A stretch of 64,000 nucleotides of DNA from an uncultured Bacteroidales bacterium (lineage in GTDB: Bacteria > Bacteroidota > Bacteroidia > Bacteroidales > FEN-979): NCBI GenBank assembly GCA_903925275.1, contig CAIYES010000317.1, positions 89 to 64,088 on the forward strand, read 5' to 3'. The position numbers and the translations under genes are program-made. The notes under the pieces were generated by a model. The model was not told the origin of the DNA. It saw nothing but the letters and a program-made list of their open reading frames with translations, and made no database searches. The first letter of the stretch is position 1; each line of letters opens with the position of its first letter. Below are positions 1-64,000 of this stretch, piece after piece.

Positions 1-280
1 TTTTTCCCGGAAGGATCGGCTCCTGAGGCCAGGAGGGAACAGTGCAACCACATGATGATTGCGGTCTGGACAAAATCAGAGGCTCTTTTCCTGTATTGGT
101 GAATCTGAAGTTGCAGGTGCCATTTGCTCCCTGAACAATTGTTCCATAATCATGAACAGTTTTTTCAAAGGATATTTCAGGAGCATTGCTATTGACAGGT
201 TTAGGCTGAGCAGCATCCTGGGCTTTTACTAAAAAAGCAGTGAAAATCAACAAAACAAATGAAAAAACAAACTTTTTCAT
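1..280 (-). CDS. DUF1573-like secreted protein, N-terminal part (gene continues past the window start)
   Basis: Not in the ORF track because it is truncated. My translation of the minus strand from the ATG at 280..278 gives MKKFVFSFVLLIFTAFLVKAQ (signal peptide), then ...ISFEKTVHDYGTIVQGANGTCNFRFTNTGKEPLILSRPQSSCGCTVPSWPQEPILPGK. The HDxG...F.F.N.G..PL......SCGCT.P.W pattern is what I associate with DUF1573. Confidence 0.7.
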   Translation of the reverse strand, partial: MKKFVFSFVLLIFTAFLVKAQDAAQPKPVNSNAPEISFEKTVHDYGTIVQGANGTCNFRFTNTGKEPLILSRPQSSCGCTVPSWPQEPILPGK

Positions 281-407
281 ATTTACTTAATTATTTAGGT
301 TAGGATTAGATTTGAAATTTGTACAAAATTATAAAAATATTGCTGAAACGGGCAGAAATTCAATTTATTTAACAACCGGTGCGCAAAGATTGATCTGAAT
401 TCTGTTT

Positions 408-415
408 TAATTTTG
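408..415 (+). promoter_or_regulatory. candidate Bacteroidota -7 box (TAATTTTG)
   Basis: Matches TAnnTTTG, 13 nt upstream of the ATG at 429. No clear TTTG -33 partner was seen. Confidence 0.25.
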
Positions 416-428
416 TAGTTTTACCGCC

Positions 429-944
429 ATGCAACAGAATGTGATGATTGCTTCGTTAAGGCTGCCTCTTTTTTTTATTATCATTGGCATGTGTTGCGCT
501 TCCTGTGCAAAACAGATATCGCAACACAATACAAGTGCTGCCGTACCTGGCCCCCGTTGCATTGTGTATAAAACGAAGGCAGATTACGCACAATTGGTAC
601 CGGTTATGCTGTCTGCTGATAAATCGATGGTTGTTTCCTACCCGGATGTCAAAGATATCTATCATAATGGTCAACTTGCATATCCGACGCAGCTCTCCGA
701 TGGTTATCTGCTCGACAACCGGGGCATTGGAACTGACGTTGCATTCCTGAAAATTACCTATGAAGAATACAGCAGGCTGACTGTCACACCTCACCCGGGA
801 GAGCTGTTGGAGATGATCCTGGATAAGGACCCTTTAACTGCGATGTATGATTGTGGAAGCCGCAGCCAATATCAGGATCCGGTAGCTGTGATGTTGCTGC
901 TGATCCGGTCGGGAGAACTGATTCATCAGAAACGATTGAAATAA
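429..944 (+). CDS. hypothetical lipoprotein/secreted protein
   Basis: 171-aa ORF with an N-terminal hydrophobic leader LPLFFIIIGMCCASC (lipobox-like Cys). No family recognised. Confidence 0.5.
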   Translation: MQQNVMIASLRLPLFFIIIGMCCASCAKQISQHNTSAAVPGPRCIVYKTKADYAQLVPVMLSADKSMVVSYPDVKDIYHNGQLAYPTQLSDGYLLDNRGIGTDVAFLKITYEEYSRLTVTPHPGELLEMILDKDPLTAMYDCGSRSQYQDPVAVMLLLIRSGELIHQKRLK

Positions 945-987
945 TCTAAAATAATTGTAACTTTGCACGTTTTTAAAACCTTACTTC

Positions 988-2790
988 TTGACTGAAAATG
1001 TTCACAAGATAAAGGAGCTTGACGGAAAACAACTTTATTACTCGTTTCTTGCCGGCGCTCAACGAATTTTCGAACAACAAAAACTACTCAATAAAATAAA
1101 TGTTTTTCCGGTTGCCGACGCCGATACCGGAACAAATCTTGCCTCCACCATGCGTTCCATCATGGACGCCATCATTCCTACAGATAACCTGAAGCAAACG
1201 GCGGTCGCCCTTGCCGATGCAGCACTGATCGGTGCCCGGGGCAATTCCGGGATTATCTTTGCCCAGTTTCTTTATGGTTTCAGCAATGAAATCAAATCGG
1301 ATGTGACAATTGATATACAATCGTTTGCCGAAAGTGTGAAAAAAGCGGTGGCTTATGCATATGATGCCATTGCAAACCCTGTGGAAGGTACGATTCTGAC
1401 GGTGATCAAGGATTGGGCCGACTATATTTACCTGTTAAAAGACAGTTTTGACGATTTCATCAAGTTGCTTGTTGAGGCCTACAAAAGGGCGCTTGAATCA
1501 CTGGCTGCCACCACCGGTAAACTTGAAGTGCTGGCCCGTGCACATGTCGTGGATGCCGGTGCAAAAGGTTTTGTATTCTGGCTTGAAGGCTTTATGGATT
1601 TCTTTACCATGGGCGCTGATAAAGCGCTTAATCGGGTGGAACAAACCGCCACCACGGTTGATGAACTTGTTGAGATGCCCCATGATAAAATCACCTTCAG
1701 GTTTTGTACCGAAGCATTGATTGGCGGAAAACAACTTGATAAGCATAAAATACGGAATTATATTCAGCATTGCGGCGATTCGCTGGTGGTAGCCGGATCA
1801 CCTCAGAAAATCAGGGTACATATTCATACCGATTTCCCGGCCGAGGTGTTTTCTCAGCTTCAGCAGTTTGGAAACATCACCTATCAGAAGGTTGACGACA
1901 TGGTGATGCAGAACGAAATCCAGTTCAACCGGAAATCGGATATCGCCATTGTTACCGATTCTTCCTGCGATTTGCCCAAAGAACTCCTTGATAAACATCA
2001 AATTCATGTTGTACCGCTTAGTGTTCATTTTGGCGAGACCTATTTTCTTGACCGTCTTACCATAAATCCACCCCAGTTTTATGCCATGCTTGAGAAATCG
2101 GAACAGCCTGCATCTTCCGCCCAGCCTGCCTCGAAGGAGTTCCAGAACAAGTTTGAATATCTTGCTACGCATTACAAATCTATCATCGGCATTCATCTCA
2201 GTCAGGCATTGAGCGGAACCTTTTCAAGCAGTGATAAGGGATCGAAAGATATCATCACCAGGACCGGTAAAAAGATCGATGTGGTGAATTCCAATTCCAT
2301 TACAGGGGGCCTGGGATTAATTGTGCTGCGTACAGCCCGTGCAATTGAGGCGGGAGCTTCGCATGAAGAGGTAATGGCAAAAATGGCAGAATGGAAAGTA
2401 AAATCCATGATTCATGTCAGTGTAACCACACTCAAATATATTGTTCGCAGCGGAAGGGTCAGCCCGTTTAAAAGTTTTGTTGCTAAATTGCTTGATCTTA
2501 AACCGATCATTTTGATCGACCGCGAAGGCAAAGCATCGCTGTTCTCAAAGTCGTTTTCTGAAAAAAGCAGCATGAAAAAGGTTATGCGCAATATTGTAAA
2601 GATCACTGCTGACCAAAAGGTGTGGGAATATACAATTACCCATGCCAACAATCCTTCTACAGCGCAATGGTACGCGGAGGAGATGGAAAAATTGACCGGA
2701 AAAAAACCACTCTTCATTGATCATGCTTCCCCCGCACTTGTGGCCAATGTCGGTCCGGGAATAGCATGTGTTTCGCTGATGCTTGAATAG
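988..2790 (+). CDS. fusion protein: FakA/YloV-like DAK2 (DhaL-type) kinase module + DegV (FakB-like) fatty-acid-binding module
   Basis: TTG start with no in-frame ATG nearby. The N-terminal part has FPVADADTGTNL and GARGNSG (Dak2/DhaL). The middle has FRFCTEALI...GDSLVVAGSPQKIRVHIHTDFP (FakA middle region). From about aa 318 it reads IAIVTDSSCDLP...SSAQPAS...HLSQALSGTF...LKYIVRSGRV (DegV). Confidence 0.85.
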   Translation: MTENVHKIKELDGKQLYYSFLAGAQRIFEQQKLLNKINVFPVADADTGTNLASTMRSIMDAIIPTDNLKQTAVALADAALIGARGNSGIIFAQFLYGFSNEIKSDVTIDIQSFAESVKKAVAYAYDAIANPVEGTILTVIKDWADYIYLLKDSFDDFIKLLVEAYKRALESLAATTGKLEVLARAHVVDAGAKGFVFWLEGFMDFFTMGADKALNRVEQTATTVDELVEMPHDKITFRFCTEALIGGKQLDKHKIRNYIQHCGDSLVVAGSPQKIRVHIHTDFPAEVFSQLQQFGNITYQKVDDMVMQNEIQFNRKSDIAIVTDSSCDLPKELLDKHQIHVVPLSVHFGETYFLDRLTINPPQFYAMLEKSEQPASSAQPASKEFQNKFEYLATHYKSIIGIHLSQALSGTFSSSDKGSKDIITRTGKKIDVVNSNSITGGLGLIVLRTARAIEAGASHEEVMAKMAEWKVKSMIHVSVTTLKYIVRSGRVSPFKSFVAKLLDLKPIILIDREGKASLFSKSFSEKSSMKKVMRNIVKITADQKVWEYTITHANNPSTAQWYAEEMEKLTGKKPLFIDHASPALVANVGPGIACVSLMLE

Positions 2791-2796
2791 AAGCTG

Positions 2797-3573
2797 ATGA
2801 TATATTTCCAACGCATTATTCCTGAAGTCGGGCTGGTCATTTTGCTTTATATGACCATTATTTTTATTCTTGCACTGATCAGGAAGGATAATTCCATCGT
2901 CGATGGTTTTTGGGCGATAGGGTTTATCTTTGTAGCCTTCTATTCTTTAATCCAATCGGGAGAGGTTGATCTTCGTAAGATGATCGTCACCACGCTGGTA
3001 CTGATGTGGGGTATGCGTTTGTCGTTCCACATCATGGTGCGGAACAGTGGAAAGGCGGAGGACTTCCGTTACAAGGCATGGCGGGATTCCTGGAGATTTT
3101 TTGTGCTTCGCAGTTTCTTTCAGATATTTATGTTGCAAGGGTTGTTTATGCTAATCATTTCAGCGCCTGTATGGTTTATCAATTTCAGCAAAGGCGGATC
3201 GCTCGGATTATGGGATTCATTAGGCCTGCTGATTTTCGGCACCGGCTTCCTGATTGAAACCATCGGGGATTATCAGTTGGCTGAATTTAAAAAGGACCCT
3301 GCAAACAAAGGAAAAATCATAACCACCGGGTTGTGGTCGGTTACCCGTCACCCCAATTATTTCGGAGAAGTGCTGGTCTGGTGGGGGATAAGCTGTTATT
3401 CTTTAAGTTTTCAATACGGATGGTGTACCCTGATAAGCCCGGTTGTGATCACACTTTTACTGCGCTTTGTTTCAGGCGTTCCCATGCTGGAGAAGAAATA
3501 TGAAGGCCGCCCGGATTGGGAAAAATACAAAGCTGAAACCGCTGCTTTTTTTCCGTTTGCGAAGTTTCTCTGA
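2797..3573 (+). CDS. DUF1295 family membrane protein (steroid 5-alpha-reductase/ICMT-like fold)
   Basis: Multi-pass hydrophobic 258-aa ORF with the C-terminal motif TTGLWSVTRHPNYFGEVLVWWG typical of DUF1295. Confidence 0.75.
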   Translation: MIYFQRIIPEVGLVILLYMTIIFILALIRKDNSIVDGFWAIGFIFVAFYSLIQSGEVDLRKMIVTTLVLMWGMRLSFHIMVRNSGKAEDFRYKAWRDSWRFFVLRSFFQIFMLQGLFMLIISAPVWFINFSKGGSLGLWDSLGLLIFGTGFLIETIGDYQLAEFKKDPANKGKIITTGLWSVTRHPNYFGEVLVWWGISCYSLSFQYGWCTLISPVVITLLLRFVSGVPMLEKKYEGRPDWEKYKAETAAFFPFAKFL

Positions 3574-3623
3574 TACTAAGTTTTCCTGAACAATTTTTTT
3601 GCCACGGCAAATACCCTGCCGGT

Positions 3624-5423
3624 TCAATCATCCGAAAATTTCCGGAGTAACTTTCTGTATTGCGAAAACACATTGGCACGGGAGATGAAACCAAGGTATT
3701 TCCCATCCTGCAACACGGGCAAATTATAACGGTCACTCTGCTGGAAAAATTGGATCACCGATTCCATCGAATCATCGGGATTGATAGAATAGTTTGGCAT
3801 AATCAGAAGATCCTTTACAAAAGTCACATCATATATCGAATGATCGAACATAATCTGTCGGATATTGTCGAGCATCACAACTCCATAAAATGTTCCATCT
3901 TGACCCACCACAGGGAAAATATTACGTGATGCAGTGGCTACCACCTTGACAAGCTGACCCAGGGTCGCCTCAGGGTCGATGCGGGCAAAATTGGTTTCAA
4001 TAAGCTGCCTTGGCGACATAAAAGATAGTACTGCTTTGTCTTTATCGTGTGTGATCAGCTCTTTACGGGCAGCAAGCTGGCGAGTATAAATTGAATGGCT
4101 TTCGAAAATGTGGGATGTAAGGTAGCCGATTGCAGCAACCATAATCAGGGGGGTGAGCAACTGGTAGCCCCCTGTTATTTCTGCAATCAGAAAAATAGCC
4201 GTAAGCGGGGCGTGCATTACGCCAGCCATCACACCGGCCATTCCGACCAGCGCAAAGTTGCTCTGTGAAATGTTGAATCCGAAGATGGTATTCAACAGGT
4301 TTGCAAAAAAATACCCGCAAATGGCTCCTACAAAAATAGAAGGTGCGAAGGTACCTCCAATGCCACCGCTGCCTTGGGTCATCGCCATGGCTATCACCTT
4401 CATGATGATCAATCCAAAGATGATGACCAGGAACGACCAGTGGTTCTGTTTCAGTAAACCGAAAAAAGTTGAATTTCCAATGATCTCCCCATGTCCGGTG
4501 ATAACTTCCTTTAAAACCGTATATCCTTCACCAAACAGCGATGGATAAATAAAAATCAGAATTGCAAGGGTGACACCGGCGATGCCTACCCTTAAGGCCG
4601 GTGATACTTTTTTGAGCAATGATTCAATGCCAATGCTTCCGCGGATAAAAAAAACAGAGACCAGCCCTGTAAAAATACCCAGCATGATGTAGAATGGGAT
4701 ATGGCGAAGTATGAAAGGGCTGGTAAGCGTGAAAGTAAATAAAACCGCATTTCCCATGAGGAGGTAAGAAATAAGAGAGGCCGTGACAGTTGCGATCAGC
4801 AAAGGAATCAGCGTGGTCATGGTCAGGTCGAGCATCAGTATCTCCAGGACGAAAATAGCCCCGGCAATCGGCGCTTCAAAAATACCTGCAATGGCACCGG
4901 CACAACCACAGCCAATCAGGAGTGTGGTTGTTCGGTAATCGAGCCTGAATAACCGGGCGAGGTTTGACCCGATGGCGGAGCCTGTAAGTACAATTGGAGC
5001 TTCAGGCCCGACAGAACCGCCAAATCCAAGGGTCAGAGTGCAGGCAATCAGCGAAGAAAAGGTGTTGTGCGCCCTGATGTTGCTGTTGTTCTTTGAAATG
5101 GCATACAGAACCTTGCTGACTCCATGACTGATGTTATCTTTGACAACATACCTGATAAACCGTAAAGTGAGCGTAATTCCGATGACCGGAAAGGCGAGAA
5201 AAAGATAATAAATGCCATGATAGCTGAACCCGTTGGTAAGAAAATAGTTGGTGTAGTACAGTGTGTTTTTTAGTATCACTGCAGCAAGTCCGCTGCCGGT
5301 ACCGATCAAAATGCTGAGAATCAGAACAAATGGTCGTTGTTTAATATGGCGCAACCGCCATACTAAAAGTTTTCCGGTGATTGATTTTGGTTTCAAAGCT
5401 GCTGCAAATGTAGTCTTTTTCAA
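3624..5423 (-). CDS. ClC-family voltage-gated chloride channel with C-terminal CBS pair
   Basis: 599 aa and about 10 or more TM segments. ClC selectivity-type motifs GFGGSVGPEAP and GSGGIGGTFAPS are present. The C-terminal 150 aa has two CBS-like repeats (...NIFPVVGQDGTFYGVV..., ...RYNLPVLQDGKYLGFIS...). Confidence 0.9.
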   Translation of the reverse strand: MKKTTFAAALKPKSITGKLLVWRLRHIKQRPFVLILSILIGTGSGLAAVILKNTLYYTNYFLTNGFSYHGIYYLFLAFPVIGITLTLRFIRYVVKDNISHGVSKVLYAISKNNSNIRAHNTFSSLIACTLTLGFGGSVGPEAPIVLTGSAIGSNLARLFRLDYRTTTLLIGCGCAGAIAGIFEAPIAGAIFVLEILMLDLTMTTLIPLLIATVTASLISYLLMGNAVLFTFTLTSPFILRHIPFYIMLGIFTGLVSVFFIRGSIGIESLLKKVSPALRVGIAGVTLAILIFIYPSLFGEGYTVLKEVITGHGEIIGNSTFFGLLKQNHWSFLVIIFGLIIMKVIAMAMTQGSGGIGGTFAPSIFVGAICGYFFANLLNTIFGFNISQSNFALVGMAGVMAGVMHAPLTAIFLIAEITGGYQLLTPLIMVAAIGYLTSHIFESHSIYTRQLAARKELITHDKDKAVLSFMSPRQLIETNFARIDPEATLGQLVKVVATASRNIFPVVGQDGTFYGVVMLDNIRQIMFDHSIYDVTFVKDLLIMPNYSINPDDSMESVIQFFQQSDRYNLPVLQDGKYLGFISRANVFSQYRKLLRKFSDD

Positions 5424-5430
5424 ATACCCC

Positions 5431-5463
5431 GACCCCGTCAGGGTCTGTCACCCTGTCAGGGTA
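5431..5463. repeat. two tandem 18-nt units, each carrying the palindrome ACCC(C/T)GTCAGGGT
   Basis: accccgtcagggt at 5432..5444 (one mismatch) and accctgtcagggt at 5450..5462 (perfect). They fill the 40-nt gap between the stop of the upstream gene (5464) and the ClC start (5423). The same palindrome with the same 18-nt period recurs at 51756..51786. Confidence 0.85.
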
Positions 5464-8361
5464 TCAATAGGAGATGGAATAAAGAAATTCAAATCCGTAG
5501 CCACCGGTTGAGGGATAGTAAATGCTCCGCACACCCATTTCGATGGGCATTACAAACCGCAGGAGATGGAAATCCATGGTGAGCTCACAGCCTGTTGACT
5601 GATATTCATTGATGTACCCCTGATTTTTGCCATTGGCCCAGTCATAGAAGAGATTCAACTTAACCCGCTTCAGGTAAATGACTGATCCAAGGCTGAGGTC
5701 AGGGTAAATAACCGGAAATTTGTAGTTGAGCTGCAGACTGAACAATTCCTGATCATCGGCACCAGTGTATCCCCGCGGATAATTGATGATACCAGCATAT
5801 GAATAAGCCGGAATGTATTTTTCCTGAGGATGCTGATATCCTGCATATAACCAGATTCCCTGATGCCGGATGATTCCGGGGAAAAAAAGGTTGGCTGAAG
5901 CACTGAAGATCGACCCCATGTCGCTGCCTCCAAAAGGAGTGTGCCGATAGGTTACATCGATGGACTGTCCCATCCGCGGATATACATCTTTTTGATTTGA
6001 ATGAAGATATTGCGAAGCGGTGATGCGGTAATCCATCGACGCGATCATTCCATTGGTAAAATTTTCAGGGGTGGATGAATTATGCTGAATGCCAATCATG
6101 GTGACACCGATTGCCGGTTGAAGGAAGCGGGAAAATCTTCCGTGGGAGAGATTAAAAGGAATGCTGATAATGGCCTTGAGATTCGTTTCCTGCCACGTAA
6201 ACCGGAATGTTTCACTGCTTCCCTGGTTTCTTGCGTAAGCAGCACGGTTTCCGATATCGAACCGGATGGTGAATTCGGGGAACAAACCCTGATAAGCAAG
6301 ACTGGTATAAAACTTCCCGGTTTGCTGATTGAGGTCGTATTCCCATCCTGCTCCGGCAAACATCGTGTTGAGGAGATTCTGGGAGAGTAGCATCACCCCT
6401 GGCATAACGGTAAGGTTGTTGATACTGAACGATGCCGGCGCCCAACTGTGTGGGTTAAACAGGTTCATGACCTTTGAATATTTCCTGGTCGGATAGATTT
6501 TTCCGTTGATTGAATCCTTGTCCATGTTGTAATTATCGGAAGAATTCATTTTAAAGATATTCCGTTGAAGCACACTGTCCTGTATGTTGGCGGTTTCCTG
6601 CAATGCCAGCGCATCAGCTAATCTGATAGATTGATCGTTAACATTGGGGAGCGGAACCCATTGTGAGGAATCAATTTTCATTTCAGCGACCATCAACCCA
6701 TCCGATGTGTAATCGGAGAAGATCATCTGTTTTTGATCCGGTGTAAAATCGGGATCATAAGCTGCAAACCGGGCGGAGGTGATTTTAAATGCCGCGTTTG
6801 TCAGGGTATCCATTGCATAAATATTTTCAACCCCCGAAACATCAACACTGTAAACGATGTAATTCCTGTAAAAAAAGGTAGTACCGCTGTATTCATTATA
6901 GGATGACGGCATAAAGTTGTGAATCCGGCTGTTTGCCAAATCAAGTGAAGCAATGGTTTCTCCTTGTTCAGTGAGCAAGGTGAAAATAATCATTTTAGCA
7001 TCCGGCGACCAGTTGGGGGTAATCGCCTGGCCATAACCGGGGATAGGATACCGTTTGATTAAGCGTCCCGACGGCACTTCGAGAATGTCGATGGAGCATT
7101 GATTTTCATAGGACATATACACGGCGGCAACCCTGGAACCATCGGGCGAAATGATGGGTGCAAAATACCGGGTTTCATCCGTCAACTCCCGGATCTTCCC
7201 TGTTTTGAAATTATACATTCTGATCTCTGCATAATCGCGGTTGCTCCATCGCAGATCCGCCTCAGATTCTGACCAAACAAGGTAATCACCGCCAATGGAG
7301 GTCGTTCCGCTGATGTGGTAACCAGGTGTTAACAACTTTCGTTCTTTGCCGGTTTTCCGATCAATCAGTACAAACCGGTCGATGTCGTCCATGCTTGATT
7401 TATCGGCGAGAATAGTGGAATCGTTCAGTATCAGCGGATGATTGTAGTTTACGAAGTTCTTCAGATTTCTTTTGGTGATGGTATGTATGAAGGTTGGAGT
7501 GGTTTCCCGGAGTTGTTTCTGCCAGGCGCTGTCGAGTCCGGTGAGTGATTGTTTGTAGAGACTGGTTTTCCACATCCCGGTTACATGGTGAATGCCGCTG
7601 TTAAACGGAACCACCAAAAATGGATATTTTGCCACCCGATCCAATGCGGTATTCCACAAATCAACGCCATGTTTTTTTCGTGCCTGCCCCACTAAATAAT
7701 AACCCAGCGAATATGCATCGGGGGTAAAGGTTTTATAAGATCCCATGGAGGCCTTGTCATACGAATAGATGCCCTTTTCGACAAGCTGGGCCCTGAGCGT
7801 GCTTTCGAACAAGGCAGATCTTCCTCGTCCTGTTTTGCTCATGGCGGTTTCTGTAACCGTTGCATCACCTTCTAAAAACCAGGATGGAACATACAATCCG
7901 AGGATTCCGCCTGTGACCTGTTCCCCGAAAATATAATACAATACTTTCGAAAAGCCCTGGTTGATTTTGCTTATCTGCACGGCATGTCTGTACTCGTGGA
8001 TGGCAAGTTGTTCGAGCCACTCCTCCGAATAGGTTTGTTGCGGTGCACAAGGGTAAAGCTCGATGCGTTTTGGCGCCCATGCTGTAAGTCCGTTTGAAAT
8101 AACTGATTGAGTATGCAGGATGACCGGGATACGGGGAACCTTCGCCGACAATGTCTTGGTCTCATTCCGGCAAATGATGTCAAGGACATTAGCAAGGTAT
8201 TGCGCTTTTTTTTCAAACGGTGCCGGGAAAACCAATTTGTAACGGTCTGTTTTGATTTGCCGCCAACTTACTGAGGAAGGATCCTGTCCTGTGCTGTAAT
8301 ATTGGGAATACCCTGGTGAAATCAGCAGGAAAACCAGGAAAAAACAACATAAAAACTTCAT
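5464..8361 (-). CDS. outer-membrane protein: HExxH (peptidase MA-like) region + PD40/TolB-type beta-propeller repeats + Omp85-like C-terminal beta-barrel
   Basis: Has a signal peptide. LAIHEYRHAVQ lies at aa 119-129 (His122 codon 7996..7998), with WFLEGDA about 40 aa downstream (gluzincin-like). PD40-type repeats are present (SPDGSRVAAVY, WSPDAKMIIF, FTPDQKQMIF). The C-terminal ~320 aa has alternating beta-strand patterning with INYPRGYTG...LNYKFPV...LNLFYDWANG and ends ...GFEFLYSISY. This resembles the EYRFPL...FFDAGN...GIGYPF tail of the BamA/TamA-family gene at 53497..55842. The start overlaps the stop of the upstream gene (ATGA at 8361..8358). Confidence 0.6.
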   Translation of the reverse strand: MKFLCCFFLVFLLISPGYSQYYSTGQDPSSVSWRQIKTDRYKLVFPAPFEKKAQYLANVLDIICRNETKTLSAKVPRIPVILHTQSVISNGLTAWAPKRIELYPCAPQQTYSEEWLEQLAIHEYRHAVQISKINQGFSKVLYYIFGEQVTGGILGLYVPSWFLEGDATVTETAMSKTGRGRSALFESTLRAQLVEKGIYSYDKASMGSYKTFTPDAYSLGYYLVGQARKKHGVDLWNTALDRVAKYPFLVVPFNSGIHHVTGMWKTSLYKQSLTGLDSAWQKQLRETTPTFIHTITKRNLKNFVNYNHPLILNDSTILADKSSMDDIDRFVLIDRKTGKERKLLTPGYHISGTTSIGGDYLVWSESEADLRWSNRDYAEIRMYNFKTGKIRELTDETRYFAPIISPDGSRVAAVYMSYENQCSIDILEVPSGRLIKRYPIPGYGQAITPNWSPDAKMIIFTLLTEQGETIASLDLANSRIHNFMPSSYNEYSGTTFFYRNYIVYSVDVSGVENIYAMDTLTNAAFKITSARFAAYDPDFTPDQKQMIFSDYTSDGLMVAEMKIDSSQWVPLPNVNDQSIRLADALALQETANIQDSVLQRNIFKMNSSDNYNMDKDSINGKIYPTRKYSKVMNLFNPHSWAPASFSINNLTVMPGVMLLSQNLLNTMFAGAGWEYDLNQQTGKFYTSLAYQGLFPEFTIRFDIGNRAAYARNQGSSETFRFTWQETNLKAIISIPFNLSHGRFSRFLQPAIGVTMIGIQHNSSTPENFTNGMIASMDYRITASQYLHSNQKDVYPRMGQSIDVTYRHTPFGGSDMGSIFSASANLFFPGIIRHQGIWLYAGYQHPQEKYIPAYSYAGIINYPRGYTGADDQELFSLQLNYKFPVIYPDLSLGSVIYLKRVKLNLFYDWANGKNQGYINEYQSTGCELTMDFHLLRFVMPIEMGVRSIYYPSTGGYGFEFLYSISY

Positions 8362-10907
8362 TTTACCAGTACTTTCCGCACTACAGTATGTTCGCTGTTG
8401 AGGAATACCACGGAATAGATGCCACTGGACACAGGACGGATGTCGATCTGCTGTTCGACGGTGCCATTTACCGGGATATCGTCACGTTCGAAAATTTTTG
8501 CCCCAAGCTGGTTGAATACCTGGATGGTGAAAGATTCCTGCGAAAAAGTGGTCATCACAATCTTGAACTTTCCGTCGTTTGGAACAGGGTACACGCTGAA
8601 ATTGTTATTTTGCAAATCATCCTGGCCTGTAAACAGAACATAAACATGGTTCGATTCGAGGGTCGGGCATCCGACACCCAAAACAACAGTCCAGTACCAT
8701 CCCGTTATCGTTGCCGTGTAAGTTTGTCCGGTTGCACCCGGGATTAAACCGGTTCCTTCATAATACCATTGATTGCCGGTTGGCGTGCTGCTTGTCAGCA
8801 ATGGCCCCACTGCAGTTACTACCGGAGCAGCCTGGGAAGCGATCATGGTTACATTGAAATCGGGCGATACAGCGCCACTTCCGCACCCGGAGATTCCTTT
8901 CACCGTTATCACGCCTGATCCCGGCGTATTGCTGAAGCTCACAACAATCTGGTTGGTCAGCGCTCCGGAGGTAATAATTGCCCCGGCAGGAACAGTCCAT
9001 TCGTAAGTGACTGCATTGGCAATCGGGGGTACACTGTAAATTACGCCATTGGTGCCTGCACAAATCGTGTCGCTTCCTGATATAACGCCGGCTGGTCCGG
9101 GGAACAGGTCTACCGATACATTTTTCGAACCAGGTGTGCTGGCCGTACACCCATTTCCATCGGTATAGGTAACACTCAACCATTGTGCACCAGCCGTATT
9201 CCAGGTAACTAAAATATTGTCGGTCCCCGATCCTGAAGTAATCGAGCCACCCGGCGAAATTGTCCAAAGATAATTTGTCATGCCTGGTTCCGTCGAATAT
9301 GACACCCCGGTTGTACCTTGACAAACTACGGCAAGTCCGGTGATTGTCGGCACCGGCAATGCATGAACTGTGACGCTCGTCGATGTTGGGTTCTGAGCGG
9401 TGCAACCGGCCTGATTCATATAATTAATGCTGACGCCCTGGGGGCCTGCAGTATTCCAGGTTACGGTAATGCTGTTATTCGATGATCCGCCACCGCCTGT
9501 AACGGTTCCACCAAATGATAGAGCCCATAAATACCCGGTCATCCCTGCTTCGGTAACATAAACATTTCCCGATGAACCAATGCAGGCAGATAGCGGACCT
9601 GTAAGGGTCGGAACGGGTAGTTCATTTACGGTAACAGCTTTGGATGTGGGTGTTGCAGCGGAACATCCTGTGGAAGGTATGGAATAGTTAACTGTCACCG
9701 ATTTTGATCCGGAAGTACTCCAGTTAACCTGGATTGCGTTCGATCCGGCCCCCGAAATGATTGATCCACCGGCCGAAACGGTCCATGAATAAGATGACAT
9801 TGCAGGTTCGGTAGTGTAGGGGTAATTGGCTGGGCCTAAACAGATGCTGGTATTCCCTGTAATGGTAGGGACCGGAAGCGGATTTACAATAACAGTTTTA
9901 ACCGTTGGAGTTGCAGCCAGGCATCCGAATGAATTTGCATAATTCAGGGTGACGCTCTGCGTGCCGGCCGTATTCCAGTTAACGGTAATGGTTGCTGTTC
10001 CTGTACCTCCTGTGATATTGCCGCCTGACGAAACGACCCATGCATAATTTGTCATTCCTGTAGCAGTGGTGTATGTAATTCCCGTTGATCCGGCGCAAAC
10101 GGTCCCCAATCCGGTTATTACAGGCACTGGCAAAGGGTTGATCGTAACCTCAAGACTGGAGGGAGTTCCCGTACCGCAACCATTAGATCCGGCAACTGTA
10201 ACATTTCCGGAAATGGCCGAATTAGAATAATTCACAACAATTGAACTGGTATTGCTGCCCGAAATGATCGAACCGCCTGATGGTAAGTTCCAGATATAGT
10301 CCGTGGCATTTGCAATGGCCGGAACACTATAAGCAACATTGCTGGTTCCTGCACAAAGCAGGGTTGATCCTGTTATTGTTCCTGCAGGGGCAGCGTTACT
10401 GTTCGTAACCGTCGCACTGAAATAAAAAGTAGCTGTCGGGATGTCGTTCATAGCCGCACCATTCTCATCGGCATATTCACACTCGCCACCACTATTTGCA
10501 GTGTTGTTGAAGCTTACAGCAGGTGATCCGGTTGTTAGGGTGAAATTTAAATCCAACAATTTTGCTGCATCAGGCAAAGTCCGTGAATTAACATCCGACC
10601 ACACAATCAGAATTTTGGAAAGATTAGAGCTGATGTTAACAGAGTTGACCGAAGCGCCTGAAAGTGACGAATTTAACCCGGAATAGCTGACATATACCAA
10701 CTGGGTCGGATCATAGTCAAGCCGAAGCGTGATAGCCTTTATGGTGATAAAACCTGTAACAGTAATCGGAACAACAACTGCCGCACCTTCGCAAACTGTT
10801 GAAGAACCGGCAGTTGTGATCGGCGCATCGCGGGCAGTCAGAAATTCCGGGTGCAGAAAGTTCAAAAAACCGACAATCACAAATAGTATCAATACCTTTT
10901 GTCTCAT
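8358..10907 (-). CDS. T9SS-secreted surface protein: cohesin-like N-domain, six or seven PKD/Ig-like ~80-aa modules, type A T9SS C-terminal sorting domain
   Basis: Has a signal peptide. The N-domain reads AAVVVPITVTGFITIKAITLRLDYDPTQLVYVS (cohesin-like). Repeated modules follow the pattern LPVP.ITG...C.G....Y.T..GMT.Y.W.....G.I..G.G...I.V.W...G...V.V.Y....GC. The tail FSVYPVPNDGKF...VFNQLGAKIF...SGIYSVVFLNSEHTVVRKVLVK matches the Por secretion tail pattern. Confidence 0.85.
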   Translation of the reverse strand: MRQKVLILFVIVGFLNFLHPEFLTARDAPITTAGSSTVCEGAAVVVPITVTGFITIKAITLRLDYDPTQLVYVSYSGLNSSLSGASVNSVNISSNLSKILIVWSDVNSRTLPDAAKLLDLNFTLTTGSPAVSFNNTANSGGECEYADENGAAMNDIPTATFYFSATVTNSNAAPAGTITGSTLLCAGTSNVAYSVPAIANATDYIWNLPSGGSIISGSNTSSIVVNYSNSAISGNVTVAGSNGCGTGTPSSLEVTINPLPVPVITGLGTVCAGSTGITYTTATGMTNYAWVVSSGGNITGGTGTATITVNWNTAGTQSVTLNYANSFGCLAATPTVKTVIVNPLPVPTITGNTSICLGPANYPYTTEPAMSSYSWTVSAGGSIISGAGSNAIQVNWSTSGSKSVTVNYSIPSTGCSAATPTSKAVTVNELPVPTLTGPLSACIGSSGNVYVTEAGMTGYLWALSFGGTVTGGGGSSNNSITVTWNTAGPQGVSINYMNQAGCTAQNPTSTSVTVHALPVPTITGLAVVCQGTTGVSYSTEPGMTNYLWTISPGGSITSGSGTDNILVTWNTAGAQWLSVTYTDGNGCTASTPGSKNVSVDLFPGPAGVISGSDTICAGTNGVIYSVPPIANAVTYEWTVPAGAIITSGALTNQIVVSFSNTPGSGVITVKGISGCGSGAVSPDFNVTMIASQAAPVVTAVGPLLTSSTPTGNQWYYEGTGLIPGATGQTYTATITGWYWTVVLGVGCPTLESNHVYVLFTGQDDLQNNNFSVYPVPNDGKFKIVMTTFSQESFTIQVFNQLGAKIFERDDIPVNGTVEQQIDIRPVSSGIYSVVFLNSEHTVVRKVLVK

Positions 10908-11005
10908 TATTCGTTGAATTATTTAAACAGTCAATACATTCAAATTTAATCCGGCAAAGGTATTGTAAAGGTACAAAAAAATCGTATTTATTCAAAAGTG
11001 AAGTG

Positions 11006-11038
11006 AAAAAAAAGCCCCGCCGTTTCGGGCAGGGCTTT
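11006..11038 (-). terminator. intrinsic terminator downstream of the 1251-aa cargo gene
   Basis: The minus strand reads AGCCCUGCC-cgaaac-GGCGGGGCU (one G.U pair) followed by a U8 run. It lies 21 nt after the stop at 11059. Confidence 0.8.
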
Positions 11039-12860
11039 TCGATCCTGAATTCCGGACCCTATTTGTTCACAATGATCTTCTTGACAATCTTCTTATCGAC
11101 TGACTGGAAGACGACCGAATAGATGCCATTTGGTGCAGGTCTGAGATCAATATTCTTCTCAAATAATCCTTTTACCTGGTTGTTGTTCGATTCGTAAACC
11201 TTTTCACCAAGTTGGTTGTAAACCAGGATCGTGAAGGTTTCTTCTCCCGGATAATTTAAGGTAGCCTTGAAGAAGCCATTGTTTGGTATGGGCGAAATAA
11301 CAATGGTTGAGGCCTGAGGATCTGCAATGCCTGTAACCGTAACATATACATTGTTGGAGGTATCAGAACTGCATCCGTTCACCGTCACTACGTCCCAGTA
11401 CAATCCGGAAAATTGTGCCAGATGTGTTTGTGCCGTGCTGTTGGTAATCTGAGCTCCGTTATAGTACCACTGGTTTCCATCGGAATAACTGCTCGAAAGT
11501 GTATTTCCGGTAAGGGTGATAACAGGTGCCGATGGTTGTTTGACGATTGTTACATTGAAGCCAGCGGATGCTGCGCCATTACCGCAGAAGTTGGTACCAA
11601 ATACGCTGATAGCGCCGGAAGCAGCGCCCATGGCAAAGTCAACGGTAATGTCCGCGGTATGAATACCTGAAGCAATGGTTGCTCCGGTGGGTAGTGTCCA
11701 TGTATATTCGGTAGCTCCCGTAACAGGTGGAACCGAATAAGCAACTCCGGTTGTTCCCTCACAAACGGAAGCCGCACCTGTAATCGCTGAAGCGGCACCC
11801 GGCAAGCTGACGATGGTCACCGGAAAAGCAGGGGAGATCGTCCCGTTTCCGCAAATGCTGTTACCATAAACAGTGATGTTCCCAGGAGTAGCCGTGGGAG
11901 CAAAATTTACAGTGATGGCATTGGTCAATTGTCCGCTAACAATGGAAGCTCCGGCAGGAACCGACCATACATAGGTTGAAGCATTGGTGATAGTAGGAAC
12001 AGAATAGGCGACACCGTTTGACCCCATACAAACATTGGATGATCCGGTGATAGTACCTGCAGCAACAGGAAGTCCGGCAACAGTGACATTAAATGTAGCA
12101 GGGGCTGAAGCGAAACACCCGTTGCCATTGGCATAATTGACAGTTACAAACTGGGCGCCCGGAGTATTCCAGATAACCTCAATCTGTGCGGTTCCCTGTC
12201 CGCCATTGATCACGCCACCTGAAGAAACTGTCCAGAGATAGTTGCTTTGACCACCAAGGGTGGTGTAATTGTAGTATCCGGAGTTCACACACATACTGTT
12301 TACGCCTGTGATAGAGGGTGAGGGCGCTGCATTTACAGTAACAGGAAATGTTCCCGGTGCTGCGGCAGTACAACCGGTGGCGGGATTGGTATAACTAACT
12401 CCGACGGTTTTTGCGCCGGGTGTGGCCCAACTGATACTCACAATATACGGATTTCCGGTCGGGGTGACAACTCCATCGGGAGCAGCAGTCCAAACGTATG
12501 ATGTCTGGCCGGCCTGGGTTGTATAGTTATTGCTGGCATACTGGCACACAGAAGGTGTTCCTGTTACAGCCGGAACCGGAAGGTTGTTAACAGTCACGGC
12601 CATGGAAGTAGTCGGTCCGATCGCTCCGCAATCACTCTGGGCTTTGGCCGTAATTGTTCCGGAAACTGCTGCATTGGAAACGCTTACGGTAACAGAATTC
12701 GAATTGGGGAAGGAGGTGATGGTGAATCCGGCAGGGAAAGTCCAGGTATAAACAAAAGCATATGGCACAGGAGCAACTGAAAAAACGTATCCTGAGTTGT
12801 TTTTGCAAACGTTGGCTGGGCCTGATATTACGCCGAGAACAGGCGGAACAACGCATGTTG
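11006..12860 (-). repeat. copy 1 of a ~1.85-kb duplicated segment (3' 600 codons + terminator), paralogous to 15084..16935
   Basis: The C-terminal 600 aa, from ...TTCVVPP... onward, align colinearly with those of the 1622-aa protein. By eye roughly 85% of residues are identical, and nucleotide similarity continues through the stop into the terminator hairpin. Confidence 0.8.
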
Positions 12861-14814
12861 TATAAAAGGTCTTCTGAACGCCATAGGTAGTACCTGCGCT
12901 ATTGACACCCTTTGCCCTGTAATAATAGGTGGTGTTGATGATCAGGCTTGAAAGCGTGGCACTGAAGTCAGTAACAATATTCCCCGAAACAGTAGCTGGA
13001 ACGGCGGCAACAGTGCTTCCGTAAGTAGGAAGTGTACCATATTCAAAGGTTACAGTTGTGTTGGCGTTAAAGGCATTGGCTGATCCGTTCATGGTGGCAA
13101 ACGAAGATCCAACCAGAGTGGGGTCTTTGGTTGTAACAGCAGGTGCAACAGCGACAGTTGTAAATGACCGGATCAATCCATTTGTCGTTCCGATTGCATT
13201 TGTTCCGAGCGCCCTGAAATTATAGGTGGTATTGGGTTGCAATCCAGCAATGATGGTGCTGACAGATGAGCTTTGACCGGTAACAGGGGTCGGCACGGTA
13301 ACGGTATTGTCAAATGGCGGAGTAGCCATGGTGCCATATTCGAAGGTCACTGTGGTGGATGAGAAATTGGCGCTTACAGTCGCGTTCAGTGTTGCACCGG
13401 AAGAAGAGATGAGTGTGGCCGGGTCGGTCGTAACTGCAGGTGCATCTGCAATGTTTACCATATAATCTTCAGTTTCACCCCATCCATAAGTACCGCAGGG
13501 AGTTATGGAGCCGGGAGTGCTTGTTTCAACATTCACGACCCGCATCATGGTACTCCCAACTGTTGCAGTTGCGGGAGGTATAAAACTACCGGTTTCGAAA
13601 TGTGGTCCACTGGTGGAAACGGCCGAAACATAAACTTCTTCACCTGCATCGGCAAAATTACCATTTTGATTATAGTCTATGAAAATTTTAACTGCATTGC
13701 TATAATTCGATCCACAGGTTCCGATCTGCACGCTGAAAGACTGCGATACTGACTTCCTGAGGCTGGCAGGGGGTACACTGAAATAATAATTGCTGTACAT
13801 GTTCTGAACAGAACCAGGCCCCGGCGCTATGGAACTACATGTGGAAGAATTGTTAATGGCTCCTACCGTTACATTTAATATATCCTCATCACCTGTGTAA
13901 GTTGCTGTGGAAGTACAAAAGCAACTGGTAAAAGGATTCATGGTTACCTGTAGCGGATTGGATGTGCCTGTGTTGCCTGAACATGTTACCTGGCAACGGT
14001 AATAGGTAGCTGTAGTTTGTGAAGTCGTAAATGACGATGACGAGGTGCCTACGTTTGTCCAAACCGTACCATTGGGTGACGACTGCCACTGATAGGTTAC
14101 ACCTGAGCCCGGAGTAGAATTTTGTAGTGATAAGGTAAAGCTAACTCCTGAACATACCGGATTGGGAGTAGAAACTGTATTGCCGGGTGCCGGAGTGCCG
14201 GAGCAGGCAGCGCCGCCAATATAATTAAATTTGATATTGGGTCTGTAGGTGGTACTGGTGAGCGTAGTAGTTGGACAATTGTCTGTTCCATCCGTCCTCA
14301 CATAAGTTATCGTACCGCTGGTAGCGACAGTATACCGCAATCCTCCGTAAGGAGATGTATAAGGATTTGAGCCGGTACAGGTATTTACGACAATGTTGGA
14401 TGTTCCGTCCCAGGTGAAATTTGTGGTTAATGGAATCATGTCAAAGCTTCCGGCAACCTGTACAACCGGGGTATAGGTGAAAGCGGGCTTAACGGTTGTG
14501 AGTGTTGCAATATAAGGCTGGCCAATGGTTTGCGCGGTAAGTCCCATTTTAATTGTAAAGCCAGCCAAAGAAACTGCCGACTCAGAGATGGAAAATCCAA
14601 TAGCAGAAATAGCAGAGCCTGAAGGCAGCCCAGCCGCTGACAATTCAGCAGCCGTGTAAATAATCTGGCAATGTGTGTAATTGTAGAATCTGTCAACCGG
14701 GTCAATGGTGGTACCATCCGTTACAGTGGTTCCGTTTCCAATAATGATAGATTGCCCCCAGGAGCTTCCCGCCCAAAGCAGAAGTGCAAATAACAAGGTA
14801 AAGATTTTTCTCAT
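11059..14814 (-). CDS. T9SS-secreted giant surface protein with GEVED motif, Fn3-like FEYG modules, PKD/Ig-like modules and type A T9SS C-terminal domain
   Basis: Has a signal peptide. GWGETEDYMVNI is a GEVED-type motif. There are two '..TFEYGT...Y....' modules, then PKD-like modules as in the neighbouring genes. The tail is ISPIPNNGFFKA...VYNQLGEKVY...NGIYSVVFQSVDKKIVKKIIVNK. Confidence 0.85.
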   Translation of the reverse strand: MRKIFTLLFALLLWAGSSWGQSIIIGNGTTVTDGTTIDPVDRFYNYTHCQIIYTAAELSAAGLPSGSAISAIGFSISESAVSLAGFTIKMGLTAQTIGQPYIATLTTVKPAFTYTPVVQVAGSFDMIPLTTNFTWDGTSNIVVNTCTGSNPYTSPYGGLRYTVATSGTITYVRTDGTDNCPTTTLTSTTYRPNIKFNYIGGAACSGTPAPGNTVSTPNPVCSGVSFTLSLQNSTPGSGVTYQWQSSPNGTVWTNVGTSSSSFTTSQTTATYYRCQVTCSGNTGTSNPLQVTMNPFTSCFCTSTATYTGDEDILNVTVGAINNSSTCSSIAPGPGSVQNMYSNYYFSVPPASLRKSVSQSFSVQIGTCGSNYSNAVKIFIDYNQNGNFADAGEEVYVSAVSTSGPHFETGSFIPPATATVGSTMMRVVNVETSTPGSITPCGTYGWGETEDYMVNIADAPAVTTDPATLISSSGATLNATVSANFSSTTVTFEYGTMATPPFDNTVTVPTPVTGQSSSVSTIIAGLQPNTTYNFRALGTNAIGTTNGLIRSFTTVAVAPAVTTKDPTLVGSSFATMNGSANAFNANTTVTFEYGTLPTYGSTVAAVPATVSGNIVTDFSATLSSLIINTTYYYRAKGVNSAGTTYGVQKTFYTTCVVPPVLGVISGPANVCKNNSGYVFSVAPVPYAFVYTWTFPAGFTITSFPNSNSVTVSVSNAAVSGTITAKAQSDCGAIGPTTSMAVTVNNLPVPAVTGTPSVCQYASNNYTTQAGQTSYVWTAAPDGVVTPTGNPYIVSISWATPGAKTVGVSYTNPATGCTAAAPGTFPVTVNAAPSPSITGVNSMCVNSGYYNYTTLGGQSNYLWTVSSGGVINGGQGTAQIEVIWNTPGAQFVTVNYANGNGCFASAPATFNVTVAGLPVAAGTITGSSNVCMGSNGVAYSVPTITNASTYVWSVPAGASIVSGQLTNAITVNFAPTATPGNITVYGNSICGNGTISPAFPVTIVSLPGAASAITGAASVCEGTTGVAYSVPPVTGATEYTWTLPTGATIASGIHTADITVDFAMGAASGAISVFGTNFCGNGAASAGFNVTIVKQPSAPVITLTGNTLSSSYSDGNQWYYNGAQITNSTAQTHLAQFSGLYWDVVTVNGCSSDTSNNVYVTVTGIADPQASTIVISPIPNNGFFKATLNYPGEETFTILVYNQLGEKVYESNNNQVKGLFEKNIDLRPAPNGIYSVVFQSVDKKIVKKIIVNK

Positions 14815-15083
14815 GGTGATGTTGTTTTGTTGGTTGCTAAATAGTGAATGGTTTTATATATATTGTGGTTGTTATTTAAAAAGGCGAATCAGGGTCTGGC
14901 ATTTAAACGGGATGATGTTATCATGAGGAAAAAAAAATGTATTGCTAAAGGCGGAATAACTGACAAAGATATAATAAAACAACTTGTTTGCTCCGATGTC
15001 ATGTAAAAATCTTTTGGTGAATTATATGCTGCCTGAACTTTTATAGTCAGCCATTTTGGTTAAAATCCCTGATGCCGGATTGC

Positions 15084-15113
15084 AAAAAGCCCCGCCGTTT
15101 CCGGCAGGGCTTT
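15084..15113 (-). terminator. intrinsic terminator downstream of the 1622-aa cargo gene
   Basis: aaaaagccccgccgtttccggcagggcttt has the same stem as at 11013..11037, with T/A runs on both sides. Confidence 0.75.
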
Positions 15114-16935
15114 AAAAAAGTGATCCTGTATTGGTTATTTATTTACAACGATCTTCTTAACAATCTTCTTGTCAACAGATTGGAAGACAACCGAATAAAT
15201 ACCATTTGGTGTAGGTCTGAGATCGATATTCTTCTCGAATAATCCTTTAACCAGATTGTCTTTCGATTCGTAAATTTTTTCACCAAGTTGATTGTAAACC
15301 AGGATAGTGAAGATTTCTTCTCCCGGATAATCAAAGCTGGCTTTAAAGAGGCCGTTATTTGGTACGGGAGAAATTACAATGTTCGATGCCTGAGGATCAG
15401 CTATGCCTGTAGCAGCAACATATATACTATTGGAAACATCGGAACTGCAACCGTTTACAGTAACTATATCCGTGTACAATCCGGAATACTGTGCAAACTG
15501 TGTTTGTGCCGTGCCGTTGGTGATCGCTGCTCCATTATAGTACCATTGGTTCCCATCGGTATAATTGCTCGACAGGATATTTCCAACAACAGTGATAACC
15601 GGAGCAGCAGGTTTTGGAACAACTGTTACATTGAAATTGGCAGATGCTGCGCCATTTCCACATAAGTTGGTTCCATAAACACTGATTGCGCCTGAAGAAG
15701 AACCCATGGCAAAGTCAACAGTGATATCTGCGGTATTCAGACCAGAAGCAATGGTTGCTCCGGAAGGCAGTGTCCAGTTATATCCGGTTGCTCCGGTAAC
15801 AGGAGGAACTGAATAGGCAACTCCGGTTGTTCCCTCGCACAGCGAAGCTGTACCTGTAATAGTTGATGCAGCACCAGGAATCTGGGTGATAACAATGGGG
15901 AAAGCAGGGGAGATTGTCCCGTTTCCGCAAATGCTGTTACCATAAACAGTGATGTTCCCTGGAGAAGCATTGGTAGCAAAATTAACAGTGATGGCATTGG
16001 TCAACTGTCCGGAAACAATGGAGGCTCCGGCAGGAACCGACCATACATAGGTTTGTGCATTGGTGATAGCCGCAGCAGAATAAGCTACTCCGCTTGAGCC
16101 GGCACAAACTTCGGATGAACCTGAAATGGGACCAGCCGCCTGAGGAAGTCCGGCAACAGTGACATTGAATGTTACAGGATTCTGAGCGAAACATCCATTG
16201 CCATTGGCATAATTGACAGTTACAAACTGGGCACCCGGAGTATTCCAGACAACCTCGATTTGTGCTGTGCCCTGTCCGCTATTGATAACGCCGCCTGAAG
16301 AAATTGTCCAGATATAACTGCTTTGACCACCCAGGGTAGTATAATTATAGTATCCTGAGTTCACACACATACTGTTAATACCGTTGATGGTAGGTGTCGG
16401 CGCTGCATTTACAGTAACAGCTACTGTTCCAGGTGTTGTTGCAGTACAACCGGTGGCGGGGTTGGTATAAATAACCCCGACGGTTTTTGCACCAGGTGTT
16501 GCCCAGGTAATGCTCACTACATTGGGATTTGCTGTCGTTGAAACGACTCCATCGGGAGTTGCAGTCCAAACGTACGATGTCATGCCGGGTTGTGTTGTAT
16601 AATTATAGCTGGCATACTGGCATACAGAAGCGGTTCCTGTTACGGTAGGCAAAGGCAGAGCGTTAACAGTCACAGCAACGGAAGCAGGAGCACCTATAGC
16701 ACCGCAGTCACTCTGGGCTCTTACGGTAACTGTTCCGGAAACCGCTGCATTGGTAACATCCACGGTAACAGAATTTGAATTGGGATAGGAGGTGATGTTG
16801 AATCCGGCAGGGAAGGTCCAGTTATAGACAAAAGCGTATGGAACAGGGGCAACCGAATAAACATATCCTGTGTTGGTTTTGCAAACGGCTAAGGGGCCTG
16901 ATATTGCTCCGGGAGCAGCAGGAACAACACATGTT
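15084..16935 (-). repeat. copy 2 of the ~1.85-kb duplicated segment (see 11006..12860)
   Basis: Colinear near-identical protein and DNA sequence from ...TTCVVPAAPG... to the stop, plus the terminator. Confidence 0.8.
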
Positions 16936-19900
16936 GTAAAGAAAGTCATGTCATTGCCATAAAAAGTGCCTACTGCATTAACGGCTTTGGCTCTGAAATG
17001 ATAAGTGGTGTTGATTGTGAGACCCGACAGGGCTGCATTGAAGGTTTGAACTGTATTTCCCGTGAAAGGACCAGCAACAGTGGCGGTTGAACTATAAGGT
17101 GTTGCGCTCAGGCCATATTCGAATGATACAACGGTGCTGGCGTTAATTGGATTAACAGATCCGTTGAGAGTGGCGAAAATCGCACCAACTGGGGCTGCGG
17201 CAACCGTGGTAATGACCGGCGGAATAGCAGTACTGAAGGTCATGTCTGAACCGTAAATCACTAAACTTCCGCTTGTTCCTATGGCCCTGTAATGGTAGGT
17301 ATTATTCACTAACAGCCCTGAAATGTCAACACTGATTGGTGTACCGGTATTACCTGTAATTGTCCCGGGGGTTGTGCCGGCTGCCGGAGTTCCGTAGCCA
17401 GTTGTAAGCCCGTATTCGAAACCTGATAAAACGATAAGGTTACTTGCGTTGATCGATCCGGTGAGTGTTGCAGATGTGGTGGTAAGGTTGGTGGCGGCAG
17501 CCGTGATGACTGTCTGGTTGGGAGAAAACTGGTATGCGCCCACATCCGGAGGATTTGTACGGAAAGCACCTGTGATATCTGTGGTAACACCGGCAATGGT
17601 TAACCCTTTATTTCTCAGGGCAACATTGGTCGGATGAAGATCGACGCCAACAAAAGTCGGATTAATATTCTGGGAGTTCACATTACCGCCAAACCCTGTT
17701 TGAATGGCAGCCAGGTTAGCACGATCGACGCCGATATAACCCAGGTTTGGGCCGGCTGAATAATAGTCGTTGTAGTCGATGTTGCTGAACACCGTGTTTG
17801 CTGCAAGACTGTAAATAGCATAACGGTTTGTCCCGATCATCTGTGTTGTGCTGAAGATGTTGTCTCTTAAGTCGATGGCGCCCACTGCCGTCACCGAAGA
17901 ATAAATAAACAGCGCACTCGGCATTCCGGTAATGGATGATTGCTCGGTATTCATGTATACCGTATTGTGGTAAAGGTTGTAACCGAAACCGGAGTATATG
18001 ATAATGCCTAAACCATTCCATGCATAACTGGAATACCCGTAACCGGCAATATCCCAAACAGCATTATTTACAACACTACAGTTGGCGCTGACTGCTGCCG
18101 TGGAAGCAAGATACATTGCCGTGGCCATGTATCCGCCGGCATTGGTATTTTTGATGTTGCTGATCATGTTTTTTGAGATCGTAATCCCGGCAGTAGTGCT
18201 GAAAAAGTAAATGCCGATCGCATTGTAGGTAGTGGTGGTAGATATGTTGGTGATGGTATTCCCTGTTATGGTAAGGTTTGCACCTGTAACACCGGAGGAA
18301 ATGGCCATGGCTCTCGGGCCTCCCGCAGTTCCACTCATCGGACCAATGGTATTGCCGGAAATTGTACTGTTTATCGTTGCTGTTGCAAACCAGATACCTG
18401 ATATATTGGCAGCATCTAAAGTATTTGCAATATTCCCGATGTTGTTGTTTGATACGGTTGCCCCGTCAACACCCTGAACATATATGGCGCAAAGACGGAT
18501 GGAATTTGCTCCTGCCGTATTGATGTTGTTGCCGGTGATCAGCAATCCGCTTCCGTTTCCGGCAGTAGGTACAGCAATGCAATACAATCCGATGTAAGCT
18601 TTCTGTAAATCGATGTTCTGAATGGTTATATTGTTGAAATAGCCTGCTGCACCCGGTGCAGGACCATCTGATACCATCATGGCCGAAGATGTAGTTACAC
18701 CATTGATGATTATTGTATTTTTAAGTGTACAGTTGGTTATCGGCGTTGTTCCGATAGAACCTATTACAAATACCTGGGGAGTGGTTGCAGAGGTATTTGT
18801 GATGGTCAGGTTCCGGGTTGTTCCACCAACAGTGTTTGAACCATCGATGATCGTATTGCTGTTGTAAACTTTAAACAGCGCACTGGTCAGAGATCCTGAA
18901 ATCGTTGCTGTTACCCCCACATTTGGCTTGATCGTCAGGGTATTGGTTGCGCTCGATCCAAGGGTAACCGGAACAATGATTGGCCAGGTTTCGGTGGCTG
19001 AAGTGTAAGTCGCATTCAGCAACAGGGTAACAGGACAGGTCAAGATGCTGCTGCTCAGCGCCGTCATGGCTGCCGTAAGGTTAACATAGTCACAACCCGT
19101 TGCCCCCACTGTTTTTGTACCGCAAAGGGGAATGGCAGCACCCGTTGTCGTACTGTTTGTAAGGGGGCTTGTTGTCAGATAAGCCGTACCTGCACCTCCG
19201 GTGTTATAGGAAAAAACAAAGAAATAATATAGTGTAGATGGGGACAGTCCGGTTGCTGTAAATACAGTACTGTTGGCTGAAGATACAACAACGCCTCCGC
19301 CCAAAGCGGCACCGGCAACATAGGAAGTTCCGTTAACCGGATTTGAAGATAACGTCGAGCTGGTGCTTCTGACTACAAGATATCCGCCATTGGGAACAGG
19401 GGATGCAGCGGTAAAAGTACCTGCAACAGACGAAACAGCCGGTGTAAGTATGAGCGCAGTCGGCTGAGCTGTAGGAGGCAGTGTCGGGGTCAAAGGAGGT
19501 CCTGTTACATCATCAATAGTCAGATAAAACATATTTGTTGAAATTGCCTGAATGGCTACATAAACATTCTGTCCAACATATGCTGACAGGTTGTATGAAA
19601 ATTGCGCATAAGCCGCCGGTGCTGTAACGTTGGAGGCCAGGGTAACCGTGAAGTTGGCTGCTGCATTACCGGTTGTTGACAACAATACATTGAACTGCTC
19701 AGGATAAGAGGCACCCAGGTAACTTTGCGCATAAAAACTATAAGTAAAGTTACCCGCAGCCGGAGCAAGTTGCGGAGTTATCAGATAATCATTGTGAGCA
19801 GTGGAAGAGTACGTGATTGAGGCGCAGGCAACACCTGTTCTCATATTTGCGGTAGCTCTTACCCAGGTATTGGCATCACCCAGATTAATGACTGACCATC

Positions 19901-20003
19901 CGGTAGGAGGGAAAGTGGTTCCCTCAAAACCTTCATTCAGGTTTTGTCCGTAAGTGAAACTTATGGTCACCAGGACAAATAAAAACAGTAATAATTTTCT
20001 CAT
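15135..20003 (-). CDS. T9SS-secreted giant surface protein: choice-of-anchor-J/cleaved-adhesin-like N-domain, parallel beta-helix repeats, Fn3-like and PKD/Ig-like modules, type A T9SS C-terminal domain
   Basis: Has a signal peptide. The N-domain reads NEGFEGTTFPPTGWSVINLGDANTWV...HNDYLITPQL. A long region of N/G/T/I-rich ~22-aa repeats follows (ITGNNINTAG, VSNNNIGNI, ISKNMISNIKN), typical of right-handed beta-helices. The C-terminal half is shared with the 11059..14814 product. Confidence 0.85.
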   Translation of the reverse strand: MRKLLLFLFVLVTISFTYGQNLNEGFEGTTFPPTGWSVINLGDANTWVRATANMRTGVACASITYSSTAHNDYLITPQLAPAAGNFTYSFYAQSYLGASYPEQFNVLLSTTGNAAANFTVTLASNVTAPAAYAQFSYNLSAYVGQNVYVAIQAISTNMFYLTIDDVTGPPLTPTLPPTAQPTALILTPAVSSVAGTFTAASPVPNGGYLVVRSTSSTLSSNPVNGTSYVAGAALGGGVVVSSANSTVFTATGLSPSTLYYFFVFSYNTGGAGTAYLTTSPLTNSTTTGAAIPLCGTKTVGATGCDYVNLTAAMTALSSSILTCPVTLLLNATYTSATETWPIIVPVTLGSSATNTLTIKPNVGVTATISGSLTSALFKVYNSNTIIDGSNTVGGTTRNLTITNTSATTPQVFVIGSIGTTPITNCTLKNTIIINGVTTSSAMMVSDGPAPGAAGYFNNITIQNIDLQKAYIGLYCIAVPTAGNGSGLLITGNNINTAGANSIRLCAIYVQGVDGATVSNNNIGNIANTLDAANISGIWFATATINSTISGNTIGPMSGTAGGPRAMAISSGVTGANLTITGNTITNISTTTTYNAIGIYFFSTTAGITISKNMISNIKNTNAGGYMATAMYLASTAAVSANCSVVNNAVWDIAGYGYSSYAWNGLGIIIYSGFGYNLYHNTVYMNTEQSSITGMPSALFIYSSVTAVGAIDLRDNIFSTTQMIGTNRYAIYSLAANTVFSNIDYNDYYSAGPNLGYIGVDRANLAAIQTGFGGNVNSQNINPTFVGVDLHPTNVALRNKGLTIAGVTTDITGAFRTNPPDVGAYQFSPNQTVITAAATNLTTTSATLTGSINASNLIVLSGFEYGLTTGYGTPAAGTTPGTITGNTGTPISVDISGLLVNNTYHYRAIGTSGSLVIYGSDMTFSTAIPPVITTVAAAPVGAIFATLNGSVNPINASTVVSFEYGLSATPYSSTATVAGPFTGNTVQTFNAALSGLTINTTYHFRAKAVNAVGTFYGNDMTFFTTCVVPAAPGAISGPLAVCKTNTGYVYSVAPVPYAFVYNWTFPAGFNITSYPNSNSVTVDVTNAAVSGTVTVRAQSDCGAIGAPASVAVTVNALPLPTVTGTASVCQYASYNYTTQPGMTSYVWTATPDGVVSTTANPNVVSITWATPGAKTVGVIYTNPATGCTATTPGTVAVTVNAAPTPTINGINSMCVNSGYYNYTTLGGQSSYIWTISSGGVINSGQGTAQIEVVWNTPGAQFVTVNYANGNGCFAQNPVTFNVTVAGLPQAAGPISGSSEVCAGSSGVAYSAAAITNAQTYVWSVPAGASIVSGQLTNAITVNFATNASPGNITVYGNSICGNGTISPAFPIVITQIPGAASTITGTASLCEGTTGVAYSVPPVTGATGYNWTLPSGATIASGLNTADITVDFAMGSSSGAISVYGTNLCGNGAASANFNVTVVPKPAAPVITVVGNILSSNYTDGNQWYYNGAAITNGTAQTQFAQYSGLYTDIVTVNGCSSDVSNSIYVAATGIADPQASNIVISPVPNNGLFKASFDYPGEEIFTILVYNQLGEKIYESKDNLVKGLFEKNIDLRPTPNGIYSVVFQSVDKKIVKKIVVNK

Positions 20004-20112
20004 AAAGCTTCAGATTTTAGTTATTAGATGAATATTAATTCCAGTGAAAATATTTTGGTTTTGGGCTGCATAAACCCGGTATAAATAATCTTTGCTAAAA
20101 TAATACATTTTT

Positions 20113-20120
20113 CAAAATTA
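20113..20120 (-). promoter_or_regulatory. candidate -7 box (TAATTTTG on the minus strand) for the 1622-aa gene
   Basis: Matches TAnnTTTG in the AT-rich 236-nt spacer between hldD and the cargo gene. No clean -33 TTTG was seen. Confidence 0.25.
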
Positions 20121-20239
20121 AATTAAAATATTTTTTGCAATTTTCAAGGTCAGATTGTGCACAAAAAAATGCCTGAACCTGATAAATATTTCTTGTCCTG
20201 CAGAATCCCGAAAACCGATGTTGGTCACCATATTACAGA

Positions 20240-21229
20240 TCAGAAGTTGCTGCGGTCGATGAGGTATCCCTGCACATACTCTTCGATACCGGATTCAAGG
20301 CTGTAGAATGGCTTTTCGTAACCAATGGAGCGAAGTTTTGCCATATCAGCCTCGGTGAAATACTGGTATTTGTCACGGATATCGGCGGGGGTATCAATAA
20401 ACTCAATGGAAGGAGTGATGTCAAGGGCTGAAAAGACTGCATGAACCAAATCGAGGAATGAACGTGCTTTCCCCGTGCCGAGATTGTAAATACCGGAATC
20501 AGATGGATGGTTCATAAGAAAATACAAGACGTCGGTCACATCTTTAACATAGATAAAGTCACGAGATTGTTCACCGTCACGGTAAGCAGGATTATGCGAC
20601 CTGAACAACCTGACTACTCCACTCCCTTGCCCGCCCGCACGTCTGTCAGCCTGATTAAACGCATGAAATACCACCGAAGCCATCCTGCCTTTATGATACT
20701 CATTTGGGCCGAAAACATTAAAAAATTTCAATCCGTGCCAGTGCGGAGGGGTCAGTTGTTGAAGCAAGGCCCATTTGTCAAATTCATTTTTAGAAATGCC
20801 ATAAGGATTTAATGGAAGCAATTGGAAACTCAGGGAAGAATTCTGGTCGCTGTACCCTAAGGAACCATCCCCATAAGTGGCAGCGGATGAGGCGTATACC
20901 AACGGAATTTCCAATTCGCAACATGCTTTCCAAATGTCTTTGGAATAGTTTAAATTAAGTTCGTCGAAAATCTCCCGGTTGAATTCTGTGGTATCGGTGC
21001 GGGCGCCCAGGTGAAAGATAAATTCAACATCTTTCTGATGTTTGTAAAGCCATGGGAAAAACACGGTGCGCTCAACCTTTTCCAGGAAACTTTTATGGGC
21101 AATGTTCGGATGTTTTTCTGTTTTTGAAAAATCATCGACCAAAATAATGTCCCTGAACCCTTTGTTGTTGAGCTTACTAACCATGCAACTTCCGATGAAT
21201 CCTGCAGCGCCTGTGACTACGATCATATT
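20240..21229 (-). CDS. hldD: ADP-L-glycero-D-manno-heptose 6-epimerase
   Basis: MIVVTGAAGFIGS...LVYASSAATYG...PLNPYGISK...FFNVFGPNEYHKGRMASVVFH...RDFIYVKDV...GIYNLGTGKARSF...YQYFTEADMAKLRSIGY is colinear with E. coli HldD/RfaD as I remember it. I prefer the ATG at 21229 to the track start at 21268. Confidence 0.85.
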   Translation of the reverse strand, partial: NMIVVTGAAGFIGSCMVSKLNNKGFRDIILVDDFSKTEKHPNIAHKSFLEKVERTVFFPWLYKHQKDVEFIFHLGARTDTTEFNREIFDELNLNYSKDIWKACCELEIPLVYASSAATYGDGSLGYSDQNSSLSFQLLPLNPYGISKNEFDKWALLQQLTPPHWHGLKFFNVFGPNEYHKGRMASVVFHAFNQADRRAGGQGSGVVRLFRSHNPAYRDGEQSRDFIYVKDVTDVLYFLMNHPSDSGIYNLGTGKARSFLDLVHAVFSALDITPSIEFIDTPADIRDKYQYFTEADMAKLRSIGYEKPFYSLESGIEEYVQGYLIDRSNF

Positions 21230-21419
21230 TCCCGTATTTGAATCTTTTTCACAAAAATAAACAAACATAATGGCAAATTACAAAGTTTATAATTTTCTGA
21301 GTACTTTTACATCCCGGTTTAATCTCCGGGAAACCGGTATATTTATATTAAATTCACCAATTAATTGCAAACCCTGTTTTTGATTCAACCAACTCTAACC
21401 AAATTAACAAAAACACATT

Positions 21420-22013
21420 ATGAAAAAATCAAATTTCCTGTTTGGCTTTAACGCTGCGATAATTCTTTTGATTAGCATCATGCTGCTTCCCTGCCTCGTA
21501 AATGCTCAGGCGAAAGGGACTTTCACCGATGTGCGTGATGGCCGTGTGTATGCATGGGTGAAAATCGGAACCCAGACATGGATGGGGGAAAACCTGAAGT
21601 TCGCTGCGCACACCGGCTGTTGGACCTACGACAATGACTCTACAAAAGTAGCGACCAATGGACGGCTTTACACCTGGAAAACCGCACAAACTTCCTGTCC
21701 CAAAGGCTGGCATGTACCTTCTGATAAAGAATGGGGTTCACTGATTCAGACACTGGGCGGCAGTGACCTGGCCGGACAAAAAATGCTTGCCATGGATACC
21801 ATCTATAAGTCTCGTTTTCCGTCCCTGTACAGTGGAGTGCGGCATCCCGACAGCACCTTCACCGGAATTAACCACTGGGGTGGTTTCTGGACATCAGGCA
21901 AAGTCAATGATACAGTTGTGAACAATGTGCTTTTTGCCTATGGCAGAAAGGATTTGGGAACCAGCACCAATGATAAAATGGCCGGTTTTTCGGTCAGATG
22001 TGTCAAGAAATGA
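21420..22013 (+). CDS. Fibrobacter succinogenes major paralogous domain (TIGR02145-type) secreted protein
   Basis: A signal peptide is followed by FTDVRDGRVYAWVKIGTQTWMGENL...GRLYTW..A...CPKGWHVPSDKEW, the hallmark of this domain family. Confidence 0.8.
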   Translation: MKKSNFLFGFNAAIILLISIMLLPCLVNAQAKGTFTDVRDGRVYAWVKIGTQTWMGENLKFAAHTGCWTYDNDSTKVATNGRLYTWKTAQTSCPKGWHVPSDKEWGSLIQTLGGSDLAGQKMLAMDTIYKSRFPSLYSGVRHPDSTFTGINHWGGFWTSGKVNDTVVNNVLFAYGRKDLGTSTNDKMAGFSVRCVKK

Positions 22014-22017
22014 TAAA

Positions 22018-22548
22018 ATGGCTGAAACAATTTTAGGAATTGGTTCCAGGATTAAACATCCGCAATTCGGAAAAGGAGTTGTCATTCAGGTGCGCTCCGA
22101 CGCCTATGAAATTTCGTTCATCGAGCATGGAATACGTAAAATCCTCCGTGAATTTGAAGGGATGGAAACGATAGAGGCCGTTGAAACCCCATCTGAATTA
22201 TTGACCTACGATAAAATAGAAAAGAGTCTCATCCGGGTGCTCCAGCGTTTCAGCGATATTCAGGAATCGGTTCCCCTTGGCGCCAAATGGACAGGTGGGA
22301 AATTGGTGATGTATCCTGGAGAACCAGGGTTGAAGGAGAAAGAGGTTCCCATGGAAACATTCTTCCATAAGATCGTGATGGTTCGTGACCGTTTGCGTGT
22401 TCTGGAACAAAAACTCAATGCAAGCGAACTCACCGATCAGGAAAAAGTGGAAATGCAGCAGTATATCACCAAAGTTTATGGCAGTTTGACAACATTTAAC
22501 GTGCTGTTTAAAAACAAGGATGACCAGTTTGCTGGAGAACGGAGTTGA
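22018..22548 (+). CDS. hypothetical protein with N-terminal Tudor-like G.R..H..FG.G.V motif
   Basis: I place the start at the ATG at 22018 (MAETILGIGSRIKHPQFGKGVVIQV...). The track ORF 21925..22548 would overlap the upstream gene by 89 nt. The motif resembles the UvrD/Rep C-terminal tail and DUF3553. Confidence 0.5.
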   Translation: MAETILGIGSRIKHPQFGKGVVIQVRSDAYEISFIEHGIRKILREFEGMETIEAVETPSELLTYDKIEKSLIRVLQRFSDIQESVPLGAKWTGGKLVMYPGEPGLKEKEVPMETFFHKIVMVRDRLRVLEQKLNASELTDQEKVEMQQYITKVYGSLTTFNVLFKNKDDQFAGERS

Positions 22549-22640
22549 GTGACAAATGAAATGACAAATGACAAATGACGAATGACAAGTAAAGAAACTT
22601 GAGTGACGTCACTTGTCACTTGTCATTTGTCATTTGTCAT
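22549..22640. repeat. inverted repeat built from tandem heptamers: (ATGACAA)n ... AGTGACGTCACT ... (TTGTCAT)n
   Basis: The left arm has units at 22549..22588 (GTGACAA, ATGACAA x3, ATGACGA). A central perfect 12-nt palindrome lies at 22602..22613. The right arm is TTGTCAC plus TTGTCAT x3 at 22613..22640. The structure occupies the whole convergent intergenic gap and contains the stop (22637..22639) of the minus-strand gene. Confidence 0.9.
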
Positions 22641-23941
22641 TCCCAAAACCCAAGCAGTTCCTCCAGGGTTTCCCGCTCTTTCAAAATTTCAAAACGATCT
22701 TCACGGTATCCGATAATTCTGGGGGTTTGGCGGCTGTTGTAACGCGACCACATGCTGAAGGTATATCCGCCGCTGTCGTGGATTACCAGATAGTCACCCT
22801 CTTCAACGGGTGGAAGGCAGACTTCTTTTGCTAACATATCGCCGGAAAAACAAAGAGGGCCGGCCAGGTTCCATAGGTTTACATCCTTTCCCTCTTTAAT
22901 CCTGCCTTCCCGGTCGAAAAGTGTGTATTGATGATGCCAATCCTTTGGGTTCAGACATTCACGCAGAAACAGATCGGCACCCACATGCAGCATGGCGGTG
23001 TTGATCGATTGATCGTGTTTTACATATTCCACACGGCTTACGGTCCAACCGGCGTTGGTACAGGTCCATCGGCCGAATTCGGTTATCAGTTTAAACACTG
23101 TAGTATTAAAGAGTTGAGGAGCACGTCGTCTGATTTTTCCGACATATTCTTCCATGGAAGGGATGGCTGAGATAGTGTTGTAGGCAACAGGGAGTCCTCC
23201 GCCAATGTCGAACACATCGATGGCATGGAGGTTGGCATTCCGGCGCTTTGCATTTACCACCATGGTGAAGTCGTATAACGCGCCGATCCCGTCGACCAGC
23301 ATTTCCATGGGGCAACCCTGTGAACCTACGTGAAGGTGCACACCTGTGAGCCAGGCATGTGTGAGGAAAGCCTGCTCAAGTTGCGCACGCTGGTGCCTGA
23401 GCGGCACGCCGAATTTTGAATATTCTCCTGCCACACTCGATTCCAGGATTGTTCCTAACCCGATCTGCGGATTGATCCTCAACCCTACTGATCCGGTAGA
23501 TGTCACATTCGCTGACCGGCTTTGATAAATCATAGCCACCCGGTTCAGTTCCGAAAGGTTATCGACATTGATGTGTAACCCGGTTTTAAGCGCAAATTCA
23601 AGTTCCTGCATCGTTTTAACCGGCGAATCATAAACAATCTGATCAGGCCGGTAACCGGTTTTCAATGCCATGGTCACTTCGCCGATGGATGCAGCTTCGG
23701 CTCCGATATTTGGAGCAATTCCTTTCATGAACTCCAAAATCCGCACCAATGGATTGGCTTTAATGGCAATTCCGTGAAGTGTGTTTTCAGGGAAACAGGA
23801 TGTGAGGTGTTTGATGCGTGATTCAAGGTACGAGAGATCGTATAAGATCGCAGATGTATCCTCTTCACGGATCATTCCACTTAAAAGTGCCGAACGTAGG
23901 GTATTTCCAATGGATGCAGCACTCAAATTATTTTCAACCAT
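22637..23941 (-). CDS. type III PLP-dependent decarboxylase (Orn/DAP/Arg decarboxylase family)
   Basis: HGIAIKANP (PLP-Lys region), VHLHVGSQ, FDIGGGLPVAY, LAGPLCFSGDMLA and HDSGGYTFSM are present. The substrate cannot be assigned by eye. Confidence 0.7.
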   Translation of the reverse strand: MVENNLSAASIGNTLRSALLSGMIREEDTSAILYDLSYLESRIKHLTSCFPENTLHGIAIKANPLVRILEFMKGIAPNIGAEAASIGEVTMALKTGYRPDQIVYDSPVKTMQELEFALKTGLHINVDNLSELNRVAMIYQSRSANVTSTGSVGLRINPQIGLGTILESSVAGEYSKFGVPLRHQRAQLEQAFLTHAWLTGVHLHVGSQGCPMEMLVDGIGALYDFTMVVNAKRRNANLHAIDVFDIGGGLPVAYNTISAIPSMEEYVGKIRRRAPQLFNTTVFKLITEFGRWTCTNAGWTVSRVEYVKHDQSINTAMLHVGADLFLRECLNPKDWHHQYTLFDREGRIKEGKDVNLWNLAGPLCFSGDMLAKEVCLPPVEEGDYLVIHDSGGYTFSMWSRYNSRQTPRIIGYREDRFEILKERETLEELLGFWE

Positions 23942-23949
23942 TTCTATCT

Positions 23950-24025
23950 GCTATTTCGCTACCTCGCTATTTCGCTACCTCGCTACCTCGCTATTTCGCT
24001 ACCTTGCTACCTCGCTATTTCGCTG
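23950..24025. repeat. octamer tandem array, 9.5 units of GCTATTTC / GCTACCTC
   Basis: Units are contiguous from 23950. The array spans the junction between the mqnD stop (24007..24009, inside unit 8) and the decarboxylase start (23941). Confidence 0.9.
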
Positions 24026-24819
24026 ATCAGCCCCTTCTCCAGTGCAATCTCCTGTAATTTTGCTATGGCCACTTTTCCGCCGGTTCCAAGGCTCAGCGTG
24101 TTGTCATTGACATACAACCGGATGTGTTTTTTCATAACTTCGTCGTCCATTTCCCTGGCATGTTCCCTGACAAAAGGCATAGCCGCTTCAGGATGTTTGA
24201 AGGAATATTCAACGCTGCGGTACATGATGCGGTTTAGTTTGTTTATCAAGTCATATCCTAGATCTTTCCTGACGATGATGCCGCCAAGCGGAATGGCAGA
24301 ACCAGTAAGGTTTTCCCAGTATTTACCCAGATCGAGAATTTCTTTCAGCCCTTTCAACTCGTAAGTAAATCGATTTTCATGGATGATCACGCCTGCGTCA
24401 ACCCCGTTGTTGAGTATGGCATTCTCAATTTCGGAAAAGAGCATGAATTCCTTTTTTCCGATACGGGGTGCCGCAATCCTTAAAAGCATGTGTGCAGTGG
24501 TATATTGACCCGGAACGGCAACCCTGAGATTGGGGATATCTTCTAGGGTATACCCGTTTTTACTGATCAGCAATGGTCCGTTTCCGAATCCCATCGCGCT
24601 TCCCGAGTCGAGGAGGACAAAATTTTGCTGAAGCAGCAGATAGGTGAAAAAACTGACTTTTATCATATCCACACCACCGGAAAGCGCCATTTGGTTAAGG
24701 GTTTCCACATCGTGAAGCTGGAAATTAAAAGATAATCCTTCGAGGTCTATCCGTTTGTGGATGATCGCATCAAAGATAAAGGTGTCGTTGGGGCAGGGGG
24801 AAATGGCAAGCTTTATCAT
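24007..24819 (-). CDS. mqnD: 1,4-dihydroxy-6-naphthoate synthase (futalosine pathway)
   Basis: MIKLAISPCPNDTFIFDAIIHKRIDLEG... carries the SPCPNDTF N-terminal signature of MqnD. The length (270 aa) fits. Confidence 0.75.
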   Translation of the reverse strand: MIKLAISPCPNDTFIFDAIIHKRIDLEGLSFNFQLHDVETLNQMALSGGVDMIKVSFFTYLLLQQNFVLLDSGSAMGFGNGPLLISKNGYTLEDIPNLRVAVPGQYTTAHMLLRIAAPRIGKKEFMLFSEIENAILNNGVDAGVIIHENRFTYELKGLKEILDLGKYWENLTGSAIPLGGIIVRKDLGYDLINKLNRIMYRSVEYSFKHPEAAMPFVREHAREMDDEVMKKHIRLYVNDNTLSLGTGGKVAIAKLQEIALEKGLISEIAR

Positions 24820-24956
24820 GGAAAGTTAAATAAGATGGATCAATGAGTTTTGAAAAGTTTCAAAAGAACCTGAACACAGAAAATACCATGACAAATATAA
24901 GCACAAATTTTCTATCTGTTAATTAATTAACATGAGATTTATCAAGTGACAGGGTG

Positions 24957-25652
24957 TTAAATATCAATTAAAAGATCAAACAGCAACTGGTTCAGGCTTT
25001 TTAAAGCAAGGTCAAGTTTCCAGGTTTTTTTATCCCGCTCCTCTACCAGGTTTGAGATGGCTCGTATCTGGAGGCACTGAATTTTTTCAGTCAGACATAC
25101 GAACAAAAAGGCAGCTCCTTCCATGCTCTCCAGATCTGCCATTGTCAACTGCTGAATCCTTGCAATGCTCTGAACGTTTCCATGTACCGTGTTGGAGGTA
25201 ATCCCTTTTACTTTTGGCAGCTTGTTAATCCGCCCGGGTTTTATCAATGCTGCATCATTCCTGAAATCATTGATCAATACTCCGTGCTGGTAAGGATGAA
25301 CATCGGGGTCAATCAGTCCGAGGTCGAACATCGAAAGAAAATTGTCACCGTCTTCTGCTCCCAGTTCAGCAACGCAATCTTCAACAACATTTACGACCGA
25401 TCCAAGCGGCAACGATCTGTTAAATGTACCGGCAATCCCGGCATTGATGGCAAGGTCGTATTGCTGCAGCGTAAGTTGTTTGCCAAGGAGATATGCTGTT
25501 GGGATCATTCCCACCCCCGTGATAAGTACATCGATGTCGATATTTTTATGCCGGTAATGTGATAGTTGCTCACTCATTTTGTTGAGCAACGGAAGTTTTT
25601 CAACAAACGGCCTGATTTCAAAAAAAGTAGCAGCTACGAGGAGTATCCTCAT
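24957..25652 (-). CDS. mqnB: futalosine hydrolase (PNP/MTAN-fold nucleosidase)
   Basis: MRILLVAATFFEI...VLITGVGMIPTA...AINAGIAG...ESMEGAAF has nucleoside phosphorylase-fold motifs and the size of MqnB. It lies next to mqnD, and its start overlaps the upstream MFS stop by 4 nt. Confidence 0.65.
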   Translation of the reverse strand: MRILLVAATFFEIRPFVEKLPLLNKMSEQLSHYRHKNIDIDVLITGVGMIPTAYLLGKQLTLQQYDLAINAGIAGTFNRSLPLGSVVNVVEDCVAELGAEDGDNFLSMFDLGLIDPDVHPYQHGVLINDFRNDAALIKPGRINKLPKVKGITSNTVHGNVQSIARIQQLTMADLESMEGAAFLFVCLTEKIQCLQIRAISNLVEERDKKTWKLDLALKSLNQLLFDLLIDI

Positions 25653-27082
25653 TCCGGGGGCCTTTTATTGTATTTTGTTCCGTATTCAAGGCCGTGCGCA
25701 TTGGGGCCTTTTTCATTTCGTCTCAGCATGAAGGCAAAGAATAAGCCAAAGAATCCGAGACTGCTGAAAATCCACATACCGAGATGATAACCGCCCGGAT
25801 TGGCCGCGCTGGCCCCCGAATAGTCATTCGCCCATCCCACCATCAGGTTGAAGCCTGCGAGCCCGATATTCTGGATCATCGTCATCAGGCCATAGGCAGT
25901 GCCAAGTTTGGAATGGTCTACGATCAGTGCAACAGAGGGCCACATGATGGCCGGGATCAGTGAAAACGCAATTCCCATGATGACCATCGGGATGGCTATG
26001 TTTGGGAAATAGGTGAACAGTGCACTGATCATTTTTCCGAAATAGACAACTCCGCCAAGAAACCCTGTGCTCTGGTCACCGGCTGTAAAGATACCGACCA
26101 CAGAAGGAGGCAGGGCAACAGACTGTGTGACATAACCCATGATCAGGTAAACCGGAATGATCAGCAACGATCCGAACATCATCAGCAGGGAACGTTTGCC
26201 GATTTTATCAGACAATAAACCAAACATCGGAGTAAGTATCATGGCAGAAAGAGTCAGCAAACTTGACAGAAATCCGCCCATCCCACGTGCAACATCGTCG
26301 GGGAACCCTGCGAGATGCACATCCTTGAAAAATTTTACTGCAAAAGTCTGAAACGGGAACATGGCCGAATAAAAGGTGATGCATAACAGGGTTATGAACC
26401 AGAATGATTTTCCAAATTTGAACAGGTCTTTCAGTACAACCTTATCCTGGTTGCCCTCTTTTTGAAGCGAATATTTTTTTTCGGAGTAAATATCGATCAG
26501 GTAATAAATCGCCAGTGTTCCGACTGCAATGGCGCCAGCCCCGACGGCAATCCACAGGGGCTTCTGCCAGTGTTCGAACAGCGATTTTCCCCAGGTGGGA
26601 GAGTTGAGGGCAAGGAATGAACCCAACCGCGCAATGGTCAGGTTAAGCCCGAATGCAAAAGAAAGCTCTTTGCCCTTGAACCATCTGGCAAGGATCGTTG
26701 TGATGCCAACGATCATCGACTCAGCGCCAAGTCCAAAGATCAGCCGGCCGGTGGCCATCCACACGATGTCTCCCTTTATGGTCGTAAAGAGTGCCCCTAT
26801 GAAGACAAGACAGGCAAAAATCATTACAGCTTTTTTTGTTCCGATTTTGTCGATGATGATGCCACCGATCAGCACCATGAATATGTTCGGGATGCTGTAT
26901 ATCCCTTGAAGCAGGCCAAGATTCTTGTCGGTGAAATGAAGCTGGGCCTTCAGGACGTCGGCCAGCGGACTGATGCAATCGTATATATAATAGTTGCCGA
27001 ACATGGCAAGGCTGATGAATATCAGCACGATCCAGCGAAGCAATGCGGGTGGATCTTTCTTCATGATAAGTGTCTGGGTCAT
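25649..27082 (-). CDS. MFS transporter
   Basis: 477 aa, about 12 TM segments in two halves with a central loop. The MFS-type motif GGIIIDKIGTKK follows TM2. Confidence 0.8.
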   Translation of the reverse strand: MTQTLIMKKDPPALLRWIVLIFISLAMFGNYYIYDCISPLADVLKAQLHFTDKNLGLLQGIYSIPNIFMVLIGGIIIDKIGTKKAVMIFACLVFIGALFTTIKGDIVWMATGRLIFGLGAESMIVGITTILARWFKGKELSFAFGLNLTIARLGSFLALNSPTWGKSLFEHWQKPLWIAVGAGAIAVGTLAIYYLIDIYSEKKYSLQKEGNQDKVVLKDLFKFGKSFWFITLLCITFYSAMFPFQTFAVKFFKDVHLAGFPDDVARGMGGFLSSLLTLSAMILTPMFGLLSDKIGKRSLLMMFGSLLIIPVYLIMGYVTQSVALPPSVVGIFTAGDQSTGFLGGVVYFGKMISALFTYFPNIAIPMVIMGIAFSLIPAIMWPSVALIVDHSKLGTAYGLMTMIQNIGLAGFNLMVGWANDYSGASAANPGGYHLGMWIFSSLGFFGLFFAFMLRRNEKGPNAHGLEYGTKYNKRPPE

Positions 27083-27190
27083 GGAAAATTATTTGGAATG
27101 AAAAAAAAATTAAAACCGGGCATAAAAGTAGCCTTTTTTCCAATATCCGAAAACATTACCTTTGTAATTTCAAAATGTAATTGAGCAAAT

Positions 27191-30010
27191 ATGAAAATCG
27201 GGAGAATTTTGCCTTTTATCATAGCCATCCTCTTCTTGCCCTTCATGGCATCCAGTAAAGGCGTTCCTTATTCGACCGCCCTGCAGGTTGCACGAAATTT
27301 CTGTATCAATATCGGACAGCCGGCCGAACTTGTTACTCCCGGAGATCCATCTTTTACAGGTTCGGAAACACAACAGGCTGTGAAACGCAACATGCCGCTT
27401 TCTTACATGTTTTACCTTAAAAATCACAAGGGATTCATCATCATTGCTGCCGACGACCGGGTTCGTCCGATACTGGGTTATTCTTTTGCCGGCAACTTCG
27501 ACGGCACCATCGCCCCACCGGCATATACTGGTTTCATGCAGGAACTGGAACGGGAAATTTACCAGGTAGTTACTACCGATGCCTCTCCCTCCGGCCGTAC
27601 CCTGAATGAGTGGCGCTATCTCCGGTCATCGCAATTTATTCCTGAAAGGTCGATGCGTGATCTTCTTCCACTGATAAAAACCTCATGGGATCAGGGATGT
27701 TTCTACAATGCCGGATGTCCAAATGATACGGCTGCCACAACAACCTGTTTGCATGCCCTTGCCGGATCCGGCGCCACAGCCATGGCTCAGATCATGAAAT
27801 ATTATCAATATCCGGTCCATGGTGCCGGCGAGCATGGCTACACCCATCCGAAGTATGGCATCCAGTACGCAAATTTCAGTGCAACCAATTATATTTACAG
27901 TAATATGCCCGATTCGGTTATCACTCCAAATGATATGGTTGCCACCCTGATATACCAGTGCGGCGTTGCACAGAATATGAATTTTGGCGTGACCATTTCC
28001 AAATCTGATTCGGCAACAATCGATACGGCATTGGTGAAATATTTCAGTTATCCAAATACAGCAGCGTGGAAATGGAAAAAGGACTACACCGCAACAGAGT
28101 GGTTATCGCTGCTAACTGCCGAACTGGATGCATCTCATCCGCTGCTGTACCAGGGCAACGCCAATGGCACGGATCCGTATTTCTTTATATGTGATGGCTA
28201 TCAGGGCTCCGGATACTTTCACTTCAACTGGGGATGGGGCGGCGCGTTTGATGGTTATTTTTCTCTGGACAACCTTACCCCCGGAAGCAGCAATTTCACA
28301 TCGGGACAAGGCGCCATTTTCAATCTTGCCCCAACGGTTCCAATCCCTGACAGCTACATCATGGACTTTGAAACTGTTCCGGATTTCTCACTCACCTTCA
28401 ACGACTGGACAGTAAACGATGTCGATAAGCATGATACGTATGGTATTACAAATTATACTTTTCCCCATCAGTCAGAAGCCATGGCCTTTCTCAGTTTTAA
28501 CCCGGCACAGGTTACTCCTTCAATGGCAACGGATCAGGCCATGCAACCTCATGGCGGACTACGATTTGGCGCCTGCTTTAACTCGAACCCGCCTTCAAAC
28601 GACGACTGGTTTATTTCACCCCAAATACAACTTGGCGCCAATGGCAGCTTTTCTTTTTGGGTAAAATCATACAACGTTGTTTTTGGTTTGGATAATTATA
28701 CTGTTGCTGTTTCAGCAACGGATAACAATCCGGGAAGTTTTACCACCATCTCCGGGTTGCAGCCCTTGCAGACTACCCTCACCTGGGCAAAAAAAACCTT
28801 CAGCCTATCCGATTACAACGGTCAAAAAATATATGTTGCAATCCACTGTGTTTCAAACGATCACTTGCTGATGATGATCGATGACCTCGAAGTAAAAAGA
28901 CAAGGCTCCTCCGCCCTGAAAGCTGATTTTGCCGCAGATAAAACCTCCCTGATGGCTGGTGAAAGTGTGAATTTTACAGATCAGTCTGTGGGATCCCCGA
29001 CATCCTGGAAATGGACCTTCACAGGAGGAATACCTGCCACTTCCATCCTGCAGAACCCGTCAGGGATCAATTATCCGACCCCCGGCAACTATCCTGTTAA
29101 GCTGAAAATAAGCAACGGCACTGTCAGTGATTCTGTTACCCAAATGGCCTATATCACCGTTTCAGGATATCCTTCGTCCATGTCGCTTGATTTTGAATCG
29201 CTTGCCGACTTTACGCTGTCGTTCAATCTCTGGACAGTGATCGATGTAAAAGGTGGAAACACTTATGGGATCAACCAACCCAACGGGGTTCCTTACTTAT
29301 TCCTGCACAGTAATGAACCGATGGCCTATATTTGTTTTAACCCTTCCAAAACCACGCCGGCAATGACCGACCTGACCCCCCACTCCGGGCAAAAGCTGGG
29401 GTGCTGTTTTTCCTCTTATCCACCCATGAACCCCAACAACAAATGGTTGATCTCCCCGAAAATGAGCCTTGGCATCGATTCCCGTATTGAATTCTGGGTA
29501 AAATCCTACGCAACCCAATTCGGCAATGAGATGTACAATGTCGCCATTTCCACCACCGATCTTTCTCCTGCTAGCTTTGTACCGCTGACCACCACACCAG
29601 AGTCATCTCCGGCCGACTGGACAAAGAGAAGCTACGACCTTTCTGCCTATAACAACCAGAATGTGTATATCGGGATACAGTGTGTTACAAATGACAGCTT
29701 TATTTTCATGCTTGATGATATTTCCATCACATCCACCGTTGGCTTGAACGACCTGCAAAATACCGATCAGTTCATCCTCTATCCGAATCCGGCTAAGGAT
29801 CATCTGACGCTGAAATCCGGACGACTTTTTCAATCGTCCCTAAAAATAGAGATGATCAACACCCTCGGCGAATTGATCAGATCATGGAATGACCCGGCTT
29901 TTCAGGGTTCCATGACGCTTGACATCCACGACCTTCCTCAAGGCTTGTATATATTGCAGATAACAGACGGGAAAGTAACGGTAAATCATAAAATATCAAA
30001 AATCAATTAA
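27191..30010 (+). CDS. C10 (streptopain/SpeB-family) peptidase homologue with substituted catalytic dyad; two choice-of-anchor-J-like domains, PKD domain, T9SS C-terminal domain
   Basis: The Spi-type propeptide (FIIIAADDRVRPILGYS), TSWDQGCFYNAGCP, ..GSGATAMAQIMKYYQYP and YFFICDGYQGSGYFHFNWGWGG are colinear with SpeB ...TGCVATATAQIMKYHNYP and GGHAFVIDG...YHVNWGWGG. There are two ~190-aa domains with DDWFISP/NKWLISP, a PKD-like segment (FTDQSVGSPTSWKWTF) and the tail ILYPNPAKDHL...GLYILQITDGKVTVNHKISKIN. Confidence 0.8.
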   Translation: MKIGRILPFIIAILFLPFMASSKGVPYSTALQVARNFCINIGQPAELVTPGDPSFTGSETQQAVKRNMPLSYMFYLKNHKGFIIIAADDRVRPILGYSFAGNFDGTIAPPAYTGFMQELEREIYQVVTTDASPSGRTLNEWRYLRSSQFIPERSMRDLLPLIKTSWDQGCFYNAGCPNDTAATTTCLHALAGSGATAMAQIMKYYQYPVHGAGEHGYTHPKYGIQYANFSATNYIYSNMPDSVITPNDMVATLIYQCGVAQNMNFGVTISKSDSATIDTALVKYFSYPNTAAWKWKKDYTATEWLSLLTAELDASHPLLYQGNANGTDPYFFICDGYQGSGYFHFNWGWGGAFDGYFSLDNLTPGSSNFTSGQGAIFNLAPTVPIPDSYIMDFETVPDFSLTFNDWTVNDVDKHDTYGITNYTFPHQSEAMAFLSFNPAQVTPSMATDQAMQPHGGLRFGACFNSNPPSNDDWFISPQIQLGANGSFSFWVKSYNVVFGLDNYTVAVSATDNNPGSFTTISGLQPLQTTLTWAKKTFSLSDYNGQKIYVAIHCVSNDHLLMMIDDLEVKRQGSSALKADFAADKTSLMAGESVNFTDQSVGSPTSWKWTFTGGIPATSILQNPSGINYPTPGNYPVKLKISNGTVSDSVTQMAYITVSGYPSSMSLDFESLADFTLSFNLWTVIDVKGGNTYGINQPNGVPYLFLHSNEPMAYICFNPSKTTPAMTDLTPHSGQKLGCCFSSYPPMNPNNKWLISPKMSLGIDSRIEFWVKSYATQFGNEMYNVAISTTDLSPASFVPLTTTPESSPADWTKRSYDLSAYNNQNVYIGIQCVTNDSFIFMLDDISITSTVGLNDLQNTDQFILYPNPAKDHLTLKSGRLFQSSLKIEMINTLGELIRSWNDPAFQGSMTLDIHDLPQGLYILQITDGKVTVNHKISKIN

Positions 30011-30026
30011 CTTAAACTTAAAAGGT

Positions 30027-31691
30027 ATGAATCTGCGTTTTCGTCTTATTTTTGTGTTAATGCCGTTCTTCATTTTGGCATTCACGGGAAAGCTGTCTGC
30101 CCAGTTGTGCCAGCAAGGAATACCACGGAGTTTTTCACTCGCCATGGCCAGCGACACGACAGACGTTGTTATCATTGCACCTCCTTCCACAGGTATGGTA
30201 CTGCGTGAAGATGAACAAAATCCAATCCCATACCGTTTCGCACTGAATCTTCCGGTAGACCTGGGAATAGGTTCTTCCGGCCATTGGAGCAAGGCCTCCG
30301 ACGGTACAAATGTGTGGCGACTGAGTGTAAAATCTCCGGGAGCCCTGGCGCTTTCATTATACTTTGATCGTTTCGTTATGCATGAAGGTGGAAAACTTTT
30401 TGTTTACAATCCTCAGCGTACACAGATGATTGGTGCATTTACCTCTTTGAACAACAACAATCTGTCAACATTTGCCACCGCCTTAATCCGCGGAGACCAG
30501 CTTACCATTGAATACAATGCACCCGATGGAGTTCCAGCGCCTGAAATGCATATTGCTGAAGTGGCCTATGCTTACCGGGGTATCTCTGATTATTCCAGAC
30601 AAAATGCAGGTTTTAACGGTTCCGGCCCTTGCGAGGTGAATGTCAATTGTACTGAAGGCGAAAACTGGCAACAGCAAAAGAGAAGTGTTACCCGGATCCA
30701 GATCAAACGGGGTGGCCAAAATCTCTGGTGTACCGGATCATTGGTAAACAACACCCTGAATGATGGCAAACCCTATGTGATTACGGCCGATCACTGCGGC
30801 AACCTCTCCTCGGCAGCGGATATCAGCCAGTGGATATTTTATTTTAATTATGAAGGCCAGGATTGTCCCGATCCGACAAAAGAACCGGTTTTTAGATCAA
30901 TAACCGGTGCCAGTCTGATAGCTCATGGTGGTAATGGCGGTGACAACGGCTCTGATTTTTTCCTGGTTTTGTTGAAATCAGCCATTCCAGATTCCTTCAA
31001 TGTTTATTTCAATGGCTGGAGTCGTGAAACCAGCCCGTTAAGTCCTTCGGGTGTCGGAATTCATCATCCTCAGGGAGATGTCAAGAAAATTTCAACCTAT
31101 ACCAAGAAGCTCACACAGTCGAGTTGGGCAGGCGGTGCAGTGATTTCCCACTGGCAGGTCCAATGGTCGGGAACACCCAACGGACATGGAACGACTGAAG
31201 GCGGCTCCTCCGGGTCACCACTTTTCGACAGCGAGGGAAGACTGGTAGGAACACTTACGGGTGGCCAGTCTTCATGCGATTCAATAGATCTGGAATCCCC
31301 CGATTATTATGGTCAGTTCGCTTATGACTGGGATAAGAACGGCAATGACTCCATCAATGTATTGAAATACTGGCTTGATCCAACCAATCTCGGGGTGATG
31401 ACGTTGAATGGATGGTCGATGTCAGTTACCGAACCCATCCAGGCTGACTGGATAAAGATTTATCCGAATCCGGCGACAGATTTGTTATATCTCCGGACGA
31501 GCGGTTCAGCCGGAAAACAACTTCAGGTAATGGTTTCCGATTTATGGGGGAAAATGGTTTTAAAAAGTGAATTGTCGCCTGTCCATGGACCTGAATATCA
31601 GGTCAATCTGAATGCATTTTCTACCGGGATGTATCTTGTGACCGTAACAGATGGTGAGCGGCAGGTAGTACGAAAGATAATCAAACAATAA
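30027..31691 (+). CDS. secreted trypsin-fold (S1, lysyl/glutamyl-endopeptidase-like) serine protease with T9SS C-terminal domain
   Basis: Catalytic triad contexts are VITADHCG (His), GSDFFLVLL (Asp) and TEGGSSGSPLFD (Ser). The tail is IKIYPNPATDLLYL...GMYLVTVTDGERQVVRKIIKQ. Confidence 0.8.
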   Translation: MNLRFRLIFVLMPFFILAFTGKLSAQLCQQGIPRSFSLAMASDTTDVVIIAPPSTGMVLREDEQNPIPYRFALNLPVDLGIGSSGHWSKASDGTNVWRLSVKSPGALALSLYFDRFVMHEGGKLFVYNPQRTQMIGAFTSLNNNNLSTFATALIRGDQLTIEYNAPDGVPAPEMHIAEVAYAYRGISDYSRQNAGFNGSGPCEVNVNCTEGENWQQQKRSVTRIQIKRGGQNLWCTGSLVNNTLNDGKPYVITADHCGNLSSAADISQWIFYFNYEGQDCPDPTKEPVFRSITGASLIAHGGNGGDNGSDFFLVLLKSAIPDSFNVYFNGWSRETSPLSPSGVGIHHPQGDVKKISTYTKKLTQSSWAGGAVISHWQVQWSGTPNGHGTTEGGSSGSPLFDSEGRLVGTLTGGQSSCDSIDLESPDYYGQFAYDWDKNGNDSINVLKYWLDPTNLGVMTLNGWSMSVTEPIQADWIKIYPNPATDLLYLRTSGSAGKQLQVMVSDLWGKMVLKSELSPVHGPEYQVNLNAFSTGMYLVTVTDGERQVVRKIIKQ

Positions 31692-31735
31692 AGCATTGCA
31701 TTAATGCAGGGAAGTGGGATAAATTGCGACGACTG

Positions 31736-32857
31736 ATGCAGGAAGATCAATTGCTGACGATTTGCGGCTATGCAAAAACTCCGGAAGTATTAATGGGCAT
31801 CGCCCGGAAAATTGCAGAAGGACAACGGATTTCAGGGGAGGATGGCCTTGCACTTTTCAAGCAGGCCGATCTGGGTTTTCTCGGGATGCTGGCAGACCAT
31901 GTGCGTCGGAAAAAAAACGGGAATGACGCATATTTCATTCGGAATTTTCATATAGAACCAACAAACATCTGTATCAATAAGTGCAGATTTTGTTCTTATT
32001 CCCATCATTTCAGTTCAACCAGATGGGAACTGACGGTTGACGAAATACTTGAAAAGGTAAGGATACAGGATCAGCGTGTAACTGAACTGCATATTACCGG
32101 GGCGGTTCATCCCGACCGGGATATTTATTATTATGGAGATTTGCTGACAAGGATCAAAAGTGTGCGGCCCGCATTGCACCTGAAGGCCTATTCGGCGGTT
32201 GAACTTGATTATATGATCCAAAAATCCGGAATGAGCATCCGGGAGGGCTTGATCTACCTGAAATCCTGCGGTCTCGACTCTATCCCGGGAGGTGGGGCAG
32301 AAATTTTTGATGAGGCCATCCGGACGGAGATTTGTGGCATGAAATCAACATCCGGTACCTGGCTTGAAATTCATGAAACAGCGCATCAGCTCGGGATACC
32401 ATCCAATGCAACCATGCTTTACGGGCACCTGGAAAACTACGCTCAGCGCATCGACCATCTCGAACGGTTGCGGCAACTTCAGGATCGGACTGCAGGCTTC
32501 AATGCTTTTATTCCTTTGAAATTCCACAACAGCAACAATGCCATGTCAAGGATTGCTGAGGTTTCGGTGGTGGAAGATATGAAAATGTACGCTGTGGCAC
32601 GGCTATACCTCGATAATTTCCCACACATGAAAGCCTATTGGCCGGCTGTTGGACGGAAATTGGCACAAATATCCCTGTCGTTTGGCGTAGACGATCTCGA
32701 TGGTACCATAAACGATTCTACCAGGATATATTCACTGGCAGGCGCCGAAGATCAAAACCCTGTGATGACTGTTTCACAGATGGTTGCCATGATCACCGAA
32801 GCCGGCCGCACACCGGTTGAGCGGAACTCTCTTTACCAAATGCAGGGAATGCAGTGA
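31736..32857 (+). CDS. radical SAM menaquinone (futalosine-pathway) enzyme, MqnC/MqnE (CofH-like) family
   Basis: CINKCRFCSY is the CxxxCxxC cluster motif. The N-terminal ...LGMLADHVRRKKNG..AYF and the ~375-aa length are typical of MqnC/MqnE. I cannot tell C from E by eye. I prefer the ATG at 31736 to the TTG at 31724. The last 7 codons and the stop lie inside the 9-mer array. Confidence 0.7.
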   Translation: MQEDQLLTICGYAKTPEVLMGIARKIAEGQRISGEDGLALFKQADLGFLGMLADHVRRKKNGNDAYFIRNFHIEPTNICINKCRFCSYSHHFSSTRWELTVDEILEKVRIQDQRVTELHITGAVHPDRDIYYYGDLLTRIKSVRPALHLKAYSAVELDYMIQKSGMSIREGLIYLKSCGLDSIPGGGAEIFDEAIRTEICGMKSTSGTWLEIHETAHQLGIPSNATMLYGHLENYAQRIDHLERLRQLQDRTAGFNAFIPLKFHNSNNAMSRIAEVSVVEDMKMYAVARLYLDNFPHMKAYWPAVGRKLAQISLSFGVDDLDGTINDSTRIYSLAGAEDQNPVMTVSQMVAMITEAGRTPVERNSLYQMQGMQ

Positions 32858-33043
32858 ATGCAAGCAATGCAAGCAATGCAAGCAATGCAGGCAATGCAGG
32901 CAATGCAGGCAATGCAGGCAATGCAGACAATGCAGGCAATGCAGGCAATGCAGACAATGCAGACAATGCAGACAATGCAGACAATGCAGGCAATGCAGAC
33001 AATGCAGGCAATGCAGACAATGCAGACAATGCAGACAATGGGA
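32837..33043. repeat. nonamer tandem array, 22 units of (G/A)CAATGCA(G/A) plus degenerate end units
   Basis: Units counted base by base from 32837. Unit 3 (TGAATGCAA, 32855..32863) supplies the TGA stop of the radical SAM gene. The array contains no stop triplet on either strand, which explains the (CRQ)n, (NAG)n, (MQA)n, (HCL)n and (ALS)n phantom ORFs in the track. Confidence 0.95.
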
Positions 33044-33068
33044 GTGCTTTATAAGTAGATTAGCGACT

Positions 33069-33665
33069 ATGAATTTTGAAGAGATAAAAGCCATACTTGG
33101 GAACAAAAAGGTCGGTATTGCCGGATGTGGCGGATTGGGCTCCAACTGTGCTGTTGCACTTGCAAGGGTTGGTTTGGGAACGCTGGTCATCGCCGATTTT
33201 GATGCGGTAAGTGAAAGCAACCTGAACCGTCAGTATTTCTTCTTCGACCAGATCGGTACAAAAAAGGTGATCGCCCTGAGGGATAATATCATACGGATCA
33301 ACCCGGTTGTCAATGTCATCGGTCAAGATCTTAAATTAACACCTGATAATATTCCGGCGATATTTTCGGGTTGCGATGTAATTGTCGAAGCATTCGACCT
33401 TGCCGGTCAAAAAGAGATGTTCATCGAAACCATCCTCACAAATTTGCCTGCTATTCCCCTGGTGATTGGATTGGGCATGGCCGGATGGGGCATGAATGAG
33501 GCGATCCATTGCAGGAAAGCCGGTAATTTATACATCTGCGGTGACGAAATCTCCGCCATCGGACCTGACTTGCCGCCTATCGCCCCCAGGGTAGGCATGG
33601 TAGCAAATATGCAGGCCAATGTGGTGTTGGAAATATTGTTAGGCAGCGAAATCCCGAAAATATGA
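33069..33665 (+). CDS. thiF: ThiF-family sulfur-carrier adenylyltransferase
   Basis: From the ATG at 33069 it reads MNFEEIKAILGNKKVGIAGCGGLGSNCAVALARVGLGTLVIADFD (E1-like Rossmann GxGxxG). It is ~198 aa like short Bacteroidota ThiF, and its end overlaps thiS by ATGA. Confidence 0.75.
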   Translation: MNFEEIKAILGNKKVGIAGCGGLGSNCAVALARVGLGTLVIADFDAVSESNLNRQYFFFDQIGTKKVIALRDNIIRINPVVNVIGQDLKLTPDNIPAIFSGCDVIVEAFDLAGQKEMFIETILTNLPAIPLVIGLGMAGWGMNEAIHCRKAGNLYICGDEISAIGPDLPPIAPRVGMVANMQANVVLEILLGSEIPKI

Positions 33666-33865
33666 AGATCCTTTTAAACAATAACCCGGAAGAGATTTCA
33701 GTTGAACATCTTTCGGTATCAGAACTGTTAACATATAAAAATTTCACTTTCAAAATGTTGGTGATCAAAGTCAATGATACCCTGGTTAAAAAGACTGAAT
33801 ATGAAACCAAGATGATCAGCGATGGCGATGAGGTGCATGTGCTGCATCTAATTTCGGGAGGATAG
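33662..33865 (+). CDS. thiS: sulfur carrier protein ThiS
   Basis: 67 aa with a ubiquitin-like length, ending ...HVLHLISGG (C-terminal GG). Confidence 0.75.
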   Translation: MKILLNNNPEEISVEHLSVSELLTYKNFTFKMLVIKVNDTLVKKTEYETKMISDGDEVHVLHLISGG

Positions 33866-33883
33866 AAAAGAAAATGGGGAGAT

Positions 33884-33925
33884 AGTGAAATGGTGAAATG
33901 GTGAAATGATAGCTAGTTATTTCAC
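33884..33925. repeat. octamer array (A/G)GTGAAAT x3 plus an inverted copy ATTTCAC that overlaps the folC stop
   Basis: agtgaaat is at 33884..33891, ggtgaaat at 33892..33899 and ggtgaaat at 33900..33907. An 11-nt spacer follows, then atttcac at 33919..33925. On the minus strand the folC 3' end reads GTT GTG AAA TAA. Confidence 0.85.
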
Positions 33926-35215
33926 AACTTCAGCTACTACAAAGGTACTTCCACCTACAAAAACAAGATCGGTTTCAGCAGCATTTTCCCGGGCAGCTTT
34001 GAGTGCAGCGTTTACCGACGGATAGCATTCTCCTTTCATTCCGGCATCGTGTGCATGTTTCTGCAGATCCACGGCATCAAGTCCCCTTGGTATATCGGGT
34101 TTGCAGAAATAGTATGTTGCGTTTTTCGGCAGCAGTTGAAGAATGGGTGGCAGAAACTTGTCATTTACTACACCGAAAACAAAATGCAGGTGTTGGTGCG
34201 GCGTGGCGGCAATCTGTGCAATGACCTCCTTCAATCCGCTCTCGTTATGACCTGTGTCGCAAATGGTTAGCGGGTTTAAGCTCAGTACTTGCCACCGGCC
34301 TGCCAGACCGGTGTTTTTGATGACTTCTTTTATTCCTGCCCGGATGTTCGACAGAGTTATTTCAAACCCCTGATTATTTAATCGTTCGCAGGCCGCCAGA
34401 ACGGTCAGAATGTTTTTTCGTTGGTATATCCCTGCCAGGGGCGATATGAGTTGAGCCATATAGGGTGCTCCTTCACGGAAAATGTCCATTGATCGATTGG
34501 CAGCGTGTTTCCCTGCAGACTTAAAATTTTCGACCCGGAAATGTTGATCGGCAAACAGGATTTCAGACCTGCTCTCATCTGCCTTGCGTTGAAAAACGTG
34601 CCTGACCTCTTGTTGTGTTTCCCCGATAACAACCGGAATACCTTGTTTAATAATGCCCGCTTTTTCTGAGGCGATTTTTTCAAGGGTGTCTCCCAGGAAT
34701 TGCACATGATCAAAACTTACATTGGTGATAACCGATAATACCGGGTTGATGATATTGGTCGAATCAAGCCTGCCGCCTAAACCAACCTCCACAACAGCCA
34801 CATCGGCTTGTTGATCCCTGAAGTAAGCAAAGGCCATTCCTACGGTAAGTTCGAAAAATGATGGGTTGATTTTCTCAAATTCAGCACGGTGGTTTTCAAT
34901 AAAGGCTGTTACATATTTTTTTCCGATCATTTTTCCGTTAACCCTGATACGCTCACGAAAGTCCTTTAAATGGGGCGAAGTGTATAACCCTGTGCGGTAT
35001 CCGGCAGTTTGCAGGATGGAGGCAAGCATGTGTGAAACGGAACCTTTTCCATTGGTTCCGGTTATATGAATTGAACGGAAGGAATCATGCGGGTTTCCGA
35101 GTAAACCACAAAGAGCGATGGTGTTGTCGAGGTTGGCTTTGTAAGCCTGTGCGCCAATCCGGTGGAACATCGGCAGTTGGGCATATAAATATTCCAGCGT
35201 TTGGGGATAGGTCAT
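33917..35215 (-). CDS. folC: bifunctional folylpolyglutamate synthase / dihydrofolate synthase
   Basis: HITGTNGKGSVSHMLASIL is the Mur-ligase P-loop. EVGLGGRLDSTN and the ~430-aa length are typical of FolC. Confidence 0.85.
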   Translation of the reverse strand: MTYPQTLEYLYAQLPMFHRIGAQAYKANLDNTIALCGLLGNPHDSFRSIHITGTNGKGSVSHMLASILQTAGYRTGLYTSPHLKDFRERIRVNGKMIGKKYVTAFIENHRAEFEKINPSFFELTVGMAFAYFRDQQADVAVVEVGLGGRLDSTNIINPVLSVITNVSFDHVQFLGDTLEKIASEKAGIIKQGIPVVIGETQQEVRHVFQRKADESRSEILFADQHFRVENFKSAGKHAANRSMDIFREGAPYMAQLISPLAGIYQRKNILTVLAACERLNNQGFEITLSNIRAGIKEVIKNTGLAGRWQVLSLNPLTICDTGHNESGLKEVIAQIAATPHQHLHFVFGVVNDKFLPPILQLLPKNATYYFCKPDIPRGLDAVDLQKHAHDAGMKGECYPSVNAALKAARENAAETDLVFVGGSTFVVAEVVK

Positions 35216-35256
35216 TCAGGTAAGGTACTATAAAGATGGTAAAAAGTTGTCAAAAG

Positions 35257-36309
35257 TCAATAAATCGCTCCTCCGGATGAATCTTTCGCTGCTCCTGTAA
35301 CGCTTCGCAGGCTGTTTGTTTCATTGCGCCATCGCAATACCCCGAGGAAAGCAAAAATCAGCGCCTCCTTGAAGTTGATTGTAAGTGCATCGGGAATGAT
35401 GATTTCAGGGACTGCAAAATTGCGGATACGGCCAATCAGATATTTGTTTAAAGCGCCTCCACCGGTGATAAGCATTTTTTTACCCCTTTTTGCTTCAACT
35501 GCAGCTGCAACCTGCAGCGCAATATGTTCACAAAATGTAGCGAGCAGGTCATTTGATGTCAATCCTGAATTTGTCAGCAATGGAAATACATGCTGAACTA
35601 CCCACTCTTTTCCCAGCGATTTTGGAAAAGCCAGTTTATAGTAAGGCAGGGCATTGAGTTTCTCCAGCAATGGTTGATATAACGTTCCGCTTGCAGCCAG
35701 CATTCCCTCCGGATCGAATTCATAACCTGCCTGCAATGCTACATGGTTCAAGACAATATTGGCAGGACAGATATCATAAGCAATCCGTTCATCATCCATT
35801 TCATAAGAAATATTGGCAAATCCACCGATGTTCAAACAGAAACCGACATCTCCGAACAAAAGTTTATCACCAACAGGGACCAACGGAGCACCTTGTCCGC
35901 CCAGGGCTACATCCATCGATCGGAAATCGCATATAACAGGAAGTCCGGTTTCTGCGGCAATTGCAGCGCCTCTTCCGATCTGGCAAGTGATTTTTTTTGC
36001 CGGTTGATGAAAAATTGTATGTCCGTGCGAGGCGATGAAATCAGGTTGAATATTGTGTTTGCTGATGAATTCACTGGTCAGTTTTCCCAGAAGGTGCCCG
36101 TATTCTATATCGGCAGTGACAAAGTCCAATGCCGATGCTGATTCAAGGGTTGATAATCTCTTCTTCCATTGATCTGAGTAAGGAATTGTCTCCGCACACT
36201 GAATTTTATATTTCCAGTGGTTTTCATCATGGCTAAACTCGCAGAAAGCGATGTCAAGCCCGTCAAGGCTGGTTCCCGACATTAATCCGATTACCTGGTA
36301 TTTCATCAT
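35257..36309 (-). CDS. anmK: anhydro-N-acetylmuramic acid kinase
   Basis: VIGLMSGTSLDGLDIAF at the N-terminus, ...LITGGGALNKYL..., 350 aa. Confidence 0.85.
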   Translation of the reverse strand: MMKYQVIGLMSGTSLDGLDIAFCEFSHDENHWKYKIQCAETIPYSDQWKKRLSTLESASALDFVTADIEYGHLLGKLTSEFISKHNIQPDFIASHGHTIFHQPAKKITCQIGRGAAIAAETGLPVICDFRSMDVALGGQGAPLVPVGDKLLFGDVGFCLNIGGFANISYEMDDERIAYDICPANIVLNHVALQAGYEFDPEGMLAASGTLYQPLLEKLNALPYYKLAFPKSLGKEWVVQHVFPLLTNSGLTSNDLLATFCEHIALQVAAAVEAKRGKKMLITGGGALNKYLIGRIRNFAVPEIIIPDALTINFKEALIFAFLGVLRWRNETNSLRSVTGAAKDSSGGAIY

Positions 36310-36403
36310 AATCAGGGTTTAAAAAGCAGTGCAGTATCCATGGAATTTCAGTACATCGGTGAAACGCATTTTTCCAATGGGATCCAAATATAAGATACTT
36401 TCG

Positions 36404-37699
36404 CTAAAGTACTTCAACCAGTTTTTCAAGCTTTATGCCCCGTGATCCCTTGATTAATATGGTTGCATCCATAATTTTATGATGTTCTAACCACATTTTT
36501 GCCAATTCATTGTCGTGAAAACAGATGTTTTTCCGTGTGTTGTTCATCCGGGTAAAAACAGGACCAACAAGATATGTATGGGCAAAATCCAGATGGTCGA
36601 GCAATTCCAGCATACGTTGATGTTCATGATCGGATTCTGTTCCGAGTTCAAGCATATCGCCAAGGATAACCGTCTTTTCGGGGTAGTCAGTTTCAGCGAA
36701 GGTGGTCAAGGCTGCCTCCATGCTGGCAGGATTGGCATTGTAAGCATCGAGGATCAGCAGGTTGTGTTCGGTTTTGGTAATCTGTGAACGGTTATTGTCG
36801 GGCTGATATGCCTCTATGGCCTTTTTTATCTGTGCCGGTGGCACGTTGAATTGCTGCCCGATAGAGGCTGCAGCCAGTATGTTGGAAGAATTGTAACGGC
36901 CATAAAGCTTTGATTCGATGGTCAAAGTTGTTTGGTCACGGAATTGAAGTTGCATGGTAACAAATGGATCTGCAGTGATACTGGTTGCAACAACATCTGC
37001 AGGGAAGTCTCCATAGGTGATAACATCGGTACCCGTAACATGCTTTTTAAGCAATCCATCCTGATTGTTGAGGAAAATCCTGCCACCATTTTCCTGAAGG
37101 AACCGGTAAAGTTCAGTTTTGGTACTGATGACCCCTTCGAAGCCTCCAAATCCTTCAAGGTGAGCCTTCCCGATGTTGGTGATAAGTCCAAAATCAGGTT
37201 GTGCAATGCGGCAAAGGAAATCGATCTCTCCGGGATGATTTGCCCCCATTTCAACAAGTGCGATCTCTGTCTCCTTCGTCAGGTTCAACAGTGTAAGTGG
37301 TACGCCAAGGTGATTGTTGAAGTTACCCCTGGTTGCAAGTGTCTGGTATTTTTCAGAAAGCACTGCATACGCAAGCTCTTTCGTAGTGGTTTTTCCATTG
37401 GTGCCGGTGATTCCCACAACCGGGATATTGAATTGAATCCGGTGATGACGGGCAAGATCCTGCAATGCTGAGAGCACATCGTTAACGAGGATGCATCGGT
37501 CGTTGACCATATAAGTCGGATCATCAACAAAGGCATAAAGGGCACCTTTCGCCAATGCACCTGCTGCAAATTCATTTCCGTTGAATGATGCTCCTTTCAA
37601 TGCAAAGAACAGCGATTCAGGCTGAACCCTGCGACTATCGGTCGAAATTACGGGGTGTTCCAGAAAAAGTGGATATATGATTTTCGTGATTTCAGTCAT
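36404..37699 (-). CDS. murF: UDP-N-acetylmuramoyl-tripeptide--D-alanyl-D-alanine ligase
   Basis: VVGITGTNGKTTTKE, EMGANHPGEI, DAYNANP. I prefer the ATG at 37699 (MTEITKII...) to the TTG at 37723. Confidence 0.85.
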   Translation of the reverse strand: MTEITKIIYPLFLEHPVISTDSRRVQPESLFFALKGASFNGNEFAAGALAKGALYAFVDDPTYMVNDRCILVNDVLSALQDLARHHRIQFNIPVVGITGTNGKTTTKELAYAVLSEKYQTLATRGNFNNHLGVPLTLLNLTKETEIALVEMGANHPGEIDFLCRIAQPDFGLITNIGKAHLEGFGGFEGVISTKTELYRFLQENGGRIFLNNQDGLLKKHVTGTDVITYGDFPADVVATSITADPFVTMQLQFRDQTTLTIESKLYGRYNSSNILAAASIGQQFNVPPAQIKKAIEAYQPDNNRSQITKTEHNLLILDAYNANPASMEAALTTFAETDYPEKTVILGDMLELGTESDHEHQRMLELLDHLDFAHTYLVGPVFTRMNNTRKNICFHDNELAKMWLEHHKIMDATILIKGSRGIKLEKLVEVL

Positions 37700-37782
37700 A
37701 ACGGTTTTTGAAAGTCGTGGCAAAATAAATAAAAAACCCCGTCTCGTTCACGAAACGGGGTTTAAATCTTTTGAAGAAATGG

Positions 37783-39333
37783 TTATTTACCGGCAATAGA
37801 TCCGCCAACGCGTGTCATTGCGCAACGGAAGCCAATGGCATCGGATTTAGCTGTTTCATCAAGATACCGGCGTGTACCGGGGCTCATATAAAAAGCCTGA
37901 TCTTTCCAGTTGCCTCCCTTGTAAACACGTGCATGGTCGTTGATGAGCGAGCTCACTTCAAATTCATACATCAGGTTTGTTGCATTTTTTAAATTCGTAG
38001 TGTCTTTCCAAACGCCGTTATCAACGTTGGAGGCATAATCACCATCCAGGTAATTGATATTGTCGGCTTTGTTGTAATTTCTGCGAAACCTCGCATTGGC
38101 ATCGGTAACGTCCTCGTAAACGATGTGTCCAAATTTGTCTTTATTTACCAGTGCGCCTGTAGCAGGGTTGACAACCTTCTCCTGGAAGAGATTGCCACGG
38201 TATGGGCGCAGGTCGGTTACGTCATATGAATTTAATGGACGGTAAACATCCAACACCCATTCACTTACGTTGCCTGCCATGTTGTAAAGGCCATAATCGT
38301 TGGGGAAATAGGAGCCGCATGCTGCAGGGATATCGGCGGCATCATTCAGATTGCCGGCAACACCCATGTAATCGCCTTTGCCACGTTTGAAGTTATCCAT
38401 AAAACTGCCGTAATACCGCGACTCGAGGGTACGCACATAATTGCCGTTCCAGGGATAATTTTTACGTTCAACGACTCTTTCATAAAGGGTATTTCCAATG
38501 AGGCCGAGGGCAGCAAATTCCCATTCGGCTTCAGTCGGGAGTCTGTATTTTGGCAATAAAATTCCGTCTTCCATCCTTACGATTCGCCCTTCACTGCCTT
38601 TGCCGGATTTAGCATTGATATTTGGTAAATTTTGTGTTGCGGGGGCTCCCTTGGCCGGTTTTCGGCCGGATTGCACACCAATGTTAGGTAAATTTTGATT
38701 TACCAAACCCTCATATTGTCCGGCAAGATAAGCTTCAGTATTGAAATTGTTTTCATTTTTTTGATCAGGGTCCCAATTGAGAATTCCACGCTTGATCAGA
38801 AGCATCTCGTTTACACGGTCGGTACGCCACTGGCAATAATCATTGGCCTGTACCCAGCTTACGCCGACTACCGGATAATTACGATAGGCAGGATGGCGGA
38901 GATAATACTCCACCAATGGTTCGTTGTAAGCCAGTTTATCGCGCCATACCAGGGTATCGGGCAGTGCATTGCGGTAAACAGCCGGGAAGTCGGTTGAATA
39001 CACACGATCGAGCCAGAAAAGGTATTCAAGATAATCGAGGTTGCGTACCTCGGTTTCATCCATGTAAAAACTGGAAACAGTCACTCTGCGGGGACTGTTG
39101 TCCCAATCGAACATTACATCATCCTGGGTGTTTCCCATGGCAAATGTTCCACCTTCGATAAAAACAAGGCCTGGCCCGGTTTCCTGGTCTGCATACTGAC
39201 GAACTTCGAATCCTCCGTTCTTGGGATTGTTGTAATCCCAGCCAGTGGAACGGGAAGGTTCTTTCTTGCAGGCCCCAACTAAAAGGATGGCAACAACGAA
39301 GCCACTTACCTGAAATAATCTGTTGATTTTCAT
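37783..39333 (-). CDS. gldJ: gliding motility / T9SS lipoprotein GldJ (FGE-sulfatase fold)
   Basis: The lipoprotein signal is ...LLVGACKK. GLVFIEGGTFAMG...VTVSSFYMDETEVRNLDY...YPWNG...GGNWKD is the SUMF1/FGE-like fold. It is not followed by gldLMN (so not GldK) and lies next to murF and porU/porV, as I recall for Flavobacterium. Confidence 0.75.
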   Translation of the reverse strand: MKINRLFQVSGFVVAILLVGACKKEPSRSTGWDYNNPKNGGFEVRQYADQETGPGLVFIEGGTFAMGNTQDDVMFDWDNSPRRVTVSSFYMDETEVRNLDYLEYLFWLDRVYSTDFPAVYRNALPDTLVWRDKLAYNEPLVEYYLRHPAYRNYPVVGVSWVQANDYCQWRTDRVNEMLLIKRGILNWDPDQKNENNFNTEAYLAGQYEGLVNQNLPNIGVQSGRKPAKGAPATQNLPNINAKSGKGSEGRIVRMEDGILLPKYRLPTEAEWEFAALGLIGNTLYERVVERKNYPWNGNYVRTLESRYYGSFMDNFKRGKGDYMGVAGNLNDAADIPAACGSYFPNDYGLYNMAGNVSEWVLDVYRPLNSYDVTDLRPYRGNLFQEKVVNPATGALVNKDKFGHIVYEDVTDANARFRRNYNKADNINYLDGDYASNVDNGVWKDTTNLKNATNLMYEFEVSSLINDHARVYKGGNWKDQAFYMSPGTRRYLDETAKSDAIGFRCAMTRVGGSIAGK

Positions 39334-39360
39334 GCGTTGAAAATTTTTACAAATATATAA

Positions 39361-40353
39361 CTAAAATCTCGGACATTTTATTGCCCTGATACGCATTCTT
39401 TTTTCAATGCATGGAAATTGCCATGAGGCTGATACTTCGTGTGCCCCGCCAGACACGCTTTTCAGCTTACTTATAGTGAAATCGTAACTGTATCCCACCC
39501 GCAAATTTTTATAATGAATTCCCAGCATCGGGATGAGTGCATCGGCATTTTCGAAGTTGTGACGAAACCAAAGCCCGCCAACAAACGGATCAATGGTAAG
39601 GTACACGCCAATATTCAACTGGTGGAATTTAAACTGTTGCTGGTAGAGGATATTGGGTGAAATTGAAAATTCACGGTCTTCGTCGGCGCTGCCGTTAGAG
39701 CTCAGGTTAATGGATGAACCGATGTGTACGGTATATTTTATTGGCAGGTAGGTGGAATTGTCGGCATAGAAACCGATTTTTGGCCGTGTCAGATGGTCAA
39801 CGGCGAGGCCTCCGTATACAAGATCGCTATAACTGAGGAATACCCCTGCAGAGAAATCCGGTACCCCCACACTGCTGTTATCAGGCTGCTTTTCGGCAGT
39901 TGGAAGGATAAAACCTCCCTGAGGATCGATCATATCTTCAAAACGCAGGTTTTCCCACACAAGCCGCCGCTGGTAGTATCCCGCCCTGATGGCGCCACTG
40001 GCCTGCAGATTCCTGCTCAGGTTTAATTTATAAGCATACATCAGGCTGATGACCGTTGTGTTGAGGTTTCCCCCCCCTGCACGGTCGGCGGTAACGAGTA
40101 ACCCAACGCCACCATGCAAAAAACCAACATATTGATCGTACGAAAAACTATAGGTGTTAAAGGCTTTTCCGATCCCCGGCCATTGATTGCGGTAGTTGCC
40201 TATCACCCGCGGGCAAATCGTAATCCCGGCCATGGCAGGGTTCAGATAGAGGGGATTGGCATAAAATTGGGAGAACTCTGGGTCCTGAGCATAAACTTCC
40301 CCCATGATAAACGGAAATGCTAACAACACGATAATCGAAAATCTTCTGATCAT
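39361..40353 (-). CDS. PorP/SprF family T9SS membrane protein
   Basis: A signal peptide is followed by AQDPEFSQFYANPLYLNPAMAG, the canonical PorP/SprF N-terminus. It is ~330 aa with beta-barrel-like patterning. Confidence 0.85.
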   Translation of the reverse strand: MIRRFSIIVLLAFPFIMGEVYAQDPEFSQFYANPLYLNPAMAGITICPRVIGNYRNQWPGIGKAFNTYSFSYDQYVGFLHGGVGLLVTADRAGGGNLNTTVISLMYAYKLNLSRNLQASGAIRAGYYQRRLVWENLRFEDMIDPQGGFILPTAEKQPDNSSVGVPDFSAGVFLSYSDLVYGGLAVDHLTRPKIGFYADNSTYLPIKYTVHIGSSINLSSNGSADEDREFSISPNILYQQQFKFHQLNIGVYLTIDPFVGGLWFRHNFENADALIPMLGIHYKNLRVGYSYDFTISKLKSVSGGAHEVSASWQFPCIEKRMRIRAIKCPRF

Positions 40354-40635
40354 GGTTGGTTGTTGTATCCTGATTAATTAAGGGTTACAATATTACGAAT
40401 TATTTACATACCCAAAGGGTCAACGACAATATTAACAAACAGTCAACGTTAAAAATGGTAATAAAATATGCTTCATGTGGTAATATTTTTTTTTTGATGG
40501 TCACATGGAATACCCGTAATTGTCAGCAGCGGTTTGTACTGGTATGATTTTTATGAAAATGCCATATAATATTTTTACCTGGCAGCAACTTTTACATTAA
40601 AAAGTTTGTCCTTATTTAATCATTGAAACCGTCAT

Positions 40636-43600
40636 ATGTATAGGAAAAATCACTTTCTTTCGGTCATATTTATCATTATTTTCACTTGTACAACTGCATT
40701 GGCCGGCATGGCTCAGGAGTCAAGCCAGGAACGTGAATGTACGATTTCATGGCATCCTCCCCGGGTGACCGGAAATGAAGGATCGTCCAGCGTTGGTATA
40801 TTGTCGTTCAGGGGTTCTGCGCTGCGCTCCGAATCAGGGTTGTTGCCGGTTTTCATACAATCTTTTCCATTTGATCCCCGCCACGATTCAGTTAGCCGGT
40901 TGACCATCAGTAACCAGGTATTTGAGAAATTCAATGAACAGGTACCGTTCATGGGAGAGGAAAAAATTTCACCTGAAATCCAGTTGTATCGCGATTTGTC
41001 GGTAACAAAAAAGACACCCTCCATGATGGTTTCACTGGTCCCGCTTCGCAGGGATCCGGCCACTGGATCCATTGAACGGCTGGTTTCCTTTACGCTGGTT
41101 CTGGAGGTCGTTAAACACACAGCCGATCCTGCACCCAAATCATCAAATACCTATGCGCAACATTCGGTGCTTGCCTCCGGAAGCTGGTTTAAATTTGCCA
41201 TTTCAACCAGCGGGATTTTTCGTTTAACTTATGATGATCTGAAAAAAGCAGGCGTTGATGTTGGCGCTATTGATCCGCGAAACCTTAGAATATATGGTAA
41301 CGGCGGTGGAATGCTGCCTGAAGCAAATGCTACGCCGCGTATCGACGACCTGATGGAAAATGCCATTGTAGTGTATGGTGAGGAAGATGGCCGGTTTGAT
41401 CAGGGTGATTACCTGCTTTTTTATGGCCAGTCACCCGATCAATGGGTTTACAGCCGACCGGATCATTTATTTCATCACCAAAAAAATGTCTATGCCGATC
41501 AGGCATATTATTTCCTGAACTATGACATAGGGACAGGCAAGCGTGTGGTTTCAGAATCCTCCACTTCGAAACCTGCAACTTTCAATGCAACCAGTTTCGA
41601 TGATTTTGCTTTTTACGAAAAGGATGAAGTCAATCTGATCAAATCGGGACGAATATGGTGGGATCATCAATATTTCGACATGACGGTAACCCGCAATTTT
41701 TCATTCAGCTTCCCGAACATTGACAACACCAGGCCGGTATCCGTTTCTGCCGATGTTGCAGCACGTTCAATGAACGAAAATACATCATTTGTTGTTTCTG
41801 CCCAGGGTTCTGAGTTGATGGCGATCAATATTCCGGCAACATCTGGTGGCTTTGAGGACTATTATGCAAAGGAAAAATCAGGTTCGGCAACATTCACCAC
41901 CTCAAACCAGGTGATTGAAGTGAACCTGAATTTCATCAGACGTTCGGCCAGCTCGGTCGGATATCTTAATTATATTGAATTAAATGCCATGCGGTTGTTA
42001 ACCATGAACGGTTCGCAAATGTCGTTTCGTTCGGCAGCCGGCACAGGGGCGAACAGCGTCACGGAATTTACGTTGAACGGGAACGGACAGAATCTTCAGA
42101 TATGGGATGTTAGCGATGGTGGAAATATCAAACACATTGAATCAACCCTGAGTAGCGGGAATTATATTTTCAGGGTTGAGACCGATACTTTGCATGAATT
42201 CCTGGCATTCGATGGTTCAACTTTCAATGTTCCCGAATACATTGGCCGGGTTGAAAACCAGGATCTCCACGGTACGCCGGTAGCCGATTATTTAATTGTT
42301 TGTCATCCTTCATTTTTGGATCAGGCTGAGCGTCTGGCCGAATTTCATAGAAATCATAGTAACTTGTCGGTGTTTATCACCACCCCCGAAAAAATTTACA
42401 GCGAATTTTCTTCAGGGGCGCAGGATATCACGGCGATCCGCGACTATGTCCGGATGATGTACAACAAAGCAGAGCCCGGGAAGGAGCCCAAATACCTCCT
42501 GCTTTTCGGCGATGCTTCATACGATTACAAAAGCCGTATCCAGGACAATACCAATTTTGTTCCGGCCTTTGAATCGGTCGAGTCCCTTTCTCCTTCTGAT
42601 TCTTTCGTCTCTGACGATTATTTCGGATTGCTTGATCCCAACGAAGGACAATCTGCCAATGGTGTTCTTGACATCGGCGTTGGCCGGTTCCCTGTCTCTA
42701 CGGATGAACAGGCAAAGGGTGCTGTTGATAAGGTGCTCCAATATTGTGCAAACAATGATACCGTTAAAAACGACTGGCGCAATGTGGTCACGTTTGTTGC
42801 CGACGATCAGAACGATGGCGGAAATTTGTTTATCAACGATTCCGAGGATCTCGCCGGCACCATTGAAAATTCATACAAAACCTACAACATTGATAAAATT
42901 TACTCGGATGCTTACACGATGATCTCTACTTCGGGCGGAGCGCTTTATCCTGATGTAAATACTGCAATCAACAAACGGGTGGAAAAAGGAACACTCATTA
43001 TGAATTATGTCGGTCATGGTGGTGAAGACAGATGGGCACACGAACGCATCCTCGAAGTCCCGGATATCCAGAACTGGCGTAATATTGCCAACATGCCTGT
43101 TTTTGTTACGGCTACCTGTGAATTCAGCCGTTTCGACGACCCGAAACGTACTTCAGCGGGGGAGTGGGTCTTCCTTAACCCCCTGGGAGGCGGTATTGCA
43201 CTCTTTACAACCACCAGGCTCACCTATGCCGGGCTGAATAAAGCATTACTCGTCAACTTTTATAATGATGTCTTTCAAAAAAATGCAGACGGTTACATGA
43301 AATTAGGCGACCTGTTGATCGCATCTAAGACCAACATGGGGAGTTCGCCCAATATTCATGCTTTTGTTTTACTGGGAGATCCGGCCATGCAAATGGCCTA
43401 TCCGGAACTGAATGTTGTTACCACTTCGGTTAACTCAAATACCTCTTCTACAGTGCCAGACACGTTGAAAGCTCTAGCTGAAGTCACCATTACCGGAGAA
43501 GTACAAAGCAGCCCGGGTCAAACGGCAGTAAACTTTTCAGGAACGGTTTTCCCGACTGTTTTTGATAAATCTTCTGAAAACTGGACGAAAGCCAATCAGC

Positions 43601-44487
43601 AACAGGGTCCTAAGGTGCAATTCTTTTTACGCAAAAACCCAGTTTATAAAGGGAAAGTGAATGTGGTAAACGGTAAATTCACCTTCTCGTTTATTGTTCC
43701 CAAGGATATTGCCTTGCAATATGGCATAGGAAAGATAAGTTATTACGCCCGGAGTCCGGAAACTGATGCCAATGGGTTCGATTTCAATATACAGGTTGGA
43801 GGATATAACAACCAGGCTACATTAGATACCCAGGGTCCTGATGTTGCCCTGTTTATGAATAATTACGATTTTGTTTCAGGTGGCATAACCAGTCAAAATC
43901 CCGTCCTGCTGGCCGATGTGAGCGATTCTTCCGGGATCAACGCCGTTGGAAATGGCATTGGGCACGATATCGCGGCGGTACTTGATGAAAAGACCACAAC
44001 CCCTATCATCCTGAATGATTATTATGTTTCAGACCTCGACACCTATAAAACCGGAAAGATAGCCTATCCGCTCAGCTCTCTCTCCGATGGGCCGCATCAA
44101 ATTACAATGAAAGTCTGGGATATTTACAACAATTCAACGGATGCAACCATTGATTTCATCGTGGTTTCTTCCGCCGAATTTGGCTTTCAGCATTTGTTTA
44201 ATTTCCCAAATCCCATGAAAGACCAAACGACCTTTTCGTGGGAAACCAACCAGGTAAACCAACAACTTGAAATGGAAATACGTATTTTTACCTTGACTGG
44301 CAGCCTGATCAAAACCCTGCGTCAAACAATCTATTCAACAGGGTTCAGGGCCACCTCTATCCAATGGGACGGCACCCAGGACGATGGAAGGAAAATAAGT
44401 ACCGGGTTATACGTTTACCAGGCTCAAATGATGATACCAGACGGAACTGCCAGGCGAATAACCTCAAAGTTGGTCGTTATCCGTTAA
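40636..44487 (+). CDS. porU: T9SS sortase PorU (C25 gingipain-fold peptidase), long form
   Basis: YLLLFGDASYDYK, IGVGRFPV, NYVGHGGEDRW (catalytic His context), VFVTATCEFSRFDDP (catalytic Cys context), LLGDPAM and the beta-rich C-terminal domain ...GLYVYQAQMM...KLVVIR. It lies upstream of porV. Confidence 0.85.
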   Translation: MYRKNHFLSVIFIIIFTCTTALAGMAQESSQERECTISWHPPRVTGNEGSSSVGILSFRGSALRSESGLLPVFIQSFPFDPRHDSVSRLTISNQVFEKFNEQVPFMGEEKISPEIQLYRDLSVTKKTPSMMVSLVPLRRDPATGSIERLVSFTLVLEVVKHTADPAPKSSNTYAQHSVLASGSWFKFAISTSGIFRLTYDDLKKAGVDVGAIDPRNLRIYGNGGGMLPEANATPRIDDLMENAIVVYGEEDGRFDQGDYLLFYGQSPDQWVYSRPDHLFHHQKNVYADQAYYFLNYDIGTGKRVVSESSTSKPATFNATSFDDFAFYEKDEVNLIKSGRIWWDHQYFDMTVTRNFSFSFPNIDNTRPVSVSADVAARSMNENTSFVVSAQGSELMAINIPATSGGFEDYYAKEKSGSATFTTSNQVIEVNLNFIRRSASSVGYLNYIELNAMRLLTMNGSQMSFRSAAGTGANSVTEFTLNGNGQNLQIWDVSDGGNIKHIESTLSSGNYIFRVETDTLHEFLAFDGSTFNVPEYIGRVENQDLHGTPVADYLIVCHPSFLDQAERLAEFHRNHSNLSVFITTPEKIYSEFSSGAQDITAIRDYVRMMYNKAEPGKEPKYLLLFGDASYDYKSRIQDNTNFVPAFESVESLSPSDSFVSDDYFGLLDPNEGQSANGVLDIGVGRFPVSTDEQAKGAVDKVLQYCANNDTVKNDWRNVVTFVADDQNDGGNLFINDSEDLAGTIENSYKTYNIDKIYSDAYTMISTSGGALYPDVNTAINKRVEKGTLIMNYVGHGGEDRWAHERILEVPDIQNWRNIANMPVFVTATCEFSRFDDPKRTSAGEWVFLNPLGGGIALFTTTRLTYAGLNKALLVNFYNDVFQKNADGYMKLGDLLIASKTNMGSSPNIHAFVLLGDPAMQMAYPELNVVTTSVNSNTSSTVPDTLKALAEVTITGEVQSSPGQTAVNFSGTVFPTVFDKSSENWTKANQQQGPKVQFFLRKNPVYKGKVNVVNGKFTFSFIVPKDIALQYGIGKISYYARSPETDANGFDFNIQVGGYNNQATLDTQGPDVALFMNNYDFVSGGITSQNPVLLADVSDSSGINAVGNGIGHDIAAVLDEKTTTPIILNDYYVSDLDTYKTGKIAYPLSSLSDGPHQITMKVWDIYNNSTDATIDFIVVSSAEFGFQHLFNFPNPMKDQTTFSWETNQVNQQLEMEIRIFTLTGSLIKTLRQTIYSTGFRATSIQWDGTQDDGRKISTGLYVYQAQMMIPDGTARRITSKLVVIR

Positions 44488-44506
44488 ATGCATATTTTTG
44501 CAAACC

Positions 44507-47500
44507 ATGCGCACAATGCTTCTGAAAAAGATATATATATTCATTTTGTTTCTTTTGCCGGCACTCGTTCTGGCAGGAATACCACATAAAAATTCTTCGG
44601 TACTTGCAACCGGCCGGTGGTACAAGCTGGCTGTTGCCAACACGGGTATTCATCAGTTAACCTTTAATGATATTCAATCTATGGGTGTCGACCCGGGTAC
44701 GGTTGACATTGACAAGATCCGTATTTTTGGAAATGGCTCCGGGATGCTGTCGGAGAACAATACCGCTCCGCGGATCGACGACCTGAGGGAAATTGCTATC
44801 CAGGTTGAAGATGGGGGAGATGGGCAATTCGATGCTTCCGACTATATCCTTTTTTATGGCGAAGGTGCCGATAAATGGAGTTTCGACCTGGCTAACCGGT
44901 ACTTTTCACATCAGCGCAACCTCTATGCCGATTCCTCCTATTACTTTCTTAATTTCGACCAGGGTAAAGGCAGGCGCGTTCAATTATTCCCGGCATTAAC
45001 GGCTACACCAAATAATTATTCTGTTCGGTTTGACGATTATTTGCTGCATGAATCAGATAACCTGAACCTTATCAAATCAGGAAAGGAGTGGTATGGTGAA
45101 TTCTTCGACAATGCAAAGAATTCCTGGGATATCCCTTTCTATTTCCCGAATATCGATAGTTTGATACCTGTTCGGTTGCGGACCTCTCTTGCAGCCAATG
45201 CCCCGACGCCAAGCTATTTTATCATTTCCCAGAACGGCAATAAAATTGATTCTCTGAAAGTCGACTCATCAAATCCTGCCGACTTTACGCTTGCCGGAAC
45301 ATCAAAGTTCAAACAAACAACTATTCTTCATCCCCATTCCGATCAAACAATTACCCTCACCTACAATTTACCCCTTGTCAATTCACATGGCTGGTTAAAT
45401 TACCTGGAGTTAAATTGTTCGCGAATGCTTAAATGGGTCAACCCCCAGATGCGATTCAGAGATTACAACAGTGTCGGAGCAGGAAGGATCACCGAATTCG
45501 CCATGAGAAATGCCAATTCCCAGGTCAGGGTTTGGGATGTTACTGATCCTTCAACAACCCTTGCTTACGAAACAACACTCACCAATAGTGTGTTGAAATT
45601 CAAGCAGGCTACCGACACGCTCCGCGAATGCATTGCTTTTGACGGTTCCTATTACTATCCGGTGACATATGCCGGTGAAGTCCAAAATCAGAATTTGCAC
45701 GCCGATGAACCCGTTGACCTGGTTATCGTTACCAACCCGTTGTTTAAATCGCAGGCAGATCAGTTGGCCGCATTTCATCGCCAGCATAACGGACTCAGCG
45801 TGCAGGTTGTTACCTCAACCCAGGTTTTTAACGAATTTGCCTCTGGACAACGTGATCCCTCGGCGATCCGTGATTACATGAAAATGGTTTTTGACAGAGC
45901 CGGAACTGATAATCAGCCAAGGTATCTTTTACTTTTTGGCGATGGATCCTACGATCCGAAAAACCGAATCCCGGGCAACAATAATCTGATCCCGACTTTT
46001 CAGTCACCCGAATCGTTAAATTCAACAAAAAGTTATGTAACCGACGATTATTTCGGTATCCTGGACGATAATTCAGGCCAGGAAGCAAATGGCAGGATCA
46101 ATCTCGGAATCGGCCGTCTGCCTGTTTCCGATACCATTCAGGCACAAACCATGGTTGACAAAATTATTCACTATTCATCCAGAAATTATCCGGTACAATC
46201 CGATTGGCGCAATACATTTACGTTTGTAGCCGATGATGAAAACAACAACCTTCACCTTCACCAGGCAGAAGAACTGACAGCCATCGTTGCGGCTAATTAC
46301 CCGTTGTTTAACGTGAATAAAATCTATTTTGATGCATTTAAATTAATCGAAATTCCCGGAGGCAGCCGCTTTCCCGATGTTAATCCTACGATAAATGACG
46401 TTGTTGCAAAAGGTTCCCTGATCATCAATTATACCGGCCATGGTGGTGAAACTGGATGGAGCTATGAACAAGCGCTGACAACGGCCGACATCAATTCATG
46501 GAATAATGCTGACAAACTTCCTGTGTTCGTCACCGCAACCTGTGAATTCAGCAGGTTTGATAACCCGGAGCGTTTTACAGCAGGTGAAATGGTGATCCTC
46601 CATCCCAACGGGGGAGCAATTGCACTATATTCCACAACACGCCTTGCCTTTGCCGGGCTGAATATTTTACTTGATACCTGTTTTTTTCACCACCTTATGG
46701 ATAAAGCCAGCGATGGTCAATATGTCAAAATGGGAGATCTCATCAGGATATCAAAAAACAACAATCACAACAATTTTCAACTTCGCAATTTTGTTTTGCT
46801 GGGCGACCCGGCTCAGGGCATTGCGTTCGCCGACAATAACGTAAGAACCATCTCGGTTAACGAGCAGCCGGTCAACCAGCCCGATACAGCCAAAGGTTTA
46901 TCAACGGTTACCGTGAAAGGGCTGATCGAAGACATTAACGGGCAAAAGATCACGTCATTCGATGGTATTGTCAATTGCAAAGTGTTTGATAAGCCCATGA
47001 TCAACACGACCCTTGGTAACCGTCCCGGACAGGATGGCTCGTATCCTGAAGCATTTAAAATACAAAACAGCATCCTTTTCAAAGGGGATGTACCGGTAAA
47101 ATCCGGAGAATTTCAGTTTTCGTTCGTGATGCCTAAAGGAATTTCCCTGCAATTCGGGAAAGGAAAGCTGAGTTATTATGCATACAATAGTGAAACCGAT
47201 GCATCCGGATATTCGGATCAGATTATCATCGGAGGTAAGGAAAATTCAGTGAACCCCGAGAACCAGGGGCCGGCTATTTCCCTCTGGCTCAACGACCGGA
47301 GTTTCGTTTCAGGCGATAAAACCGGGAGCACCCCGATTCTGCTGGCTGATCTGTATGACACCAACGGAATCAATTGCCTGGGATTGGGGATTGGCCATGA
47401 AATTGAAGCCGTGCTCGACAACGACCATGCCCATGCATTGGTACTGAACGACTATTTTGAGTCGGGGTTCAACTCCTACACCAGGGGAAGTGTCACCTAC

Positions 47501-47926
47501 CCGTTTACCGATCTCTTTCCGGGCTTTCATACGCTGAGTTTAAAAGCCTGGGATTTGTTTGACAATTCGGCGGAAAAGGAAATTTCGTTTTTTATCTCCG
47601 CAAATCCCGAACTGACAGTGAACAACGTGATGAATGCCCCGAATCCGATGTCGGATCATACCAACTTTCTTTTTCAACCATATCAACAGGACTTTGGCGG
47701 ACTTGATGTCACAATTCAACTTTATAACCTTAACGGCAAGCAGGTTCGTGTACTTTCCGGAAGTTTTCCTGAACCCGCTTCGACAGGCATTTTACAACTT
47801 CCATATGACGGAACAGATTCGAATGGAAAAAAACTCATCAATGGAATTTATCCTTATAAAATCAGTTTTTCCGGGAAGAATGGCGGTTATTGGGAGACCT
47901 CACAGAAACTTGTGATTATCAGATAA
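44507..47926 (+). CDS. second PorU-like T9SS sortase paralogue (C25 fold)
   Basis: Colinear with the upstream gene at roughly half identical residues by eye. It has YLLLFGDGSYDPK, IGIGRLPV, NYTGHGGETGW, VFVTATCEFSRFDNP and LLGDPAQ. It lacks the ~140-aa N-terminal extension of the first copy. The track start at 44498 is TTG; ATGs lie at 44507 and 44516. Confidence 0.8.
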   Translation: MRTMLLKKIYIFILFLLPALVLAGIPHKNSSVLATGRWYKLAVANTGIHQLTFNDIQSMGVDPGTVDIDKIRIFGNGSGMLSENNTAPRIDDLREIAIQVEDGGDGQFDASDYILFYGEGADKWSFDLANRYFSHQRNLYADSSYYFLNFDQGKGRRVQLFPALTATPNNYSVRFDDYLLHESDNLNLIKSGKEWYGEFFDNAKNSWDIPFYFPNIDSLIPVRLRTSLAANAPTPSYFIISQNGNKIDSLKVDSSNPADFTLAGTSKFKQTTILHPHSDQTITLTYNLPLVNSHGWLNYLELNCSRMLKWVNPQMRFRDYNSVGAGRITEFAMRNANSQVRVWDVTDPSTTLAYETTLTNSVLKFKQATDTLRECIAFDGSYYYPVTYAGEVQNQNLHADEPVDLVIVTNPLFKSQADQLAAFHRQHNGLSVQVVTSTQVFNEFASGQRDPSAIRDYMKMVFDRAGTDNQPRYLLLFGDGSYDPKNRIPGNNNLIPTFQSPESLNSTKSYVTDDYFGILDDNSGQEANGRINLGIGRLPVSDTIQAQTMVDKIIHYSSRNYPVQSDWRNTFTFVADDENNNLHLHQAEELTAIVAANYPLFNVNKIYFDAFKLIEIPGGSRFPDVNPTINDVVAKGSLIINYTGHGGETGWSYEQALTTADINSWNNADKLPVFVTATCEFSRFDNPERFTAGEMVILHPNGGAIALYSTTRLAFAGLNILLDTCFFHHLMDKASDGQYVKMGDLIRISKNNNHNNFQLRNFVLLGDPAQGIAFADNNVRTISVNEQPVNQPDTAKGLSTVTVKGLIEDINGQKITSFDGIVNCKVFDKPMINTTLGNRPGQDGSYPEAFKIQNSILFKGDVPVKSGEFQFSFVMPKGISLQFGKGKLSYYAYNSETDASGYSDQIIIGGKENSVNPENQGPAISLWLNDRSFVSGDKTGSTPILLADLYDTNGINCLGLGIGHEIEAVLDNDHAHALVLNDYFESGFNSYTRGSVTYPFTDLFPGFHTLSLKAWDLFDNSAEKEISFFISANPELTVNNVMNAPNPMSDHTNFLFQPYQQDFGGLDVTIQLYNLNGKQVRVLSGSFPEPASTGILQLPYDGTDSNGKKLINGIYPYKISFSGKNGGYWETSQKLVIIR

Positions 47927-48029
47927 CTGAAAATGAATATAGGTCTAATTTTAAAATAAAGCAATATCTGAATAGTATCAGCGTTATTTTTGCTCCTTAA
48001 AAGAAACAATTAATTTTATATTTCAACAG

Positions 48030-49253
48030 ATGAAGATCCGATTATTTTTACTATTTGCATGTGCATTGGTGATTACGAAAAGCTTTGGACAGAGTAAAGA
48101 ACCATCAGATTATAACGGGGTAATCTCTACAGCTGTGCCGTTTTTAACAATTTCACCTGATGCCCGTTCCGGTGGCATGGGGGATGTTGGGGTTGCAACT
48201 GCACCTGATGCCTATTCCATGTTCTGGAATCCTGCAAAATATGCATTCATTGATAAAACATTCGGTTTTGGTATTGGATATGTGCCCTGGCTGCGCAGCC
48301 TTGTAAATGATATCGGGTTAGCCTCTGTGGTCGGTTTTGGGAAAATTGGCGACAAACAGGCAATTGCTGCATCACTACGTTTTTTTTCCATGGGTGCGGT
48401 TATGTTTACCGACAATGACGGTCATGAACTTGGTGAAGTAAAACCCAACGAGTGGACCATAGATGCCACCTATTCCCGTAAGTTCTCACCCGAATTTTCA
48501 GGTGCAGTGGCCGGCCGGTTTATCTATTCAAATTTAGTTCCGGTCGACCTAGCCAATTTAAGCGTCCGGCCGGGCACCTCAGTTGCGGCTGATGTGGCCA
48601 TTTACTACCATCATGTGATGGATGTGAAAGGAATCTCCGCTGCCTCCATCGATTTCGGCCTTGACATTTCCAATATTGGTGTGAAAATGTCCTACAGTTC
48701 TACATCCATCGTTCGCGATTTTATCCCGACTACACTCCGTTTGGGACCCTCCTTCAGCATGGATATCGACGATTATAACAGGATTTCATTGTCTCTTGAT
48801 CTGAGTAAACTGCTGGTTCCTACGCCTCCTATCTATGCGAAGGATAGCAATAACAACATCATCATTGGTACTGATGGTAAAAAAGTCATTGAAAAGGGAA
48901 TGGATCCTGATGTTTCTGTTGTAAAAGGGATGATTCAGTCGTTCTACGATGCACCATACGGGTTCAGGGAAGAACTCCAGGAAATCAATTTATCGGTGGC
49001 GGCCGAATACTGGTACAATAAATTGTTTTCAGTCCGCGCCGGTTATTTTTATGAATCGAAATACAAGGGCGATCGTCAGTTCTTTACTGTTGGCGCCGGA
49101 TTACGATATAATGTTTTTGGCCTTGACTTCTCATACTTAGTTCCCATCAAAAGCAATAACCCGTTGCAGCACACCCTGCAATTTACACTGTTGTTTAATT
49201 TCGACAATACCAAAAAAGCCACGACCGAAAAAGAAACCGGCGGAACAAATTAA
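48030..49253 (+). CDS. porV: T9SS outer-membrane shuttle/channel protein PorV (LptO)
   Basis: ...AVPFLTISPDARSGGMGDVGVATAPD... is the characteristic PorV N-terminus. It is a FadL-like ~400-aa barrel located directly after porU. Confidence 0.85.
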   Translation: MKIRLFLLFACALVITKSFGQSKEPSDYNGVISTAVPFLTISPDARSGGMGDVGVATAPDAYSMFWNPAKYAFIDKTFGFGIGYVPWLRSLVNDIGLASVVGFGKIGDKQAIAASLRFFSMGAVMFTDNDGHELGEVKPNEWTIDATYSRKFSPEFSGAVAGRFIYSNLVPVDLANLSVRPGTSVAADVAIYYHHVMDVKGISAASIDFGLDISNIGVKMSYSSTSIVRDFIPTTLRLGPSFSMDIDDYNRISLSLDLSKLLVPTPPIYAKDSNNNIIIGTDGKKVIEKGMDPDVSVVKGMIQSFYDAPYGFREELQEINLSVAAEYWYNKLFSVRAGYFYESKYKGDRQFFTVGAGLRYNVFGLDFSYLVPIKSNNPLQHTLQFTLLFNFDNTKKATTEKETGGTN

Positions 49254-49729
49254 TGAGGATAGGCTTTGGTTTCGATACCCACAAGTTAGACGACAACCAT
49301 CAATTCTGGTTGGGAGGGGTGTTGATTCCGCATCTGAAAGGTGCAACAGGCCATTCTGATGCCGATGTGCTCATTCATGCCATCATTGACGCTTTGCTGG
49401 GCGCCGCAGGCCTGCGCGACATCGGAAACCAGTTCCCCGATACCGCATCGGAATTCAAAGGGATCGACAGTAAAATACTGCTTTCGCGAACAATGGAAAT
49501 GATCCTCAAAAAAGGATTCATTGTTGGCAACATCGATACAACCATCGTGCTACAGGAACCCAAAATCAGTCATTTTATCCCTTCGATGGCTGAGGCGCTT
49601 GCAACAGTGATGCAGATCGGCGAGGAACAATTATCCATTAAAGCAAAAACCAGCGAAAAATTAGGCTTCGTCGGAAGAGAGGAGGGCATCTCAGCCTATG
49701 CAGTCGTGTTGCTTGAAAAAACCGGATAA
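49253..49729 (+). CDS. ispF: 2-C-methyl-D-erythritol 2,4-cyclodiphosphate synthase
   Basis: MRIGFGFDTHKL...GHSDADVLIHAIIDALLGA...DIG..FPD. The start overlaps the porV stop (TAATG). Confidence 0.9.
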   Translation: MRIGFGFDTHKLDDNHQFWLGGVLIPHLKGATGHSDADVLIHAIIDALLGAAGLRDIGNQFPDTASEFKGIDSKILLSRTMEMILKKGFIVGNIDTTIVLQEPKISHFIPSMAEALATVMQIGEEQLSIKAKTSEKLGFVGREEGISAYAVVLLEKTG

Positions 49730-49842
49730 TGCGCATATACAAGTGAGTTATCTGAAGGATTTACTTGAAATTCCGCGACACTGTAAACCTGAACGAACTC
49801 ATAGCTGAAAAGGTAACCAAGTTCGTTCCTTACCCCGTTGCC

Positions 49843-49941
49843 TTCATTGTATGCATTGTATGCATTTCCTGCATTGTTTGCATTGTTTGCATTGTTTGCA
49901 TTGTTTGCATTGTTTGCATTGTTTGCATTGTTTGCATTTGG
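49843..49941. repeat. nonamer tandem array, 7 perfect TGCATTGTT units plus 4 variant units
   Basis: Counted from 49843. The reverse complement AACAATGCA belongs to the same family as the (G/A)(G/A)CAATGCA unit at 32837..33043, in the opposite orientation. It lies between ispF and rpsF. Confidence 0.9.
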
Positions 49942-49968
49942 TATTCTGTTTTATTCTTTGTACTTTTG
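49937..49968 (+). promoter_or_regulatory. candidate Bacteroidota promoter for rpsF-rpsR-rplI (-33 TTTG, -7 TACTTTTG)
   Basis: TTTG is at 49937..49940 (the last degenerate repeat unit). A 20-nt spacer precedes TACTTTTG at 49961..49968, 45 nt upstream of the rpsF ATG. Confidence 0.4.
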
Positions 49969-50012
49969 CAGTCCTTTTTAAAAAACCATAAATTAATTAA
50001 AATCAACGAGAA

Positions 50013-50366
50013 ATGTTAAAACAGTACGAAACCGTTTTCATTATGACTCCCGTTTTGTCTGATGAACAGATGAAGGAAACGGTAGATAAGTATCAGAAAT
50101 TCCTCGTCAGCAAAGGTGCTGAGATAGTTCACGAGGACCATTGGGGGTTGCGAAAGCTCGCCTATCCCATTCAGAAAAAGTCAACAGGATTCTATCATCT
50201 GATTGAATTCAAGGCTGATGCTACACTGATCAAAGAATGGGAAGTGACCTTTAAACGCGATGAGCGTATTCTCCGTTTTTTAACGGTTGTTTTTGACAAA
50301 CACATGCTCGCTTACAGCGAGAAGAAACGTGCCAGGTCGAAGGCTGCAAAAGAAGTAAAAGTTTAG
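50013..50366 (+). CDS. rpsF: 30S ribosomal protein S6
   Basis: MLKQYETVFIMTPVLSDEQ...HWGLRKLAYPIQKK..G.Y. Confidence 0.9.
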   Translation: MLKQYETVFIMTPVLSDEQMKETVDKYQKFLVSKGAEIVHEDHWGLRKLAYPIQKKSTGFYHLIEFKADATLIKEWEVTFKRDERILRFLTVVFDKHMLAYSEKKRARSKAAKEVKV

Positions 50367-50390
50367 TAACCATCCAAAAACTGTTTGATC

Positions 50391-50663
50391 ATGGCAACAC
50401 AACAACAAGGCGAGATTAAGTATTTGACCCCTATCGCGGTTGATACCAAGAGAAAAAAATATTGCCGCTTCAAGAAAAGCGGAATAAAATACATTGATTA
50501 CAAGGACGCTGACTTTCTGCTTAAGTTCGTAAATGAACAGGGCAAACTGCTTCCCCGCCGTATTACTGGTACATCCACCAAATACCAGCGGAAAGTAGCA
50601 CAGGCAGTTAAACGGGCCAGGCACATTGCCCTCATGCCCTATGTTGGAGATTTATTAAAATAA
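50391..50663 (+). CDS. rpsR: 30S ribosomal protein S18
   Basis: ...[18 protein letters not shown]...[32 protein letters not shown]. The ATG at 50391 is preferred to the TTG at 50385. Confidence 0.9.
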
Positions 50664-50676
50664 GGAGGCTGGAACC

Positions 50677-51126
50677 ATGGAAGTAATTTTAAAACAAGAC
50701 GTCCTCAACCTGGGCTACTCAAACGAAAAGGTAAATGTTAAGCCCGGATATGCCAGGAATTATCTGATTCCTCAAGGCATTGCAATCCTGGCCACCGAAT
50801 CTAATAAAAAGATTCTGGCTGAGACACTAAAGCAAAAAGCACATAAGGAGGCTAAAATCAGAAAATCTGCCGAAGACTTATCAGAGGGATTGAAGAATCT
50901 GACTGTCAAGATCGGTGCAAAAGCTGCTGAAAGCGGAAAGATTTTCGGATCGGTAAATGCCATTCAGGTCGCACAGGCACTCAAGGAGCAATTCGATTTC
51001 GATGTTGACCGGAAAAAAATTCATGTCGACCACGAACATATCAAAGAATTGGGAACCTACAAAGCCAAAATTCATTTGCACAAGGATGTGCAGGTGGAAA
51101 TCAGCCTGGAAGTTTTTGCAGAATAG
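50677..51126 (+). CDS. rplI: 50S ribosomal protein L9
   Basis: MEVILKQDVLNLGYSNEKVNVKPGYARNYLIPQGIA... Confidence 0.9.
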   Translation: MEVILKQDVLNLGYSNEKVNVKPGYARNYLIPQGIAILATESNKKILAETLKQKAHKEAKIRKSAEDLSEGLKNLTVKIGAKAAESGKIFGSVNAIQVAQALKEQFDFDVDRKKIHVDHEHIKELGTYKAKIHLHKDVQVEISLEVFAE

Positions 51127-51150
51127 TACATGCAGAAAAGTCGTAACTTT

Positions 51151-51182
51151 ATCCCGGGATCCAAACGATCCCGGGATTTTTT
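51151..51182 (+). terminator. intrinsic terminator after rplI
   Basis: atcccggga-tccaaacga-tcccgggat followed by ttttt. The T-run abuts the ATG of the next gene. Confidence 0.7.
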
Positions 51183-52046
51183 ATGCTCTCACAAAACCAG
51201 ATCAAACAGATTACCGCGCTCAAGGTAAAAAAATACCGGGAGGAGTTCAGTCAATTTATTGCCGAAGGTCATAAATTGGTCATGGATATGATTGGCAGCA
51301 GTTATAAGATTGCCGGAATCTATGCATCTGCCGACTGGATTGTTGCAAATATTATCCTGATCCGGGAGAAAAATATACCTGTTTTTGAAACATTGCCCCG
51401 GGAGATGGAAAGACTCACTGCACTTTCTACACCCAGTCCGGTTCTCGCCGTAGTAAACATCCCTAAAAAAAAATTAACAGTATCAACCTTGTTTGATCAC
51501 ATCAGCACATTATCACATCAGCACACCAGCACATTATCACATCAGCACACCAGCACATTAGTTCTAGCCCTCGACGACATACGCGACCCTGGTAATTTCG
51601 GGACGATCATCCGTATTGCCGATTGGTTTGGGATCAACATGGTGCTTTGTTCAGAAAGCTGTGTGGATATATATAATCCAAAGGTTGTGCAGGCCACCAT
51701 GGGTTCGATTGCGAGGGTGAACGTAATTACCGGCGACCTGGCTCAGACACTCACCACCCTGTCAGGGTCAACCACCCTGTCAGGGTCCTCCGGGCGGTTT
51801 CCGGTATATGGCGCCTGTCTTGATGGCGATTCGATATTCTCACAAACCCTCACCGGTCATGGTATCATCCTGATCGGCAATGAATCCCGCGGAATTTCAG
51901 CCGATCTTGCACCCCTTATAACAAAAAAAATCTCGATCCCTTCTTATGGAAATTCATTCTCCGGGAAGGCCGAATCACTCAACGCATCCATCGCCACGGC
52001 CATCATCTGCGCCGAATTCAGGAGAAAACAAATAATTACTAATTAA
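51183..52046 (+). CDS. TrmH/SpoU-family RNA 2'-O-methyltransferase carrying two in-frame tandem-repeat insertions
   Basis: SpoU motifs are LALDDIRDPGNFGTIIRIADWFG, LIGNESRGIS and IPSYG...ESLNASIATAII. The N-terminal substrate-binding-type domain resembles group 3 TrmH proteins. Confidence 0.85.
   Translation: MLSQNQIKQITALKVKKYREEFSQFIAEGHKLVMDMIGSSYKIAGIYASADWIVANIILIREKNIPVFETLPREMERLTALSTPSPVLAVVNIPKKKLTVSTLFDHISTLSHQHTSTLSHQHTSTLVLALDDIRDPGNFGTIIRIADWFGINMVLCSESCVDIYNPKVVQATMGSIARVNVITGDLAQTLTTLSGSTTLSGSSGRFPVYGACLDGDSIFSQTLTGHGIILIGNESRGISADLAPLITKKISIPSYGNSFSGKAESLNASIATAIICAEFRRKQIITN
51498..51560 (+). repeat. in-frame tandem repeat inside the methyltransferase: 24-nt unit cacatcagcacaccagcacattat x2 plus a 16-nt partial copy
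   Basis: It encodes HISTLSHQHTSTLSHQHTSTL and is built from CAGCACA(C/T) sub-units. It sits between the N-terminal domain and SpoU motif 1. Confidence 0.9.
51751..51786 (+). repeat. in-frame 18-nt x2 repeat carrying the palindrome ACCCTGTCAGGGT
   Basis: accctgtcagggt occurs at 51756..51768 and 51774..51786. The repeat encodes TLSGSTTLSGS. The palindrome and period are the same as at 5431..5463. Confidence 0.9.
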
Positions 52047-52072
52047 TAATTACTAATTAATAATTGATAATG
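52031..52072. repeat. 14-nt tandem repeat x3 (AATAATTACTAATT x2, AATAATTGATAATG) overlapping the methyltransferase stop
   Basis: Units are at 52031..52044, 52045..52058 and 52059..52072. The TAA stop at 52044..52046 spans the boundary between units 1 and 2. Confidence 0.85.
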
Positions 52073-52099
52073 GTAAATTATTCATAATTCGCTGATTAT

Positions 52100-52148
52100 T
52101 TGTCATTTGTCATTTGTCATTTGTCATTTGTAATTTGTAATTTGTCAC
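52100..52148. repeat. heptamer array TTGTCAT x4, TTGTAAT x2, TTGTCAC x1
   Basis: Contiguous units from 52100. The unit is the same as the right arm of the 22.6-kb inverted repeat. It lies 32 nt upstream of the next gene. Confidence 0.9.
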
Positions 52149-52179
52149 TATTTTAATTCATCCCTTAACCCTGGCCATC

Positions 52180-53475
52180 TTGAAAACACAACATATTCAC
52201 AGTCTGTTCGCTCCAATATCGTTAACATTTTTTATAGTTTTTATCTGGCTTAATGGTTTCCCTTCCACACTCCGCAATGAAAACATCTGTTATTATCCCT
52301 CTGTTCAAACCATTCAGGTTTTCAAAGAGGGTTTTGAACTGTCGCCCCCTATTATTCAGCTTAACGGTACAGACCGGCTGCAAGTCTCTTTCGACGATCT
52401 TGATCCGGATTTAAAACGTTATAAATACACCATTGTTCATTGTGAATCCGATTGGAAAACCTCCACGGATCTTTCGGTTTCCGATTATATCGCCGGTTAC
52501 CGTGAAGAGAACATTGATCAGTATGCCTATTCCTACAATACCACAATTAAATATATTCATTACAACCTTACCTTTCCTACCGGCAATATGCAGCCGAAAC
52601 TGTCAGGCAATTATATTTTTCTGGTCTATGAAGAGGACACCTCCAATATCGCTTTTACTGCAAGGTTCATGGTGGTTGAGCCTTCGCCGGTGGTTGCCAG
52701 CGGGAGAATCGTCCAAAGTTCACGTATTGTCGACCGCAATGCACGCCAGCAGATCGACTTTGTGGTAAAACTGAATGGCTTTCAGGTTTTTGATGTTGGA
52801 CGTGAAATCAGGATCGTCGTGCAGCAGAATGGAAGGTGGGATAATGCAATCAGGTTGTCAAAACCCCGGTTTGCCCATACCGATGAACTTGATTATCGAT
52901 ACGACGAAGCGATCTCCTTTAACGGAGGCAATCAATTTCGCAACTTTGACATAAAAAGCCTGCTTTACCAGTCAGAAAGAATAGCACGGATTACCTATGA
53001 TACCGCAAGTCAGGTGTATCTGCTTGCCGATCAGCCCCGTACATTCAAGCAATACGCTTTTGAAAAAGATATAAATGGGAGATTTTATATTAAAAACGAT
53101 GAACATGCCGAGAATAGCAGTACCGAAGCGGACTATGCATGGGTTCATTTTTTTTTACCTTATCCTGCGCTTATTACAACCGGTGAGTTCCATCTTCTTG
53201 GCGAACTAACTGCCTGGCAACTGAGTAACAAAAGCCGGTTAAAATTTAACTTCGATCGTAAGGGATATGAACTTGACCTTTTCCTGAAGCAGGGATATTA
53301 CAATTATCTCTATGTAATAAAAGAAAAAGACAAGTCAATTGGTGACGAATCGCTCATTGAAGGAAATCATTGGGAAACTGAAAACGATTACACGATTTAC
53401 GTCTATTTTCATGAAACCGGTTCACAGTACGACCGGCTGATTGCTGTGAACTTTCTCAATACCATCCAACCCTGA
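52180..53475 (+). CDS. DUF5103 / T9SS plug-like protein
   Basis: IQVFKEGFELSPPIIQLNGTDRLQVSFDDLDPDLKRYKYTIVHCESDWKTS... matches my memory of the N-terminal signature of the DUF5103 (T9SS_plug) family, and the ~430-aa length fits. It has a TTG start with no in-frame ATG near the 5' end. Confidence 0.5.
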   Translation: MKTQHIHSLFAPISLTFFIVFIWLNGFPSTLRNENICYYPSVQTIQVFKEGFELSPPIIQLNGTDRLQVSFDDLDPDLKRYKYTIVHCESDWKTSTDLSVSDYIAGYREENIDQYAYSYNTTIKYIHYNLTFPTGNMQPKLSGNYIFLVYEEDTSNIAFTARFMVVEPSPVVASGRIVQSSRIVDRNARQQIDFVVKLNGFQVFDVGREIRIVVQQNGRWDNAIRLSKPRFAHTDELDYRYDEAISFNGGNQFRNFDIKSLLYQSERIARITYDTASQVYLLADQPRTFKQYAFEKDINGRFYIKNDEHAENSSTEADYAWVHFFLPYPALITTGEFHLLGELTAWQLSNKSRLKFNFDRKGYELDLFLKQGYYNYLYVIKEKDKSIGDESLIEGNHWETENDYTIYVYFHETGSQYDRLIAVNFLNTIQP

Positions 53476-53496
53476 CGAATTCACAAAAACCCCAAA

Positions 53497-55842
53497 TCAG
53501 AAGGGATATCCGATTCCGAAATTCCAGATGATATCTTTAAGTTGCATTTTCTTGAAAATCCATTGGTCTTCTTTGGAATTTGAGGGATTGAACAGTGGAA
53601 TTGCCGGATCAAACCGGAATATAAAAAAATCGAAATCGAGTCTGATCCCGATACCTCCGTCCAATCCAATTTGCTTGAAAAATCCGGGGAATGTGAATTT
53701 TCCTCCAGGTAAATCCGGTGAATCCTGCAGCAGCCATATATTTCCAGCATCAAAAAAAACGGCGCCACGGATCCACTGATACAGCGGGAAACGATATTCC
53801 ACATTGGCTTCAAGTTGAATATCCCCGATTTGGTTATAGTTGAAATCGCCATAAATATTTTTGTACGTACCTGGTCCAAGCGAGTACATTTTCCATCCCC
53901 GCATGCCGTTTGCACCCCCTGCAAAAAATGCTTTTTCAAACGGCAACAAAGTTGAATTTCCATACGGAATACCGATTCCACCGTAAAACCGGTAAACGAG
54001 CGAATGAGCATTCTTGATTACATTGTAAAACCTGAAATCAATGTCAGGCCTTACATATTGCGAATATGGCAAGCCGAACAGGGTATATACAGAGTCCTTT
54101 TTTACATTCGCAAGTTTATCATACGCATATATCAGATTACCACCGGTTTCAAGATTTGCCCGGATATAGACAAAATTCTTCACCTTGTTGAAGTTCTGAT
54201 TGCTGAAAGTGAAGGTGTATTTTAATCCGGCCACCATATGATCGGTATACTGGTTTTTAACGCGTTGATCATTCGTATTGTTTAACGTATCCGTAAAATA
54301 GGCATCGGGATAAATTTTTACCAACGAAACTTCAACAGGATTGAGGACATGTCTGATTTTTTCATTCTGAAGCCAGGAATAACCGAACGAAATATTTGAA
54401 ATGTGCCGGTCGAAATGAGGCTGGTGCTGATAGTTGTAACCGATGCTGATGATGGTTTTTGGTTTGAAATTTTTCGGGAGCGTCTCAGGACGGATGGGTA
54501 TCAGAAACTGTGGAAATGTCAATCCTGCATTGGCGCCCAACTCAATGGTGTTGAAAAAGGTTTTTACCGTCGTCCCGCTTGAAGCCTGCATCTGGAGCGA
54601 CCCGTTCAGGTTGATGCGGAAAATCTGAGCGCCTCTGAAAATATTGCGGTTTTGATAACCAAGGCTGGCCTGCACACCAAAAGCTCCTCCCGAATTTGTT
54701 CCGTCGGTCGTAACAGAAAATGATTGTGCCGGAGCGCGTGAAAGTTCGACATGACAATCGATCAAATCCTTATCATGCACGATCGGTCCCTTCACACTCT
54801 CATTCTCTTTGAATTGAATGTTGATATATTTAAATACCTGTAAACTCGAAAGTTGGGTATAACTCTGGTCGACATCCAATAAGTTATAATGCGACCCGGG
54901 AGTAATGAAAATTGACTGTGCAATGGTACGGGGCTTGACTTTGAAATGAGATTGGTATAAAAAGTAATAGGTATTTGGTGGGTGGTTTTTCTCCGGACTC
55001 TGGAAGACCTTCACAAGAGAATCATATGGACCGGTATAGTTTAGCAGATGATCAAACTCGGGATAAATATACACCTTGTTGATAAAATAGCGTTTATGCG
55101 GAACCTGCCGAACTGTGGTAAATTGGTCGAATGAAGGAACAACCTGATTGATGATCTCCAGTGTGATATCGCAAAGGCGTTGCCTTAAATTGGTATCGAT
55201 GGTGTATTTGATATATGATTTGGAAAACCGGAAGAAACCATTGTTCTGCAGGTTGCGTGTAATGCGCGTCCGCTCATCATCCAGTAAGTACGAATCAAAA
55301 TTTTTACCTTTCTGAATCAGACATTTTACGGTATCCTTGTATACAAATGAGGCAACCTGTGTGTCGGAGATGGAATAAATCAGTTTTCTGATTGTATATG
55401 GTTGTGATGCCTTCATGCGATAGATAACAATGGCTTTCTTCTTTTGATAAATGATCGAATCTGCCGATGTTGATTGAAAATAACCTTTATTTCCAAGATA
55501 AAGGTTCATTTGTTTGAGAGAAATCGAAATTAAACTCGTATCAAGAATAACGGGAGCCGATCCGATTTTTTCACGCAGCCATTTCTTGAATTTTGTATCC
55601 TTCCCTTTACTGCCCATGTTGTAGATGGCAATGTTGGTTCGAAAGAATCCAAATTTCTTATTTGGAATCTGCTGAAGGTAGGGCTCCAAATCTTCTACAG
55701 GAATACTTCGGTCGGAAACCTGAATTTTATTCTTAATCAGGAGGTACTCTTTTTGTCCAAGATTTTTAGTGACATTGCAGCCAAACATTAAAATAAGGCA
55801 CGCAAATAGAAGACAAAACCCGGTTAATGTTTTTAGCTTCAA
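53497..55842 (-). CDS. BamA/TamA-family (Omp85) outer-membrane protein
   Basis: 781 aa with a signal peptide and POTRA-length N-terminal region. The C-terminal barrel has ...VEYRFPLYQWIRGAVFFDAGNIW...GGIGIRLDF... and ends NFGIGYPF. Confidence 0.8.
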   Translation of the reverse strand: MKLKTLTGFCLLFACLILMFGCNVTKNLGQKEYLLIKNKIQVSDRSIPVEDLEPYLQQIPNKKFGFFRTNIAIYNMGSKGKDTKFKKWLREKIGSAPVILDTSLISISLKQMNLYLGNKGYFQSTSADSIIYQKKKAIVIYRMKASQPYTIRKLIYSISDTQVASFVYKDTVKCLIQKGKNFDSYLLDDERTRITRNLQNNGFFRFSKSYIKYTIDTNLRQRLCDITLEIINQVVPSFDQFTTVRQVPHKRYFINKVYIYPEFDHLLNYTGPYDSLVKVFQSPEKNHPPNTYYFLYQSHFKVKPRTIAQSIFITPGSHYNLLDVDQSYTQLSSLQVFKYINIQFKENESVKGPIVHDKDLIDCHVELSRAPAQSFSVTTDGTNSGGAFGVQASLGYQNRNIFRGAQIFRINLNGSLQMQASSGTTVKTFFNTIELGANAGLTFPQFLIPIRPETLPKNFKPKTIISIGYNYQHQPHFDRHISNISFGYSWLQNEKIRHVLNPVEVSLVKIYPDAYFTDTLNNTNDQRVKNQYTDHMVAGLKYTFTFSNQNFNKVKNFVYIRANLETGGNLIYAYDKLANVKKDSVYTLFGLPYSQYVRPDIDFRFYNVIKNAHSLVYRFYGGIGIPYGNSTLLPFEKAFFAGGANGMRGWKMYSLGPGTYKNIYGDFNYNQIGDIQLEANVEYRFPLYQWIRGAVFFDAGNIWLLQDSPDLPGGKFTFPGFFKQIGLDGGIGIRLDFDFFIFRFDPAIPLFNPSNSKEDQWIFKKMQLKDIIWNFGIGYPF

Positions 55843-56154
55843 TTCTCTTTGTAATTATGATGGGCAAAAATAGGGATAAAAAATCTAGCGTTTAAATAAA
55901 AATGAAGCTGTTGTGAAAGCTTCTTTCGTGTTATTCCTGAAGGAGAATGAGAATTCCTCATCATTTAGCAGAGGGTTTAATAGATGTCATGATAGCTTTA
56001 AACCTGACTCATGAGTTAATCGAAAATTTTTATATATTTGGATTGGTTCTTAATTCTTTTTCTTTGACCCGGGAAATGAAGGATTATGTTTGTGGTTTTA
56101 TTGATAACTATTGCTTTTTAAACGTGGCTCCATAGTTTGGAATCTAAACTTGCA

Positions 56155-57282
56155 ATGAACGAGTCTGATAACAAAAAGGTACTTGTTTGTCCGATGGACT
56201 GGGGTATTGGTCATGCCAGCCGCTGTGTCCCGTTAATTAATAAGCTCACCGAACTTGGATTCAAGGTTGTGATGGCTGCAAGTGGACGTCCGCTTGAATT
56301 TATAAAGAAAGAGTATCCGGGGGTTCCTGTCATTGATTTTCCGGGGACTTTAATCACCTATCCTGAAAATGGATGGATTGTCATGAAAATGCTCCGATTG
56401 TTGCCCAAATTGCTTTTGGGGATCTGGCGAGAACATGTGGCGTTGAAAAAAATCGCCTTGCAAACCAATGCAACGCTCATCATTTCTGACAATCGCTATG
56501 GATGCTGGCATCCGACTATTCCATCGGTATTCATGACCCATCAGTTGGATATCCAGCTTCCTGGAGGGTTAAGGTTTGCCCAAGGCTTCCTGAATATCGT
56601 AAATTATTGGTTTATTAATAAATACGACGAATGCTGGATTCCCGATTTTGAGCCTCACCGGGGTTTGGCCGGTGCACTGTCGCATCCACCGAAACTTCCC
56701 CTGAACCCACATTATATTGGAATACTATCGCGATTCTCAGGCCGCCCCGATCCTGCAACTGACTATACTGGTCATGCTTTTGATTTGCTGGTTATGCTTT
56801 CAGGACCTGAACCCCAGCGAACGATTCTCGAAAAAAAAATCCTGATGCAATTGGTCAACATAAACATGCAGGTAGCCATGGTACGTGGCATTCCGGAATC
56901 AGACGAAACCTATGTCCTTGATCAGCGGATTCATGTTTTTTCGCACCTTGAAACCAGGAAAATGAGGCAACTCATCACCAGGTCAGATTTGGTAATCTGC
57001 CGGTCGGGATATTCCAGCATTATGGATATTGTAACGCTTGGGAAGCGGGCGATTTTCATACCGACCCCCGGACAAACTGAACAGGAATACCTTGCACGGT
57101 ATCTTATGGAAAAAAAAATTTACTTTTCCTTAAAGCAACAGGATTTTGATCTGCTTTACGCGATTGAGATGTCGAAAAATTATCCCGGAATGATCATTCA
57201 AAATGATTACGCAGCGCTGATAAAAAGAATTACACGAATATGGGTCAAGCGTGGGGAACCTTCTTCTGAGCCCGGTATATAA
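56155..57282 (+). CDS. GT-B glycosyltransferase (MurG/GT28-C-like, UDP-glycosyltransferase family)
   Basis: VLVCPMDWGIGHASRC is the N-terminal G-loop typical of this family, and ...ICRSGYSSIMDIVTLGKRAIFIPTPGQTEQEYLA is a GT28 C-terminal-type motif. The ATG at 56155 is preferred to the TTG at 56137. Confidence 0.7.
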   Translation: MNESDNKKVLVCPMDWGIGHASRCVPLINKLTELGFKVVMAASGRPLEFIKKEYPGVPVIDFPGTLITYPENGWIVMKMLRLLPKLLLGIWREHVALKKIALQTNATLIISDNRYGCWHPTIPSVFMTHQLDIQLPGGLRFAQGFLNIVNYWFINKYDECWIPDFEPHRGLAGALSHPPKLPLNPHYIGILSRFSGRPDPATDYTGHAFDLLVMLSGPEPQRTILEKKILMQLVNINMQVAMVRGIPESDETYVLDQRIHVFSHLETRKMRQLITRSDLVICRSGYSSIMDIVTLGKRAIFIPTPGQTEQEYLARYLMEKKIYFSLKQQDFDLLYAIEMSKNYPGMIIQNDYAALIKRITRIWVKRGEPSSEPGI

Positions 57283-58051
57283 GTATACCTCCCAGGATGA
57301 TTAAAGGTATTGAGAGCAGCTGTCCCATATTCAACAACATCCCGCGTTCAAATCCAACCTGAGGCTCTTTAATAAATTCGATGAGAAACCGTACCCCGAA
57401 AACGAGAATCAGAAAGAACCCGAATATCTGCCCCTGTGCCGGTTTTCCGTCTTTTTTATAGTAGTACCACCATAGAAAGAAGAAAAAAGCCAAATAGGAT
57501 AATCCTTCATAAATCTGAGTCGGGTGGCGGGGTAAAAGGCTTTCGGAAGGGGTTGATGCACGGAGAAACTGAAAACCCCAGGGTAGGGTGGTGGGCAGGC
57601 CGAATATTTCTGAGTTCATCAGGTTCCCCATTCGGATCATGAAACCCGCAAGGGCAACCGTGATAACAACCCGATCCATAACCCACAGAAAAGGTTTCTT
57701 GCGGACATGTGAAAAAATAAGCATCGAGAGAATGATTCCGATAGCCGCTCCATGACTAGCCAATCCTCCTTCCCAAACCTCAAAAATTTTAATAGGATGT
57801 GCCAGATACCAGGATGGCTCATAAAAAAACACATGTCCCAATCGCGCTCCGACAATAGTCCCGACAATCATGTATGTTGTAAGTTCGTCCAGCAAGGCAA
57901 TCGGGACACCTTCCTTTAAAAAAAACTTTTGCATGATCAGATACCCGAAGAAAAAAGAGAGCGCGAAGAAAAGTCCATACCATCGCACTGCAAAACCACC
58001 GATGTGAAAAATATCCGGACTCGGGTTCCAGATTATTGACAAATATAACAT
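57245..58051 (-). CDS. lgt: prolipoprotein diacylglyceryl transferase
   Basis: ...IFHIGGFAVRWYGLFFALSFFFGY...GARLGHVFFYEP...WEGGLASHGAAIG...PTQIYE. Confidence 0.9.
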   Translation of the reverse strand: MLYLSIIWNPSPDIFHIGGFAVRWYGLFFALSFFFGYLIMQKFFLKEGVPIALLDELTTYMIVGTIVGARLGHVFFYEPSWYLAHPIKIFEVWEGGLASHGAAIGIILSMLIFSHVRKKPFLWVMDRVVITVALAGFMIRMGNLMNSEIFGLPTTLPWGFQFLRASTPSESLLPRHPTQIYEGLSYLAFFFFLWWYYYKKDGKPAQGQIFGFFLILVFGVRFLIEFIKEPQVGFERGMLLNMGQLLSIPLIILGGILIYRAQKKVPHA

Positions 58052-58067
58052 ATCTGCTATTTTCTTC

Positions 58068-61000
58068 CTATTGTAACGACTTTATCTTCATATTGAACAG
58101 GGTATCCATCTTGGCGGCCAGCTTTGGCTGGTTATTCTCAGAGGCCACCATCGACAGGCGTTTAATAATTCCCAATGCAGTTTGAACTTCCTGATCAAAA
58201 TATTGCCTGTTCTGAGGAGAATAGGAATAGTAATAATCAAGGTTCTGACTGTATATCGTGGCAACCCGTTCAACCAGTTTGTTTGCTTTGTCAACAGCTC
58301 CGGCTTTGTAGTAGATCTCAGCATATGGAAGCATATACATATCGAACGGAACCTTTGAATCAGGGAAATTTTTGATGTAAATATCCATCATTTCAATGGC
58401 CTCTTTATTCTTTCCCATTTCCTGCAGCGATTGAGCAACGCGCATGATGTTTGTTTTAGGCCTTACCGAATTGTTAAGACTTTCAGGATCAACATACACA
58501 TGCGGATCACTGAGATTACCCCATGCACATTTATTTTTAAGAATATCGTATGAGGTCAAAGCATCTACCCCGCCCATTCCTCCGATATAGTCAGCAGGAC
58601 CGGCCTTTACAGGCATGAATTTATAAACCCAGCCCTGTACAAGGCAAAAGGAATCAATAGCCACGCAATGGCTGACACTTGACGGGGCTGCAAAATAGAG
58701 CGGACGTTCCCATTTGTTTGAAGCAAGCAGGTCGAGCAGCATCAGGTCGTTTTTATACAATTGATTTGTACGGATGGTCCAGTAAATTGAATCAACCATC
58801 TTGCCACGAAGATGTTTTGGCACAATGCCATATTTCACACAGGCTGCCGAATCGACGGTAATCTTGACCTTTTTTGATGGAAAGAACTTCATTTTATCTC
58901 CATTCTGCAATGGAATAAACGTTTGTGGATCGTCACTTTTGATAAAATCGATCATGTCTTTCAGTTCCACATAACCTTTTAATCCGATATCGTAAAAAGG
59001 CAGTATGTCATTTGTCCCCTGCTGGTATTGCTCTTTGCTCAACGTCAAAGGTATAGGGTTCGAATTATAGGCTTTTTGATATAATTGATTGATGTACCAG
59101 GGACCTGAGGCGAGCATCAGATTGACCACCCTCACATCTGTTCCGATCCCTTCAACCTCCTGGTCATACCATAAAGGGAAGGTGTCGTTATCACCGTTGG
59201 TAAACAATATCCCTTGCGGATCGCATGATTTCAGGTAATCTGCTGCAAAATCGCGGCATGCATATTTGCCTGAACGGTCGTGATCATCCCAGTTCTCTTT
59301 GGCCATGATTCCGGGGACAAGCACCAGGCAAAGCACAAATACAACAGCCACGGAAGTAATTTCACTCAACCATCTGCGCAACCAGTTTACCAGAGGAATA
59401 ATGCCCAGGCCGATCCAGATCGAAAATGCATAGAATGAAGCGGCATATGCATAATCACGTTCACGTGGCTCGTAGGGCTGTTGGTTCAGGTATACAAGAA
59501 TGGCCAGGCCTGTCATGATAAACAGAAGCGAAATGATCATCGTACCTTTAAAATCCTTGTTCACGTGGAAGAAAAAACCGATAAGCCCCAGGAGCAGGGG
59601 TAACATATAATATTTATTGGTACCCCGGTTCGCTTTACTGTCGGGCAGGTTTTTCATATCATGGCCCAGCCGCATTTTGTCAAGGAACGGAATACCACTG
59701 ATCCAGTTACCATCTTCAAAGCCTCCATAGCCCTGCACATCATTCTGCCGTCCGGCAAAATTCCACATAAAGTAACGGATGTACATAACGCCGATCTGGT
59801 AGGTGAAAAAATATTTCAGATTCTCGCCAAAAGTCGGACGGTTGCGTATTTCAGGTTTGTCGTCGCGCCCGGTAACTTCGATGGGAACTCCCGGGCCACC
59901 CCATTTTTTGTAAAATGCCTCGGACCCTTTGCGCTGATTGCTCCACATACGTGGAAAAATAGTTGTAAAAAGAGGATCCCAAACAGGCACTGTACCCTGG
60001 CGGTTATCGATGATGATATATTTTCCCGACTTCACATCCTTTTGATAAACCGGATTTCCATCAGCATAATCCTTGATGGGTGCATTGTAATATTGTCCGA
60101 ATGCAATCGGAAAATCGCCATATTGTTCACGGTTCAGGTAGGAGAGCAAGCTTATGGCATCCTTTGGCGCATTTTCATTGATTGGAGGATTCGAATTGGC
60201 ACGGATAACCAGCATTAAAAATGAGGAATAGCCAATCAGGATAAAGGTGAAGGATAATATTATGGTATTGAGGACAGTCTTTCCCTTTTTTCGGGTATAA
60301 TACAATCCCCAGATGAGCAATCCGATGAGAAGGACAAAATATATTATCGTGCCCGAATTGAATGGCATTCCAAAGCTGTTCACAAAAAGCAATTCAAATT
60401 TCCCCGACAATTCGACCATGTAAGGGATGATGATAAACATGACAAACGCAAGGATAAGAATTGACAGGGTAAAAGTCAATATCATTCCAAGCGTGGTGGT
60501 TTTGAATTTTTTATAGTAATAGACCATGCAGGTTGCAGGGATAACCAACAGGTTCAGCAGGTGAACACCAATAGCAAGGCCAATCATAAAAGCGATCAGC
60601 ACAAGCCAGCGATAGGAATGTTTCTCATCGGCAACCGATTCCCACTTCAGGATAGCCCAAAACGACATGGCTGTAAAAAAAGAGGACATGGCATATACTT
60701 CACCTTCCTCCGCAGAAAACCAGAATGTGTCGCTGAATGTATAAGCCATGGCACCGATGAATGCGGCACCAAACACAGTATACATCTGAACGGGGGTCAT
60801 TTCACCGTTGGGGTTTACAAGTTTTATTGCAAATAAAACGATGCTCCAGAAAAGGAACAAAATGGTAAATCCACTCGAAAGCGCCGACATCACATTGACC
60901 ATCATGGCTACATGCGATACATCCCCGAAGGCAAAGAGGGAGAAAAACCTGCCGAGCATCTGGAACAAGGGAGCTCCGGGAGGATGTCCAACCTGCAGTT

Positions 61001-61133
61001 TGAATGCAGTGGCAATGTATTCACCACAGTCCCACCAACTGGCAGTGGGTTCGATGGAAAGGAGATAAACTGTTGATGCAATAATAAATGTTGTCCAACC
61101 GAAGATGTTGTTCAGTTTTTGGAAATTCTTCAT
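58068..61133 (-). CDS. DUF2723 domain membrane protein (GT-C-like, glycosyltransferase family 117-type)
   Basis: The N-terminus reads ...EPTASWWDCGEYIATAFKLQVGHPPGAPLF.... It has many TM segments followed by a large soluble C-terminal half with TPR-like ends. 1021 aa. Confidence 0.75.
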   Translation of the reverse strand: MKNFQKLNNIFGWTTFIIASTVYLLSIEPTASWWDCGEYIATAFKLQVGHPPGAPLFQMLGRFFSLFAFGDVSHVAMMVNVMSALSSGFTILFLFWSIVLFAIKLVNPNGEMTPVQMYTVFGAAFIGAMAYTFSDTFWFSAEEGEVYAMSSFFTAMSFWAILKWESVADEKHSYRWLVLIAFMIGLAIGVHLLNLLVIPATCMVYYYKKFKTTTLGMILTFTLSILILAFVMFIIIPYMVELSGKFELLFVNSFGMPFNSGTIIYFVLLIGLLIWGLYYTRKKGKTVLNTIILSFTFILIGYSSFLMLVIRANSNPPINENAPKDAISLLSYLNREQYGDFPIAFGQYYNAPIKDYADGNPVYQKDVKSGKYIIIDNRQGTVPVWDPLFTTIFPRMWSNQRKGSEAFYKKWGGPGVPIEVTGRDDKPEIRNRPTFGENLKYFFTYQIGVMYIRYFMWNFAGRQNDVQGYGGFEDGNWISGIPFLDKMRLGHDMKNLPDSKANRGTNKYYMLPLLLGLIGFFFHVNKDFKGTMIISLLFIMTGLAILVYLNQQPYEPRERDYAYAASFYAFSIWIGLGIIPLVNWLRRWLSEITSVAVVFVLCLVLVPGIMAKENWDDHDRSGKYACRDFAADYLKSCDPQGILFTNGDNDTFPLWYDQEVEGIGTDVRVVNLMLASGPWYINQLYQKAYNSNPIPLTLSKEQYQQGTNDILPFYDIGLKGYVELKDMIDFIKSDDPQTFIPLQNGDKMKFFPSKKVKITVDSAACVKYGIVPKHLRGKMVDSIYWTIRTNQLYKNDLMLLDLLASNKWERPLYFAAPSSVSHCVAIDSFCLVQGWVYKFMPVKAGPADYIGGMGGVDALTSYDILKNKCAWGNLSDPHVYVDPESLNNSVRPKTNIMRVAQSLQEMGKNKEAIEMMDIYIKNFPDSKVPFDMYMLPYAEIYYKAGAVDKANKLVERVATIYSQNLDYYYSYSPQNRQYFDQEVQTALGIIKRLSMVASENNQPKLAAKMDTLFNMKIKSLQ

Positions 61134-61243
61134 GTGACAGCGATTTTTCAGGAAAGATTAGATTACAAAAGTACAAAATTACCCCTAACAAGTGAAAAGG
61201 ATTTTTTTTCACTTCCCTGTAAGAGCCAAAAGAAAATATTTTC

Positions 61244-61251
61244 TACCTTTG
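61244..61251 (+). promoter_or_regulatory. candidate -7 box TACCTTTG upstream of tRNA-Gln
   Basis: Matches TAnnTTTG about 180 nt upstream of the tRNA. No clean -33 element was seen. Confidence 0.25.
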
Positions 61252-61331
61252 CACCCTCAAACGAAAACGACATAAGCCGTAATACTAACCAATAAAACCT
61301 AAAACTTAAAACTTTCATACCTCACCCCCAA

Positions 61332-61354
61332 CCCCTCCCCGAAACAGGGAGGGG
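61332..61354 (+). other. GC-rich hairpin CCCCTCCC-cgaaaca-GGGAGGGG
   Basis: A perfect 8-bp stem read directly from the sequence. It lies in the spacer upstream of tRNA-Gln. Function unknown. Confidence 0.5.
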
Positions 61355-61382
61355 AGTACCTTCACCAAGCTTTCAAAGAATG

Positions 61383-61425
61383 CACTTAACAATTAGTTAC
61401 TTAACACTTAACACTTAACACTTAA
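61383..61425. repeat. heptamer array CACTTAA (3 perfect contiguous units plus 3 degenerate units)
   Basis: cacttaa-caattag-ttacttaa-cacttaa-cacttaa-cacttaa. It ends 6 nt before the tRNA 5' end. Confidence 0.8.
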
Positions 61426-61431
61426 TCCCAC

Positions 61432-61502
61432 TGACCCATGGTGTAACGGCAGCACAAGAGATTTTGGTTCTCTCGGCCCAGGTTCGAATCCTGGTGGGTC
61501 AA
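61432..61502 (+). tRNA. tRNA-Gln (anticodon UUG)
   Basis: Folded by hand. The acceptor stem is TGACCCA/TGGGTCA and the D arm is GTG-taacggcag-CAC. The anticodon arm is AGAGA-TTTTGGT-TCTCT, which gives anticodon TTG. The T arm is CCAGG-TTCGAAT-CCTGG and the discriminator is A. Total 71 nt, with no encoded CCA. Confidence 0.9.
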
Positions 61503-61520
61503 CAAAACTGAAATAAAAAA

Positions 61521-61551
61521 CCCTGATTATCAAATATAATCAGGGTTTTTT
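61521..61551 (+). terminator. intrinsic terminator after tRNA-Gln
   Basis: ccctgattat-caaat-ataatcaggg followed by tttttt. An A-run on the 5' side makes it potentially bidirectional. Confidence 0.75.
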
Positions 61552-61638
61552 ATTTTGTTTTGGGACAGAAAGGGGACATTTTCCCGGGTAAAGGCAATTG
61601 GAAGCGGGGTGAAGTTGTATATTTGTTGAGTGGACAAA

Positions 61639-62571
61639 ATGAAAAAAATATCCATTGGTGCTGATATCGGTGGCAGCCACATCAGTACAATAGCTGTAGA
61701 CCTTGACGGTGCGGCAATTCTTCCTGCGACATATTCAAGATATCTGGTAAACAGCAATGGTTCGGACGAAGAAATTCTCTCTGCATGGAAATTATGCCTG
61801 GCTGAAACCTGCTCAAAATCAAAAGAACATCCGATTACAGGAATCGGATTTGCCATGCCCGGCCCGTTCGATTACGACAGAGGGATCGCGAAGTTTATGG
61901 GTGTCCAGAAATTTGATTCACTCTATGGAATCGATATCCGGCAAAAAATGAAGACTTGCCCGGGTCTTCCTGAAAACATTTCTGTCCGGTTTCTCAATGA
62001 TGCCACCTGTTTTGCCATCGGGGAAGCCTGGCTCGGTGAGGCAGGAAATCACGAACGCGTGATGGCCATAACCCTCGGCACTGGTTTCGGCTCAGCTTTC
62101 ATGATAAATGGCATTCCGATTGAGACCGGGGATACGGTTCCGCTTCATGGCTGGGTTTACCACCTGCCTTTTGGCGATTCAATTGCAGATGATCATTTTT
62201 CTACCAGGTGGTTCATCAGGCGGTACCTGGAAAATACTCGGGTGAAGTTATCAGGTGTAAGGGAAATCGCTGAAATACATCAAACCGATCCTGCTGCCCG
62301 TCAAATTTTCAACGAATTCGGTAAAAATCTTGGCATTTTTCTTGCCCCGCTGATCAGGAACTTCCAGGCAGATTGCCTTGTGATTGGTGGAAACATAGCT
62401 AACAATTACGATTTCTTCAAAGAGCCTTTTCATAAGGAATTGGACCATAAAAAAGTCCGGAGACTCCGTGTATATGTATCGGCCATGGCTGAAAATGCTG
62501 CACTTGCAGGAAGTGCGAGGCTTTCGGATGATATATTCTATCATGAAGTATCACTGGCTGCGTTTAAATAA
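61639..62571 (+). CDS. ROK family sugar kinase
   Basis: MKKISIGADIGGSHIS (ATP-binding DxGG region), ...NDATCFAIGE..., ...ITLGTGFGSAF.... The ATG at 61639 is preferred to the GTG at 61630. Confidence 0.75.
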   Translation: MKKISIGADIGGSHISTIAVDLDGAAILPATYSRYLVNSNGSDEEILSAWKLCLAETCSKSKEHPITGIGFAMPGPFDYDRGIAKFMGVQKFDSLYGIDIRQKMKTCPGLPENISVRFLNDATCFAIGEAWLGEAGNHERVMAITLGTGFGSAFMINGIPIETGDTVPLHGWVYHLPFGDSIADDHFSTRWFIRRYLENTRVKLSGVREIAEIHQTDPAARQIFNEFGKNLGIFLAPLIRNFQADCLVIGGNIANNYDFFKEPFHKELDHKKVRRLRVYVSAMAENAALAGSARLSDDIFYHEVSLAAFK

Positions 62572-62621
62572 ATAAAGTCTTTCCTGATGAGAAACGAACC
62601 AGCACGAAGAGACACGACGTA

Positions 62622-64000
62622 ATGAAAGGAGCGATTCGAAATACTTCGCAATTTATTCTTCCACCTGTAAAACCGGTGAATGAAACAGCCGGTTACGACA
62701 TTTACCCTACCTTCCCGTTACAACAGGGATTGGTTTACCGGGGATTTGAATCATTTGCTGAGCAGGTCTCACTCCATACAACGGTTATTATTGATGGGTA
62801 TACAGGTGTTCTCTGGAAGGATCTTAGAACGCGGCTGGATAAATCCCTGCAAAATCAAGGCATCCAGGCAGCATGGGTGGATGTTTCATTGGCATTCAGG
62901 GCCCCGGAACAAGTCGAAGTTCTGGTTGAGCCATTCCTGGGCGGCGCTGACCCCCTTTTCGGAACCCGGACAAACCTTCTCCTCATCGACTTTTTCGATC
63001 CGGACAAGTTGAAAAACCTGGCGCCGGTGCATAGCAGCACACTGACAATCTTTTATGGAACCGGTGCCTTCTTGTCTGAAATTTCGGGGTTTAACATTTA
63101 CATCGACCTTCCCAAGAATGAAATCCAGTACAGGTCAAGAGCTGGCTGCATCACCAATCTCGCGTGCACTGAACCCGGCGACCCGAAAAAAATGTATAAA
63201 CGTTTCTATTTTGTAGACTGGATTGTACTGAACCGTCATAAAGGGAATTTTATTAACACAATCGGCATCTTCGCAGATCTGCAACGCCCGGATGACATCA
63301 CCTGGGCTTTCGGGGAGAGTATCCTGGCCACCCTTGATTCGATGGCAGTTAACTTTTTTCGCGTCCGGCCCTGGTTTGAACCCGGTGCCTGGGGAGGAAA
63401 CTGGATCAGGGAACACATCACCGGTCTATGCGATGATGTGCCAAACTATGCATGGTCTTTCGAACTCATCGTTCCGGAAAACGGGCTTCTGCTCGGAGGC
63501 ACGGATGCCATGATGGAAATCTCGTTCGACTGGCTAATGTATCGGGCAGCTTCCCAGGTGCTTGGAGAAAACTACAGGCAGTTCGGGAATGAATTCCCCA
63601 TCAGGTTCGATTTTCTTGACACTTTCAGCGGGGGAAATCTTTCGGTCCAGTGCCACCCAAAAAAGGAGTACATGAAAACTCAATTTGGGGAAGATTTCAC
63701 CCAGGAAGAAACCTACTATATTCTGGATTCTGAAGGTGACTCCGGGGTTTATCTTGGTTTTCAGGAAAATATTGATCCGGTGGAATTCAGAAATTCTCTG
63801 GAAATGAGTTTTCGCGATTCAGTGCCATTGGATATCGAAAAATATGTACAACGCCTTCCTTCAAAAAAGCATGATCTCTTTCTGATTCCACCCGGCACCA
63901 TCCATGGATCGGGAATCAATAATCTTGTGTTGGAAATCAGTTCAACACCATATATTTTCACCTTTAAACTTTACGATTGGCTTCGTCCGGATCTTGACGG
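62622..64000 (+). CDS. long-form class I mannose-6-phosphate isomerase-like (cupin) protein, 3' end beyond the window
   Basis: Not in the ORF track because there is no stop in the window. I translated the frame with codons starting at positions divisible by 3. It is open from the TAA at 62565..62567 and the first ATG is at 62622 (MKGAIRNTSQF...). Later it reads ...FGNEFPIRFDFLDTFSGGNLSVQCHPKKEY...ETYYIL...LFLIPPGTIHGSG..., the PMI type I zinc/cupin signature. The track ORF 62680..63012 is in another frame and is displaced by this call. Confidence 0.7.
   Translation, partial: MKGAIRNTSQFILPPVKPVNETAGYDIYPTFPLQQGLVYRGFESFAEQVSLHTTVIIDGYTGVLWKDLRTRLDKSLQNQGIQAAWVDVSLAFRAPEQVEVLVEPFLGGADPLFGTRTNLLLIDFFDPDKLKNLAPVHSSTLTIFYGTGAFLSEISGFNIYIDLPKNEIQYRSRAGCITNLACTEPGDPKKMYKRFYFVDWIVLNRHKGNFINTIGIFADLQRPDDITWAFGESILATLDSMAVNFFRVRPWFEPGAWGGNWIREHITGLCDDVPNYAWSFELIVPENGLLLGGTDAMMEISFDWLMYRAASQVLGENYRQFGNEFPIRFDFLDTFSGGNLSVQCHPKKEYMKTQFGEDFTQEETYYILDSEGDSGVYLGFQENIDPVEFRNSLEMSFRDSVPLDIEKYVQRLPSKKHDLFLIPPGTIHGSGINNLVLEISSTPYIFTFKLYDWLRPDLD

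What the first reader, a model, noticed from the sequence alone, without database searches (positions are those of the whole stretch)
5431..61425. Short tandem-repeat arrays sit on gene ends throughout the window, and three unit families recur at distant loci
Seen directly: I found 12 separate arrays.
- 18-mer x2 at 5431.
- Heptamer inverted array at 22549.
- Octamer x9.5 at 23950.
- Nonamer x22 at 32837.
- Octamer x3 plus an inverted copy at 33884.
- Nonamer x11 at 49843.
- 24-mer x2.6 at 51498.
- 18-mer x2 at 51751.
- 14-mer x3 at 52031.
- Heptamer x7 at 52100.
- Heptamer x6 at 61383.
- A related AATGCA inverted pair at 31692.

Placement is not random. Six arrays touch or contain a stop codon (5464, 22546/22637, 24007, 32855, 33917, 52044). 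Two are in frame inside a CDS. The others sit just upstream of rpsF, the plug-like gene and tRNA-Gln.

Three unit families recur kilobases apart:
- TTGTCAT at 22.6 kb and 52.1 kb.
- NNCAATGCA at 31.7 kb, 32.9 kb and, inverted, 49.9 kb.
- The palindrome ACCCTGTCAGGGT with an 18-nt period at 5.45 kb and 51.77 kb.

Established knowledge: heptameric STRR repeats are known in heterocystous cyanobacteria and REP/BIME elements in enterobacteria. I am not aware of an equivalent described family in Bacteroidota.

Inference: this is a genome-wide, actively spreading class of micro-repeats that targets or arises at transcript 3' ends. They could act as terminator or RNA-stability hairpins with multiple pairing registers, or as slippage-prone contingency loci.
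Basis: partly seen in the sequence, partly recalled or inferred. Interest (0 to 1): 0.78.

Follow-up and report, generated by a model that had tools for sequence, protein, structure and literature searches.

The report
REP hairpins and STRR-like tandem repeats
The short repeat arrays are real and vary between strains, but they are two already known kinds of bacterial micro-repeat: palindromic REP elements tied to a RAYT transposase, and slippage-prone 7-9-base tandem repeats like those of cyanobacteria, here in an uncultured Bacteroidota lineage.

Summary
All 12 arrays exist at the stated coordinates. The window has 12 tandem arrays (TRF score >=50) against about 0.3 in shuffles and 1 in a 50-kb E. 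coli control. Intergenic DNA is 5.9% of the window but holds 73% of array bases.

The arrays fall into two classes.

1. The 18-nt-period palindrome ACCCYGTCAGGGT (5432-5462; 51756-51786, in frame in a TrmH-like gene) is a REP element. It is dispersed in relatives: at least 132 arrays in 803 kb. It is read in three or more frames inside genes. It flanks RAYT (REP-associated tyrosine transposase) genes on both sides in every RAYT locus whose flanks were held. These span RAYTs only 49-53% identical and include Sunxiuqinia and Flavobacterium.

2. The 7-, 8- and 9-nt direct arrays are STRR/LSSR-type repeats. Their unit families recur in relatives. (TTTGTCA)n is abundant in Nostocales. Copy number differs by whole units between about 95%-identical strains, and one 85-nt inverted heptamer hairpin is absent from a sister strain.

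Arrays do sit next to stop codons, as is already published for heptamer repeats and REPs. Most do not fold, none is a canonical terminator, and the in-gene arrays keep the reading frame.

The parts
5432..5462 (.). REP doublet ACCCCGTCAGGGT-CTGTC-ACCCTGTCAGGGT. It fills the 40-nt spacer between the stop of the 965-aa gene (5464) and the start of the CLC channel gene (5423), both on the minus strand.
   Evidence: Exact 13-mer positions. Hairpin -21 kcal/mol, z -3.6. Same core and 18-nt period as arrays that flank RAYT genes in relatives.
51756..51786 (+). REP doublet ACCCTGTCAGGGT-CAACC-ACCCTGTCAGGGT, in frame (TLSGST TLSGS) inside the TrmH/SpoU-family methyltransferase gene 51183-52046.
   Evidence: The orthologues of relatives carry 1-4 copies at the same site (A1; L007 has 3 copies). 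Fold -22.2 kcal/mol, z -2.3.
22550..22641 (.). Inverted heptamer arrays, (TGACAAA)~6 and (TTTGTCA)~5, around a 20-nt spacer between two convergent genes. The last unit supplies the TGA stop of the Orn/DAP decarboxylase gene (22637-22639, minus strand).
   Evidence: TRF, sequence. Hairpin -45 to -56 kcal/mol, z -7.4 and -10.6. Bases 22550-22634 are absent from sister strain L260, which is 95.5% identical.
23950..24024 (.). Octamer array TCGCTACC/TCGCTATT with a 24-nt super-period. It fills the spacer between the MqnD-like gene and the decarboxylase gene, and encodes the last 6 codons and the stop of the MqnD-like gene.
   Evidence: No structure (z -0.2). The same unit family occurs at other loci in relatives (L189, L204, L205, L230, L239, L257).
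31692..31712 (.). TGCATTAATGCA palindrome followed by a solo AATGCAGGG unit, between the trypsin-like gene and the radical-SAM gene. Membership is weak.
   Evidence: Sequence. Fold not significant (z -0.75). Shares the 11-mer AATGCAGGGAA with 32839-32849.
32839..33040 (+). Nonamer array (AATGCAGGC/AATGCAGAC) x22.4. It starts inside the last 6 codons of the radical-SAM Mqn gene, contains that gene's stop (32855-32857), and ends 28 nt before the ThiF start.
   Evidence: No structure beyond shuffles (z -1.6). The same unit occurs at x13 in L221. Other assemblies break inside it (L250, L251).
33872..33926 (.). Octamer array (GTGAAATG) x3-4.6 plus one inverted copy (TTATTTCAC), between convergent ThiS and Mur-ligase genes. 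The array duplicates the 5' arm of a small hairpin.
   Evidence: Hairpin z -2.5 and -3.3. Strains with an identical ThiS protein carry 2, 3 or 6 octamers.
49845..49938 (+). Nonamer array (CATTGTTTG) x10.4, lying 115 nt after ispF and 74 nt before rpsF. It shares the CAATGCA core, inverted, with the array at 32839.
   Evidence: The window has 11 units, L174 has 10 and L002 has 7. The same unit occurs in L221 and L247.
51498..51560 (+). 24-mer x2.6, built of three octamers (CACATCAG type), in frame in the TrmH-like gene (HISTLSHQ repeats).
   Evidence: L174 lacks exactly one 24-nt unit. Orthologues carry 0-6 eight-residue repeats at this site.
52031..52071 (+). 14-mer (AATAATTACTAATT) x2.5 spanning the TrmH-like stop codon. 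It is a local tandem duplication of the gene's own 3' end.
   Evidence: The close relative L174 has a single copy.
52098..52147 (+). Heptamer array (ATTTGTC, i.e. TTTGTCA) x7.1, upstream of the T9SS plug gene.
   Evidence: L174 has 4 units, three of them CTTGTCA. L004 has (TTGGTCA)x7 at the same junction and L007 has none.
61383..61425 (+). Heptamer array (CACTTAA) x6, ending 6 nt before tRNA-Gln (61432-61503).
   Evidence: No structure (z +0.8).

Best explanation
The window comes from an uncultured Bacteroidota lineage, probably near Bacteroidales. Its genomes carry two separate populations of micro-repeats.

(A) REP elements. The 13-nt palindrome ACCCYGTCAGGGT with a 5-nt spacer is a REP element. 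Two adjacent copies form a 31-nt hairpin. This hairpin is the cognate structure of a RAYT (REP-associated HUH/Y1 tyrosine transposase). By analogy with other REP/RAYT systems, the RAYT is inferred to cut and rejoin such hairpins in single-stranded DNA and so seed new copies. Once a copy is in place, the 18-nt unit is amplified locally head to tail. Because 18 is a multiple of three, copies survive in frame in tolerant loops of proteins.

(B) Direct tandem arrays. The arrays of 7-, 8- and 9-nt units are STRR/LSSR-type simple-sequence repeats. They grow, shrink, homogenise and disappear by replication slippage. Some start as duplications of local sequence, such as a hairpin arm or a gene's 3' end. 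Others belong to unit families that recur across the clade.

Selection then filters where either kind can persist. They persist mostly in spacer DNA directly after stop codons, where no promoter or leader is disturbed. Inside genes they persist only as in-frame multiples (3 x 8 = 24 nt, or 18 nt). Most arrays are therefore tolerated selfish or neutral DNA rather than dedicated terminators or switches. The few that form hairpins may incidentally affect mRNA 3' ends.
For: REP identity (shown):
- Those loci hold 132 arrays. All but one of the 126 measured gaps between copies are 18 nt. Two copies is the commonest size and 16 the largest. The flanks are not conserved. Spacers differ between loci and are usually the same or similar within an array.
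- About a quarter to two fifths of the arrays lie in long ORFs. They are read in several frames and on both strands, as TLSGS/TPSGS, DPVRV or HPDGV.
- In L152, L157 and L210 a 195-206-aa ORF has a doublet ~100 nt upstream of its start and another 0-10 nt after its stop. In L196 only the upstream doublet is held, because the contig ends inside the gene.
- That ORF matches NCBIfam REP_Tyr_transpos at E 3e-19 and 8e-18.
- It also matches PDB 4ER8 TnpArep at E 5e-5, with the HUH motif (NHFHF) and the YIHNNPVKHG motif aligned.
- JGI names its homologues 'REP element-mobilizing transposase RayT'.
- Loci retrieved through the protein alone carry the same core next to the RAYT gene. L256/L257 have 11 and 5 copies. 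L258 is held only downstream. L259 (RAYT 49% identical) has 8 and 9 copies. Sunxiuqinia rutila (L262) and Flavobacterium sp. (L263) have single hairpins.
- One RAYT gene carries a REP core between its own HUH and Y motifs, a trait reported for TnpA_REP subclass 2.4 (PMC6006769).

STR dynamics (shown):
- Between ~95%-identical strains, whole-unit differences occur at the nonamer (11, 10 and 7 units) and the 24-mer (one unit more or less).
- They also occur at the 14-mer (2.5 against 1), the heptamer (7 against 4, with a homogenised C/T difference) and the octamer (2, 3 or 6).
- The 85-nt inverted heptamer element is absent from L260.
- More distant relatives have different units, or no array, at the same junctions.
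- Unit families recur at many non-orthologous loci.
- (TTTGTCA)3 occurs in at least 120 GTDB loci, about 96 of them cyanobacterial and 6 from Bacteroidota.

Placement (shown). The same placement is published for heptamer repeats of Xanthomonas and Nostoc (PMC4692102).

Inferred rather than shown: that the RAYT mobilises these REPs, that slippage is the mechanism of length change, and that most arrays are neutral.
Against: - No RAYT gene lies in the 64-kb window (tblastn). The link to this organism's own genome rests on relatives and on a RAYT contig (L196) from the same metagenome project as the 95%-identical relative L174.
- The REP lacks the GT[AG]G foot of canonical REPs.
- Slippage alone does not explain why a limited set of unit families recurs at many loci, or why TTTGTCA is shared with distant phyla.
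- The strong bias towards stop codons, and the hairpins at both convergent gene pairs (22549, 33884), are also what a 3'-end function would predict.
- Array lengths come from short-read assemblies and may be inexact.
Confidence: 0.72

Rival explanations
1. The arrays are functional RNA 3'-end elements: terminators or mRNA-stabilising hairpins with several pairing registers, selected at gene ends.
For: - Arrays abut or contain stop codons far more often than start codons.
- Both convergent gene pairs that carry arrays have significant hairpins: 22540-22650 with z -7.4 and -10.6, and 33880-33932 with z -2.5 and -3.3.
- The REP doublets also fold, with z -3.6 and -2.3.
- REPs in enterobacteria are known to stabilise upstream mRNA (established knowledge).
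Against: - Seven direct arrays fold no better than shuffles, with z from -1.6 to +0.8.
- None has the T-run of the canonical terminators that this genome does use, at 51151-51177 and 61511-61555.
- The largest hairpin is wholly absent from a 95.5%-identical strain, where the two stops lie 3 nt apart.
- Arrays are as frequent per region in divergent spacers as elsewhere, and about a quarter to a third lie inside genes.
- Relatives have different units or no array at the same junctions.
Confidence: 0.15
2. The arrays are contingency loci. Changes in unit number switch or tune expression of neighbouring genes such as the T9SS plug, rpsF and tRNA-Gln.
For: Unit number is polymorphic between co-occurring strains. 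Several arrays lie between a gene and the next start codon (49845, 52098, 61383).
Against: - The in-gene arrays have 18- and 24-nt periods and vary by whole in-frame units, so no frameshift switching occurs.
- The neighbouring genes are mostly housekeeping.
- Most arrays sit beside the upstream stop rather than the downstream promoter or start: median 3 nt against 49 nt.
Confidence: 0.07
3. Each unit family is a binding-site array for a sequence-specific protein, such as an S1/Csp-type RNA binder or a nucleoid protein. This was proposed for the TAACTGA repeats of Beggiatoaceae.
For: - A limited set of unit families recurs at many loci and across relatives.
- The same heptamer is shared with distant phyla.
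- The proposal itself is in PMC4679880.
Against: - There are dozens of different units with no common motif beyond 3-4-fold enrichment of a few 4-mers.
- Orientation relative to the flanking genes is not consistent; for example 32839 and 49845 are inverted relative to each other.
- Arrays come and go between close strains.
- No candidate binder was identified.
Confidence: 0.05
4. The arrays are assembly artefacts of short-read metagenomics.
For: Contigs from several assemblies end inside arrays, so repeats do disturb assembly and exact lengths are uncertain.
Against: The same arrays, with ordered whole-unit differences and intact flanks, occur in independent samples and with different assemblers (L001, L174, L002, L250-L254, L260, L261). 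They also occur in isolate genomes of other taxa.
Confidence: 0.01

Closest known systems
REP/BIME elements and REPINs with their RAYT (TnpA_REP) transposases. These include the Bacteroidetes-rich TnpA_REP subclasses 2.4 and 2.6 of Quentin et al. 2018 (PMC6006769).
   Same: - A short palindromic hairpin in many dispersed copies, mostly extragenic and close to gene 3' ends.
- Copies are often clustered.
- Copies flank a single RAYT gene on both sides (a REPtron).
- The RAYT has HUH and YIxNNP motifs.
- A REP copy lies inside the RAYT gene itself.
- The system persists vertically: the same insertion is found in TrmH orthologues of species only 65-75% identical.
   Different: - There is no GT[AG]G foot.
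- Each 13-nt arm is itself a palindrome, so head-to-tail copies also act as inverted copies.
- Regular 18-nt arrays reach 16 copies.
- An unusually large share of copies lies in frame inside genes.
- The subclass could not be assigned. NHFH and a length near 200 aa fit 2.4, while the Bacteroidetes host and the atypical structure fit 2.6.
CGTC/TGTC-tagged REPs and Rickettsia palindromic elements (Di Nocera et al. 2013, PMC3733652)
   Same: - A C/TGTC tetranucleotide next to a short stem with a 5-nt loop.
- Reported in Bacteroidetes.
- Units occur inside coding regions without breaking the frame.
   Different: - Published CGTC REPs have 8-9-bp stems and a CCA tail, and were reported to have no associated transposase.
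- Here the stem next to YGTC is 5-6 bp and the elements flank a RAYT.
- Membership was not established because the consensus figures were not available.
Cyanobacterial STRR heptamers and long simple-sequence repeats of 5-11 nt. Sources: Mrazek 2007 as summarised in PMC4679880; the TAACTGA repeats of Beggiatoaceae, Cyanobacteria and five Bacteroidetes (PMC4679880); the GGGNATC repeats of Xanthomonas and Nostoc (PMC4692102).
   Same: - Tandem heptamers dominate.
- About 90% are intergenic.
- They lie much closer to the upstream ORF's end than to the next start.
- Inverted array pairs occur.
- Length and sequence vary between close relatives.
- Unit families are dispersed.
- The TTTGTCA unit itself is common in Nostocales.
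   Different: - Here 7-, 8- and 9-nt families coexist.
- Octamers enter genes as 24-nt triplets.
- The host is an uncultured Bacteroidota clade.
- My recollection that STRR2 is TT(G/T)GTCA could not be verified in the library.
Phase-variable contingency SSRs of host-adapted pathogens such as Haemophilus, Neisseria and Moraxella
   Same: Changes in unit number driven by slippage, some of them upstream of genes.
   Different: Contingency SSRs have 1-5-nt units that shift the frame or the promoter spacing of surface-antigen genes. Here the units are 7-24 nt, frame-neutral or extragenic, and lie next to housekeeping genes.

Membership tests
REP / REPtron (RAYT-associated repetitive extragenic palindromes) | A short imperfect palindrome able to form a stem-loop | tested here: met
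   5424-5466 folds at -21 kcal/mol (z -3.6) and 51745-51795 at -22.2 kcal/mol (z -2.3). Perfect 13-bp versions (T in one arm, A in the other) flank RAYT genes.
REP / REPtron (RAYT-associated repetitive extragenic palindromes) | High copy number, dispersed over the genome, with unrelated flanks | tested here: met
The window holds 2 loci in 64 kb. The window organism's whole genome was not available.
REP / REPtron (RAYT-associated repetitive extragenic palindromes) | Copies flank a RAYT gene (HUH plus catalytic Tyr) | tested here: met
   Copies lie on both sides in L152, L157, L210, L256/L257, L259, L262 and L263. Only one side is held for L196 and L258. Not met in the window itself, which has no RAYT.
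REP / REPtron (RAYT-associated repetitive extragenic palindromes) | A conserved 5' GT[AG]G tetranucleotide at the foot of the hairpin | tested here: not met
   No GT[AG]G lies next to the stem in any copy read. A C/TGTC lies at the centre of each 13-mer instead. Bacteroidetes subclass 2.6 is described as having 'atypical' structures (PMC6006769).
REP / REPtron (RAYT-associated repetitive extragenic palindromes) | The RAYT binds and cleaves its cognate REP | not testable with these tools
   This needs biochemistry.
STRR / long simple-sequence repeats (5-11-nt units) | Head-to-tail arrays of 5-11-nt units, longer than composition predicts | tested here: met
   12 arrays against 0.3 in shuffles and 1 in the E. 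coli control.
STRR / long simple-sequence repeats (5-11-nt units) | Unit families dispersed at many loci, mostly intergenic | tested here: met
   Searches show each window unit family at other loci in relatives. 73% of array bases lie in 5.9% of the DNA.
STRR / long simple-sequence repeats (5-11-nt units) | For STRR in the strict sense: host is a heterocystous cyanobacterium and units are STRR1-3 | tested here: not met
   The host is Bacteroidota, shown by T9SS genes. The TTTGTCA unit is shared with Nostocales. Its identity with the published STRR2 rests on memory only.
Intrinsic (Rho-independent) terminators | A G+C-rich hairpin followed by a T/U run at a gene's 3' end | tested here: not met
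   No array is called as a whole. The only hits at an array are two partial inner-palindrome matches at 22600-22622. True examples lie at 51151-51177 and 61511-61555.
Contingency (phase-variation) SSR loci | Changes in unit number shift a reading frame or a promoter spacing | tested here: not met
   In-gene arrays have 18- and 24-nt periods and strain differences are in frame. Promoter effects were not testable.
CRISPR arrays | Repeats of 24-50 nt separated by unique spacers of similar length, usually near cas genes | tested here: not met
   The repeat is 13 nt and the spacer 5 nt, usually the same or similar along an array. There are no cas genes in the window.

The most novel reading that the evidence does not exclude
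The 7-9-nt unit families may not be independent slippage products. Like the REP, they might be seeded or dispersed by an HUH/Y1-type single-strand DNA enzyme.

Leads in favour:
- The REP centre, the TTTGTCA/CTTGTCA heptamers and the ACC[CT]TGT[CT] octamers all share a TGTCA or YGTC core.
- Both the repeats and the RAYT subclasses are concentrated in Cyanobacteria and Bacteroidota.

If true, this would give the 35-year-old STRR problem a mechanism.

A smaller novel reading is that these are the first C/TGTC-type REPs with a cognate RAYT.
Probability: 0.07. Interest if true: 0.75.

Novelty: new member of a known kind. Interest (0 to 1): 0.4.

Why it matters
- It shows that a striking pattern has an ordinary explanation. 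About 15% of this window's intergenic DNA is micro-repeat arrays, and they resolve into two known repeat classes.
- It documents a REP/RAYT system in Bacteroidota with an easily recognised core (CCTGTCAGG). The core is conserved from Flavobacterium to Bacteroidales. In one clade it has expanded into 18-nt arrays, and it is often read in frame inside housekeeping genes (TrmH here; MetRS and a probable RsmA in relatives).
- The strain-level polymorphisms found in public metagenomes make this lineage a usable natural system for measuring turnover of REPs and STRR-type repeats.
- A practical point: these arrays break short-read assemblies and generate spurious ORF calls.

Tried and rejected
- **Rfam:** the gathering-threshold scan of the window found only tRNA-Gln.
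- **Literature:** a full-text search for the palindrome returned only chance matches in unrelated papers.
- **CRISPR-like reading of the 18-nt arrays:** rejected, because the spacers are 5 nt and usually the same or similar along an array.
- **A 'tron' for heptamers:** I looked for genes flanked on both sides by arrays of the same unit. Only housekeeping genes lie between such pairs: MetRS, a TPR protein and a butyrate-kinase-like gene.
- **Physical link between STR and REP arrays:** only 1 of 112 STR arrays lies within 150 nt of a REP array. This argues against STRs being by-products of REP activity at the same site.
- **4-mer enrichment in units:** GTAA, ACGA, GTCA and GACA are 3-4-fold enriched. 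This is suggestive only, because the families are not independent.
- **Organism identity:** none of the GTDB loci carrying TTTGTCA arrays is a relative of the window, so the species could not be named.
- **CGTC-REP family assignment:** could not be completed, because the consensus figures are not held.
- **STRR unit sequences:** two literature searches for the original units found no open text giving them.

Full report
**1. Observation**

- The 18-mer pair at 5432-5462 falls below the TRF threshold. It is still real: the 13-mer ACCCTGTCAGGGT occurs only at 5450, 51756 and 51774, and the variant ACCCCGTCAGGGT lies at 5432.
- The window has 12 arrays with TRF score >=50. Thirty dinucleotide-preserving shuffles give a mean of 0.3, and 50 kb of E. 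coli K-12 gives 1.
- With a gene map built from ORFs and Pfam hits, intergenic DNA is 5.9% of the sequence. It carries 545 of the 745 array bases, so about 15% of all spacer DNA is array.

**2. Context**

The genes are ordinary chromosomal genes of a Bacteroidota organism.
- There is a type IX secretion cluster (PorP, a PorK-like gene, two C25 PorU-like genes, PorV and a plug) with many Por_Secre_tail cargo proteins.
- There are futalosine-pathway genes, the rpsF-rpsR-rplI operon, Mur ligases and a tRNA-Gln.
- No mobile-element gene lies in the window.
- The source contig is a 66-kb ENA metagenome contig.
- Syntenic relatives were recovered from other metagenomes: L174 and L002 (about 95% nucleotide identity), L004-L006 and L007-L009 (TrmH 67-74% identical in the A1 alignment).

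**3. Class A: the 18-nt-period palindrome is a REP element**

*Dispersal.* A metagenome scan for ACCCYGTCAGGGT-N5-ACCCYGTCAGGGT stopped at its 120-locus limit.
- Those 803 kb hold 132 arrays.
- All but one of the 126 measured gaps between copies are 18 nt.
- Two copies, which form a 31-nt hairpin, is the commonest size. The largest array has 16 copies.
- The flanks share nothing. The 5-nt spacer differs between loci and is usually the same or similar within an array.

*A DNA-level element.* About a quarter to two fifths of the arrays lie inside long ORFs. There they are read in different frames and on both strands, as TLSGS/TPSGS, DPVRV or HPDGV. This marks a DNA-level element rather than a protein motif.

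*Link to a RAYT gene.*
- In L152, L157 and L210 a 195-206-aa ORF has a doublet about 100 nt before its start and another 0-10 nt after its stop. In L196 only the upstream doublet is held, because the contig ends inside the gene.
- The ORF matches NCBIfam 'REP-associated tyrosine transposase' at E 3e-19 and 8e-18. The scores of 65-70 bits are below the 80-bit equivalog cut-off.
- It matches Pfam Y1_Tnp weakly.
- It matches the E. coli TnpArep structure 4ER8 at E 5e-5, with the HUH and Tyr motifs aligned.
- JGI names its homologues RayT.

*Reverse test.* Starting from the protein alone, RAYT homologues 72%, 49%, 51% and 52% identical were fetched.
- L256/L257 have 11 and 5 copies of the same core on the two sides.
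- The Bacteroidales MAG L259 has 8 and 9 copies.
- Sunxiuqinia rutila and Flavobacterium sp. ZT3R18 have single hairpins on each side.
- L258 is held only on the downstream side, where it has 5 copies.

*A further trait.* One RAYT gene has a REP core between its own HUH and Tyr motifs. This trait is described for TnpA_REP subclass 2.4, which is common in Cyanobacteria and Bacteroidetes. Subclass 2.6 is the Bacteroidetes group with 'atypical' flanking structures (PMC6006769). I could not decide between the two subclasses.

*The two window copies.* They are therefore REP doublets. One fills a 40-nt spacer. The other sits in frame in a TrmH-like methyltransferase gene, where orthologues of related species carry 1-4 copies at the same site.

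**4. Class B: the 7-, 8- and 9-nt direct arrays are STRR/LSSR-type repeats**

- In the relatives' 803 kb there are, besides the REPs, about 117 arrays. Periods of 7 (44 arrays) and 8 (21 arrays) dominate.
- Each window unit family, or for GTGAAATG a one-base variant, recurs there at other loci: TTTGTCA/CTTGTCA, both CAATGCA-core nonamers, TCGCTACC/TCGCTATT and CACATCAG.
About 96 of the 120 loci are cyanobacterial, mostly Nostocales. Six are Bacteroidota. The rest are Planctomycetota, Acidobacteriota and others.
- An acidobacterial locus has the same inverted-pair layout as 22550/22608. Inverted pairs with spacers of about 12-20 nt recur in relatives with other units.

**5. Dynamics**

Between strains about 95% identical the arrays differ by whole units.
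- The nonamer before rpsF has 11, 10 or 7 units.
- The in-gene 24-mer differs by exactly one unit.
- The 14-mer at the TrmH stop has 2.5 copies in the window and 1 in L174. The window copy is therefore a duplication of the gene's own end.
- The heptamer before the plug gene has 7 units in the window and 4 in L174, with a C/T difference homogenised along the array.
- The octamer after ThiS has 2, 3 or 6 copies, while the small hairpin it duplicates is kept.
- The whole 85-nt inverted heptamer element is missing from strain L260, where the two convergent stop codons lie 3 nt apart.
- At greater distance the same junctions carry other units or none. The TrmH/plug junction has (TTGGTCA)7 in L004 and nothing in L007.
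- This rules out both ancient fixed sequence and assembly artefact. Contigs do often end inside arrays, so exact lengths are uncertain.

**6. Placement**

- In tandem spacers of the clade sample, STR arrays lie a median of 3 nt from the upstream stop and 49 nt from the next start. Of 49 arrays, 35 are nearer the stop (p = 0.004). For REP arrays the medians are 6.5 and 60.5 nt.
- Of arrays that are not internal to a gene, 38 of 93 STR arrays and 29 of 100 REP arrays overlap or lie within 5 nt of a stop. Only 10 of 93 and 4 of 100 do so for a start.
- The ORF starts were taken at the most upstream start codon, so the start distances are underestimates and the bias is conservative.
- Per region, however, arrays are about as frequent in divergent spacers (9-12%) as in convergent (12-14%) or tandem ones (8-13%). 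Many also lie inside genes.
- The same closeness to the upstream ORF is published for heptamer repeats of Xanthomonas and Nostoc: 28 nt against 160 nt, 89-93% intergenic, with inverted pairs (PMC4692102).

**7. Structure and function tests**

- Only four loci fold better than shuffles: the inverted heptamer pair, the octamer plus its inverted copy, and the two REP doublets.
- The nonamers, the octamer at 23950, the 24-mer, and the heptamers at 52098 and 61383 do not.
- No array is called as a canonical terminator. Clear examples exist after rplI and after tRNA-Gln.
- Rfam finds nothing but the tRNA.

**8. Mechanism**

*Shown:*
- the REP-RAYT association;
- the dispersal of both repeat classes;
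- the frame-neutral survival of copies inside genes;
- whole-unit polymorphism between strains;
- the local origin of two arrays;
- the bias towards stop codons.

*Inferred:*
- RAYT-mediated seeding of the hairpin;
- slippage as the cause of array growth and loss;
- purifying selection as the reason arrays accumulate just after stops and as 18- or 24-nt multiples in genes.

*Unexplained:* why a limited set of 7-9-nt units recurs at many loci and across phyla. A link to the RAYT is suggested by the shared TGTCA core and by octamers that look like REP half-sites. It is weakened because only 1 of 112 STR arrays lies within 150 nt of a REP array, and no gene is bracketed by heptamer arrays the way the RAYT is bracketed by REPs.

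**9. Comparison and verdict**

- The closest known systems are REP/BIME/REPIN elements with RAYTs, CGTC-tagged REPs and in-frame Rickettsia palindromic elements (PMC3733652), and cyanobacterial STRR and other long simple-sequence repeats (PMC4679880, PMC4692102).
- The defining REP features are met except the GT[AG]G foot.
- The LSSR features are met.
- The terminator, contingency-locus and CRISPR features are not met.
- Heptamer repeats in Bacteroidetes, and Bacteroidetes RAYTs with flanking structures, are both already published.
- This is therefore a new member of known kinds, with some unusual traits: 18-nt REP arrays, many in-frame copies, and coexisting 7-, 8- and 9-nt families.
- Interest is moderate (0.4).

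Noticed in passing
window 37783-53475: A large type IX secretion gene neighbourhood: a PorK-like FGE-sulfatase-family gene, PorP/SprF, two C25 PorU-like peptidases, PorV and a T9SS plug. The rpsF-rpsR-rplI operon and a TrmH-like gene are embedded in it. Many Por_Secre_tail cargo genes lie at 8358-20003 and 27191-31691.
   Followed up: partly
window 24007-25652 and 31724-32857: Futalosine-route menaquinone genes (MqnD-like, a PNP_UDP_1 hydrolase, and a radical-SAM CofH/MqnC-like gene). They lie next to ThiF- and ThiS-like genes.
   Followed up: no
window 61511-61555 and 51151-51177: Textbook hairpin plus T-run terminators. One is a perfect 20-bp bidirectional terminator after tRNA-Gln, the other an 11-bp terminator after rplI. 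The genome therefore uses canonical terminators, and they are not at the arrays.
   Followed up: yes
window 61332-61354: A G/C-rich hairpin, CCCCTCCC-CGAAACA-GGGAGGGG (-17.1 kcal/mol, z -2.6), upstream of the heptamer array and of tRNA-Gln. Its role is unknown.
   Followed up: partly
window ~32854-33054: The source assembly's gene calls include a 66-aa ORF that lies entirely inside the nonamer array. It is almost certainly spurious. ORF 32817-33665 likewise over-extends ThiF through the array.
   Followed up: partly
window 19244-19287: A 21-mer x2.1 (79% matches) inside the 1622-aa PKD-domain cargo gene. It looks like a protein-domain repeat and is not part of the micro-repeat families.
   Followed up: no
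L216 8226-10439; L180 and L193: In relatives, REP arrays sit in frame in housekeeping genes. One is a methionyl-tRNA synthetase with TLTG.. and DPVRV inserts. Another is probably RsmA/KsgA, identified only by reading the flanks.
   Followed up: partly
L262 6001-12630 (Sunxiuqinia rutila): The RAYT homologue with its flanking REP hairpins lies directly upstream of Cas6- and Cas3-like genes.
   Followed up: no
L004 8654-8695; L188 3330-3419 and 6483-6596; L223 6077-6234: Octamer arrays ACC[CT]TGT[CT] resemble the left half of the REP core (ACCCTGTC). In L223 they form an inverted array pair. They may be a bridge between the REP and STR families.
   Followed up: partly
L189 (11.4 kb): This locus has eight separate 7- or 8-nt arrays, of six unit families, within 11 kb. 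It is the densest example seen.
   Followed up: no
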